Shown: positions 1-64,000 of the stretch, piece after piece
Layout: each line of letters opens with the position of its first letter
How positions within the stretch are numbered: the first letter of the stretch is position 1
Origin: Octopus sinensis
Lineage: Eukaryota
Direction: 5' to 3'
DNA length: 64,000 bases
NCBI RefSeq assembly: GCF_006345805.1
Contig: NC_042997.1
Span: 206,460,001 to 206,524,000 of the forward strand
Made by a program: the position numbers and the translations under genes
Notes under the pieces: generated by a model
The model's input: the letters and a program-made list of their open reading frames with translations, nothing else
Database searches by the model: none
Told to the model about the DNA's origin: nothing

Positions 1-1454
1 TTGGACCTAAGAGAATCAGATGTTGTGTGCAGAGAGACGATTGCGCTGGTATGGTCATGTGGTGAGAATGGATGAAGATAGGTGTGTGAAAAGTGCCACA
101 CCCTGGCAGTTGAGGGGACCTGTGGAAGAGGTAGACCCAGGAAAACCTTGGTCGAGGTGTAAAGCACGACCTTCGAACTCTAGGTCTCACCAAGGAAATG
201 ACCAGAGCCCGTAGACCTATGGAAGTATGCTGTGCATGAGAAGACCCGGCAAAACCAGTGAGAACAATCAAAATCAAATCATATATCAGAAAGCATGGGT
301 TAAGTGACCCATCCGTTCTTGTCCGCTGTCAGCCTCGTCTGGCACCGTGTCGGTGATAATTAAAAGCACCATTCGCTCGTGCCGTTGCAACTCTGCCTGG
401 CCCCGTGTCGGTTGGCACGTAAAAGCACTATCCGTTCGTGTTCATTGCCAGCCTCGCCTGGCCCCGTGCCGGTGACACGTAAAAGCACCGTCCATTCGTG
501 GCCGTTTGCCAGCTTTGTCTGGCCCCGTGTCGGTGGCACGTAAATGCACCATCCGTTCGTGGCCGTTTGCCAGCTCTGTCTGGCCCCGTGTTGGTGGCAC
601 GTAAAAGCACCATCCGTTCGTGTCCGTTGCCAGCCTCGGCTGGCCCCTGTGCCGGTGACACGTAAAAGCACAGTCCGTTCGTGGCCGTTTGCCAGCTCTG
701 TCTGGCCCCGTGTCGGTGGCACGTAAAAGCACCATCCGTTCGTGTTCGTTGCCAGCCTCGCCTGGCCCCGTGCCGGTGACACGTAAAAGCACACTCCGTT
801 CGTGGCCGTTCACCAGCTTTCTCTGGCCCCGTGTAGGTGACACGTAAAAGCACCATCCGTTCGTGGCCGTTTGCCAGCTCTGTCTGGCCCCGTGTCGGTG
901 GCACGTAAAAGCACCATCCGTTCGTGTCCGTTGCCAGCCTCGGCTGGCCCCCGTGCCGGTGACACATAAAAGCACCGTCCGCTCGTGGCCGTTTGCCAGC
1001 TCTGTCTGGCAACCGTGTCGGTGGCACGTAAAAGCACCATCCATTCGCGTCCGTTGCCAGCCTCGGCTGGCCCCCGTGCCGGTGACACGTAAAGCACCGT
1101 CCGTTCGTGGCCGTTTGCCAGCTCTGTCTGGCCCCGTGTCCGGTGGCACATAAAAGCACCATCCGTTCGTGTCCATTGCCAGCATCGCCTGGCCCCGTGC
1201 CGGTGACACGTAAAAGCACCATCCGTTCGTGCCGTCCGTTTCACCAGCTCTGTCTGGCACCTGTGCAGGTGGCACGTAAAAAACACCCACTACACTCGCG
1301 GAGTGGTTGGCGTTAGGAAGGGCATCCAGCCGTAGAAACACTGCCAGATCTGACGGCCTGACGAAGCTTTCCAGCTTCACAGACCCCAGTTGACCCGTCC
1401 AACCCATGCTAGCGTGGAAAGAAGACGCTAAACGATGATGATGATGATGATGAT
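1..1454 (+). mobile_element. RTE-clade LINE, 3' part (ORF C-terminus, 3' UTR with minisatellite, (GAT)n tail)
   Basis: Start translates as ERRLRWYGHVVRMDEDRCVK, the RTE C-terminus. The 3' UTR ends GAGTGGTTGGCGTTAGGAAGGGCATCCAGC...GACGCTAAAC(GAT)n and is colinear with the 3' end of the near-intact RTE at 58.3-62.1 kb. Confidence 0.9.
340..1280 (+). repeat. ~60-bp minisatellite, about 15 units of two variants (A/B), inside the RTE 3' UTR
   Basis: AAAAGCAC recurs every ~60 bp (363, 421, 481, 541, 603 ... 1212). Unit A contains GGCCGTTTGCCAGCTCTGTCTGG; unit B contains GTCCGTTGCCAGCCTCG(G/C)CTGG. Confidence 0.95.
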
Positions 1455-1621
1455 GATTATTATTATTATTATAATTATTTTTTTTATTATTATTATTCTT
1501 CCTCTTATTATTATTCTTATTCTTATTATTATCATCATCATCTTCATTCTTCTTATTATTATTTTTATTCTCATTCTTATTCTTATTCTTATTATTCTTC
1601 TCCTTCTTCTTGTTGTTATTA

Positions 1622-1656
<35 letters not shown>

Positions 1657-2009
1657 GTTCTTCTTATTATTATTTTTATTCTTATTCTTATTCTTCTTGT
1701 TATTATTATTATTATCATTTTTATTCTTCTTATTATTATTATCATTCTTCTTATTATTTATATTCTTCTTCTTATTATTAATATTTTTCTTATTATTATT
1801 ATTCTTCTTCTTCTTCTTATTATTTTTATTAGTACTATTATACTGCTTCTTCTTCTTCTTTATCTTCTTCTTCATCTTATTATTATAATTCTTCTTCTTA
1901 TTATTATTATTCTTATTATTATTATTGTTCTTATTCTTTTTCTTATTCTTTTTATTTTTATTCTTATTATAATTATTATTCTTCCTCTTATTATTATTAT
2001 TATTATTAA

Positions 2010-2040
<31 letters not shown>

Positions 2041-2590
2041 TTATTATTATCATCATCATGATCATCATTCTTCTTCTTATTATTATTATTTTTATTCTTC
2101 TACTAATTCTTCTTCTTCTTCTTCGTCTTCTTTATTTTCTTTTTCCTCTTCTTAATATTATTAATTTTATTTTTACTATTATTATTATTCTTTTTTTCGT
2201 ATTATTTTTTCTTCTTCTTCTTCTTCTTCTTATTATTATTATTATTATTATAGTATTATTGATATTCTTTTTATTATTATTATTCTTATTCTTCTTTTCT
2301 CTTCTTCTTCTTCTTCTTATTATTATTATTATTATTTGTATTCTTCTTCTTCTTATTATTATTATTATTCGTCTTATTATTATTATTATTACTATTGTTA
2401 TTATTCTTATCCTTCTCCTTATTATTATTATTATTATTATTGCTATTATTCTTATTGTTATTCTTCTTCTTCTTCTTCTTCTTCTTATTATTATTATTAT
2501 TATTATTATTGTTATTATTATTTTTATTTATATTCTTCTTCTTCTTCTTCTTGTTCTTATTATTATTATTATTCTTATTATTATTCTTAA

Positions 2591-2628
<38 letters not shown>

Positions 2629-2689
2629 TTATTACTATTCTTAATATTATTATTATTATTATTATTATTCTTTTTATTATTATTATTAC

Positions 2690-2728
<39 letters not shown>

Positions 2729-2961
2729 TATTATTATTATTATTATCATTATTTTTATAATTATTATTCTTATTCTTATTCTTATTCTTCTTCTTCTTCT
2801 TATTATTATTATTATTATTTTTATTATTCTTATTCTTGTTCTTATTCTTATTATTTTTATTTTTATTATTATTGTTATTATCATTCTTTTTCTTCTTCTA
2901 ATTATTATTATTCTTATTCTTCTTCTAATTATTATTATTATTTTTCTTCTTCTTCTTCTTC

Positions 2962-3016
<55 letters not shown>

Positions 3017-3212
3017 TTTATTCTTCTTATTGTTATTATCATTCTTCTTCTTATTATTTTTTATATTCTTCTTATTATTATTATTCTTATTCTTATTCTT
3101 CTTCTTATTATTATTATTATTATCATCATCATCAGTATCATCATTCTTCTTATTATTACTCTTATCAATATTCTTCTTCTTCTTCTTCTTCTTCTTATTA
3201 TTATTATTAATA

Positions 3213-3249
<37 letters not shown>

Positions 3250-3439
3250 CATTATTATTATTGTTATTATTATTATTATATTACTTCTTCTTTTTTCTTC
3301 CTCTTCCTCTTATTATTATCATTCTTCTTCTTCTTATTATCTTATTCTTATTCTTATTATTGTTCTTATTCTTTTTCTTATTCTTTTTATTTTTATTCTT
3401 ATTATAATTATTATTCTGCCTCTTATTATTATTATTATA

Positions 3440-3472
<33 letters not shown>

Positions 3473-3627
3473 TCTTTTATTATTATTATCTTCATGATCA
3501 TCGTTCTTCTTCTTCTTATTATTATTTTTATTCTTCATCTTCTAATTCTTATTCTTCTTCTTCTTCTTAATATTATTATTTTTATTATTACTATTATTAT
3601 TCATTTTTTCTTCTTCTTATTTTTCTT

Positions 3628-3658
<31 letters not shown>

Positions 3659-4324
3659 TTATTATTATTATTCTTTTTATTATTATTAATATTCTTTTTA
3701 TTATTTTTATTATTATTCGTCTTATTATTATTATTATTACTATTATTATTATTCTTTTTCTTCTTCTTCTTCTTCTTCTTATTATTATTATTATTATCAT
3801 TCTTCTTATTATTATTCTTAATATTATTATTATTTTTATTATTATTCTTTTTATTATTATTCTTATTATTCTTATTATTATTCTTATTATTCTTATTCTT
3901 ATTCTTATTATTATTATTATTCTTATTCTTAATATTTTTATTATTTTTATTATTATTATTATTATTATCATCATTCTTATAATTATTAGTAATATGATTA
4001 TTCTTATTATTCTTATTATTCTCCTTATTATTATTATTAATATTCTTATTGTTATCATCATCATCATCATTCTTCTTATTATTATTATTAATATTTTTAT
4101 TATTATTATTATTAATATTATTATTATTCGTATTCTTCTCATTATTATTTTTATTCTTCTTATTGTTATTCTTCTTCTCCTTATTATTATTATAATTTTT
4201 CTTCTTCTTCTTCTTATTATTATTATTATTGTTCTTATTATTATTATGATTCTTCTTCTTATTTTTATTATTATTATTTTTATTACTATTATTATGATTA
4301 TTATTATTATTATTATTATTATTT

Positions 4325-4357
<33 letters not shown>

Positions 4358-5328
4358 TGATTATTATTATTTTTATTCTTCTTATTATTATCATTATTAT
4401 TATTATTACTATTATTATTATTATTATCATCATTCTTTTTCTTCTTCTTCTTTTTATTATTATTATTATTATCATTTTTATTATTCTTATTATTATTTTA
4501 CTATTCTTATTAAGATTATTATTATTATTATTGAGTGAGAGAGCAGTTCATGCCATCAAAGTGACACTGGGGTAAAATATACGAAGCCCAATATACCCAT
4601 CATGACTACCCATCTGATAAAGATACACCAGGCACATGCATCACAACCATATGTGCGCGACATGGTGATCTGATATCAAGATAAACAGCACATGACCTTG
4701 CAGGTGGGGCCTAGTTAGAATTTTCTTCAGGTTGAGTAGCCCATCCCTCTCAAACGGTCCCTGAATAAGGGTTGTTTAACGATGTTTAAAGAACCACCTA
4801 TGTTTCCAGAGGTGAACTATTCAAACCCCAAAGAATCCCTCTCAACACATGGCTATGATGCTCCCCCATTACTTCTGCTCGTGATCAGAGATGCACATAT
4901 CGTCAGCCACTAAGGGACATGCTCAACTGGTTAAGGTCAAACAACTGACAAGCATATCTGTGGTATTGAGCAGAATATTTGCTGTAGCCCATCTTTTATA
5001 CCAAGACAAATCAATGTACATGATAACACTTCCAATCAGTTAAGATCAGAAGCCATGAGAGCCACTGCATCAGGGCATTTATTATTATTATTATTATTAT
5101 TCTTATAGTTATTATATTTATTCTTCTTATTATTATCATTATTATTATCATTCTTCTTCTTCTCATTATTATTATTCTTATTATTAATATTATTATTATT
5201 ATTATTATTCTTATTATTATCATTATTAATTTTGTTATTATTCTTCTTCTTCTTTTCTTCTTCTTCTTCTTCTTCTTCTTATTATTATTATTATTATTAT
5301 CATTATCATCAGTATCATCTTCATCATT

Positions 5329-5359
<31 letters not shown>

Positions 5360-5661
5360 TTATTATTATTATTATTATTATTTTTCTTATTAATATTCTT
5401 CTTCTTCTTATTATTATTATTATAATTATTATTTTGTAATTATTATTATTCTTTTCCTTATTTTTGCTTATTCTTATTATTATTATCATTCTTCTTCTTC
5501 TTCTTCATCTTATTATTATTATTATTATTATTATTATTTTTCTTATTAATATTCTTCTTCTTATTATTATTATTATAATTATTATTTTGTAATTATTATT
5601 ATTCTTTTCCTTATTTTTCTTATTCTTATTATTATCATCATTCTTATTCTTCTTCTTCATC

Positions 5662-5719
<58 letters not shown>

Positions 5720-5889
5720 TATTATTATTATTATTATTATTCTTATTATTCTTGTTCTTCATATTATTATTATTCTTATTATAATTATTATTATTATTGT
5801 TATTATCATTCTAATTATTATTTTTATTCTTATTCTTTTTCTTCTTCTAATTATTATTATTATTTTTCTTCTTCTTCTTCTTCTTGTTA

Positions 5890-5923
<34 letters not shown>

Positions 5924-6119
5924 TTTATTCTTCTTATTGTTATTATCATTCTTCTTCTTATTATTTTTTATATTCTTCTCATTATTATTATTCTTATTCT
6001 TCTGCTTCTTCTTCTCCTTATTATTATTATTATCATCATCATCAGTATCATCATTCTTCTTATTATTACTCTTATCAATATTCTTCTTCTTCTTCTTCTT
6101 ATTATTATTATTATTAATA

Positions 6120-6160
<41 letters not shown>

Positions 6161-6322
6161 GTTATTATTATTATTATATTACTTCTTCTTCTTTTTTTCT
6201 TTCTCTTCATCTTATTATTATCATTCTTCTTATTATTATTATTATTCTTATTCTTATTATTGTTCTTATTCTTTTTCTTATTCTTTTTATTTTTATTCTT
6301 ATTATAATTATTATTCTGCCTC

Positions 6323-6369
<47 letters not shown>

Positions 6370-6713
6370 ATTATTATTATTATTATTATTATTAGTTCTT
6401 TTATTATTATCATCTTCATGATCATCATTCTTCTTCTCCTTATTATTATTTTTATTCTTCATCTTCTAATTCTTCTTCATCTTCTTCTTCTTAATATTAT
6501 TATTTTTATTATTACTATTATTATTATTCATTTTTTCTTCTTATTATTTTTCTTCTTCTTCCTCTTCTTCTTCTCCTTATTTTTATTATTCTTCTTATTA
6601 TTATTAATGTTTTTTTATTATTATTATAATATTTTTTTAATATTTTTATTATTATTATTAATAATATTATTATTATTCTTATTCTTCTCATTATTATTTT
6701 TATTCTTCTTATT

Positions 6714-6786
<73 letters not shown>

Positions 6787-6832
6787 TTATTTTTTATTAT
6801 TTTATTATTATTATTATTATTATTATTGTTAA

Positions 6833-6865
<33 letters not shown>

Positions 6866-7155
6866 TTTTATTCTTATTATTCTTCTTTTTATTATTATTT
6901 TTATTCTTCTTCTTCTTATTATTATTATTCTTATTATTATTCTCATTATTATTATTATCATTCTTCTTTTTCTTCTTCTTCTTCTTATTATTAATATTCT
7001 CATTATTATTCTTATTTTCCTTCTTTTTATTATCATTATTATTCTTTTTATTATTATTATCATTCTTCTTCTTCTTCTTCTTCTTCTTCTTATTATTATT
7101 ACTATTATTATGCTTATTATAATTATAATTATTTTTATTATTATTATTCTTCCTC

Positions 7156-7206
<51 letters not shown>

Positions 7207-7329
7207 TCATTATTATTGATATCATTCTTCTTATTCTTATTCTTCTTCTTATTATTATTATCATTATTATTATTATTATTACTATTATTATTATTATTAT
7301 TATTATTTTTATTATTCTTCCTCTTATAT

Positions 7330-7360
<31 letters not shown>

Positions 7361-7588
7361 AAGTATTATTATTATTATTATATATTATTATTATTATAAT
7401 TATTATTATTTTTTATATCTTCCTCTTATTATTATTATTATATTATTATTATTACTATAATTCTTCTTCTTCTTCTTCTTATTATTATTATTATTTTTAT
7501 TATCATTAATCTTATTCTTATTATTCTTATTATCATCATCATCATCTTCTTCTTCTTCTTCTTCTTCTTCTTATTATTATTATTATTA

Positions 7589-7639
<51 letters not shown>

Positions 7640-7816
7640 TCCTTCTTATTAATATTATTATTATTATTCTTTTTCTTCTTATTATTTTTATTCTTATTAT
7701 TATCATCATCATCATCATTCTTCTTCTTATTATTATTTTTCTTATTTTTTTTTTCATTATTGTTATTATTATTATTCTTTTTATTATTATTTTTATTATT
7801 ATTATTTCTATTATTA

Positions 7817-7877
<61 letters not shown>

Positions 7878-7953
7878 CATCATTCTTTTTCTTCTTCTTC
7901 TTCGTTTTATTATTTTTATTATTCTTATTATTATTATTAATATTCTTCTTCTT

Positions 7954-7984
<31 letters not shown>

Positions 7985-8038
7985 TTATTATTATTATTAC
8001 TATTAATATTCTTCTTATTCTTATTCTTATTATTCTTG
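1435..8038. repeat. Giant compound trinucleotide microsatellite (ATT/CTT/ATC/TTT)n
   Basis: Directly visible; almost G-free on the + strand; interrupted at 4533-5079. Confidence 0.98.
4533..5079 (-). mobile_element. ~550-bp non-coding (AAT)n-tailed retroelement, copy 1
   Basis: Homologous to 18526-19061, 29493-30047 and 43865-44421; flanked by (ATT)n on both sides. Confidence 0.85.
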
Positions 8039-8205
8039 TCTTCCATGCCAGTGGCATGTAAAAGTCACCCACTGCACTCTCGGAGTGGTTGGCATTAGGA
8101 AGGACATTCAGCTGTAGAAGCATGCTGGCTCTCCAAACCTGCCAAACCGTCAAACCCATTCCAGTGTGGAAAACAGACGTTAAAACGATGATGATCATCA
8201 TCATT
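8039..8205 (+). mobile_element. 5'-truncated RTE 3' tail / RTE-tailed SINE
   Basis: GAGTGGTTGGCATTAGGAAGGAC...GGAAAACAGACGTTAAAAC(GAT)n matches the RTE 3' end. Confidence 0.8.
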
Positions 8206-8608
8206 ATGAATCATTCTATTGTTCAGTCCCAAGCTGAATTCCAACTGTGGCCATTTCTCCAAAGTTCTTATCTCAATGTAAAATTAACAAAGTGAATGTC
8301 ATTCATTCCCCTCTGGATTTCTTACGTCAACTGACAAATGCCATCCAGGATGGTTTGAATCATCCAAGCTTTACCTGCTAGAAATAACAACCTAAATGCT
8401 TTTAAATCAGATCCCAATGCTGGATGTTCGAGAACCAAATAAATGACAGATTTTCAATCCTGAGATCATTCTAATTCCAAAAAGGTATATTTTTGAGCAA
8501 TTGTACACTGAAATACAGACAGACAGAATTTCACTTTTATTATAATAGATAAAAAAAAATCAACAAAAAATAAATGAGAATGTCTTTATAGTAAAAATAT
8601 GCACGTAC

Positions 8609-8974
8609 CATCCTTTAGGTTTTGTTGTCTCTTCATTTTATATTTTCTCCCTCTGAGTTGAAAACTCATTTTGTTAATATCAAGTTTTATGTTTTCCCAA
8701 TCAAGGAGTTTTTTTTCTGTGAGTATGCTTTCTCAAGCTTGGCATTTACTTTGTCTTCAAACATTTGTAGGCTTGCTGGAAAATTTTCATCAAAGTAAGA
8801 CCATTGTACCATTTTTTATAAGAGTTTCGTCATCAGTTTCTTTGAATTCCATTAATAATGATTGGACAGAGATTTTAGCATCTTTTACATGAGGCTGCCT
8901 GCCATAATTGTAATTTTGTCACTGATAAAAATCTGGACTTTATGTGTTCTCCTAATATCCCTTAATCTCAGCAT
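8609..8974 (-). pseudogene. PARP14: PARP14-like copy A, WWE-domain exon (phase 0 to 1), three frameshifts
   Basis: Acceptor TTTTATTTTCAG and donor GTACGT. Joining frames across 3 homopolymer indels gives MLRLRDIRRTHKVQIFISDKITIM/GRQPHVKDAKISVQSLLMEFKETDDETLIK/MVQWSYFDENFPASLQMFEDKVNAKLEKAYSQKK/LLDWENIKLDINKMSFQLRGRKYKMKRQQNLKD. VQWSYFD...N..LE.AY is WWE-like. The symbol is family-level only. Confidence 0.8.
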
Positions 8975-9344
8975 CTGAAAATAAAAATCAACAAAATATT
9001 TCAAGGAAGAGAGAGAGAGAGAGAACATCACTACTGCCACTAATACCTGTCACCAAGAATCACTATAAATGTTTCTAACAATCCTAAATTGACCACCATG
9101 TAGAAATACATTTTCCACAGTGGGTTGCTCTTCATTTGTTAATTTTGTTTTCGAAGACTTAATGTGAAAAATAATTTAACGTACACACTCAACTCTGAGT
9201 AAGTCTATGTGCAAATAAATATATATACATATATACTAACTTGTATTCACATTTACTAATGCTACGGTGCCCCCCCCCACATCATACACATTTATGCACA
9301 TGAATCTAACTGAACAACTAGGAAGGAATTCAATATGAATGGCG

Positions 9345-9460
9345 GACTCCTGCCTGTGGGAGGGTTTTTGACATCTAAGGTTACTTGTTCTAGCCTGATG
9401 TAAGGAATTCTTCTTTTCCAATAGTTTAATCTGTTGTGTGCATAGGAAATAACAATAATG
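9345..9460 (+). mobile_element. R4/Dong-type LINE 3' end fragment
   Basis: GGTTTTTGACATCTAAGG...TAATCTGTTGTGTGCATAGGAAATAACAATAAT matches the R4 3' end at 12310-12410. Confidence 0.7.
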
Positions 9461-9479
9461 ATACCCAACAAAACAAGGG

Positions 9480-10150
9480 CAATCTCAGTTATTGAATCCC
9501 TCCTTATTAACAAATTGAAACCATCCATTAACAACTGGAAGGAACTACACAAAGCACTTTGAGATTTCGCATTTGACTGGATAATACGATGTGGATGATC
9601 AGATCGGTGGTGGAGGTAAATGTGGGATGATGTGGACTCGCAAAATAACTCTGTCACTATTCTCCCTAAAGACAACTTAACTTTGGTGTCCAAAAATTCA
9701 ACGCTAGTTTTTGAAAAACTAGACGTAAGTTTTCTGTTGGACCTAAAGTCATAGCTTTTAGCATAAGTCACACAAATGCAAGAAGTCACTTAAACTATCC
9801 CGTGATCCTTCTCAGACAAAAAAGCTGTCATCAATTAACTGTAACCAGAGTATTGGTTCATGACTATATAGGGATTTGAATGTGTTCATTAACCATGTCT
9901 CGAATTTTGTCATGGAGACATTAGTGAAATTAATTGCCATGGGTGCCCCCATGGTGCAGCCCCTTGTCTGGTGGTAAAATTTCGTCCAAATTTCATTGTG
10001 TTACTTCGTAACGCAAACACCAATAACCTACAAAAAAACTATGATGGAATGCTTTTGTTTGACCGCTTTTCAAAGGCATTCATGCATGCTTCTACCCCTT
10101 CATCATGGTCAATATTCAGATATAAGGAAGAAACGTCCATGGTTATCAAA
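9480..10150 (-). mobile_element. Penelope-like element RT remnant
   Basis: QGCTMGAPMAINFTNVSMTKFE (GTAMG-type motif) and VEFLDTKV...TSSHIYLHHRSDHP, typical of the PLE RT C-terminus; degraded. Confidence 0.75.
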
Positions 10151-11379
10151 AACCACTTTTTTGACATGGATTTGGGGCTTTAAAAAGATTTGTACTGAAA
10201 GAGGTGATAACTGGAAACATACAAATGCTTTTGTTCATCATTATGTCAAATGCAGTTACAGTGAATCATGATTAAAGGAAATAGCAAATGACATAGCTAA
10301 GACTAGCACTATGACCCAGCGTTTTTTAAATAATTTCTTTAAATATACACCATACTTAATATTTCTTACCACTTATAACTGTCAAATCAGATATTAATTT
10401 AAATATAGCTATGCTGTCCCATTTGATGCTTATATATATATATATATTACTTCTTATGATAAATGCCTTATATTTATATCGAGTGTATATCACTTAATTA
10501 CTTATTATTATATAGAGAAAATGTTTCTTAAACATCTTACACTTGTATTTTAAAGTAACCATTAGCTGCATCAGTTTTAGTTCATACACAACTATGACTC
10601 AATAACACTATCTTAGCATATATAATAAGTATATCCGAATATGTTATGTGCTATTCACTCCATCAAGTCTTCTGTGACAATAATAATTTATTTTTTTGAT
10701 GTATTCTTTTTTTGCACAGAGGAGAACAGTAATATGTAATTAATTTAATTATAATTAAATTGATTTCTAATTTTTCTACCATGTTATTTTCATGTTAATA
10801 TTGCTGTTCGAAACGATTGTATGCATGGATTAAATCCTTTTCAAACTTTTAACATCTTCTTTTCTCCATCTTTAACAGTTTGTTCAGTTTCTGTAGGATA
10901 TTTTGTTCTATAAATTCTCATAACACACCTTATACTTTTAATATATGATATATACATTATAAAAATAGGTTAGTGTTATTTAATTTCTGAATGGTTTTAC
11001 TGCTGTTTGTTAATGTAGTTTGATTTGTTTATCCATCAGTTTCTATTAAGATAAAGGTGCAAGTAAAATTAATGATAGAGAAATGAAAATAAAACTTTGG
11101 AAACAACCTAAAGGGTGATAATTGAGAAAGACTTGAAAGTCAACATAAGATCATAATCATGTAAAGTAAAGATAACAAATAATCCTGACTTCGTGTCCGG
11201 TATCGGATCGATCCCAAAATTTAATCCATTCATGCTAGCAGTTCTTGAGATATCTTGTCCATAGACAAACAAACAAACAAGACTGAAAACAATACCTCCG
11301 CCATCACTAAGGTGGAGGAAATATTAATGATAATAAAAGGACTGATAATAATAAGGGAACTAATATTGGTAAACGACTG

Positions 11380-11972
11380 CATGGAGCTAGAGTCAATATA
11401 GACTCCTATGTAGGTAATAGTGAAGCCAGTTTATTAAGAGATGTTAAAGTCACAGCAATACATAGGGAAACCCCAAAAAGAAATTAAGTTAAAAACCAGA
11501 AAAAGAACAAAAGTTATCTGAATGGCAGGAGAAGGCTTTGCATGGTAGATTCTCAAAGATAGTTGCAGCAAATAATAGTCACAAAACATGGTTATGGTTG
11601 AAGAAAGGAAAGCTGAAAGGGAAACAGAAAGCTAGGTAGTAGCAGCACAAGATTAAGTGCTAATGACTAATTGGATAAAAACTAAGATAGACAAAAACCA
11701 AGTAGATTCCCAGTGTGAGTTATGCAAATGAAAAAGGGAAAGTGTTATAGAAAGTGAATGTAGCATGCTGGCACAGAAAGAACACAAGAAAAGATAACCT
11801 AGAGAGAGCAATCCACTGGAAGGTCTGTAGAAAGCTAGGATTTGACCATACTGATAAATTATATTAGCATGAACCTAGTAAATTATTAGAAAGTAAGAAA
11901 TATAAGATGTTGTGGGACTTTAACATTCAGACTGACAGAATAATAGAAGCTAGACGGCCTGATTTGGTGGTG

Positions 11973-12048
<76 letters not shown>

Positions 12049-12430
12049 ATAAAGACAATAGAAAATGCCAGATAATTGACTTTACAGTCCTAAATGATGA
12101 AAAAAATCAATATGAGAGGTATAGAAAAAATTGTAAAGACCTAGCCATTGAATTACAGAGATTATGGAAAGGGTAGGTTAAATGTATCCCTATAGTTATA
12201 GGGGCATTAGGAACTGTCCCTAAATATTTGAGTAGGTAGAGGAAATAGGCATAAAACCTAGTTTAGTACAGCTCCAGCAAACGGTGTTATTAGGGACTGC
12301 CAGGATACTTAAGAGGGTTCTTGGCATCTAAGGTTAGCACGATGTTAGGATTATTTTCATTTCCAATGGTGTAATCTGTTGTGTGCATATGAAAATAATA
12401 ATAATAACAATGATGATAATAATAATAATA
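11380..12430 (+). mobile_element. R4/Dong-type LINE (family B), 3' part with RLE domain
   Basis: WDFNIQTDRIIEARRPDL...CQIIDF...KDLAIELQRLW (PD-(D/E)xK restriction-like endonuclease); (AAT)n tail. Confidence 0.85.
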
Positions 12431-12439
12431 ATAATAATA

Positions 12440-14093
12440 ATCAGCCACCTTTTATATATGGATGACTTAAAACTATTATGCTACAAATGACAAACAGCTG
12501 GAAACACTACTAAAGACAGTTCATGGATTCACCAAAGAAATAGATATGAAATTTGGATTAGAAATATGTGCCAAAGTAACCCTGAAAAGAGGAAAACTAG
12601 TTAAGAGTAGCAACATCACACTAGATAAAGCCAATGAAATAAGAGAATTAGACCAAAGCCAAACTTACAAATATTTAGGAATCCATGAACTAGATAAGAC
12701 ACAACACACACAAACGAAAGAGAAAATAAAGAAAGAATACTATAAACGAGTTAGATCAATACTAAAAACAGAGCTCAATGCTAAAAACAAGATAATAGGT
12801 ATTAACACTTTAGCCGTCCCAATTATAAGTTACAGCTACAATATCCTTTACTGGATGCTAAATGCACTGACCAAAATAGATAGGAAAACAAGAAAAATAA
12901 TGACAGGATCTAGGATGCATCACCCAAAATCTGACATAGAAAGGCTATATATACAACGTATAGAAGGTGGTAGAGGCCTTATAAAGCTGGAAAACTACTA
13001 TAAAATAACCACTATAGGACTTCAGAAAGAAGGAAAACTGATCCAAATAGCGGCAAATCACAAGAAAAATAAAAAATTATTCTCAGTATTTAAGGAAGCT
13101 GACAAATACAAACAAGAGATCATACCACCTAACAAATATGAAGAAGAAAACATAACAAAAGCTATAAAGGAAATGAAATCAAAACTAGAACAGCAACGAA
13201 CCATGATAAAATGATGGCAAGAAAAGCCCCTTCATGGCAAGTACTGGGTTAAACTAAATGCAAAAGAAATAGACAAAGAAAAATCCCAGCAGTGGTTGAG
13301 AAGCTCAGGACTCAAAGCAGAGACAGAGGGATTTTTTATTGCAGCACAAGACCAAAGCCTCCCCACCAGAAATTACTAAAAACATGTTATGAAAAGAAAT
13401 ATAACAATTAACTGCAGAATATGTGGAGATGAACAAGAAACAATAAATCATATTATCTCTAGCTGCCCAGTCCTGGCTAAGAAGGAATATATTCACAGAC
13501 ATGACAGAGTTGGAACCTACATACATTGGAAGCTATGCCAACATTATGGAATAACAACAGAAAAAAGATGGTATAGGCACACACCAGAAAAGGTCACAGA
13601 AAACGAGAAAGCAACCATACTCTGGGATATGCCGATACACACAGATAGAGAAATTAAGGCCAACAGACCAGATATAGTTGTCAGAAATCACGAAGAAAAA
13701 AATGCTTTCTAATTGATGTATCAATACCAGCAGATGACAACGTGTCTCTAAAAGAAATGGAGAAATTTTCAAAATACAAAGACCTGGAAATAGAGGTAAC
13801 CAGAATGTGGAATCTAAAAACAGAAACAATTCCCATCATAGTAGGTGCATTAGGCATGATAAAAAAATATTCAGACAAATGCATGACTAAAACACCAGGA
13901 CTTACAAACACATATAACATACAGAAAATTGCACTACTAGGCACTGGACACATCCTACGTAGAACACTTTAAATACTGTAACCATCAGAGCATCACAACA
14001 AACCACAGCACATACCCAAGGCACACAGAGCTGCGCTTGGTAGTGAAGTGAAAGCATGTTATAAAAATAAAACTACTGAATGATAATAATAAC

Positions 14094-14122
<29 letters not shown>
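12440..14122 (+). mobile_element. R4/Dong-type LINE (family A), 5'-truncated: RT C-terminus, CCHC, RLE
   Basis: HLLYMDDLKL, FGLEICAK, CRICGDEQETINHIISSC, WDMPIHTDREIKANRPDIVV; (AAT)n on both sides. Confidence 0.92.
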
Positions 14123-14126
<4 letters not shown>

Positions 14127-14279
14127 ATAAGGAGATGCTCATTGAAATAGGAAAATGTCGTATATCAATGTAATTATGATGCCAGTGATTGTAAGAACAT
14201 TTGGACTGATCAAAAAAGAAACTGAAAATTATGTTACGTATTGAGTAGAAAATTGTTGATGTGAGAACGATAACCACCA

Positions 14280-17230
14280 TCACCACCACCATCATCATCA
14301 TCATCATTTAACATCTGCTTTCTATGCTGGCATGAGTTGGATGCTTTGACTGAAAACTTGGTAAGCTGGGTGAGATGGTGGGGGAAGGCGCACCAGGCTC
14401 CAGTCTGATCTTGCTTGGTTCCTACAGCTGGATTCCCTTCCTAACATTAACCACTTCAAGAATGTTGCGAGTGCTTTTTACGTGCCACTGGCATGGATGC
14501 CATTGACCTCACCAACATCAGCCATGACTACCATCTCACTTGGCTTGACAAATCAACACAAGTATGGTACATCGCCAAGGATTTTGGTCACCTGTCACTG
14601 CCTCCACGGGCCAAACACTCGAACAGTACTTTTGACATGCCATCAGGATAGGTGCCAGTCAGACAGCACTAGCATTGGCCATGACATTACTCGTTTCAAC
14701 AGGTCTTCATGAGTACAGCATATCATTCAAAGATTGAAGGCTGCTTTTAATGGGCCACTTATGCGACACTGGCATCAGCCACAAGTATGATCTCACTTGG
14801 TTTTTTTTTTTCTTAAGAGGTTTCTTAAGCACTGTCTTGGTCACTTGTCATTGCCTCTGTGAGGCCCAACATTCAAAGAGCGTACTTCACCACCTCATTC
14901 TATGTCTTCCTGGGTCTAACCATCCACCACTAGATTGCAACACTTGTTCACACAGCTGTCCTCATCCATATGCATCACATGGCCATACGAGCACAGTCGT
15001 GTCTCTTGCACACCACATCTGATGCTTCTTATATCCAACTTTTCTCTCAGGATGCTGACATTTTGTCATGCATGCACACTGACATTACACATCCAGTGAA
15101 GCATACTAGCTTCATTTCTTTCAAGCCTATGCATGTCCTCAGCACTCACAGCCCATGTTTCACTGCCGTGTACTATAGCTGTTTGTATACAGGCATCATA
15201 CAGTCTGCCTTTCACTCTGAGTGAGAGGACCTTTGTTACCAGCAAAGGTAGGATCTCTCTGAACTTTGCCCAGCCTATTCGTACTCTTGCAGCTATGGTC
15301 TCAGAGCATCCAGCTCTGCAACTGACTTGATCACCTAGGCAATGGAAGCTATTGACTACTTCCAGTTTTCTCCACTGGCATGTGATGGAATCTATTTCCT
15401 GTTCATGTTTGGTGCTAATTGTACCTGTGCACTTTCCACACACAAAACCTATCTTCCCAGTTAACTTCTGCTGAACCATTTATGTTTCCAAAACTTAAAC
15501 AAAGTGCATTTTACAGAGTTACTACCTACACCTTTTCTATAGATTGAGCAGGGTCATCTACCTGAAGAGATTTGTGATTTATCTACCTTCCTATTTACTA
15601 AGACTTTGGTTTTTGCCAGGTTAACTCTAAGGCCCTTCAATTCTAGACCGTGCTTCCATACCTGGAATGTCTTCTCTAGTTCTGGTAGTGACTCAGCTAT
15701 AAGAGCAAGGTCATCAGCATAGAGGAGCTCCCAGGAGCAGCCTGTCTTGAATTCCTCTGTTATTGCCTGGAAGTCTATAATGAACAAGAAGCTGAGGACT
15801 GATTTTTGGTGAACCCCTACTTGAACCTGAATTCTTTGCTATACTCGTTGCCGACCCTCACCTTACTGACACCATCTTTGTACATGGCTTGTACAACTTT
15901 CACTAACAACTCGCCTATCCCTAGTTTCTGCATTAACCCCAGATAAGGAATTGGAGGACCCTGTAAAAAGCTTTCTCCATGCCAGATAAGGAATTGGAGG
16001 ACCCTGTCAAAAGCTTTCTCCATGCCAACAAAAGCCAAGTACAGAGGTTTATCTTTGGCTGGGAGTTTCTCCTGCAGTTATCTTACCAGAAATATAGCAT
16101 CAGTGGTGCTTCCTCCCTGGCACAAACCCAAACTGCACTTCATCTAAACTAATTCCCTCCCTAATTAGTTGGTCTATGACCCTCTCTGTGGCTTTCATCA
16201 CCTGATTCAACAATTTGATACCTCTGTAATTATTCGTATCTAATGCATCACCTTTACCTTTGTAGCAGTTGACTTGGTACTGCCACGTCAGTCATTGAGT
16301 ATGACTTCTTCATGTACCACCTCATTGACTCTAGGGGTGACTAGACCATAGCCTACACTGCCAGATATTTTAAGTATCTCAAGAATTATTCCTGATGGGC
16401 AGGGGGCTTTCCCTGTCTTCAGATCCTTAATTGCTTTATCTACCAAGGTACTGTCAATTTGGATAGCTGATCCTTCAGTCTGGTCGACATTTGGCAGACT
16501 CTCTTTCTCCCATTCATTCTCTTCTTTTAGCAACTTTTCATAGTGGTATCTTTTTCTTTGCAGAATCATTAAAAGCATGTGCACCATCACCCATGCAGAC
16601 ACATTTCTCTCCTATGACATCATGATTCTCTCTCACACACTATCTTGCAATTCAAAACACTTCAAGTCTCTGATCCTCCAAATGCAGAACGAATTTGTAA
16701 ATTCTTCTTTCTACTTCCTCTGGCTATGTAAACTTGTCTCCAAGCTTCCCTTCTGGCAATCTGATACAATTCCCTGCTACCACCACAATTCCAATCCTTC
16801 CAGACCTGTAAATTACATTGTTTCATTACTATGTTACCTTAGGTCAACTGGGGACTTTGTACCAACCACAGATCTGGTCAGTAACCCTCAACAGGTTATC
16901 CTGTAGGAACCTCCGGTTGTCTTCCACATTATGTGATGCTGTGGTCTCCTCTTTTTCATCTGTTCACTCACAGAATCCTTAAGCTTCCAGACCCTTCCTT
17001 GCCATCTTCTGGGTAGCCATTTAGCTCTGATCCTGAACACACTAACCACTAACCTATTTTGTGGGGTGATTTTCTTCACCTGGGAAAATTTTGGCATTTA
17101 TGAGCAGCCATCTTTCCTGTTTCCTAGTGAGAATGTTGTCAATCTGACTAGTGTGCCCACCAGTCTGAGGTGACTGGCAGGTTTCCTGAAGTTTGAATTA
17201 CAAATTTTGCTTTCTACAAAAATTCATTTG
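14280..17230 (-). mobile_element. Degraded RTE LINE
   Basis: WELLYADDLALIAES, RVRIGWAKFRE, KTGKAPCPSG motifs in several frames; RTE 3' tail near 14300-14490. Confidence 0.85.
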
Positions 17231-17254
17231 ATTTTGTAAATGAACAAGCTGGTG

Positions 17255-18420
17255 TCATCATCATCATCATCATCATCATTGTCATTTAACATCTGCTTTC
17301 CATGATGGCATGGGTTGGATGGTTTGAATGAGAACTGGTGAGCTAGAGGCTACACCAGGATCAATCTGGTCTGGCAAAGTTTCTATAGCTGGATGCCCTT
17401 CCTAATGCCAACCACTCTGAGAGTATAGTGGGTGCTTTTTATGTGCCACCAGTTCGAAGGCCAGTTAGGTGGTTCTGGCAACGACCACGCTCATGCTCAA
17501 AAGGTGTTTTTATGTGCTACTTGCATGGGAACCAGTCCAGCAGCACTGACAATGGCCACGCTCAAATGTTGTTTTTCATGTGCTACAAGCACGTGCCGTT
17601 AAGGCGATACTGGCAATGATCATGCTTGAATGGTGCTTTTCACTGGCATGGGAGCCAATCTGTGGCCCTGGCAATGATCACACTCAGATGTGCTTTTAAT
17701 GTTCCACTGGCACAAGTGCCAATCAGTCGGTACTGTCCTCAGCCACGTCAGTGATTTTGGTTTGTTTACACTTTCTTCAATAGGTTTTCACAAGCAAAGT
17801 TCATTGTCTAATGAATGAGGGGTACTCATGAGTGGCCCAGTTACATCCCACATTCGGATGTGTTTTAACATTCCACTGGCTCGAGTGCCAATCAGGCGGT
17901 ACTGTCGTCGGACATGTCAGCAATTTTGATTTTGATTTCACTCACTTCAATAGGTCTTCACAAGCAAGGTTTATTGTCCAATTAATGAGGGGTATTCATA
18001 AATGGGCTGGTTACACCCACTGGCATAGGCCATGGGGTATGGTATGGTCTCACTTGGCTTGCCGGGTCTTCCCAAGCACAAGTATGTCTCCAAAGGTCAT
18101 GGTCACTAGTCATTGATTCAGTAAGGCCCAACGTTCGAAGGTTGTGCCTCACCACTTCATCCCAGGATTTCCTGAGTCTACCTCTTCCACAGGTTCCCTC
18201 AACTGCTAGGGTGTAACACTTTTTCACACAACTGTCCTCATTCATTTGCAACGCATGACCATACCAGCACAGTCGTCTCTCTTGCTCACCACATCTGGTA
18301 CTTCTTAAATCCATCTTTTCTCTCAGGGCGCTTACACTCTGTTGTGTATGCACACTGACATTACACATCCAGTGGAACATACTGGTTTCATTCCTTGCAA
18401 GCTTACTCATGTCCTCTTGC
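17255..18420 (-). mobile_element. RTE LINE 3' fragment with degenerate 3' UTR repeats
   Basis: RRLCWYGHALQMNEDSCVKKC...GTCGRGR in ORF 17982-18506; (GAT)n tail at ~17255-17280. Confidence 0.8.
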
Positions 18421-18421
18421 T

Positions 18422-18525
18422 TATCTAGGTACACAGTGAGTTTTTTTGCCCTAGGTGTCATGAAGACACCCAACAAGAAGTAGAAACAAACTTGAAAGAA
18501 AAACAAAAAATAATAATAAATAATA
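18422..18525 (+). mobile_element. R4/Dong-type (family C) 3' UTR and tail
   Basis: TTTGCCCTAGG...CTTGAAAGAAAAACAAAAAATAATAAT matches the 3' UTR at 39330-39430 (minus strand). Confidence 0.7.
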
Positions 18526-19061
18526 GACAGTGACTTTCATGGCTTGTGGTCTTAACTGAATGGAAGTGTTATCCTGTGCATGTTTAGTCTTGATGTAAAA
18601 GATGGGTTACAGCAAATATTCTGCTCAATATCACAGATTTTCTTGTCAGTTGTTTGACCTTAACCAGTTGACCATGACCTTTAGTGGCTGACGATATGTG
18701 CATCTCTGATCATGAGCAGAAGTAGTGGGAGAGCATCATAGCCATGTGTTGAGAGGAATTCTTTGGGGTTTGAATAATTCACTTTTGGAAACATGGGTGT
18801 TTCGTTCAACATCCTTAAACAACCCTTATTCAGGGACCTTTTGAGCAGGATGGGCTACTCGACCTGAAGAAAATTCTAACTGGGCCCCACCTGCAAGGTC
18901 ACGTGCTGTTTATCTTGATATAAGGTCACCATGTTATGCACATACAGTTGTGATGCATGTGCCTGTTGTACCCTTATCAGATGGGTAGTCATGATGGGTA
19001 TACTGGGCTTCATATATTTTACCCCAGTATCACTTTGATGGCATTCCCTGCTCTTTCACTT
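18526..19061 (+). mobile_element. ~550-bp non-coding (AAT)n-tailed retroelement, copy 2
   Basis: Reverse complement of 4533-5079; ends ...CTCTTTCACT(TAATAA); follows an R4 tail. Confidence 0.85.
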
Positions 19062-19363
19062 AATAATAGTAATAATAATGATAATATATTCATACTGAAA
19101 AACGAGATCAAGCAAGCTTTTACCCTTTTGCTCAACATGTGGTTTCTGTCCATGCTGGGAAACCAACAATCTATGAGACCCAAAACATTGTGTTGGCATC
19201 AACTGCCCACATTCTCAGTTTTTTCCCTCCATTATGTAACTTAGGTCTCTAGTTGAAACCTGGTCAGAAATTGAAAATAAAATGCATTTCAATCAGAAAA
19301 TGATGACAATAATAAATAAACAAGCGAATAAATAAAAACTCTGTAATATTGTGGATAACTTAC

Positions 19364-19548
19364 TCGAGATTCTGTTAAATTTGTATCAAATGGTATTTCC
19401 TCAGTGGTCAACAGAGAAAGGTATTCTTTTTTAACAGTTTCTATAGCATTGTCAAGATTTTGGTATTTAGCAAAGAATTTCAATGTGACACCATCATCGT
19501 GTTGACCAGTAGAGACATTATCTTCTATTTCTTCATCTTCTTCATCAT
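19364..19548 (-). CDS. PARP14: PARP14-like copy A, internal exon (185 nt, phase 1 to 0)
   Basis: Acceptor CTTTTATTTCAG, donor GTAAGT; open frame (D)DEEDEEIEDNVSTGQHDDGVTLKFFAKYQNLDNAIETVKKEYLSLLTTEEIPFDTNLTESR. Phases match the flanking exons at 25154 and 8974. Confidence 0.8.
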
Positions 19549-19917
19549 CTGAAATAAAAGAAATATTCATTTTGTCAAAGAAAAATAACCAAGCAATCAG
19601 CAGAAGACTTCTTGTGTTGCAACTTCAACATTCAATATTAATTCTAGTGTTCTTTGCTTTTCTGTTTAGCGAAGAGGTGTCAATTCCTGAGATAATGAAG
19701 TTAACCTGAAAAAGACTATCATCTTATCCCTGTGGGGAGTGATATCAACTGCTCTTTAATTATTGCTATACATCACCATCTAGTACATATGTACATATTT
19801 ACAATATGACTATTTCAGACCACTGCTACCATCCTGGGACTCTGCATAGTGAATGATATCGAGTGTTGTTAAAATTATTTCTTCTTTGTTTGTATTCAAA
19901 TTTCAAATCTCTCTAAT

Positions 19918-20500
19918 TCATCATCATCATCATCATCATCGTTGTCATCATCATCATCATCATCGTCATCATCATCATCATCATCGTTGTCATCATCATC
20001 ATCATCATCGTCATCATCATCATCATCGTTGTCATCATCATCGTTGTCATCATCATCGTTGTCATCATCATCGTTGTCATCATCATCATCGTCATCATCA
20101 TCATCTTTGTCATCGTTGTCATGATCATCGTCATCGTCATCATTGTCATTTAAAGTCCATTGTCCATGCTGGTATAGATTGGATAGCTTGACCAGGGCGG
20201 ATAAGCTGAGGGGCTGTACCAGAGTCCATTCTGATTTTTCTATAGCTGGATGCCCTTCTTAACGCCAACCACTCTGGGAGTGTAATGGGTGCTTTTACAT
20301 ACCACTGGCATGGGTGCCATTTGCGTGACACCAGTATCTGCCATGACTATGATTTCACTCAGCATGATGGGTCTTCTTCTCAAGTATGGCATATCGCCAA
20401 GGGCCTCAGTCATTTGTCATTGCTGCATTGAGAACGTGTTTTTTACATGCTGACGGTAAAGGTCATGCCCTTGTCTCCTGTCTTCTTGGGTCTACCTCTA
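19918..20500 (-). mobile_element. RTE 3' fragment with expanded (GAT)n tail
   Basis: RTE tail motif at 20150-20310 (minus strand); RGRPKKT remnant at ~20480; (CAT/CGT)n run at 19918-20150. Confidence 0.75.
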
Positions 20501-20504
20501 CCAC

Positions 20505-21035
20505 AGGAGCCATGACTGCTGAAAACATGTGTAGGCTTGAAAGAGATGGGGTTAGTATGATCCGCTGGATGTATAATGTCAGTGTCCATACACAACAGAG
20601 TGTGAGCACCCTGAGAGAAAAGAAGCATCAAATGTAGTGTGCAAGAGAGGTGTCTATGTTGGCACAGTTATGTGTTACGTATGGATGAGGACAACTGCAT
20701 GAGGAAGTGTGTAAGGAACCTGTGGAAGAGGTAGACCCAGGAGGACATGAGATGAGGTGGTGAAGCATGACCTTCAAACATTGGGCCTCACAGAGGCAAT
20801 GACAGGAAACCGAGACCTTTGGAGATATGCTGTGATTGAGAAGACCTGACAACTAAAGTGAGATCACAGCCATGGCCAATGCCAATGTTGCATGCCTGGC
20901 CCATTTAAGAGTACCTTTGATGTGTCGGGCGATATGATATGCTCGAGAAAACCTGTTGAGTCAAGTAAAACCAAAATCATAGCTGTGGCCAGTGCCCCTT
21001 AACTGGCTCCCGTTCTGGTGGCATGTAAAATGCAT
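20505..21035 (+). mobile_element. RTE 3' fragment
   Basis: MTAENMCRLERDGVSMIRWMYNVSV...GTCGRGRPR remnant followed by 3' UTR. Confidence 0.75.
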
Positions 21036-21039
21036 CATT

Positions 21040-21760
21040 GGGTTTCAGTTGCACAAGTTCTCCTTGATTGTCTTGAGAACGATGAAAACTTCTTGAAAAC
21101 AGTCATAACAAGTGATGACTCATGAGTTTATGGCTATGACCTTGAAACAAAGGCTCTGTCTTTGCAGAAGAAGACCCCCCAACCTCTCTGAGACCAAAGA
21201 ATGCATGATTTGAAGCAATGTGAAGACACTGCTGGTCGTTTCCTTTGACTACAAGGCGATTTGTTCATCATGAGTATGCTCCATCTGGTCAGACAGTAAA
21301 CAAGGAGTACGACTGTGACATTTTGTAGCATTTGCCAGATGCTATTCATTGGAAAAGGCCACAGTTGGATGCATCTGGTGAATGGCAATTGCACCATGAC
21401 AATGCACCTGCCCATTCAGTGCAGTTTGTGCAACAGTTTTTGGCTAGGCACAGGATTCCCCAGGTCTGGCAGCCACGGTATTCCCCAGATCTCGCCCCTT
21501 CTGACTTTTTCCTCTTACCAAAAATCATTTGAAAGGAAGGTTTCAGGATGTCAAAGAAATCAAAGTGAATGTGAGAAGGCTGCTACTGATTATCCCAGAA
21601 AACGAGTTCCAGGAATGCACCCATCACTGGAAACAGTGCTGGATTAAGTGTGTGACTTCCGAAGGGGATTATTTTGAAGAAGATTAAATGCCAAATTGGT
21701 ACGTATTGCAGTTTTGTTTTTATAACCCCAGTCCGGATACTTATTGATCAGAACTCTTAC
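21040..21760 (+). mobile_element. mariner (DD34D) transposon, 3' half, degraded
   Basis: ENFLKTVITSDDS, WQLHHDNAPAH, YSPDLAPSDFFL, GDYFEED; right TIR-like TCCGGATACTTATTGATCAGAACTCTTA. Confidence 0.85.
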
Positions 21761-22006
21761 AATTGTATAATACCTAACATGCATTTTAGTTCAGACATGT
21801 ACAAATAATTCATTATGCACTGAAATTATAAATACACCCCAAAAGGTTGACAAGTAATTAAATATATATTCACTTCTCATGCCTTCTGATTTTTTATGGT
21901 TTATATATATGTGTACATACATATATATATATATATATACATATATATATACATACTGTTGTGTCTGGGTATGTGCCTTATAATCCCAAAGCGAAATCCA
22001 GAAACG

Positions 22007-22044
<38 letters not shown>

Positions 22045-22053
<9 letters not shown>

Positions 22054-22506
22054 CCCGTGGTGGCTTGTAAAAAGCACCATCTGAACGTAGCCGATGCTAG
22101 TGCCACCTTGACTGGCTCCCATGCCGGTGGCACATAAAAAGCACCATCTGAACGTGGCCGATGCTAGTGCCACCTTGACTGGCTCCCATGCCGGTGGCAC
22201 ATAAAAAGCACCATCTGAACGTGGCCGATGCTAGTGCCACCTTGACTGGCTCCCATGCCGGTGGCACATAAAAAGCGCCATCTGATCGTGGTCAATGCCA
22301 GCTCCTCAGGCCCCTGTGGTGGTGGTATGTAAAAAGCACTTACTACACTCTCGGAGTGGTTGGCATTAGGAAGGGCATCGAGCTGTAGAAACACTGCCAG
22401 ATCAGATTGAGGCCTGGTGCAGCCTCCTGGCTTGCCAGAACCCAGTCGAACCGTCCAACTCATGCTAGCATGGAAAACGGACGTTAAACGATGATGATGA
22501 TGATGA

Positions 22507-22510
<4 letters not shown>
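22045..22510 (+). mobile_element. RTE-type 3' UTR/tail with 67-bp tandem repeats
   Basis: About 3 copies of GGTGGCACATAAAAAGCACCATCTGAACGTGGCCGATGCTAGTGCCACCTTGACTGGCTCCCATGCC, then the RTE tail and (GAT)n. Confidence 0.85.
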
Positions 22511-22562
<52 letters not shown>

Positions 22563-22689
22563 GTTGGATCATCCCATAAATAATGTGATTTCTTTCATTT
22601 GCATGAAGGGTATGGGATAAACTACCTGCATCAACTTGCTCTTAAAGCAGGTAGTAATTTTACCTTTTACTTATTCTTAGTGCAAGTTT

Positions 22690-22870
22690 TGAAGAGTGCA
22701 GTTTGATTTTAACAATTCTTTTTTCAAAGCTATAATGAAAGCGGCAAAGGAGCATATTCGGCATATTTTGCTTTATGAGTTCAATAAAGGCGACAACACA
22801 ACGGAAAGTGCAAAAAATATTGATGCAATGGAAAATAATGTCAGAAGTGATGCTGTTGAGAATGATGAAT
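22690..22870 (+). mobile_element. mariner 5' fragment
   Basis: KEHIRHILLYEFNKGDNTTESAKNI, the N-terminal HTH region of mariner transposases. Confidence 0.7.
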
Positions 22871-23435
22871 GGATGTCAAATGAAGTGGTTTCAAGAGAAG
22901 GATAACTGGTAGCACTAAGCAGGTATAAAATATGTGCAGACTTTTGTTACCAACAGAAGTAGAAGGTCTCTGAACATTCTCATGCTGGTTTTTTTCTAGC
23001 AACTATACTTTCAGTACATCCACCTCCACTGCTAATTAATCTACCTAAAGAGCAGAAGCTATCTGCTACCTCTAGGTACACTGTATAGAATTTCTACATA
23101 CACCTTTTCTATATATTGAAGCGACTACAGTCCTGTCTGTTTGCCTACTTTGGTCTTTGCTAAGTTGACTCAGAGGCTCTTTCACATTATGCAACAAACA
23201 CAATAACAATTCAACATAAACAAGGAATAATATATAAACATATATGAAACACAATAATCTAAGCAAAATGTAATTTAATTCAAAGACCGTGAAAGCATTT
23301 AAGGAAAGCAACCCATGTAGAGGGAGAAATCAACTTAGCTAAGTTGAACCAGAAAGTCGAACCAGAATATCCCAACAATATTGACTTTCTGCCACTCCTT
23401 CAAACTGCTATATTCAAAGGTGCAGGACAAAAAGA

Positions 23436-23660
23436 TAAGGTGGTGTGCTGGCAGAACTGTTAGCACGCTGGGCATAGCCTTATTTCGTCTGCCGTTACAT
23501 TCTGAGTTCAAATTCAGCTGAAGTCGACTTTACCTGTCATCCTTTCGGGGTTGATAAATTAAGTACCAGTTACGCACTGGGGTCGATGTAATCGGCTTAA
23601 ACCATTTGTCTGTCCTTGTTTGTCCTCCGGTGTTTAACCCCTTGTGGGTAGTAAAGAAAT
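23436..23660 (+). mobile_element. tRNA-derived octopus-type SINE
   Basis: AAGGTGGTGTGCTGGCAGAA...GAGTTCAAATTC (B-box)...GATAAATTAAGTACCAGTTACGCACTGGGGTCGATGTAATC. Confidence 0.8.
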
Positions 23661-25153
23661 ATATATTCAAAGGTGCAACTGGACAACTTTACTATTATCC
23701 CAAGGATGAAATATTCCACATCCTCTACAAAATTGCACATTAGTGGTTCATGGATAGCTCATGTGATTCTTTTGCTAGTGTCCTCTTGTATGGGTGTTGC
23801 ACAAAATCAGAGCAAAGTCCATCTCCTCTTCATTCAACTTGCGGATGCTTAATTTTGTCTTCTTTTGGTGCACATGATGGTTCCATCAGTTCTTCTTTTG
23901 TTTCACAAAGAACTGTGAACTTCAATTGAGTGAATCTGGGGTGTGAGGGTGGTGGTGGTGGTGGTGGATTCCCCTTATAAGTTTCTCTTGTCTGTACTGT
24001 GTCTCCCTGTCACATCTCTTCTGGAAACTTGGTGCATCCAAAGACACCCACAAGTATTTCTAAGGTTGTATGTGACATGTCGTACCCCACATCATTTGGG
24101 TAATTAGTTTTAAGATGTCACAGTTAGTTATTGCAGTCTTTACGGTTAAGCGTGACATGAGGCTCTGCCCTGCTGCACTAGAATTACTGCTTTGGGTTCT
24201 GAACTCATCGTGGGTCACAGCCCTAGAGTGGACTTGGGGTTTTCATTGATGGTTAAGATATATAAATCTATAATGACCCTTCCTGAGTAAGGTTACCTTT
24301 GCACTCTCTACTAACCCTATAAAGGTGACAACAGATGAGGGATCAAGGTCACTGTTGATGCTGTCATTGCTGTCGCTTTTGTGTCCCATTTGACAATGCA
24401 ATGCATTAAGGGCCCATGAGTGAATGTTTTTTGCCCTCTTTCTACCTGCTCTCATGTCTCACCATTGGTCTTGAAGGTCAGGAAAATGGCAGCATAAGCT
24501 TTCTTCTGGTCAATGAATAAGATGTTGTTTCATACATTGGCTAATGCCTCTTTTAGTCATTGTTTTAAGGGCATGCAGAAAGCCCTTTCCTTTTTGTAAG
24601 GTAGAGGTACACTAGCTTCTACCCTGCCCACCACTCCTGAATAAGTTTTTCTCATAAGGAAACAAAATCACTTGTGACACAATTTTTCCCTTTCTCAGAC
24701 CAAAACTTGTCCGTATTTAGAAGTTGTTGTTATTCTCACTATTAGCATTTTAATTGAGACCCTTTCTGTGTCCTGACACAACCTATGCCAGATGTTAAAC
24801 GATGTTGATGATTTCTTTGATTTCTTCTCAAAAATCTTTTTTTTTAACTACAAATATCTCTTTTTTCTTTATTTGCCTATTTTTTAAACATAATTTTAGA
24901 GGTGTTGTTCTTTGGATTTGTTGTTATTGTTGAGTACAAAATATGTCAAATTCAAAATGTTTAAAAACATACGAGGGTGAATCAAAAAGTAATACCATTT
25001 ATTGGGCTTCATATATTTGTACCCCAATGTCAATTTGATGGCATGTGCTCCTCTCTAACTCAATAATAATGATGATGATGATGGTGATGAGAAAAACTCT
25101 CCCTAGTTTCTTCCTAAATGATATTTAATATAAGAAAAAAAAAAACAATTTAC

Positions 25154-25208
25154 CTGATGTTACAGCTGAGCCATCTGCTGACATTTGTTGGAAATATTCT
25201 TTAAATTT
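25154..25208 (-). CDS. PARP14: PARP14-like copy A, 55-nt exon (phase 0 to 1)
   Basis: Acceptor CTTTTAACAG, donor GTAAAT; KFKEYFQQMSADGSAVTS(D). Joins in frame to 19548; paralogue at 29095. Confidence 0.75.
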
Positions 25209-25699
25209 CTGTTAAAAGTAAGCAAATAATTCATTATCACTCAATGAAAAAATAATTAATTTCTGTTAATTACTATGCAATGTTTTAATTCATTGCTTCT
25301 ATCACAAATATTGTTTTAAATTAATATTTGCGATTATTGTATCATAGAATAACTTCCTATGATGGACAGGCTTTTGAATATTCTGTAGTTTGGGGAGGAA
25401 TTTTTACTTACAGAATAAAAAGAAATGAAATTTGCTTGTTTAAGTGACTGTAAAAAATTATTCATGGAATTGAAACTGGTATCAAGATTCCATGTTGTGT
25501 CCAAACACCAGCTCAATAACGACAAAGCTAATTTACTTTATTCTTCGTTATTTTCAAAACTGATTAAAACAAAAGAAGAATATTTGTGTTGAAATACTTT
25601 GGTTTGATGTAAATTTGTAATCCTGAAATAGAAGCTGGAGATTTTGAAGCAGTTGTTCAAAATTATCTTCTTTTTCTTGTAGCGTGACCAAATAACATT

Positions 25700-27640
25700 T
25701 AAAGTGAAAGGTTTTGGAGTGACATCTGGAGCAAAGACAAGGAGCACAAGAAGGATGCTGAATGGCTGCAAGAACTGAAACGAACAGTAGTCTGTTCAAA
25801 ACAGGCTGAACTAGTCATTTCAGTTAGGGAAATGAAAGAAATCAGCAAAAAAATTAGCAACTGGAAGGCCCCAGGACCAGATGGAGTTTAAAGCTACTGG
25901 AACAAAAGTTTTGGTGAATGTCATGCCCGAATAGTTGTGCAACTCAACACTTGGTCAAATGCTGACTAAGTAATACCAGAGTGGTTGACATTGGGTAGGA
26001 CAGTGCTGTGCCTGAAAAACATCGAAAAAGGCAATACAGTAGACAATTACAGGCTGATATCCACTTACATGGGAATTATTGACTGGAATACTCCCAGAGT
26101 TATTATATATGAACATCTGGCAAAAAATGGAGTCCTGCCACATGAGCAGAAGGGTTGCAAGCGTAAGTGCAGAGGTACCAAGGATCAACTCCTGATAGAC
26201 GAAACTGTACTTAGAGACTGCAAGAGGAGGAAAAGTAACTTAGCTATGTCATGGATTGACTATCGTAAGGTGTACGATATGATTCCCACATTCTTGGATT
26301 ATGGAGTGTATGAACCTATTTGGTATTGCATCGAATGTTGAGCGATTGGTTGGAAAAAGTATGGCGAATTGGAGGATGGACCTGACAGCATACAGAAGAA
26401 GTTTAGGGTCAGTAGAAATTAGGAGGGGCATCTTCCAAGGGGACTGCTTGTCCCCACTGATATTTGTACTGTGCTTGATACCACTAACACTGATTCTGAG
26501 GAAAGCAAAGGCTGGGTATGTATTCAAAAGCCGCCAACAAAATGTCAACCATTTGTTATTCATGGATGACCTCAAATTTTATGGTAAAGATGAAGCCCAA
26601 GTCAGTTCCCTTGTTGATAGGGTGTATAATTTCAGTGCTGATATCAGAATGGAGTTCAGATTGAGAAAGTGTGGTGTGTTAGTCTTGAGGTGAGGCAAAA
26701 TCAAATGTATGGATGAGCTATCGATACCGTCGGGGGATGTTATGAAGCAGATAGAAGAGACAGGCTATAAGTTCTTGGGTATTTTGGAAATGGATAAATT
26801 GATGGAAAAAGAAATGACAGAAAAATTTAGGGAGGAGTACTTGCACAGACTGAGCCTGATCCTTAAGTCGAAATTAAACTGACGGAATAAGATTGCAGCT
26901 ATCAACACCTGGGCAGTTTCACTCCTTAGATATGGAGCAAGAGTAATCGCATGGACAGTAAACAAACTAAACAGCTTAGACAGAGATACAAGGACATTGC
27001 TAACTAGATATGGGGCACTCCATGCAAAAAGTGACACAGACAGACTGTATGTAGCAAGAAAAAGAGGGGTAAGAGGACCTATTGGATGCAAACACAGCAT
27101 TAGAGCAGAAAAAAACAACATAGCATGGTATGTAAAAAATGCCACAGAATAGCTAATATTAAAAGTAGGAAGGTCAGGCTTGTGTAGGATGAAAGATTGC
27201 AAAGATAAAGCACTGTACAAGAAATTGAAAACGAATGAAACTGAAAATAGGTGGGTAAAAAAAAAATGCATGGACAATTTCAAGGGATGTTGAAGATAAG
27301 ACAGACAGAGAAAAATGATGGCTGTGGATGACTAAAAGTGATTTAAAACCAAAAACGAAGATACTAATCTGTGCTGCCCAAGAGCAAGCACTAAGAACAA
27401 ATTACATCAAATACAGAATAGACAACACATCAGAAAGTGGTAAGCGCAGAATCTGTGGACAAAATGGTGAAACCGTATGGCATATTACCAGCCAATGTAC
27501 ACCACTAGCCCAGAAGAAATATATGAGACACCATGACAATATAGCCAGGCTTGTCCATTGGACACTTTGCAACAAGTATGGATTTCGTAGTAAAGATTGT
27601 TTGCCAACATAACATGGCAGTCCTGGTTTAGGACTAATGT
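25700..27640 (+). mobile_element. R4/Dong-type LINE (family B), internal RT to CCHC, degraded
   Basis: [41 protein letters not shown]...HDNIARLVHW. Confidence 0.9.
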
Positions 27641-27669
27641 TACTGTAATTTAGTCCCAGGAGATATTGT

Positions 27670-28806
27670 CTCCAGCTGGCTATACGACACAATCTGATGA
27701 GATACAGTTTAGATTTGTGTCAGGCAAGAGCACAAATGATGCTATATTCATAGTTAGGCAATTTAGGAGAAATAACAAGCCAAAGATAAACCTCTGTATC
27801 TGGCTTTTGTTGACATGGAGAAAGCCTTTGACAGGGTCCCCCACTCCCTTATCTGGTGGTCAATGCAGAAGCCAAAGATAGATGAGTGGTTGGTGAGTGC
27901 TGTACAAGACATGTACATGGATGCTATGGGTAAAGTGAAGGTTAGAAACAAGTATAGCCAAGAATTCAGGGTAAAAGTAGGGGTTCACTAATGATCAGTC
28001 CCCAGCTCCCTCTTGTTCATCATAGTCCTCCAGGCAATAACAGAGGAATTTAAAATGGGCTGCCCCTGGGAGTTTCTCTATACCGATGACATTCTTCATA
28101 TAGCTGAATCACTACCTGAACTAGAGAAGAAATTTCAAGTGTGGGAGCAAAGTCTTGAATCAAAGGCCTTAGAGTGAATTTTGCAAGAACCAAAGTCTTA
28201 GCATATAGAAGAGCAGACAAATCACAAACCTCTTCAGGTAGATGGTTCTGCTCAATCTATAGAAATGGTGTAGGTAAAAACTCCATAAAATGTACCCAAT
28301 GCACGTTGTGGGGCACATAAGAGGTGCAGCAATATCAGAGGAAGTTTAACAGGGAAATCAGTTTTTGTGTCTGGCAGAATCACAGGTAGAGTTAATACTA
28401 AAATTGTACAGAAAATAGACTCCATCAAATTCCAGGGGGGTAGACTAGAAGTAGCTGATAACATCCATTACTTAGGTGACCAGTTTGGTAGTGGGAGTGG
28501 AAGCTCTGAGAGCATAGCTGTGAGAATACGAATAGGCTGGGCCCCTACCTCTGCTAGCAACAAAGGGCCTCTCTCAGTGAAAGGCAGATTTATGAAGCCT
28601 GTGTGTGAACAGCCATGCTACATGGCAGCAAAACATGGGCTATAACAGCCAAGGAAATGTGTAAGCTAGAGAGAAATGAAGCCTGTATGCTTTGCTGGAT
28701 GTGCAATGTCAGTGTGCATGTTCGACAGAGTGTAAACGTCTTGAGAAAAAACTTAACCATAAGAAGCATCAGATGTGGTGTGCAAGAGATACGACTGTGC
28801 TGGTAA
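27670..28806 (+). mobile_element. Degraded RTE LINE (RT to C-terminus)
   Basis: QFRFVSGKSTNDAIF, EKAFDRV, MLHGSKTWAITAK...QEIRLCW. Confidence 0.85.
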
Positions 28807-29094
28807 GACAGTATATATAGCATTGAAGTAAAGCACTGTTGACATACCAGTAATTCACTGGGATTTACTCAAAGCCAGTCTGTTTCAACAGAAATGTTCT
28901 TCTTTTGGTTTTAATCAGTTTTGAAAATAATGAGGAATTAAGTAAAATCAGTTTGTCATTATTAAGCTGGTGTTTGGACACAACATGGAATCTTGATACC
29001 AAATTCAATTCCTTGAATAATTTTTTACTGTTACATAGAAAATCAATTATGTCTTTGATTGAGTGATGATAAATTATTTGTTTACTTCTAACAG

Positions 29095-29149
29095 AAATTT
29101 CATGAATATTTCCAAGGAAACACAACAGGTGATTCAACTGCATCATCAG
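29095..29149 (+). CDS. PARP14: PARP14/15-like copy B, 55-nt exon (phase 0 to 1)
   Basis: Acceptor TTACTTCTAACAG, donor GTAAAT; KFHEYFQGNTTGDSTASS. Same length and phase as 25208-25154 with 8/18 identical aa, and the upstream intron is also homologous. Confidence 0.7.
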
Positions 29150-29289
29150 GTAAATACTTTCTTTTTATTTATCTTAAATTTTATTTAGGAAAAAACTAGT
29201 GTCTCTTTTCATCATCATCGTCGTCGTCGTCGTCACCATCTTCGTCGTCATCGCCATTGTCATCATCATCATCATCATCATCATTATTC

Positions 29290-29460
29290 AGAAAGTGAGC
29301 TGGCAGAATCATTAGCATATTGGGCATTTTGTCTGTCTTAACATTCTGAGTTCAAATTCCACCTTTCATCCTTTCAGGGACAATGGAATAAGTACCAGTT
29401 ATTCACTGGGGTCAGTGTAATCAAGAATCCCCTCCTCCAAAACTTCAGGCCTTGTGCCTT
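29290..29460 (+). mobile_element. Degraded tRNA-derived SINE
   Basis: GAGCTGGCAGAATCATTAGC...GAGTTCAAATTCC...AAGTACCAGTT, homologous to 23436-23660. Confidence 0.7.
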
Positions 29461-29492
29461 TAATAACAAAGAGTATTATTTTTATTATTATT

Positions 29493-30043
29493 GAGTGAGA
29501 GAGCAATGCATGCCATCAAAGTGACAGTGGGGTACAAATATACAAAGTCCAGTATACCCATCATGACTACCTGTCTGATAAGTGTACACCAGGCCCATAC
29601 ATCACAACCATATGTGTGTGACATTGTGATCTCATAACAAGATAAACAGTGTATGACCTTGCAGGTGGGGCTCAGACTTTCTTGTCATATCGAAGAGCCC
29701 ATCCCGCTCAAAAGATCCCTGAATAGGGGGTGTTTAAAGGAGTTGAATGAAACACCCATGTTTCCGAAAGTGAATAATCCAAACCCCAAAGAATCCCTCT
29801 CAACACATGGCTATGATGGTCCCCCACTACTTCTGCTCCTGATCAGAGATGCACATATCGTCAGCCACTAAGGGACATGCTCAACTGGTTAAGGTCAAAC
29901 AACTGACAAGCAAATCTGTGGTATTGAGCAGAATATTTGCTGTAACCCATCTTTTATACCAAGGCAAAACAATGTACATGATAACACTTCCAATCAGTTA
30001 AGATCAGAAGCCATGAGAACCACTGCCTGTTACTGCATCAGAG

Positions 30044-30047
<4 letters not shown>
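29493..30047 (-). mobile_element. ~550-bp non-coding (AAT)n-tailed retroelement, copy 3
   Basis: Full-length homology to copies 1, 2 and 4; its 5' end abuts the (AAT)n tail of the R4 at 30085. Confidence 0.88.
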
Positions 30048-30084
<37 letters not shown>

Positions 30085-30085
<1 letters not shown>

Positions 30086-30995
30086 CTAATTTTATTTTTA
30101 TTCACTAGCTTTATTTTTATAGCGTGCTTTCATTTCACTACCGAGCGCAGCTCTGTGCACCTTGGGTATGTGCTGTGATTTGTTGTGATGCTCTGATGGT
30201 TACCATATTGAAAGTGTTCTGTGTAGGATGTGTGCAGTGCCTAGTAGTGCAATTTTCTGTATGTTATATGTGTTTGTAAGTCCTGGTGTTTTTGTTATGT
30301 ATTTGTCTGAATATTTTTTTATCATACCTAATGCGTTAGGAAGGGCATCCAGCCGTAGAAACACTGCCAGATTTGACTGGGCCTGATGAAGCCTTCTGGC
30401 TTCACAGACCTCAGTAGAACCGTCCCACCCATGCTAGCATGGAAAGCAGACGCTAAACGATGATGATGATGATGATGAATGCGCCTACTATGATAGGAAT
30501 TGTTTCTGTTTTTAGATTCTACATTCTGGTACCTCTATTTCCAGGTCTTTGTCTTTTGAAAGTTTCTCCATTTCTTTTAGAGACACGTTGTTATCTGCCG
30601 GTATTGATGCGTCAATTAGAAAGCATTTTTTTCTTCATGATCTCTGACAACTGTATCTGGCCTCTTATCCTTAATTTCTCTCTCTGTGTGTATTGGCATA
30701 TCCCAGAGTATGGTTGCTTTCTTGTTTTCTGTGACCTTTTCTGGTGTGTGCCTATACCATCTTTTTTCTGTTGTTATTCCATAGTGTTGGCATAGCTTCC
30801 AGTATATGTAGGTCCCAACACTGTCGTGTCTGTGAATATATTCCTTCTTAGCCAGGACTGGGCAGCTAGAGATAATATGATTTATTGTTTCTTGTCCATC
30901 TCCACATATTCTGCAGTTACTTGTTATGTTTGTTTCCATTATATGTTTTTGGTAATTTCTCGTGGGGAGGCTTTGGTCTTGTGCTGCAATAAAAA
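30085..30995 (-). mobile_element. R4/Dong-type (family A) 3' fragment, with an RTE tail inserted at ~30333-30477
   Basis: CRICGDGQETINHIISSC...WDMPIHT; the RTE tail is flanked by AATGCG on both sides (likely TSD). Confidence 0.88.
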
Positions 30996-31010
30996 ATCCA
31001 TCATCATCAT

Positions 31011-31047
<37 letters not shown>

Positions 31048-31119
31048 CCATCTTTTTCTTCTTCTTCTTCTTCTTCTTCTTCTTCTTCTTCTTCTTCTTC
31101 TTCTTCTTCTTCTTCTTCT

Positions 31120-34100
31120 TCTTTCAATTTCATTTCCATTCCTTGCCAAGTGTCTTCCTAACATCTAGGACAAAAAAGTTCACTTTGTACATGTGGTAGG
31201 CCATTAAAATAAACATACCATTTACAAAGTCATATTAAAAAGGGGAAAGAAGAAAAAAAAAGTAAACAAGGAAAATAAAAGGAAAAAGGAAATAAAATTC
31301 ACAGTGGCAATTCTCTTCTCAGTGTCTATGATATGGCAGTTAAAATAATTTTAACAAAAATTTTAAAAATAAACAAAGAAAACAAAAGGGAAAAAAAGTA
31401 AAGAAAATTCACAGCAACGATGCTCTTCTCAATACGTGAGACCAGTTACCAGTTAAGACAATCTTTTGCACTTCCTGCATGGATGATAATCCAGAGATCG
31501 TTCTTAAATAATTTTCAGTTCCTTTTGTGATCATTCCAAGTGCTCCTACAGTCACTGGTATTGTAGCCATCTTGAGATGCCACATCTTTTTGATTTCAAT
31601 CAGCAGATCTTTATATTTTCTGAGCTTATCAAATTGTTTTGCTGAGATATCATAGACACAAAGTACGCTCACATCAATCAATAAACAGACTTATTGTTTT
31701 GGTCTTTGACAACAATTTCTGGTTTATTAGCTTTGATGGTCACATCTGTACATACTGCGAAGTCCCAAAGAATCGTTACATTTTCTCCCTCTCTAACAGC
31801 CTCAGGGTGGTGCCTGTACCATTTGTCAGCAATTTTGATTTTATGATACTGATACATTATCCAAAGTAGATATTGGTCGGCACTTTCATTTTTTGATTTA
31901 TACTCTACAGGTGCTAAATCCTTACACCCAGAGATTAGGTGGTCCACTGTTTCAATCCCATCCTTACAGTATAGGCACTTTTAGTCTAAACAATTTTTCA
32001 TCACATTGGCTTGATAGTTCTGCGTCAATAAGTTCTGATCTTGGGTAGCCAAGATAAAGCCTTCACTCTCTGCCTTTAGCCCTGAGCTCCCTAGCTACTG
32101 ATGGGTGTGCTTCTGGTCTACATCAGCTTGTTTGCTATGGGCCACATATTTGCCATGCAGAGGTTTTTGTTCCCACCTATCAACCAATTGTTCAAATGCA
32201 TTTTGCTTTGCTATTGATTTCACCTTCTTTGCAACTACAGTTACTGCATTTCCATTATGCTGTTCAGCCTGGGTATTCTGCATAAACCCATTTGAAAAGT
32301 TTTTACTCTCCTTCATAACAGAATGTAGTTTCTTACCTCTTTCTTGGTCTTCAATGAGATTTAGCTTCCCGTTGTTCGATTTTTGGCCAGTCCAGTCGTG
32401 ATGGTTTTGTAGGAGATTTCAAATTGAACCAAGCCTCGACTTCTTTGAGCTCTTGGTACGTAAAGACGATCTGCATCTGCATTTGAGTGGCGCATCTTTT
32501 TGCAAGTCAGCAGCTCATGGATTTTCCTGTCAATCTTCCTTATTTCACTCATATTCCAGTTCAACACATTGAAACTGTAATTAACTACAGGAACTGCTAA
32601 GGATTTCATAGCTAACACTTTGTTATTTGCATTTAACTTGGATTTTAGGACTGCTTGAACTCACCTTTACCATTCCTTCTCTTTCATTCTTGCATGCTGA
32701 ATGCCAGAACCCTCATTTATTCCAAGGTATTTGTCTGTTCCTGCTCGAGTTCTTCTATGACTGTGGCAACATCCAACTCCACTGAATGTGAGGTCTTCAG
32801 TTTTCCTTTCTGGAAAGTGACCTTGGCACACTTATCAAAACCAAATTCCATCCCGATGTCCTTACTAAATGCTTTCACAGTATGTAGCAGTCCTTCAAGC
32901 TCATTATCGTCTTTGCCATAGAGTTTTAAGTCATCCACATAAAATAGATGACTTGTTTTCTTGTTCCCAATTTAATATTCATACCCTGTTCTGTTAAATT
33001 CATTTGTAATGAGTATTAGGGCTATGCAGAAAATTGAAGGTGAAAGTGAGTCACCTTGGAAAATGCTACAGTTGATATTAATATCTTTTGTGGTCAGAAC
33101 TCCATCAGAGTGGTATAACTGGAGATTTGTATTCCACATTGACATGTTGTGCCTCAGGAAATGTGAGGAATTTGGAAGATATCCAGCGATTTCAAGATCC
33201 ATGAATGCAGCATGCTGTCAAAGGCCCTTTTTATAATCAATCCATGCAGAACTGAGATTTCTGCATTTGCTATGACAGTTCCTCAAAGGCCATGCTATTC
33301 ATTAAAAGTTGGTCTTTGCATCCATATGAGCCTTGTCGGCACCCTTTTTGTTCAGTGGGGAAAATATCATTCTGTTCCATAAATTTGTATGTTTTTCTCC
33401 ATGAGGATGGATGTTAAAATTTTATACATGTCATGGGTGGATAGTCTTGGGGAAAGTTGGTTCCATTATTCTTCAGGAGAAGGTAAGTAATACCTCTTGC
33501 TAACCAGTCAGGTGTTTTTGCAGAATCTCTCATAATTTTATTGAATATCTGGACTAACTCTTCCTGTGCGCATAAGAGCAAGACAAGTCAGAAATTTGGT
33601 ACCATACCATTACCAGGGGATTTCCACTTATGGGCTTTCATGAGTGTCATCCTTAGGTCTGCTATTGTCTTCCCATGCTTGTTCTGGTAAATTTTGGTAC
33701 GATCCTTCTGTGTCTAATCCAGTCTGCATTTTAATTGTAACTCTTTTCATCATTCTAGATATTTTTCCAGAAGTCTTCAACTTCTTCAATGGCAGTGGAG
33801 GTCTTCAATGGTTATTCTCTCTTTGCCTATTTCTTTGTGGAATGTTTATGCATTGGATGTGAACAGCTTATTTTCTATGTAAAATTTGTTTTTCTCAAAT
33901 CTTCATTTGCTTGGATTCTTTTGTTGCAGTGTTTCTTTTGCTGAAAGCAGTTCTTCTCTTGGTGAGAATCTTTGTTTTCTCTTCATCTTTCTTCCTTTTC
34001 TGGTTTTTACATCGTTTCCACAGATTAATTCATTCAATATTGATATTTCATTTCTCTTTATTTCAATCTCTTTTTCAATTTTACTTTTCCAGTTTGGAAT

Positions 34101-34330
34101 TCTTCTCAGGTTTGTATTTCTTGGTTTTTCTCAGAGGCATACAACTGGTTTCAATTGTCTTAGCAGCTGCATAAATCATTTCATTTAATTCAGTGAGATC
34201 TGGTTTTATATTTTATATTTCATTTCTCTTTATTTCAATCTCTTTTTCAATTTTACTTTTCCAGTTTGGAATTCTTCTCAATTTGTATTTCTTCGTTTTT
34301 CTCAGAGGCATACAACTGGTTTCAACTGTC
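31120..34330 (-). mobile_element. R4/Dong-type (family C), degraded
   Basis: IFQGDSLSP, MDDLKLYGKD, MDHLISGCK, WDFAVCTDVTIKANKPEIVVKD; internal ~165-bp tandem duplication near 34040-34330. Confidence 0.88.
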
Positions 34331-34339
34331 TTATTATTA

Positions 34340-36256
34340 TTTGTTATTATTTTTTCCTTCTTTCTTCAAATTTTCTTCTGTTTCTCGCCGAGTGTTTTCT
34401 GTACACCTAGGGCAGAGAAGCTCATTGTATGCATTCCCAGATTACCCACGCAAATTCACAGGTAAAATATGTATTTAAAAAATTAATAGATAAATAAATC
34501 CCTCAATGGATGTTGTTTACACAGTGATAGTGCTCTTCTCAATACATGAGCCATTCCAGTTAATACGATTTTTTGCACTTCCTTGTAGGGATGGTAAGCC
34601 TGGAATCATTTTCAAATAGGTTTCAGTACCTTTTTTTATCATTCCTAGAGATCCTACAATCACTAGTACTGTAGTCGCCTAGGAGATGCCACATTTTTTC
34701 AATTTCTATTAGTAAGTCTTTATATTTACTAATCTTGTCAAATTCTTTTGCTGCTATATTGTGATCGCAAGGAATACTCATGTCAATTAATAAACACATC
34801 CTTTTTGTCTGCTCTTTTATAATAATATCAGGTTTATTAGCTTTTATAGTTTTGTCGGTATTTACGGGATGTCCCATAGAATCGACACATTTTCTCCCTC
34901 AGTCACAGCTTCAGGATGGTGTTTATACCATTTGTCAGCGGTTTTGATTTTATAATGCCGACATATTGTCCAATGTAAATACTGGCCGACTCTGTCATGT
35001 CTTGCTTTATATTCTACAGGTGCTAAGACTCTACACCCTGAGATTAGGTGGTCTATAGTTTCAATCTCATTGTTACAGAATCGGCATTTTGGATCGGCTC
35101 CATTTTTTGTCACATTGGCTTGGTAGTTCCGGGTTAATATGCATTGGTCTTGAGCAGCTAATATTAAACCTTCACTCTCTGATTTTAGCCCTGAGCTTCG
35201 TAACCATTGGTGTGTATGTTTCTGGTTGACATCAGCTTGTTTGCTATGGGCCACATACTTGCCATGGAGAGGTTTCTGTTCCCATCTGCTAGCTAAATTT
35301 TCATGTGCTTTTGTCTTTGCAATTAATTTTATTTTCTTTGCAGCTGCAGTTGGCACATTTCCTTCAGCCTGATCAATCTGGTGGGTATCTAAGAGATCAG
35401 TAGTGAATTTTTTGCTCTCTTTGAGAATAGAGTGAAGTTTTTTTCAGTCTTTCATGTTTTTCAACAAGTTTTAGCATCCAATCGTTGGTTGCTTCAAGGT
35501 ATTTGGCCAGTTCGATTGTGGTGGTTTTGTACATAAGTTCAAGCTGGATCAAACCTCGACCTCCCTGAGCTCTGGGAAGGTAAAGATGATCCACATCTGC
35601 CTTTGGATGGTGCATCTTATTACAAGTCAGTAGCTTGCGGATTTTTCTGTCAATTTTCATTATTTCACTGGTATTCCAGTTAAGCACATTGAAGCTATAT
35701 AGAACAACTGGTACTGCTAAGGAATTTATGGCTAACACCTTATTATATGCATTCAGCTCAGATTTCAGGACTGCTCGAACTCTTCTATGACATTCCTTCC
35801 TAACCTTCTCTTTCATGTTTGCATGCTGGATACCAGAGCCTTCATTTATTCCTAGGTATTTATAGGTTTGTTCCTGCTCAAGTTCCTTTATTACTATTTC
35901 GACATCTAATTCGATTGAACTAGACTTTACCAATTTCCCTTTCTTAAAAGTGGCTTTGTCACACTTTTCAAGGCCAAACTCCATCCCGATATCATCACTG
36001 AATCCTTTCACAGTATGTAATAATGCTTCAAGCTCTTCATCATCTTTGCCATATAGCTTTGAGTCATCCATATAAAATAGATGGCTTATTTTTCTGTTGT
36101 CAATTTTGTAGCCATATCCTGTTCTATTCAGTTCACTTGAGAGTGGTATTGGTGCTACGTAGAAAATTAGTGGTGCAAGTGAGTCACCTTGAAAAATGCC
36201 ACAGTTTATGCTAATATTGTTTGAGTGCAATACTCCATTAGAATGATATAATTGGA
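34340..36256 (-). mobile_element. R4/Dong-type (family C), 5'-truncated
   Basis: ORFs 35397-36404, 34862-35356 and 34623-34877 give RT C-terminus, CRFCNNEIETIDHLISGC and RLE. Confidence 0.92.
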
Positions 36257-36300
<44 letters not shown>

Positions 36301-36301
<1 letters not shown>

Positions 36302-36443
36302 GTGAGTGAACAGTGCATGGCATCAAAGTGACACTGGGGTTAAATATATGAAGCCCAGTATACCTATTATGACTACCTGTCTGATTAGGGTACACCAGGC
36401 ACATGCATTACAACCATATGTGTGCAAAAAGGTGATCTCATAG
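36301..36443 (-). mobile_element. 5'-truncated copy of the ~550-bp element
   Basis: Only the tail-proximal ~140 bp are present; (ATT)n at 36257-36300. Confidence 0.8.
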
Positions 36444-36569
36444 AAATAATACATTTCTAAATCTCTCAGAGAGAAATTTATGCAGTATCAGCACAATAAA
36501 GTGATATGTTGTCAACTTAATGTGACAGTCCCATAAAAGGGAAGAATGCTACTGTTCCTAGGGCTAAAT

Positions 36570-39292
36570 AACAGTGCTCCACCCTTATTGCAGCCCCTAT
36601 TTGTTCCATGTACTTCTCGAGATTTTTACTTACTGTTCCCAGGGCTCTGACAATTATTGGTACTACTGCTACCTTTTTCATTGACCACAACTGCTTAACT
36701 TCCCAAGCTAACCTGTCATACCTCTCAACTTTTCTTTCTTCCTTATTGCATACCTTGTTGTAAGCTGGACATACTATATCTATGATCCAGCATTGTTTTA
36801 TTTTTCTTTCTCAATTAAGACTATGTCCGGCTTCCTATTCTCTAACTCATGGTCGCATTCAATCATAAAATCCCATAGGATCTGTGTATTACTATTTTCA
36901 ACAATGCCTTCAGGTTTGTGGTTGTACCAATTTTTGCTCTGTCAAGTCCATACTTGTTGCAAAGTGTCCAATGGACAAGCCTGGCTATATTGTCATGGTG
37001 TCTCATATATTTCTTCTGGGCTAGGGGTGTACATTGGCTGGTAATATGCCATATGGTTTCACCGTCTTGTCCACAGATTCTGCACTTATCACTTTCTGCT
37101 GTGTTGTCTATTCTGTATTTTATGCAGTTTGTTCTTAGTGCTTGCTCTTGGGCAGCACAAATTAGAGCCCCCATTTCCGATTTTAAATCCCTTTTAGTCA
37201 TCCACAGCCATCTTTTTTCTCTGTCTGTTTTATCTTCGACATCCCTATGAAATTGACCATGCATTCTTTTCTTTACCTATTTTCAGTTTCATTCGTTTTC
37301 AATTTCTTGTATAGTGCTTTATCTTTGCAACCTTTCATCCTACACAAGCCTGACCTTCTTACTTCTAGTAATAGCGGTTCTGTGGCATTTTTTATATACC
37401 ACACTATGTTGTTTTCTTCTGCTCTAATGCTGTGTTCACATCCAATAAGTCCTCTTCCCCATATTTTTCTTGGTACATACCGTCTGTCTGTGTTACATTT
37501 TGGGTGGAGTGTCCCATATCTAGTTAGATACTTCTTTGTCTTTCTGTCTAAGCTATTTAGTTCATCTACTGCCCATGCGATTACACCTGCTCCATATCTA
37601 AGGAGTGAAACCACCCAGGTGTTCATAGCTTTGATCTTATTTCGTCCATTTAATTTCAACTTAAGGATCAGTCTCAGTCTGCATAAGTACTCCACCTTAA
37701 ATTTTTCTGTCATTTCTTTCTCCATCAATTTATCCATTTCTAAAATACCCAAGAACTCTTCTATCTGCTTCATAACCCACCCTGACAGAATCACAAGCCT
37801 GTCCATACATTTGATTTTGCCTCTCTTCATGACTAACACACCACACTTTCTCAATCTGAACTCCATTCTGATATCAGCACTGAAATTATACACCCTATCA
37901 ACAAGGGAACTGACTTGGGCTTCATCTTTACCATAAAATTTGAGGTCATCCATGAACAACAAATGGTTAACATTTTCTTGGCAGCTTTTGAATACATACC
38001 CAGCTTTTGCTTTCCTCGGAATCAGTGTTAGTGGTATCATGAACAGTACAAAGATCAGCGGGGACAGGCAGTCCCCTTGGAAGATGCCCCTCCTAATTTC
38101 TACTGACCCTAAACTTCTTCTGTAAGCTGTCAGTTCCGTCCTCCAATTCGGCATACTTTCTCCAAGCAATTGCTCAACATTTGATGAAATTCCAAACAGG
38201 TTCATACACTCCATAATCCAAGAATGTGGGATCATATCATATGCCTTATGATAATAGATCCATGACATGGCTAAGTTACTTTTCCTCCTCTTGCAGTCTC
38301 TGAGTACAGTTTTGTCTATCAGGAGTTGATCCTTGATATCTCTGCACTTATACTTGCAACCCTTCTGCTCATGTAGCAGGACTCCATTTTTTTCCAGATG
38401 TTCATACATTGACTCTGGGAGTATTCCAGTCAATAATTCCCACATAAGTGGATATCAGCCTGTAATTGTCTACTGTATTGCCTTCTTCAATGTTTTTCAG
38501 GCACAGCACTGTCCTACCCAATGTCAACCACTCTGGTGTCATTTGGTCGACATTTAAGAAGGCGTTGAGTTGTCAGCTATTCGTGCATGACATTCACCAA
38601 ATCTTTCGATCCAGTAGCCTTGAACTCCATCTGGTCCCGGGGCCTTCCAGTTGCTCATATTTTGCTGATTTCCTTCTCTTCCCTAACTGAAATGGAAAGT
38701 TCTGCCTGTTTTCGACAGACTACTGTTTGTTTCAGTTCTTCCAACCATTCAGCATCCTTCTTGTGTTCCTTGTCTTTGCTCCAGATGTCACTCCAAAACC
38801 TTTCACTTTCAATGTTATCTGGTATCAACATTTCATCTGTACACTCTCCATTTATTTCTTTATAGAATCTCTTCTGATCTACTCTGAATAACATATTCTG
38901 TTGGTAACCCTTCATTCTTTGGTCGTATCTTACCCTCTTTGCTTTCTTGGCAATGAGGTGCTGTTTCAGTTCCTCCACTACTACTTTCAGGCCCTTTCTT
39001 TCAATATTATACTTCCTTTTCAGCGCCCTCTATTTTTGTTTGCATTTAAGCTCCCTTTTCTCTTTTCGGTCTAACACAGAGATTTCCTTCGACAGCATGT
39101 CTAACCCTGCCAGGATCCTTCTTTTCCACCATGGATCTTTTCTTTTGTCACTCCCATTGTGTTTCTTTTTCTGGTCATGATATTGATACCCACATTTTCT
39201 GCTGCAACAATGCTTGCTGCCTTGATCAAATTATTTGTTTCTGTGATGTTGTTTGTTCTGATGTATTTCAGAATGTCACTGACATTTTTTGT
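36570..39292 (-). mobile_element. R4/Dong-type (family B), 5'-truncated
   Basis: The 390-aa ORF 37273-38445 contains RT ([19 protein letters not shown]); CRICGQDGETIWHITSQC follows. Confidence 0.92.
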
Positions 39293-39299
39293 ATCATTA

Positions 39300-42200
39300 T
39301 TATTATTATTATTATTATGATTATTATTATTATTGTTATCTTTTTTTTCTTCTTCTTTCAAATTTGCTTCCATTTCTTGCCGAGTGTCTTCCCGACTCCT
39401 AGGGCAAAGAAACTCATAGTATACATTGGTAGGCCATTAAACTAAACTCACTAGTTCGTTCATTTTTTTTTTTTAAAGTTAAATTAAAATACATGGGTAG
39501 TAATAGTTCTCACATCGACAATGCTCTTCTCAATACGTGTGATGTACCAGTTAAGACGATCTTTTGCACTTCTTGCAGGGATGGTAAGCCAGGGATCATT
39601 CTCATATAATTTTCGGTTCCCTTCTTGATCATTCCTAGTGCTCCTACGATCACTGGTATTGTAACCGCCTTGAGATGCCACATTTTCTCAATTTCAATGA
39701 GTAGGTCTTTATATTTTCTGAGCTTGTCAAACTCTTTCGCCGAGATATTATGATCACAAGGGATGCTCATGTCGATCAATAAGCAAACTTTATTGTTTTG
39801 GTCTTTCACAACAATATCCGGTTTATTGGCTTTGATGGTTCGGTCTGCATGTACTGGGAAGTCCCACATAATCGTTACATTTTCTCCTTCAGTTACAGCC
39901 TCAGGGTGGTGATTCTACCACTTGTCGGCAGTTTTGATATTGTAATGCTGACTTATTAGCCAGTATAGATATTGGCCAACTCTGTCATGTCTTAATTTAT
40001 ACTCCACTGGTGCTAAGACTTTACATCCAGAGATTAGGTGGTCCACTGTTTCAATCATGTTGTTGCAGAATCGGCATTTTGGGTCTGCTCCATTTTTCAT
40101 CACATTGGCCTGGTAGTTCCAAGTTAATAGGCTTTGATCTTGAGCAGCCAGGATGAAACCTTTCCTCTCTGCTTTTAGCCCTGCGCTCCGTAGCCACTGA
40201 TGGGTTTGCTTCTGGTCAACATCAGCTTGTTTGCTACGGGCCACATATTGGCCGTACAGAGGTTTCTCCTCCCACCTATCAGCCAACTGCTCATGCGCTT
40301 TTTTCGTTGCCATTATTTTCACCTTCTTTGCAACAATAGTTGCCGTACTTCCCTCAGGTTGTTCAGTTTGGGTATCCTGCACGAGATCAATAGCAAATTT
40401 TTTGCTTTCTTTTATGATAGAATGAAGCTTCTTTCGTTTCTCGTGATTTTCCACGAGCTTTAGCATCCAGTCATTCGTTATTTCAAGATATTTGGCCAGT
40501 CCAATTGTGGTTGTTTTGTAAGCTAGTTCAAATTGGATCAGGCCTCAACCTCCTTGGGCTCTGGGGAGGTAAAGGCGATCTACACCTGCCTTTGGGTGGT
40601 GCATCCTATTACAACTTAGCAGCTTGCGTATTTTCCTATCTATATTCTTTACTTCACTCATATTCCAGTTCAACACATTGTAGCTATAAGTAACAACTGG
40701 AACTGCTAAGGAATTTATAGCTAACACCTTGTTACGTGCATTTAGTTCAGATTTCAGGACTGCACGAACTCTCCTATAACATTCCTTCCTGATCTTCTCT
40801 TTAATGCTTGCATGCTGAATACCAGAGCCTTCATTTATCCCTAAATATTTGTATGTTTGTTCTTGCTCAAGCTCTCTTATGATTGTGTCAACATCTAAGA
40901 CGACTGAATTTGTGGTCTTCACTTTCCCTTTCTGGAAAGTGGCCTTGGCACACTTCTCAAGCCCAAACTCCATCCCGATGTCATCGCTGAATGCTTTCAC
41001 AGTGCGCAATAGGCCTTCAAGTTCATTATTGTCTTTACCATAGATTTTTAAGTCATCCATATAAAATAGATGGCTTATTTTTTTATTGGCAATTTTATAC
41101 CCATACCCTGTTCTGTTTAATTCACCTGTAAGGGGTATTAGGGCTATGCAGAATATTAAAGGTGAAAGTGAGTCACCTTGAAAAATTCTACAGTTGATGT
41201 TTATATTTTCTGAGGCAAGTACTCCATTAGAGTGGTATAATTGGAGATTCGTATTCCACAACGACATATTGTGCTTCAGGAAGCTTGAAATCACAGGGGA
41301 AATTTTGAAGATATCCAGCGATCTCAAGATCCATGGATGCGGTATACTGTCGAAGGCCTTTTTATAGTCAATCCATGCGGAGCTGAGATTTCTGCACTTG
41401 TCGTGACAGTTCTCAAGGATTATACGATTAATTAGCAGTTGATCTTTGCATCCATATGAGCCTCGGCGGCACCCTTTTTGTTTAATGGGGAAAATATCGT
41501 TCTTCTCCATGAATGCATATGTTTTCTCCGCCAGGATAGATGTTAGGATTTTATATGTGGTGGATAGACAGGTTATAGGCCGATAGTTTTTTTGAAAGTT
41601 GGTTTCGTTATTCTTAGGGAGTAGGTAAGTAATACCACTTGCTAACCATTCAGGTGTTTTCTTTGGGTCTCTCATAATTCCATTGAGCAGCTGAACTAGC
41701 TTACCGTGTGCGCATGGGAGCGATGCGAGCCAGAAATTCGGCACCCTATCTTTACCGGGGGATTTCCAATTATGGGCCTTCGTGAGTGCCTTTCTTAGGT
41801 CTGCTATTGTGATGTCTTCCCTTGCTTGTTGTTGTAAATTTTGGTAGGATCCTTCTGTTTGTATAATCCAGTCTGCATTTATGTTGTACGTCTTCTTGTC
41901 ACTCCAAATCCTTTTCCAAAAGTGTTGAACTTCTTCCATGGGAGGGGGGGGGTCTTTAACGGTCACTTTCTCCTTCCCTATTTCTCTGTAGAATTTTTTG
42001 GCATTGGATTTGAACAGCTTATTTTGCTTGTAAAACTTGTTTCTCTTCTCAAATCTTCGTATTCTTTGGGCTTTTGCTTGGACTTTTTGTTTCAGCGTTT
42101 CTTTTATTGATATCAGTTCTTCTCTTGGTGAGGATTCAAATTTTCTCTTCATCTTTCTTCCTGTTCTGGATCTTACATCATTTCCACATATTAGTTCATT

Positions 42201-43260
42201 TAATATTGATATTTCCCCTCTCATAAATTCAATCTCTTTTTCAATTTTACTTCTCCAGGTTTGATTTCTTCCCAGGTTTTGTTTTCTTTGTTTTTTCGGG
42301 GGCATACAGCTGGTTTCAATTGCCCTAGCAGAAGCGTAAATAATTTCATTTAACTCAGTAAAATCAGGTTTTAATTCTCGTATTATTTCATTTGTTACAT
42401 AGTTGCCAATTTGGATTTGTTTTTTATTTTGGTTTGTATTTGAGAGTTTATGAAGCGGTTCTCTATCATTCATACTTGTATGTCTTACAACTTCAAGCGT
42501 ATTCAGGATTTTCTGCCTCATTTCTGCCATAGACTCTCTGTGTTCTTCAGCAAATGCGAGATCTTCAGTTACTGTTGTTTTTTCGTTTTCCTGGCTATCT
42601 TTAACAGGTACAATAGAATTTCTTGTATCTTCAGGCCTTTGCGTACTTTGGTCAGATGGCAGTCTTTCAATTAAGCCTCGTGGCGGGCTATACTGTTCAT
42701 CTGATTCTTCATTTCCTTTGTGTCTTATATTTATGTCATTTTCCATTGCGTGCTTGATCGCGCTTATTTCACTGTCTGTGAGTCTGTTATTTCTAAGGAT
42801 ATCCCTCCTCACATTTGCCAATTTGTTCTTGTCCAAATAGGGCCTACTGTCTTGATTCCGTGTTCTCCATATACTGTAAGAGTTTACGGTGTGTCTCTCT
42901 TGAGATGGCCTACCTAATGCATAGTAATAAGCGTATATTACTTCTTTATACTCTTCTCGGGTCCATTTATTCCACTTACATTTTTCTTTCTGTGGTGGTG
43001 AACTTGGAGGGCTCGAGTTGGGGAATTTCCCGTTCAAGTGACCATCCATGTCCGTATTCAGAGAAGAGTTTGTGCCAGTTGATGACTTTTCGATCCCAGG
43101 CTGTCTCTTCCCTGGGGGACGCACTTCCAGATTAACCATAGGACAGGCGATTTGGTATACTGATTTAGTTTTCCTTTTAGTTTCCAAAAACATTTTGGTG
43201 CTACAATAATGTTATCATTTTTGAGCTTTGATTGGCTCATGGGGAGACGGCCATCATTGT
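39300..43260 (-). mobile_element. Near full-length R4/Dong-type LINE (family C)
   Basis: N-terminal WTREEYKEV...W domain, RT, CCHC (CRFCNNMIETVDHLISGC), RLE (NKPDIVVKD...LIDMS); 3' UTR ends in (AAT)n. Confidence 0.95.
39510..43193 (-). pseudogene. R4/Dong RT-RLE polyprotein, 1228 codons in one frame with 2 premature stops
   Basis: ORFs 43193-40545, 40466-39915 and 39869-39510 are in the same frame (gaps of 78 and 45 nt); stops are GGT TGA GGC (GG[R]GL) and TGG TAG (W[Y]). Confidence 0.9.
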
Positions 43261-43690
43261 CGTTACAATTATAATCGTACTATTATAGCAACCGTAGCTG
43301 GCTTATTATTGTTATTATCATCACCTTTATTATCACTATTATTATTATCACCACTATTACTATCATTATTATCATCATCACCATCACCATCATCATCATC
43401 ATCATCAATGATATTGTTTTATGTGTAGTCACAGCAGTATCTTAATATTGTTATTTTTGTTTTTATCGTTATCACCATCACAATAGTGTCTGTCTGTCTC
43501 GTTGGCTGGCTGGGTGGTTGGCTGGCTGGCTGTCTTCAATGCCAGAATTCTTGCCTGGCAGATGATACATTCATATTTGGTTAACATCTAAAGAGCGGGG
43601 GTGGGGTTTGTGTTGGCTGAACTCTGTGTGTGTGTGTAGATAGACAGATAGATTATCAGCACTATTACTATCATTATTATCATCATCACC

Positions 43691-43742
<52 letters not shown>

Positions 43743-43864
43743 TTCTACCTTTCCTTTCTTTAATGTAAGCTCCATCCATGTGGGAATCAATTCAGAAGAC
43801 AGCAAAGAAAGCAGGTAATGTACCATGCAACTGTAAAAATGATATCCTCCTCCTCCTTCTTCTT

Positions 43865-44421
43865 GAGTGAAAGAGCAGTGCATCCCATCAAAGTGACACT
43901 GGGGTAAAATATACGAAGCCCAGTATACCCATCATGAGTACCCGTCTGATAAGGGTACATCAGGCACATGCATCACAACCATATGTTCGCAACATGGTGA
44001 TCTCATATTAAGATAAACAGCACATGACCTTGCAGGTGGGACCCAGTTAGAATTTTCCTCTGGTCGAGTAGCCCATCCTGCTCAAAAGATCCCTGAATAA
44101 GGATTGTTTAAGGGAGTTGAACGATGCACTCATGTTTCCAAAGGTGAATTATCCAAACCTCTAAGAATTCCTCTCAACACATGGCTATGATGCTTCCCCA
44201 CTACTTCTGCTCATGATCAGCGATGCACATATCGTCAGCCAGTAAGGGACAGTCTCAACTGGTTAAGGTCAAACAACTGACAAGCAAATCTGTGGTATTG
44301 AGCAGAATATTTGCTGTAACCCATCTTTTATACCAAGGCAAAACAATGTACATGATAACACTTCCAATCAGTTAAGATCAGAAGCCATGAGAACCACTGC
44401 CTGGTACTGCATCAAGGCATT
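43865..44421 (-). mobile_element. ~550-bp non-coding (AAT)n-tailed retroelement, copy 4
   Basis: Full-length homology; its 5' end abuts the tail of the R4 at 44440. Confidence 0.88.
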
Positions 44422-44439
44422 TATTATTATTATTATTAT

Positions 44440-46870
44440 TCACTAGTTTTATTTTTATACCGTGCTTTCATTTCACTATCGAGCGCAGCTCTGTGCACCT
44501 TGGGTATGTGCTGTGATTTGTTGTGATGCTCTGATGGTTACCATATTGAAAGTGTTCTGTGTAGGATGTGTGCAGTGCCTAGTAGTGCAATTTTCTGTAT
44601 GTTATATGTGTTTGTAAGTCCTGGTATTTTTCTTATGTATTTGTCTGAATATTTTTTATCATGCCTAATGCATCTGCTATGATAGCAATTGTTTCTGTTT
44701 TTAGACTCCACATTCGAGTTACCTCTATTTCTAGATCTTTGTAGTTTGAAAGTTTATCCATTTGTTTTAGAGACACATTGTCATCTGCTGGTATTGATAC
44801 ATCAATTAGAAAGCATTTTTTTTCTTCATGATCTCTGACAACTATATCTGGTCTGTTGGCTTTAATTTCTCTATCTGGTGTATCGGCATATCCCAGAGTA
44901 TGGTTGCTTTCTCGTTTTCTGTGACCTTTTCTGGTGTGTGCCTATACCATCTTTTTTCTGTTGTTATTCCATAATGTTGGCATAGCTTCCAGTGTATGTA
45001 GGTTCCAACTCTGTCGTGTCTGTGAATATATTCCTTCTTAGCCAGGACTGGGCAGCTAGAGATAATATGATTTATTGTTTGTTGTCCATCTCCACATATT
45101 CTGCAGTTACTTGTTATGTTTGTTTCCATAACATGTTTTTGGTAATTTCTCGTGTAGAGGCTTTGGTCTTGTGCTGCAATAAAAAATCCTTCAGTCTCTG
45201 CTTTGGGTTCTGAGCTTCTCAACCATTGCTGGGAATTTTCTCTGTCTATTTCTTTTGCATTTAGTTTAGTGCAGTATTTACCATGAAGGGGCTTTTCTTG
45301 CCATCGTTTTATCATGGTCCGTTGCTGTTCTAGTTCTAGTTTGGATTTCATTTGTTTTACACCTTTTGTTGTTTCTTCTTCTTTATAGTTGTCAGGTACT
45401 ATAACTTCTTTTTTGCATTTTTCAGCTTCCTTAAAGACTGAAAATAGTTTTTGCTTTGTTTGTGTTTTGTGGCTATTTCCATTAGTTTTCTTTGCTTCTG
45501 AAGTAAGTATTTTTGCACTCCTATGGTGGTTATTTTGTAATAGTTTTCCAGCTGTATAAGGCCTCTACCACCTTCTATACATTGTATATATAGCCTTTCT
45601 ATGTCAGATTTTGGGTTGTGCATCCTAGATTCTGTTGTTATTTTTCTGGTTTCCTGTTTATTTTGGTTAGTTCATTTAGAGTCCAGTTAAGGATATTGTA
45701 GCTGTAACTTATAACTGGGACAGCTAGAGTGTTGATACATATAATCTTGGTTTCCACACTGAGCTCTGTTTTCAGTATTAACCTAACTCATCTATTATAT
45801 TCTTTCTGTATTTTCTCTTTCATTTGTGTGGGTTGTATCATATCTAGTTCATTGATTCCTAAGTATTTGTATGTCTGGCTTTGGTCTAATTCTCTTATTT
45901 CATTTGCTTTATCTAGCATCATGTTGCTACTCTTAACTATTTTTCCTCTTTTCAAGGTTACTTTGGCGCATTTTTCTAAACCAAATACCATGATTAATTC
46001 TTTGGTAAATCCATGTACTGTCTGTAGCAATGTTTCTAGCTGCATATTTGTAGCGTACAGTTTTAGGTCATCCATATATAAAAGGTGGCTGATTGTTTTG
46101 CTGTAACTGTTGTATCCACATCCATTTCTGTTTAGCATGTCAGATAAAGGTGTCAGTGACAAGCAGAAAAGGAGTGGAGAGAGCGTGTCTCCCAGGAATA
46201 TTCCTCTTCTAATGGGGATGGCTTTGGTTTTTATGAGTTCCTCTTTTGTCTGGAGCTGTAGCACTGTCTGCCATTTATTCATGGAATGTCTTATATATTT
46301 TATGGTTATTGGTGCCACCTTGTTCATGGTTAGTGTTTCTAGGATCCATGTGTGGGGAATACTACCAAAAGCCTTTTGGTAATCAATCCAGGCCATACTT
46401 AGACCCTTCTTCTTTCTGCAGTTGTCTTCAGTTATGACTTTATTGATCATTAGCTGCTATTTACAGCCATATGAACCTTTGCAGCATCCTTTCTGCTCTT
46501 CTAATAAGAGGCTGTTTTCTTCCAGATGCTTGCTCATTCTCTGTGATATTATTGCAGTAAAGACTTTGTAAATTGTAGGGAGACAAGTTATTGGTCTGTA
46601 ATTTTGTGGGTTTGCCATTTCAGTGGATTTGGGAATTAAAATAGTTTTCCCCTTTCATGAGCCATTCAAGCATTGTCTCTGGCTCTGCTAATATGTCATT
46701 AAATTTCTCAGCCAGCTTTTTGTGTATTCCTGTCAGATTTCTTAACCAGAAGTTGGGGATCTCATCATTCCCAGGTGCCCTCCAGTTGCTTAGCTTATAC
46801 AGTGCCTGGGTGACCTCTTCAGTTATTATAGGGGTCAAGAATTGTTCAGGTGCTGAGTTCGTTGCTTTGA
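44440..46870 (-). mobile_element. R4/Dong-type (family A), 5'-truncated
   Basis: NWRAPGNDEIPNFW, GIFLGDTLSPLLF, HLLYMDDLKL, CRICGDGQQTINH. Confidence 0.92.
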
Positions 46871-46970
46871 GAGATTATCATTATTGTTATTATTATTATA
46901 TAAAGGATTGAGGTAACTCCTCCTGAAGATATAGAGTCGAAATTAAAAGAAGAGTGCCATTGTCATCTAG

Positions 46971-47011
46971 TGAACAATATTTCGACATCTTGTGTGTCTT
47001 CAACAGGCTCA
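46971..47011 (-). ncRNA. Minimal type I hammerhead ribozyme fold, variant core (Penelope-type)
   Basis: UGAGC-CUGUUGA-A-GACA[CACAAGA]UGUC-GAAA-UAUU-GUUCA: 5-bp stem I, 4-bp stem II, palindromic AAUAUU stem III, AUU cleavage triplet. Activity is untested. Confidence 0.6.
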
Positions 47012-47148
47012 ATAAATAATTTTGTCAATCTACTTCATTTTGGTTAAAATATAAAAAGGATTGAGGTAACTCCTACTGAAGATATAGAGTCAAAATAATT
47101 AAAAGAAGACACTCTTTTAATTTTGACTCTACTATTATTGTTATTATG

Positions 47149-47180
<32 letters not shown>

Positions 47181-47374
47181 CATTATTATTATTATTATTA
47201 TTATTATTACTCATCATTCAAGGTAGCAGAATCGTTATTATGCCATCCCGTTTGCGAGTCATTCAGGCCTTGTCTCTGGCTCTGCTAATATGTCATTAAA
47301 TTTCTCAGCCAACTTTTTATGTGTTCCTCTTAGGTATTTTAACCAGAAGTTGGGGATTTTGTTGTGCTTGGATA

Positions 47375-47830
47375 CCTTCCACTGCTCTATGGACCAGTTC
47401 CATAGGATTTTACTCCACTTTAAATGCTTTGCAATGTTTGTTTTTGAATGTAGTGATTTTCTGACTGCAACCCCCATGTGTAATCCGGCTTTGTACAGCT
47501 CCCTGCAAACAGTTTTTGTGGAAACTAGGTTCTCGAGGTGATCATTAAGCTGTGCAGTAATTTTGGGAGCTGTACTTTTGTGATCATTTTTAACAATTTG
47601 CATAAGAGTCTGACGGTTACTATTTGAAAGTTTTGGTTTTCTTCCAGTGTTTTGTTTCGATGAGGAGGTTTTTTCCCTCATTCTGAAAGGCTGTCATTAC
47701 TTTCGAGACAGTACTTCTTGATACACCAAACATTTTGGCTGTTTTTGTTACTCTAGTGCCTGCCATACGAGCACCAATGATTTGACCTCTGAAAGTCTGA
47801 TAGATCTGTCATTTTAATGAATTTTAATTC
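47375..47830 (-). mobile_element. Tc1-like transposase 5' fragment
   Basis: GRKPKLSNSNRQTLMQIVKNDHKSTAPKITAQLN...VSTKTVCRELYKAG...WSIEQWK (Tc1 HTH region). Confidence 0.85.
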
Positions 47831-47964
47831 CCTTTTCTGATAATATCTGAAAAGAAACAACAATTTTAGCAAAACATATTAAGCAACACTAATAATGAAT
47901 AAAAAAAAACATAAAAATAAACAAGCTTTTAATAGTTTTATAGATATTTCAAAATTTTGATGCT

Positions 47965-48420
47965 ATGATGCTAGCTGTTTCCATTATTTTGTCCAACCCC
48001 TGTATATGTCTCTCACCGAGTAAGCTATCACTGTTCCTTTCCAGTGGTTTATTAGAGATCTCACCTCAGTTTTCTGCTATGAGATTTCTTTTACCAGTAG
48101 GAACTGTATTTTCATCATTTCCTCTGCTGCTGTTTTCCAATACCCATCTTTTGAGAGCTTCAAGCTCTACTTCTGTGAACCAACGAATTTTTCTTGTTGC
48201 TCTAGCTTGATCACATAATCTCCGATCTGTGAGTTGAAACAATCTTCTTTCTCTCCATTGATCATACATACGTTGTCGGTATCCCCTAAGATGAACACCA
48301 TTTTCATCTTTGGAGTTACTCAAATTGCAACACCCCATGACCGCAGCGTTGATTTGTTAGTTCCATCTACGCCATGTGTGCTAGTCCTTTACTGGATAAC
48401 GACTGGCTGGAGTCGGACCA
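47965..48420 (-). mobile_element. R4/Dong-type N-terminal fragment
   Basis: GYRQRMYDQWRER...RLCDQARATRKIRWFTEVELE, the R4 N-terminal domain. Confidence 0.75.
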
Positions 48421-49095
48421 GTATCTCTGAGCTTGCTGGGTGCAACACTGTCATCACTGTCATCATCAAGGGCTTCAGTTTCATTACCATCGTTATTCAC
48501 AATATTTTTGTCATTGTCACTCATATGAGGTGGCCATTATCAGGTTACGCAATTACCAGTGTTTTTATTGTGACACCATCACTAGATGCATCATCGATCA
48601 GAGCATAAGGAGATTCCAACCACTTCCTTTTGTTATTATTATTTTCATTTTTTCTACTAATATTTGTCATTGTTAATATTTCCTCTGACCCAACTTCAGT
48701 TTTGGCTAAATTATTATTATTATTATCATTATTACCATCATTATTATTAATTCTATTTATTATTAAAAGGTATTATTGAATGTTGTTTAGTTTCAGCTTT
48801 TGTCTTGTACTTGAGATGATCATAAATATGTGAGTGTTTAAGGGAATTGTAGGAGCAAAAGAGACAGCTTGGTGAACAGATTAAATTCTACAGGTCTGTA
48901 AATAGATTTGGCAGATGGTGAAGAGATTAGCAATGGGTATTCCTGTGTGATAAAGAGACAAAAGCAGCCTCACACCTTTGGGGGCTGCAGAGGTCAAATG
49001 TGTTTACTACTACTAGCGATCAATGAGAGCGCTGACCTTGGCCTTGAAAAAGAACCAATTCACCCTATTCTATTTTTAAGTACTGATCGGGAAAA

Positions 49096-49137
<42 letters not shown>

Positions 49138-49760
49138 GAGAGATATAGATATACTGATGTTCACCTCAAATTTCTTAATTTTTTTTTTTTAATTTTTCTT
49201 TTTGTTTTATAAGTTTTGCTGTGGTTTACAGTTTTTGTAATTGTGCAGTTTGTATATATTGGCAGGTGCTTACCTTCTTAATTTTTTTTTTTATCATGCA
49301 TTTAATTGTGTTGTTACAGTGAAATGTATATTTACATATCCGGGTAGTCTGGAAAAAAGAAAGATAAAATTTTCACACGAAATTGTAGATATCAAAGTTT
49401 CTAAATTTTGTAGAGATATTTGTTCATATGTCCGAACAGAGAAAACTTGTAGTGTTCTTAGTATAAAAAGGATGTTTACATTTTCGAATACTCAGGAAGA
49501 AAGGAAAGTATAGGTATTCACAGAAGTTGTAGATATTAAAGATTTTAAAGCTGATCATTTGTGCCTTGGAAGACTTTAGATATGTAAGTTTCTCATTTTG
49601 AAGGAAATTTAAAATACTCACGGGAATCTGTGGATATTCCACTCTTTAAGAGTTATTTTTCAGTTGTCCTTCTGACTTGTATTAGTGTGATTCTGTGTCT
49701 TCAGTTATTGACTGGTCAGAGAAGCAAGAACATGTCCAACCACTGTCAATGCTGGCACTC

Positions 49761-49819
<59 letters not shown>

Positions 49820-49899
49820 GATTCTCATCAATGCTCAGAATTTCCCCGAGAACATCATCACACTTCCCCGACATTAATCCTCTGTAGGTTTCTAAAGCA

Positions 49900-50545
49900 G
49901 AGCATCTACTGACTCCCATTACCCAAATTGTAGAGGGCTGTGAGCTCCTGAAGACATTCTAAGTGCCTGGCGCCCAGTCTCGGTTTTTTCTTCACCCATG
50001 ATTGCAGCTCCATCAGGGAGAAGAGCTGTGGGTAATTTCCAGATGTCCTTGGCTTGGCAGTGCTATTGGGGAATGCTGGATGTGCTGTGAGATGGATTTT
50101 TCTGAGGTGCACACAGAGTGACACAAACGTTCTGCACACCCTCATTCAGTGTCCGGGCATTGCTGACTTGTGAAGTTATGTCTAACAGCTGCTGTAATGT
50201 GTGAGATGGATCCATCTGTCAGCCGAGTCTGTAGTGATGATTGCCCTGCTGCCCTCCTTGAATCGGGCAGGCAAGGCAGTTTTCCTTTGCCTGGTGGCTG
50301 TGCTGAAAGTGTTTGTTTGGTGGACAAAAATGAAGGGCATGAGGACAGATACATTCCTCATTGGTAGAGCTCTCATTGACTTCTTCGAAAAGAAATTGAG
50401 AGTGAAGAGGGAAGTGCTGTCCTTGAGTGTATTTATCAAAAGATGGGTGGAAGTTGCAAAAACGGCAAGAGTGGATGGGTTCCCCTCTAAGTGTAGACCT
50501 GCAAGTCGGAGAGAAGGAATTGGAGAGAGCACTTGCTCATAGGGT
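49900..50545 (+). mobile_element. L1/Tx1-type LINE 3' fragment
   Basis: TNVLHTLIQCP (C-terminal Cys/His motif) and WWTKMKGMRTDTFL...FIKRWVEV resemble a Tx1 ORF2 C-terminus. Confidence 0.6.
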
Positions 50546-51019
50546 TTCAGGGAAATGTCAGACAGTGGAGTTCCTCAATTATTCCTAGAGGCATTCCTGT
50601 ATCAGGTGGGCCACATCTTTTATCATCCTCCCTCCTGCATATTTTTTGATACCTCTGTATGCTATGCATGTGTGTCCTCTTTCCCAGTGTATACCGTGTA
50701 AACCTCTTTCTTTTTATTCATTTACCATTTCATTATTACATGTAAACCTTCCACACTTTATGTCTGTCTTTGTATTGTCTCCCTCAACTTTTGCCCTTGT
50801 GGGAAAATAAATGAAATCAACATCATCATTATTATGTTCTACCTTTGCAGGTAACTCGCTGAGAGATCACTTGCTTTTTGGAAAGAACAAAGGTAAGGTA
50901 CCATGCAACTGTAAAACTGATATTATATTATATTATTATTATTCCTTCATAACACAGTGTAGGTATACTGCACCAGAGTCTTTAGTCATCTGTCAAGTCA
51001 CAAGAAGGACCTCAGACAG

Positions 51020-51440
51020 ATAAAACTTACCTTAAGGTGTGCGCTGTGCCCATTAAGTCTGCTTGTTGCAAGACATCAATCTTGCATGGGATTTCCAGTT
51101 GCCTAAAGAAGTCTTGAAGTTTCAATGGGATTGAGTCCAACACTCTGATCACCACTGGTATCGCTTTTACATTACCCTCTCGCATTCCATACAGTCTTAC
51201 CATTTCCCCTTTCAATTTGGAGTACTTGGTAATTTTTTCAACCTCTTCTCTCACAACATCCATGTCATTTGGTATGGCTACATCAATGATCTGACAGTAT
51301 TTCTCTCTTTTATTCAATATGACAATATCCGACCGACGGTGTTCGATTACACAATCCGTCTGAAAAATCATAGTCCCAAGAGTATCGTTACTTTTCCATC
51401 CTCCTGCACAACTTTACTTGGTGCATGCTCATACCTGTTC
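51020..51440 (-). mobile_element. RLE-type LINE 3' fragment
   Basis: FQTDCVIEHRRSDIVILNKREKYCQIIDVAIP...KITKYSKL. Confidence 0.8.
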
Positions 51441-52270
51441 ACTGTTACTTCAAATTCGTATATACTGGGCCTCAAAACCAGTTTTATATTATGATCAGTA
51501 AAACTGAAACGGATTTGCCAAAACCAATTTAAATGTTTGCTGTTTCTGTTTTTTTTTTTTTCGCAAAACATTTCTCCATTTTTTCTTTTCAAGAAATATT
51601 GAAACTGAACTAACTGAACTGTTGAGAATGCTGTCTGTTTCATTGAAACATATTGCAACATATCAATTCTCACCTTCTCTCCCCTTGAACCTTAGATCAG
51701 CACTTTGTCATTTCCTTTGCTAACCCCTGGCTGACTCTTTGAATTTGGAGGTAATAGAGTTTATTCATAGCAAGTCAAGGGGATGCTGTTAGTCTTCAGT
51801 CGGGTGATCTTTCCCGTTGAGCATATGTAATAACCAGTTCCAGATTCATTTGAAGGAAGTAACACTAACTAAATTTTTCTTAATTATTTTCAAAAAGAAA
51901 ATCAACTGTTTGGAAATTTTTCGATAGGAAAAACAAAGATGAAGCTCAATGCAATAAGTGTGATAAGATCATGAAGTCTTCTGGAGGATCTACTACGTCT
52001 GATCTTGCACTTGAAGAAAATTCATCAAATCGGCATAAATCAAGATGCAAACCCGCCTCCTGTGAAAATGACAACAACAATGGAACACTTTGTAACAAAG
52101 AAATCAATGGAAGAAGAGGTTTCAAAGTTAGCTGCTATGGATGGATTCTCTTTCAATTCAATCGCCAAAAGCGATTTTATTCAGAGAAATCTTCATAGTC
52201 AGAGAGGAAAATATGATAAATTACAACCAACATCTGTAAACGGAGTCAGGAATATGGTAATGAATTATTA

Positions 52271-52795
52271 CAGTGGTTCCCAAACTTTTTAGAGTCACGA
52301 CCCACTATTTATCACACCAGTTTATGACGACCCACTTAACTCTACTGAGTAAAAACATTAATGAAATTAACAAATCTATTTCAGATTACATCTTCAGTGA
52401 GGCCTGTGAGAAGGATGAAACAAAACGTTTTATAACTGTTTCAACGTCTCTATACCCTATGTGTAAATATTAACACTAATACAAAACCTTGAAGTAGTAA
52501 CTGTTATCGACTCGATCAGTATTATACTTCACCTAGTTAAAGTTCTCTATAGGTAGGTAAAAACAGACCTTTCCTTTTTACAATTACGTACGAATAGATA
52601 ACTTGAGAAAATGACAACCTCTGATTTGTTAAGTTCGGGAAAAAGCCTACTGCTTGATAAAACAACAAGTCTGGTATTGAAAGCATAAGTCTTGAACTAT
52701 CTCAATAGACAGCAGTTAATCAAAGCTAATGCGTAATTTTATAACTTTTTGCGACCCACTAAGATTCCGTTCGACTCATAGTTTGGGAACCACTG
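52271..52795. mobile_element. hAT-type MITE (525 bp)
   Basis: 16-bp TIR CAGTGGTTCCCAAACT; perfect 8-bp TSD AATTATTA (52263-52270 and 52796-52803). Confidence 0.95.
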
Positions 52796-53073
52796 AATTA
52801 TTACATAACCAAGAAAGAAGAACTTATTCATTATTTCAAAAAAGAAGCAGCACTACTCATAGACATTGGATGAATACACATCAATTCAAAATAAACGATA
52901 TATGAACATAAATGTTCATGGGAAAGACAATCATTGGTCGTTGGGTCTCATTCAGATCCATGGCTCCCTTAATAGCAGGAGAACAGAGTAATTTGTGAGA
53001 GGACATCTTCGTGAATTTGGATTGGATTTGGATATACACATTGTTGGCTGTACGATGGATGGTACTTCTATGA

Positions 53074-53454
53074 TACTCTTTTACTCTCTCTTTTACTTGT
53101 TTCAGTCATTTGACTGCGGCCATGCTGGAGCACCACCTTTAGTCGATCAAATCGACCCTGGGACTTATTCTTTGTAAGCCCAGCACTTATTCTATCGGTC
53201 TCTTTTTGCCGAACCGCTAAGTTACGGGGACGTAAACACACCAGCATCGGTTGTCAAGCAATGCTAGGGGGACAAACACACACATACATACATATATATA
53301 TATATATTCTTTCAGTTTCCGTCTACCAAATCCACTCACAAGGCATTGGTCGGCCCGGGGCTATAGCAGAAGACACTTGCCCAAGATGTCACGCAGTGGG
53401 ACTGAACCCGGAACCATGTGGCTGGTTAGCAAGCTACTTACCACACAGCCACTC
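53074..53454 (-). mobile_element. tRNA-derived octopus SINE inserted in the hAT transposase
   Basis: Minus-strand head AGTGGCTGTGTGG (A-box)...GGTTCAGTCC (B-box); tail (AGAGTAAA)-like. Confidence 0.88.
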
Positions 53455-55139
53455 ATGCGCGTATGAAGGTGAAATTCAGAAAAGAAATAAGACCTGATCA
53501 CCAACAATATCTCACACATTGCATACATCTGTCTGTGATTGACATTCTCTATCAAAGAAATATTGAAAATATTGCCTCAATCGATGAGACTGATAAAAAA
53601 AAGTGAAGAGATCGCTATAACAGACGATAGTGATGATGATGCTCACATGAGCCAACAAGACATACTTTGTCAAACAGATTTGGCTCACAAAAATGCTTGT
53701 TTTCCCCAGCTAAAACCTGAATTTAACAAAGTTTTAAATAAGGTAAGAAAAATTTCAAAACTTTTCCGTAAATCTCCTACAAAAAAAGGAAATTTTGCAA
53801 GATTTTGTACAAGCGAACTTTGATAACAGAGATTATAAACTTATACTGGATTGCAGAACTGGGTGGAATGGCACATTCCATATGATTGAGAGATTTTTGA
53901 AATTGAAAAGCTGCATTCCAAATGCTCTACGAGCAGTATTTTCCACAGATGCTGTAGCTGAAGAAGAATAGAAATCTCTCGATTTACTATATGAAATTCT
54001 GCATCCATAGAAATTATTTTGAAGGTTATTTGCACTGATGATACAGATTAACTGAACCCTTTGGCTCTAAATCTTCGTGAAAGACTTATGCATAGATATA
54101 ATAAGAGAAGAAATGTTAAAACCTTGACTCTCTTGAGGTATTTACATAACCCAAGGAAATTTAAAGGTGAGTCAATTTCTAAATCTTTCTATTTTTTAAC
54201 GAAACAACATTTAAGGAAGTATGCTGAACAAACATATAGGAGATTATTTCCTGAACATGACGCTGAGAACACAACAGAATTATACAAAGAAAATGAAATA
54301 GGAGGGAACCTAAAAACAAGTGTTACTGTTTGTCCCATCTACTTACGAAGGTAATGAACTCATGCGTGAATACAGAAGCACAATGAAGAAAATTAATGAA
54401 GAGCCCAAGATAGTAACAGATGGATTTGAAATCTCTAAAGAATTTGAATATTTTGAAGCAACTTCGAACAGAAGTGAAAAGCTCGAGAAACTTTATAGAA
54501 CATTGCTTACAACTAAAGCAACTATTGTCCAGTTGGAAAGAGCTTTTTCAATTACTGGATTTTTCAACACAAAAATTAGGATAAGTTTGTCAGGTAAAAC
54601 ACTGAATGCATTGTATTTTTTAAAAGATTATTTTCCAAGGAAAGTGAATGAAAGCAAGTCAAGAAACTTGATTGATTCTCAAAAATACGACGACTTGGAC
54701 AAACGTTGCATTCCTGATTAAATAAATCTAATACCATTATTTTTTGTTATTGTTTGTAAATAGATACAGATACAGGCACCATCTCTATACACAAATATAT
54801 ATTAAGAGAAGGGAAGTAGTCAGAATATTGGACATTTACTTATTTAGGGCTGTCATCTCTTTTTGAGAGATTTATGAAGAATTGTTTATTTACAGAAAGT
54901 TCATGCTTTTACACATATGGGGGTTTGTTTACAAAATCTGGAGTTGAATTGGAAAGCAAAGGTTCTTTTTTATTTTGAATCTATGGATGTGTGTGGTGAA
55001 TTTTTAGTGGCTTGGTTGAACAGAAGAAAGGGCAAAAGGAATAGAAAAAGATAAGGAGAAAGGCAGAAAGAAGTGAAAACAAAGGAAGAAAGAAGGAAAA
55101 AGAGAATGAAAGCTTTCCTTGTTTCTTTCTGTATATCAA

Positions 55140-57884
55140 TGTAACGAACTTAGTGTTGTGAATAATTTCTCTTGTACTTTTGGGGTACAAGAAAGCAATC
55201 ACTAGCCGTTGCTTTAATAATCCAGATTCTCTACCAGTCAGAAACAACAAGACGCAGACGTAAAATATATATATACTACTTTATTCTCTAATGTGGTAAG
55301 AGTAACAATAAGTGGTTATCTGGTATCCCTTTGGTATAAATGTGTCAGTGCTGAACCTTATCGCTGTAAAATAAGAAAGTGTTCAAATGCAAAACGACAC
55401 TGGTCAAAGATGGCGTCCGGAACAGGGAGATGTGGTCTGCAACAATTTGGTGAAAACCTTCAGCCGACTGCTATCAGAGCTGGAGAGCGAGAAAATATAC
55501 GTCCGTTGCCTTCGGTCGCTGCTGTCCCAAGTCGTTGGCTGCTGCTGCTAGCGGTCAAACGTTCTACGACCCCCTTGCCTTGGCTAACTACCACGTAGGC
55601 AAAAGGGTCGTGCTTCCGGTGGTTCGCGCATGCCCGAGAGGGCCCTTCCTTTCTGTGCCTTGGTGAAGGCACCAACACTCGCACGCGCGAAATAGAAAAT
55701 GGACGGTGCGCGCGCGCGCACCGTTATAGGATCACTACAAGGCTCCCCTCCAGTGCGTACGCACGAAGGAAACTTATTGTAGTGACTGCAAAACTCAAGG
55801 TGGACACCAGACAACCAAACAGCACACAATATAATAAAATGGCAAAATTTATAACATACACAAGAAATTTACTAAAGGAAAAAGAGAAAAAATACTCAAT
55901 GAGCAAAAATCAAGAGTGCATGCCTGAAAGTGTATACGTCACAAAGTATAAACCCTTCCGCTGAAAGGAGCGGAGGGAAAGCAAAACTCACAGTCAATGA
56001 ACCTAGGCGAAATTAAATCCAACTTCTCTAAAGGTAGTTGATCCTGCAAAAATAGCAGTTAAATCAATTGCTGCAGGAGAGGAAATGGAATTGACAGAAG
56101 CTCGCTAGTAACACAAAAGGCAAAAGTGCAAACATGCTGGTGTGATGCGCGACACAGATAATTTTCTGTTAATTACGTGACCAACAGTGGTCTAACAGGG
56201 AAAAATAATTACGCCTAAACACGGCGCAGCGCATGTGAACATCCAACGTCCTATGAGTCGGGAAAAAAACTAAGCTACTGCAAACGTGTTGCAAAAAACA
56301 AGGCAATACACGTGCGAAGCAAAGGCGCATGAAATGCAATAGTGCTTGCCAGACCGAAAAACAGCAATGAATATGCCAGTGGTTGAGCGATTATATGCCT
56401 CGTTCGTACAGGAACAAAAGTATGACATGCTGGCGCGTTATAATGAACAAACAACCCTCTCTATGTATACGTGACCCCTAGGGTCTATAGAAATGAGGTG
56501 TGTCCACAAAAGGCAAATTTAGCATGGAACAAACAAGCGAGAAAAGCATGTGTGACGTATGTATGTGAGAGAGATAGCATTTAGTGTGTGTACGTGTGTG
56601 CGACAAAAATACATACAAGGTGAAATGCGAGCAAAATATAAAAAAAATACAGTGCATAGAAAAAATGTCTCTCGGGGCTATTCCAGACAAGAGTTAATTT
56701 ACCAGTCTGTAATAGCCTGATGCACAATAGCAGTTCGTTCTGTAACAGAAATGTTGAAATCACAAAATGCAGATGCCGGTTGAACACAATGTGTAGCGGT
56801 TGTAGCTTCGATGCTGTGACAGGTTAACTGGGTACAGAAGAAATGTCGTAGATAGACGGTGCTGTTAATCCTTGGTGTGCATATGCACATAGAGCGTGCA
56901 CGCTAAAGTTCCGCGAGTTGCTATGTACATCTTGGTCGACGGTGTTGAAAGGCGACGGTGGTGGAGGAAAGCGACTGTAGTGGACTTGATACAACATCGT
57001 TCTTAGTGATGATGGCGACGAAGATAGCGACGACGTGAAGTAGAAAGACGACGATGGCGATGACGAAGGTGGAGAAAAGGCATCGAATATATGATGGCGT
57101 CCGTCATCATGGCTGTAGAATAAGAAAGAGGCTCCTTCTACAACTGTTTGTAGTGGCCGGAAACAAATCGTCGAAGGATGATGACTGCGTAGAGTTAAAT
57201 CGTGTTCCGACTTCGCAGAAAAACTGGATTTTTTTTGTTGTTCAGTGATCTCTGGTTTTAGACCAGAATCACGTCGGGGTCACCACTGTAACGAACTTAG
57301 TGTTGTGAATAATTTCTCTTGTACTTTCGGGGTACAAGAAAGCAATCACTAGCCGTTGCTTTAATAATCCAGATTCTCTACCAGTCAGAAACAACAAGAC
57401 GCAGACGTAAAATATATATATACTACTTTATTCTCTAATGTGGTAACAGTAACAATAAGTGGTTATCTGGTATCCCTTTGGTATAAATGTGTCAGTGCTG
57501 AACCTTATCGCTGTAAAATAAGAAAGTGTTCAAATGCAAAACGACACTGGTCAAAGATGGCGTCCGGAACAGGGAGATGTGGTCTGCAACAATTTGGTGA
57601 AAACCTTCGGCCGACTGCTATCAGAGCTGGACAGCGAGAAAATATACGTCCGTCACCTTCGGTCGCTGCTATCCCAAGTCGTTGGCTGCTGCTGCTAGCG
57701 GTCAAACGTTCTACGACCCCCTTGCCTTGGCTAACTACCACGTAGGCAAAAGGGTCGTGCTTCCTTGTTCGCGCATGCGCGAGAGGGCCCTTCCTTTCTG
57801 TGCCTTGGTGAAGGCACCAACACTCGCACGCGTGAAATAGAAAATGGACGGTGCGCGCGTGCGCACCGTTATAGGATTACTACA
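55140..57884 (-). mobile_element. Non-autonomous LTR retrotransposon (2.75 kb)
   Basis: LTRs at 55140-55739 and 57287-57884 with TG...CA ends and roughly a dozen differences by eye. PBS at 57268-57285, PPT GGAGGGGAG at ~55743-55751. No gag or pol recognised. Flanks TCAA/ACAA form an imperfect TSD. Confidence 0.92.
57268..57285 (-). promoter_or_regulatory. Primer binding site complementary to the tRNA-Trp 3' end
   Basis: TGGTGACCCCGACGTGAT, 1 nt from the 5' LTR. Confidence 0.85.
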
Positions 57885-58508
57885 ACAATTATCCAAAATT
57901 CTGATTACCTCTTTTTTCTAAATGCATAAGCTTGTACATCACTTCAAATAAATATATGCATATATATATATATATATATATATAATGGTACGATTCGTTT
58001 ATTTTTGGTAGTAATGACTTTGAAAGTCCCTCCTAGCGTGTGGCATTTATGTGTAATAATGCCCTCTATATAATATATATATATATATATAATTCTATAG
58101 TTCATCTTAATTATATCGTTGTCAAATGTCTTGCGTTAAATATATATTTAATTCTATAGCTCAAATCTCGTTAGATATAGAATAAATGTATTTATAATTT
58201 ATAGCTCTTTATCGCTCACGCTTCTCCCATAGATCAGGAAAAATACCTCTCTCTCAAATTTAGGTATTTATACCTACTAATAACTATTTCTCCCCAAGAA
58301 AGGAATGGCTGCTGGTTTTCGCGGTGCACCCGCCCTCCCACCCCCTCCACCGGTACAGGAAGTCCTAAATTTTCTCATCCTTGTCTCCCTTGTACACTTC
58401 AAAGTCTTATGCCACCCTCACCCCCTACCATAAAAGGTAGTGGTCATTCATTGCAAGATATGTTTAGTGTTGTGTACGCGGTTTGAACTTGAGTTTTATT
58501 GTTTGTCT

Positions 58509-61500
58509 ATGAATCCTGCCAAACGCGAGTTTTCTTTTCAGGTCCATGACGCTACTGGGGCCAATACCACCCACACCCACACCCTCAGGGTTGGCACCCT
58601 CAACGTTGGTACACTGAAAGGCAGATCTGGCGAGATCGTTGAATTGCTTGAACGGAAGTGTGTTGATATATGCTGCATTCAAGAAGTGAGGTGGAGAGGA
58701 GGTTCTGCTAGGTTCCTCACAGGCAAAGGACACAGGTGCAAGATTTTCTGGGCTGGTAATACTGATGGGGTCGGGGGTGTGGGTATGCTTATCGCCGAAA
58801 AATGGGTAGATAAGGTAATCGAGGTAGTCAGAGTATGTGACAGAATACTTAAGATTAGATTAGTGCTCCATCATAGTTTAGCAACTATTATATCGGCCTA
58901 TGCCCCTCAGCCAGGGCTACCTGATGGACAGAAAGACTGTCTCTATGACACCCTACTGCAGACCACCTCATTGACTAACGACAGGGACCTTCTCTTTGTG
59001 GCTGGTGACTTCAATGGGCATGTTGGACGATGTGCTGGAGGCTTCCATGGCGTGCATGGAGGCTACGGTTATGGTTCCCGCAACGAGGAGGGAACCAGGC
59101 TGCTGGAGTTCTGTGATGCGAATAGCCTTATGGTTTGCAACACTAACTTCAGGAAACCGACACCCCACCTGGTCACCTGCTGATCGGGCCGGCATACTAG
59201 TCAAATCAACTACATCCTTGCCAGAAAAAGGGAAAGATGGCTGCTTATAAATGCCAAAACCTTCCCAGGCGAAGAATGTACCCCACAACATAGACTGGTA
59301 GTTAGTGACTTTAGGATCAGGACTAAGAGGACGATTAGAAGACGACCAACATGGAGAAGAAGGGTCTGGAAGCTTAAAGACCCTGCAAATGGACAGAGAT
59401 TTAGAGAATTGTTACTTGAAGCCTTTGACGAAATAGAAGGGGGTATAGCTACACATGGGGTAGAAGACAACTGGACGCTTCTAAGGGACAACCTGCTGAA
59501 AGCCACTGACCAGACCTGTGGCTGGTGCAAAGTCCCCTCAAGACCCAAAATAACGTGGTGGTGGAACAATATTGTTGACAGGGCTATTAGACAAAAGAAA
59601 CAGGTTTGGAAGGACTGGAAAAATTGTGGTAGCAGGGAAGTGTATCAGACTGCCAGAAGGGAAGCTAGGAGGCAGGTGTATTTAGCCAGAGGGGAAGCAG
59701 ATAAGAAAAAAATTGCCAATGTCCTGCGCCGGGAGGATGAAAGACTTGAGGTATTTCGTGTTGCAAGACAGTGTGTGAGAGAGAATCGTGACGTAGTGGG
59801 AGAGAAATGTGTTCGCAAGGATGACGGTTCACTTGCGCTAAATGAGGATGCAAAGAGAGAGGTTTGGAGATGCCACTATGAAAGGTTGCTGAATGAGGAA
59901 AATGAATGGGATAAAGAGAGTCTGCCGAATGTCAACCCAACAGAGGGACCAGCAATCTGAGTTGATAGTTCCTTAGTAGTTAAGGCAATTACAGAAATAA
60001 AAACAGGGAAAGCCCCAGGCCCATCAGGTATTACTGCAGAGATGCTCAAAATATCTGGTAGTGTCGGTTATAGCCTACTCACCCGTATAGTTAACCAGAT
60101 GATACACGAAGGAGTCATACCCAATGACTGGTGTAGCAGCATAATAGTCAGCTGCTACAAAGGTAAAGGTGACGCCCTAGATACAAATAACTACAGGGGT
60201 ATCAAGCTGCTGGATCAGGTAATGAAGGTTATGGAGAGGGTTATAGCCCAACTAATTAGAGAGAGAATTAGCTTAGATGAGATGCAGTTTGGGTTCGTGC
60301 CAGGGAGAAGTACTACTGATGCTATATTCCTGGTAAGACAGCTGCAGGAGAAATACCTAGCCAAAGATAAACCCTTGTACCTGGCTTTTGTTGACATAGA
60401 GAAAGCCTTCGACAGGGTTCCCCGATCCCTTATCTGGTGGTCAATGAGGAAACTAGGGATAGATGAATGGTTAGTTAGAGCTGTGAGAGCCATGTACAGA
60501 GACGCTGCTAGTAAGGTGAGGGTAGGCAACGAGTACAGTGAAGAATTCCGGGTAGAGGTTGGGGTCCACCAAGGTTCAGTCCTCAGCCCCCTCCTATTTA
60601 TCATAGTCCTCCAGGCAATAACGGAGGAATTCAAGACAAGATGCCCCTGGGAGCTCCTCTATGCTGATGACCTTGCTCTAATTGCTGAGTCACTATCAGA
60701 ACTGGAGGAGAAGTTTCAGGTGTGGAAGCAAGGTCTAGAATCGAAGGGCCTCGGAATCAATCTAGCCAAAACCAAAGTCCTAATAAGTAGGAAAGTAGAC
60801 AAGTCACAAACGCCTTCAGGTAGATGGCCCTGCTCGATCTGTAAAAAAGGTGTAGGTAGAAACACTATAAGGTGCACCAAGTGCAAGCTATGGACACATA
60901 AGAGGTGTAGCAATGTCAAAGGAAGGCTAACTAGGAAAATAGTTTTTGTCTGTGGCAGATGCTCAGGAGCAATAAACACTGTAAATGTGCAGAGACCAAC
61001 GTCTACCATGTTCCAGGAAGAAAAACTAGAAGTAGTTGATAGCTTCCGCTACCTAGGTGACCAAGTCAGTAGCGGGGGTGGGTGTGCTGAAAGTGTAATT
61101 GCTAGAGTAAGAATAGCCTGGGCAAAGTTTAGAGAGCTCTTACCCCTGCTGGTGACAAAAGGCCTCTCGCTAAGAGTAAAAGGCAGACTGTATGATGCAT
61201 GTGTACGTACAGTCATGCTACATGGTAGTGAAACATGGGCTGTGACTGCTGAGGATATGCGTAAGCTCGCAAGAAATGAAGCCAGTATGCTCCGATGGAT
61301 GTGTAATGTCAGTGTTCATAATCAACAGAGTGTAAGTACCTTGAGAGAAAAGTTGAACCTAAGAAGCATCAGTTGTGGTGTGCAAGAGAGACGGCTGCGC
61401 TGGTATGGTCATGTGACGAGAATGGGTGAAGATAGTTGTGTGCAAAAGTGCCACACTCTAGCAGTTGAGGGAACCTGTGGAAGAGGTAGACCCAGGAAAA

Positions 61501-61616
61501 CCTGGGACGAGGTGGTGAAGCACGACCTTCGAACTTTAGGTCTCACCAAGGAAATGACTAGAGACTGAGACCTATGGAAGTATGCTGTGCGTGAGAAGAC
61601 CCGGCAAGACCAGTGA
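58509..61616 (+). pseudogene. RTE APE-RT ORF in one frame with 3 premature TGA codons
   Basis: ORFs ending at 59183, 59960 and 61568 are in the same frame; the natural stop is probably TGA at 61614-61616. The start ATG is uncertain. Confidence 0.88.
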
Positions 61617-61689
61617 GAACAGTCAAAATCAAACCAAATCAACATCAGTGGAAATTGCAGCTGTGGTTAAGCGAACCATCCAATCGTTT

Positions 61690-61925
61690 GTCCGTTGCCA
61701 GCACCGCCTGGCTCCCGTGCCGATGGCACGTAAAAGCACCATCCGCTCGTGTCTGTTGCCAGCCTCGCCTGGCCCCCGTGCCGGTAGCACGTAAAAGCAC
61801 CATCCATTCGTGTCCGTTGCCAGCCCCGCCTGGCCCCCGTGCCGGTGGCACGAAAAATCACCATCCATTCGTGGCCGTTTGCCAGCTCTGTCTGGCACCT
61901 GTGCAGGTGGCACGTAAAAAGCACC
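61690..61925 (+). repeat. ~60-bp minisatellite, about 4 units, in the RTE 3' UTR
   Basis: Same unit as 340-1280. Confidence 0.9.
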
Positions 61926-62071
61926 CACTACACTCACGGAGTGGTTGGCGTTAGGAAGGGCAACCAGCCATAGAAACACTGCCAGATCTGACTGGGCCTG
62001 ATGAAGCCTTCCGGCTTCACAGACCCCAGTTAAACCGTCCAACCCATGCTAGCATGGAAAACGGACGCTAA

Positions 62072-62106
<35 letters not shown>

Positions 62107-62112
62107 ATATAT

Positions 62113-62310
62113 ATAACGGGAAGGTTTACGAAAATAAACAAAAGACGAAGGCAGGTGGAATACAAACAAACAATGTATTAGTATGGTGCTCAGGAATAGA
62201 AATAAAACAAGTCTTTTACGTTTCGAGCCTACGCTCTTCGACAGAAAGATACACAGAAAAGAAACAAGGAAAGAAAAAAATTGCGTGTAGGGGCTAACGA
62301 TCCAACATGG
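62113..62310 (-). mobile_element. Short Penelope-type (pseudo-LTR-like) repeat containing a hammerhead fold
   Basis: Flanked by (AT)n; carries GAAGAGCGTAGGCTCGAAACG on the minus strand. The PLE assignment is inferred from the hammerhead. Confidence 0.6.
62212..62249 (-). ncRNA. Minimal type I hammerhead ribozyme fold, variant core
   Basis: UCUUU-CUGUCGA-A-GAGC[GUAG]GCUC-GAAA-C-GUA-AAAGA: 5-bp stem I, 4-bp stem II, ACGU palindromic stem III, GUA triplet. Confidence 0.65.
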
Positions 62311-62666
62311 CGTATATATATATATATATATATATATATCTGAGGCCATCATCATCATCATAATCTTTTAACATCTGTTTTCCATGCCAGAAATGGGTTG
62401 GATGGTTTGATGTCAGTGCTCTTATGTCTGCTTTGGTAGGAGTTCATCATCACACCCACTAGCACCACCATCACAACCATTATCTCACCAACACCCCCAC
62501 TACAACAATTACTAGACTACAGTGCTGTGTTTTATATTTCAATATTTGTTGTCTAAACCCCAAAATTAGTCAAAATATTCCTGCTTTGTTTTTTTTTAAC
62601 TTTCAACAGAAAGGGTTCATAATTTTATTTTAATTCTGAAATATTTGATTTCTATTTGAACTTTAG

Positions 62667-62800
62667 AACCAATCCCAGATACATGGTCACCAATGGAAGA
62701 CGAGGAATTAATTAAAATCGTTCCAGTCACAAAAGGACCAGAATATGATGACATCCAGGCCACTTTCCGTCGGAATTTGCCTTCCTATCGTATAATCAAA
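62667..62800 (+). CDS. PARP14: PARP14/15-like copy B, first catalytic-domain exon (phase 1 to 0)
   Basis: Acceptor TTGAACTTTAG, donor GTTTGT; (E)PIPDTWSPMEDEELIKIVPVTKGPEYDDIQATFRRNLPSYRIIK fits the P..W..M...EY...F start of macro-PARP catalytic domains. Confidence 0.88.
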
Positions 62801-63189
62801 GTTTGTATTTTTACTTCTGTTTATAAACAATATTTGATGGTTTATTGTTAAAACAAAATGTTAAGAGACATTTTCTTTGTATAAAAGACTTAAATCTCAT
62901 AGTATGAACCTATTTTGGGATGGTTTTATGTGTTTTTGGATATTCACAAGAAATCTTTGCTCAACAAAAATACCTCTGCTTTAACTTCTTGCATTGAATT
63001 GTAAATGCAACACCATTTTGCAGCTAAACTATTATGCCTTACCAAAATTTACGGTTGAATCAAAATTGGTATCAAATAAAAAAGAAAAAAACAAGCAGAT
63101 AGGGTTGGGGATTTTCACCACAAACGTTATTTCCTTGTCAAAGAAGAGAATTGATTGTCTTTTCATAAATGTATTTTCCTTTTCTACAG

Positions 63190-63367
63190 ATTGAGAGAAT
63201 TCAAAATAAAACATTGTACCAGGGATACCAATCATTGAAAAGAAAGTTTGAGGCAGAAAATCCAAACATTACAAATGAAGTTGATGGCCTTTGGCATGGT
63301 ACTGCTGAAGGAGCTGTTAAGGGAATAAATAAATCAGGATTCAACCGTAGCTATTGTGGTAGAAATG
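63190..63367 (+). CDS. PARP14: PARP14/15-like copy B, catalytic exon (phase 0 to 1)
   Basis: Acceptor TTTTCCTTTTCTACAG, donor GTAAGT; IERIQNKTLY...LWHGT...GINKSGFNRSYCGRN includes the catalytic His (HGT) and the GFNRSY motif of PARP14/15. Confidence 0.93.
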
Positions 63368-64000
63368 GTAAGTATATTATAATCAACATCATCATCCTCA
63401 TCTACCCACCCTTCCTATTGTCCTGAGCTGGACAGTCACTCTCCACATTGATTGCTGTTTAGAATCCTTTCTCACACAGAGAGGATGTCATGTTGCTCAC
63501 ACATTCCATGTTTGGCATCGTTTCTACTGCCAGGTCCCCTTCCTAACATCTTCTGCTCTAGAGTAAACCAGGTGTATTTTATTATTGTGGAACCAACACT
63601 TTTATTTGGATTGGGAGGAAGGGTCTGTCCCCATCCATTAATGTTCCTCTTGAACCTTTGTAAATGAAAATATTGCAGGAAAGATAAGAGAAGGGGTGGA
63701 ATTTCAGAGGGATAATGTTATAGGAAGAAGGAAAAAGTTTAGTGGAGAGTCTGCAGGACTAGACAGAAATATCAACAAGCGAACACCAGGCCTAGCAATC
63801 ACCATTCTGAGTGTGTCAATTCTAGATATACTGAGATAATCAATCCAGTGTTGTTAACTCTCATTGAAATATTCAATGTCTGCTACGGCCTAGAAATTGG
63901 TTAAGGGACATTTAATAACTGTACAGAAATCTGATAAACCAGCAGAGGTCACTCCATTTAGATATCTCAAACGACCCTCTCTCACTAACTCTTTTATCAT

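Follow-up and report, generated by a model that had tools for sequence, protein, structure and literature searches.

In Octopus sinensis, two truncated macro-PARP (PARP14/15-like) remnants from different paralog lineages appear to be fused head to head by one non-homologous rearrangement junction, a reading to which we give a probability of about 0.6. The window, by which we mean the whole stretch of 64,000 nucleotides analysed (NC_042997.1, positions 206,460,001 to 206,524,000), holds fragments of macro-PARP genes and no complete member (Table 1). The setting is a transposon-rich cluster of such genes that expanded in the octopus lineage, where a WWE-type copy (the minus arm) is cut within an intronic RTE-like element and a WWE-less copy (the plus arm) in the intron just 5' of its 55-nt exon, both with loss of their macro 5' exons. 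As far as the window alone can tell, either a divergent gene pair lost both of its 5' halves by deletion or an inversion left one of its breakpoints here, and the ends would have been sealed by end-joining with 3-bp microhomology. The family is large and fragmentary: many of its 22 proteins have only macro domains or only the PARP domain, and the O. vulgaris chromosome carries loci in either orientation.

Table 1. Features of the two arms and of the spacer between them (positions in the window; a slash marks the break at the junction).
Feature	Position	Strand	Remarks
Intron segment S, 3' of WWE-like exon	8043..8543	-	runs into 6.6-kb (ATT)n satellite
WWE-like exon	8609..8974	-	aligned to L004 25252-25623 and P0025; frame-disrupted
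Acidic linker exon (ex2)	19364..19548	-	DDEEDEEIEDNV...NLTESR; starts phase 1, ends phase 0
Two short open segments	24389-24315 and ~24222-24087	-	match alternative 5' exons of P0025; approximate junction
55-nt exon, minus copy	25154..25208	-	peptide KFKEYFQQMSADGSAVTS + 1 nt; canonical splice sites
Intron remnant 5' of minus 55-nt exon	25209..25614	-	includes inverted-repeat arm 25432-25614
Non-LTR retroelement fragment (R4 in the preliminary description)	25687..27585	+	reverse transcriptase; Pfam RVT_1 E 4e-12
RTE-like retroelement fragment, 3'-truncated (label from the preliminary description)	~27618..28805	+	Pfam RVT_1 E 6e-10
Rearrangement junction	28803..28805	.	GCTGGTA/AGACAGTATATATAG
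Intron remnant 5' of plus 55-nt exon	28806..29094	+	includes inverted-repeat arm 28863-29046
55-nt exon, plus copy	29095..29149	+	peptide KFHEYFQGNTTGDSTASS + 1 nt; splice sites intact
Transposon-rich interval	29150..62666	+	33.5 kb; partly collinear (86-91%) with long intron of O. vulgaris P0017
PARP catalytic exon 1	62667..62800	+	EPIPDTWSPMEDEELIKIVPVTKGPEYDDIQATFRRNLPSYRIIK
PARP catalytic exon 2	63190..63367	+	IERIQNK...LWHGT...SYCGRN + 1 nt; remainder of domain past window

The divergent, paralogous 55-nt exons of the preliminary description are present as it gave them, with 3,887 bp between them and canonical splice sites around both (..aacag/AAATTT...CATCAG/gtaaat). By manual count, 41 of their 55 bases are common to the two copies. 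Frame 1 is the sole open frame of the minus copy and its peptide is identical in O. sinensis P0009, while the annotated peptide nearest to that of the plus copy is KFDEYFQGNTTGSSAASS of O. sinensis P0012 and P0014; in the annotated relatives, this exon comes directly after the last macro-domain exon. The upstream introns are inverted homologues, as had been claimed: BLAST of the window against itself matched 25071-25262 to 29231-29040 (77.7% over 193 nt, E 2e-35) and 25432-25614 to 29046-28863 (85.4% over 185 nt, E 9e-52), far above chance level. The sequence common to both arms is the 55-nt exon and only about 370-540 bp around it, with 73.7% identity overall and 85% at most locally, and about 175 bp are deleted from the intron of the plus copy at 29050/29051. 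These inverted homologues are exon-flanking sequence common to all family members. It is evident that the arms have separate ancestry. Over the stretch of inverted homology, identity of the minus arm reaches 98.9% with locus L004 of O. vulgaris (OX597814.1) and 96.7% with L003 of O. sinensis (VCDQ01000156.1), and the closest relative of the plus arm is another O. sinensis locus, L001 (93.8% identity of the first 245 nt of the 28806..29094 intron remnant to L001 15122-15360).

The spacer between the arms is retroelement debris, as first described: it holds only two RVT_1-bearing fragments, which in O. sinensis and O. vulgaris lie within an intron as well. At its C-terminus, the first fragment carries a CCHC/RHD-like motif, which we take to be typical of restriction-like-endonuclease elements; this fragment sits at the same site in L003 and L004 and has an inverted copy, with 89% identity, at 36944-38823. 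The second, the RTE-like element, ends at 28805, where the intron of the other paralog begins. GTA is common to the RTE side (GCTGGTA/TGGTCATGG in L003) and the plus-arm intron side (CTCTGTA/GGACAGTATATATAG in L001), a microhomology of 3 bp. The element is cut short at this point: a fuller copy at 58576-61621 extends more than 200 nt past it, as does the O. sinensis orthologue of the element, and in L003 the element reaches its natural 3' end. Over the last 210 nt before the junction, the best fit is still to the L003 orthologue (11 mismatches, versus at least 22 for any other copy). It weighs against the main reading that O. vulgaris L004, from a very close assembly, breaks the same element 210 bp earlier (equivalent to 28596 in the window) and passes into unrelated DNA, so that at least one additional event or error is required. 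Other mosaic spots, where orthology is blurred, are segment S, the plus-arm seam at 29050, and 62900.

The contig might instead be chimeric at about 28805, with two non-adjacent members of the cluster joined in assembly, which we consider unlikely, though it is the best surviving of the alternatives. The region is filled with repeats, the O. sinensis assemblies are broken up in this region, with unplaced contigs and a gap of 100 N within the O. sinensis locus L002, the nearest publicly available assembly, that of O. vulgaris (L004), lacks the junction and diverges in the same RTE, and three homopolymer-associated frameshifts hint at an imperfect consensus. On the other hand, assemblers mis-join within long near-identical repeats, and this join lies outside any shared repeat: on its left, the orthologous RTE copy runs up to the junction, on its right there is low-copy intron, and the overlap is 3 bp. 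A biological junction is probable on this evidence. A fold-back (palindrome) artefact was rejected, with arms that are 74-85% identical, lie 3.2 kb apart and differ by a 175-bp indel.

The minus arm follows WWE-type relatives. Window 8543-28594 is 97.4-99.4% identical to L004 and 12826-28805 about 95% identical to L003, in both cases with both retroelement insertions included. The donor of the 55-nt exon (phase 1) fits the acceptor of ex2, and the end of ex2 fits the WWE-like exon; ex2 has 96% amino acid identity to O. vulgaris P0025 and is also present in O. sinensis P0009 and P0004. Moreover, peptides of the alternative 5' exons of P0025 (MGHKSDSNDS... and ..THDEFRTQSS..QMMW) were matched in 24087..24389. 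In P0025, the WWE-like exon lies where it is expected; compared with that intact O. vulgaris exon, the window copy has three deletions (1, 2 and 1 nt) that lead to premature stops (after ..KITIMAGSLM and ..QKKNSLIGKT), and the frame-corrected translation of 8974-8609 scored 16.8 bits against Pfam WWE, under the cut-off of 21.1, over model positions 1-58 of 67. The minus arm is probably a pseudogene that is already decaying. All three frameshifts are in or beside short homopolymers, and consensus errors could explain them in part. Homologues of segment S lie upstream of PARP catalytic exon 1, collinear, in O. sinensis L001 and L002 and in O. vulgaris L004; the segment is only about 92% identical to L004 and L002, although the neighbouring DNA is 98% identical to L004.

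In the plus arm, the phase 1 donor of the 55-nt exon fits the phase 1 acceptor of PARP exon 1, and no PARP-family exon (no ex2, WWE or linker exon) was detected in the interval 29150..62666 between them. The two PARP exons scored 28.1 bits against Pfam PARP (PF00644; cut-off 26.7) over model positions 3-76 of 199. The catalytic histidine motif LWHGT is present, and the tyrosine and the third triad position fall beyond the window. Exon 1 includes the ATG that catalytic-only models of 184 aa use as start in O. sinensis and O. bimaculoides; by analogy with these annotated relatives, the PARP exons of the plus arm may still yield a short catalytic-only product. The exon order and splice phases of both arms are continuous with annotated family transcripts (P0009, P0025 and P0013). 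The first assignment of the pieces to macro-PARP genes is supported. The outer limits proposed for them are real as well: 8609 is a true boundary of the WWE-like exon, and 63367 one of PARP catalytic exon 2. The wording of two 3' halves did not hold, however: ex2 and the WWE-like exon are in the minus arm only, and the PARP exons in the plus arm only.

The macro exons had been described as absent from the gap, and they proved to be absent from the whole window, outside which some may still lie: a search with 25 octopus family proteins found no macro-domain exon on either strand, which leaves the 29 kb upstream of the plus exon and the 39 kb upstream of the minus exon free of them. The L003 gene is collinear and encodes P0009, with its last macro exon (55390-55611) 0.6 kb beyond the same retroelements; the 55-nt exon (59710-59766) follows 4.1 kb downstream of this macro exon. 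In L001, too, macro exons are reached upstream, at a distance of about 5 kb. Thus, the macro exons lie 4-5 kb upstream and collinear in the closest O. sinensis relative of each arm, and the state of the window is a derived truncation with no ancestral interleaving.

These distances also bear on the proposal that the genes are functional and interleaved, with macro 5' exons surviving beyond the window and one 3' half lying antisense in a giant intron of the other. Introns of 28-55 kb are annotated in the family (the genes for P0009 and P0017 cover 55 and 89 kb, respectively), an O. sinensis 184-aa PARP gene falls within the span of a gene model for a 1275-aa RRM-Macro-PARP protein and shares its strand, and the plus 55-nt exon retains an open frame, both splice sites and a phase fitting PARP exon 1. 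Against it are the macro-free 29 and 39 kb and the broken frame of the minus-arm WWE-like exon, and we rate it as rather improbable, just behind an assembly error. Any nesting here would be a recent by-product of the break, because the macro exons of the relatives are close and collinear. Less probable again, and decidedly so, is that an inversion built a new chimeric gene, in which a WWE-type RRM-macro 5' half on the plus strand, left of the window, splices to 29095 and the PARP exons to give a WWE-less PARP15-like enzyme. If this were true, the inverted and decaying WWE-type 3' half would be a giant antisense-nested intron; the copies at 25.07-25.61 and 28.86-29.23 kb would fold as a long imperfect hairpin in the pre-mRNA, and such a cephalopod hairpin would be a natural substrate for ADAR editing or splicing control.

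The preliminary description also considered an old inverted partial duplication at the site. A local copy of the intron, the 55-nt exon and a downstream part, followed by divergence and different exon losses, would leave what is seen in one respect, since the inverted homology of about 370-540 bp is almost symmetric about the transposon-filled spacer. However, the arms are 74-85% alike, and each is far closer to other loci and species (98.9% to L004, 96.7% to L003 and 93.8% to L001) than to the opposite arm. Moreover, the position that in the minus lineage is taken by the end of the retroelement is filled in the plus arm by some 57 bp of ancestral intron (28806-28862), and O. sinensis shows that the spacer retroelements are ancestral intron of the minus arm. 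The arms are not each other's closest relatives, as a local palindromic duplication would require; we regard such a duplication as highly improbable, and these identities already largely refute it.

An invertible segment, or an antisense or dsRNA device, that swaps or silences 3' ends through the inverted repeats is the least credible reading: the arms on one RNA would form a very stable duplex (cofold gain of -240 kcal/mol, versus -9 +/- 3 for shuffled partners), but this potential is a trivial consequence of homology and there is no evidence of a transcript that spans both arms, the repeats (blocks of 185-193 nt with 78-85% identity) are, at 75-85%, too diverged for ready homologous flipping, and the spacer has no 5' exon or promoter candidate. 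As the repeats enclose retroelement fragments only, a flip of the spacer would change nothing. Of the intron pairing suggested earlier, the strong cofold stands, conditional on co-transcription of both arms.

Macro-PARPs are fast-evolving and immunity-linked, with recurrent gain and loss in vertebrates. Compared with the vertebrate mono-ADP-ribosyltransferases PARP14 (macro x3-WWE-PARP) and PARP15 (macro x2-PARP), the octopus relatives have the inferred order (RRM)-macro-linker-WWE-like-PARP or macro-linker-PARP, where the names PARP14 and PARP15 are those given by NCBI automatic annotation. The catalytic exons of the window likewise carry LWHGT and pass the Pfam PARP cut-off, whereas the window holds 3' fragments without macro exons and its WWE-like region is sub-threshold and frame-broken. 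With the WWE-type octopus genes (P0009, P0004 and P0025), the minus arm shares exons, order and splice phase, and at the DNA level it agrees with the loci of P0009 and P0025 to 95-99%. P0009 has macro exons upstream of the 55-nt exon that the window copy lacks, and P0025 has an intact WWE-like exon and collinear PARP exons, whereas the window copy is broken in the former and has satellite in place of the latter. In the WWE-less genes (P0013, P0015, P0017 and P0023), the 55-nt exon is spliced directly to PARP exon 1 (..TASS/ELVPDTW in P0013), with which the plus-arm phase is compatible; the long transposon-filled intron of the plus arm is partly collinear with that of P0017, and around PARP exon 2 it has 95% identity to the locus of P0001, which, like P0003, is a catalytic-only 184-aa 'PARP15-like' model. 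Unlike the annotated WWE-less genes, the plus arm has no upstream macro exons and meets instead a junction beyond which the other gene type lies inverted. Finally, in comparison with end-joining breakpoints, nothing unusual was detected and a reciprocal inversion junction, if any, was not seen. The fusion of the two remnants has the same features as end-joining deletion or inversion breakpoints in transposon-rich tandem families, namely a single junction with 3-bp microhomology, a 3'-truncated non-LTR element and truncated remnants that go on to gather frameshifts, and it has the look of an ordinary structural rearrangement within a gene cluster that is rich in repeats and changes fast.

At 28805 in the window, two truncated genes of the octopus macro-PARP (PARP14/15-like) cluster meet at what is best read as a rearrangement junction; these genes, here called the minus arm and the plus arm, point away from each other across a spacer at about 25.6-28.8 kb. 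The preliminary description had reported a divergent pair of 55-nt exons with inverted homologous flanks and only retroelement debris between them; these observations were confirmed, and its interpretation was sustained only in part. Both exons have canonical splice sites (aacag/AAATTT...CATCAG/gtaaat) and 41 of their 55 bases are common by our own count; the single open frame of the minus copy is KFKEYFQQMSADGSAVTS and the plus copy reads KFHEYFQGNTTGDSTASS. Self-comparison of the window gave two inverted matches around them, 25071-25262 with 29231-29040 (77.7%, E 2e-35) and 25432-25614 with 29046-28863 (85.4%, E 9e-52), and about 175 bp of intron is missing from the plus copy at 29050/29051. 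The spacer is made of two plus-strand retroelement fragments (25687-27585 and about 27618-28805), both matching Pfam RVT_1; the Pfam scan covered chosen pieces, joined by hand and free of stops, from the gap retroelements, the candidate exons and the hAT region.

On the other hand, the proposed reading of the arms as two 3' halves does not hold, because ex2 (an acidic linker exon) and the WWE-like exon occur only on the minus arm and the PARP exons only on the plus arm (Table). By tBLASTn of arm against arm, the 55-nt exon is the only shared exon and the remaining shared sequence is transposon. Low-stringency searches of the plus arm found neither ex2 nor a WWE-like or short linker exon, and none revealed a PARP exon on the minus arm within the window; minus-arm PARP exons, if there are any, lie outside it. 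No further family exon was detected in the 33.5-kb plus-arm interval before PARP exon 1, and no macro exon was found anywhere in the window with 25 family proteins as queries. The PARP assignment is backed by Pfam (28.1 bits vs a cut-off of 26.7).

Table. Family exons carried by the two arms.
Exon	Position	Strand	Remarks
55-nt exon	25208-25154	-	phase-1 donor, fits ex2 acceptor
P0025-type alternative exons	24389-24087	-	open in the window too
ex2, acidic exon	19548-19364	-	phase-1 acceptor, phase-0 end; fits WWE-like exon
WWE-like exon	8974-8609	-	Pfam WWE 16.8 bits, sub-threshold vs 21.1
55-nt exon	29095-29149	+	followed by 33.5 kb of transposon-rich DNA
PARP catalytic exon 1	62667-62800	+	phase-1 acceptor
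PARP catalytic exon 2	63190-63367	+	carries LWHGT; remaining domain beyond the window

Protein searches returned matches from octopods only. There are 22 'PARP14-like' models across O. sinensis, O. vulgaris and Argonauta, many of them macro-only or otherwise partial, and 184-aa catalytic-only 'PARP15-like' models are present in O. sinensis and O. bimaculoides. Two designs recur: macro, 55-nt exon, ex2, WWE-like and PARP (models P0009, P0004 and P0025), and macro, 55-nt exon, optional short exon and PARP (P0013, P0015, P0017 and P0023). Across the family models the last macro exon always precedes the 55-nt exon (..DTEIVK/KFKEYFQ..). The minus arm, with its 55-nt exon, ex2 and WWE-like exon, is therefore of the first design, and the plus arm, as far as its exon sequences go, fits the second. 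In O. vulgaris the macro-PARP models span at least 1.8 Mb and occupy both strands, with the P0025 locus (L004) forward and two other loci (L005 and L006) reverse, 0.7-1.8 Mb away. Octopuses carry a large, structurally unstable macro-PARP cluster of macro-only, macro-PARP, WWE-PARP and catalytic-only models. Macro-PARPs of vertebrates are linked to immunity. We found no published account of the octopus expansion in a literature search, the sole relevant match being a proteome study of skin mucus in which a PARP14-like protein is named (PMC11431876).

Other loci of the cluster show their own irregularities. L005 (O. vulgaris OX597814.1, 7.63-7.74 Mb) has two 55-nt exon copies with the same peptide (486-539 and 35827-35880). 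They are separated by 35.3 kb, fall within and immediately upstream of P0017, and have upstream intron that matches equally well, which suggests that a large part of the cluster was recently duplicated in tandem. At L002 (O. sinensis CM016859.1, 206.66-206.69 Mb), a 1275-aa RRM-Macro-PARP model encloses the gene of the 184-aa model P0001, which has the same orientation, and a 100-N assembly gap (4708-4807) stands a short way upstream of the segment usually found after the WWE-like exon. The unplaced O. sinensis contig L003 may belong in this gap.

The minus arm has close relatives in both species. O. vulgaris OX597814.1 at 9.46-9.51 Mb (L004, gene P0025) matches window 8543-28594 with 97.4-99.4% identity, and O. 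sinensis VCDQ01000156.1 (L003, gene P0009) matches 12826-28805 with about 95% identity and about 3.6% substitutions; both spacer retroelements are present in these loci too. By these identities the genome that carries the window stands very near O. vulgaris. The L003 gene is collinear, running from the last macro exon (55390-55611) through a complete RTE-like 3' part and the second retroelement to the 55-nt exon (59710-59766). The P0025 model begins at the alternative exons downstream of the 55-nt exon and is collinear through ex2, an intact WWE-like exon and three PARP exons. A counterpart of the missing macro exons in O. vulgaris was sought via P0024, P0021 and P0018; the one locus compared, L006, on the other strand and 0.7 Mb away, is only 84-95% identical to L003 and not clearly orthologous.

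In a three-way alignment the window tracks L003 through the RTE-like element to GCTGGTA at 28805, beyond which L003 goes on in RTE coding sequence (TGGTCATGG...) and the window reads AGACAGTATATATAG.... The new sequence is intron of another paralog: O. sinensis VCDQ01000207.1 (L001) shares 93.8% identity with window 28806-29050. L001 at the equivalent point reads CTCTGTA followed by GGACAGTATATATAG, with macro exons about 5 kb further upstream. GTA is the only sequence common to both junction partners. Compared with a fuller copy elsewhere in the window (58576-61621), the RTE-like element that stops at 28805 has lost over 200 nt of its 3' end. Since non-LTR elements usually retain their 3' ends, the break postdates the insertion. 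A single non-homologous join most likely put two paralogs head to head, each already without its 5' half. The candidate events are a deletion reaching across both 5' halves in a pair of divergent genes and one breakpoint of an inversion, which the window would fit equally. Seemingly exact complementarity of breakpoints at L001 23336/23337, which would have suggested a clean inversion, carries no weight as evidence, as this point is the edge of an insertion carried by L002 and L004.

That 28805 is instead an assembly chimera is unlikely. A mis-join by a switch between RTE copies is improbable, since the final 210 nt of the element are still closest to the orthologous L003 copy, with 11 mismatches vs at least 22 for any other copy. 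An exact-match look-up of the 77-aa ORF spanning the junction, aimed at independent contigs, returned no record, and the O. vulgaris assembly departs from the same element 210 bp earlier (window-equivalent 28596) into unrelated transposon-rich DNA.

The local inverted partial duplication suggested before is unsupported, because the identity between the arms over their common stretch is 73.7%, as against 98.9% between the minus arm and L004 and 96.7% between the minus arm and L003. Moreover, some 57 bp of ancestral intron (28806-28862) survive in the plus arm at the place that the retroelement end occupies in the minus lineage. It follows that the inverted intron homologues are flanks common to all family members. 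Pairing of sense and antisense pre-mRNAs, also raised earlier, is strong in prediction (cofold gain of -240 kcal/mol vs -9 for shuffled partners), but is attributable to homology alone and would require a common transcript. The proposed invertible switch is unsupported, as the repeats are 75-85% alike and flank only retroelement debris.

The minus arm appears decayed as well as truncated. Compared with the intact O. vulgaris exon, its WWE-like exon has three deletions leading to premature stops: 1 nt (TTT to TT), 2 nt (TTAAGGAAATG to AAAAAATG) and 1 nt within an A-run. The L001 copy (22679-23040) has its own 1-nt deletion, which is why P0004 ends in this exon; thus at least two family members are decaying there. 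The following intron piece (8043-8543) is only about 92% identical to L004 (32027-32515; L002 4964-5472), vs 98.3% for the adjoining 2.5 kb, and lacks, like L001, a 6.3-kb insertion and a 17-bp deletion common to L004 and L002. Such a mosaic suggests gene conversion or recombination between paralogs, as judged from the alignments; further seams lie at 29050 and 62900. The piece at 8043-8543 has a different neighbour in the relatives. In L001, L002 and L004 this segment leads up to PARP exon 1, but in the window it enters a 6.6-kb (ATT)n array. This AT-rich array (1456-8034; period 3, 76% matches, GC 12-20%) begins inside a dispersed repeat, putatively SINE-like by eye, directly after the last intron segment of the minus arm, and is interrupted at 4523-5098 by a dispersed repeat of about 570 bp that recurs at 18521-19079, 29475-30032 and 43857-44440.

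The plus arm from 28803 is collinear (83-91%) with the 3' part of O. vulgaris P0017, a gene of 89 kb with a 28-kb transposon-filled intron ahead of PARP exon 1. In its own intron an element of about 2.9 kb occurs three times in direct orientation (31409-34225, 34331-36266 and 39510-42393; 75-79% identity) with, among these copies, an inverted copy of the first spacer retroelement (36944-38823, 89%), which read as nested transposon accumulation. At 51884-54718 (+) there is a hAT-type DNA transposon, degenerate and interrupted by several stops; in its joined ORF pieces Pfam recognised zf-BED at 20.6 bits and the hAT C-terminal dimerisation domain at 23.2 bits. Two 604-bp direct repeats (55137-55740 and 57284-57885; 97.5% identity), 2.1 kb apart, could be the terminal repeats of an LTR element that is small or has lost internal sequence. 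A GC-rich 61-bp tandem repeat (309-1281, 16 copies; also 61689-62115) follows RTE-like elements both in the window and in L002 (13372-14406), L003 (7651-8624) and L005 (65.8-66.4 kb and 84.2-84.8 kb), and looks like a tail or satellite tied to this retroelement family.

Finally, the window offers a concrete route by which the macro-PARP family loses or reshuffles domains, namely breaks within intronic retroelements. In annotation, the minus arm is to be handled as a remnant that is truncated and frame-broken. Assigning the plus-arm 55-nt exon, which may be a stranded relic, to the PARP gene calls for RNA support; by analogy with the 184-aa models, expression of the plus-arm PARP exons may persist from the ATG of exon 1. 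The finding is of modest importance, and more interest attaches to its by-product, the gene family, which is large and fragmentary and apparently undescribed; the junction itself is a fresh example of a well-known type of event.
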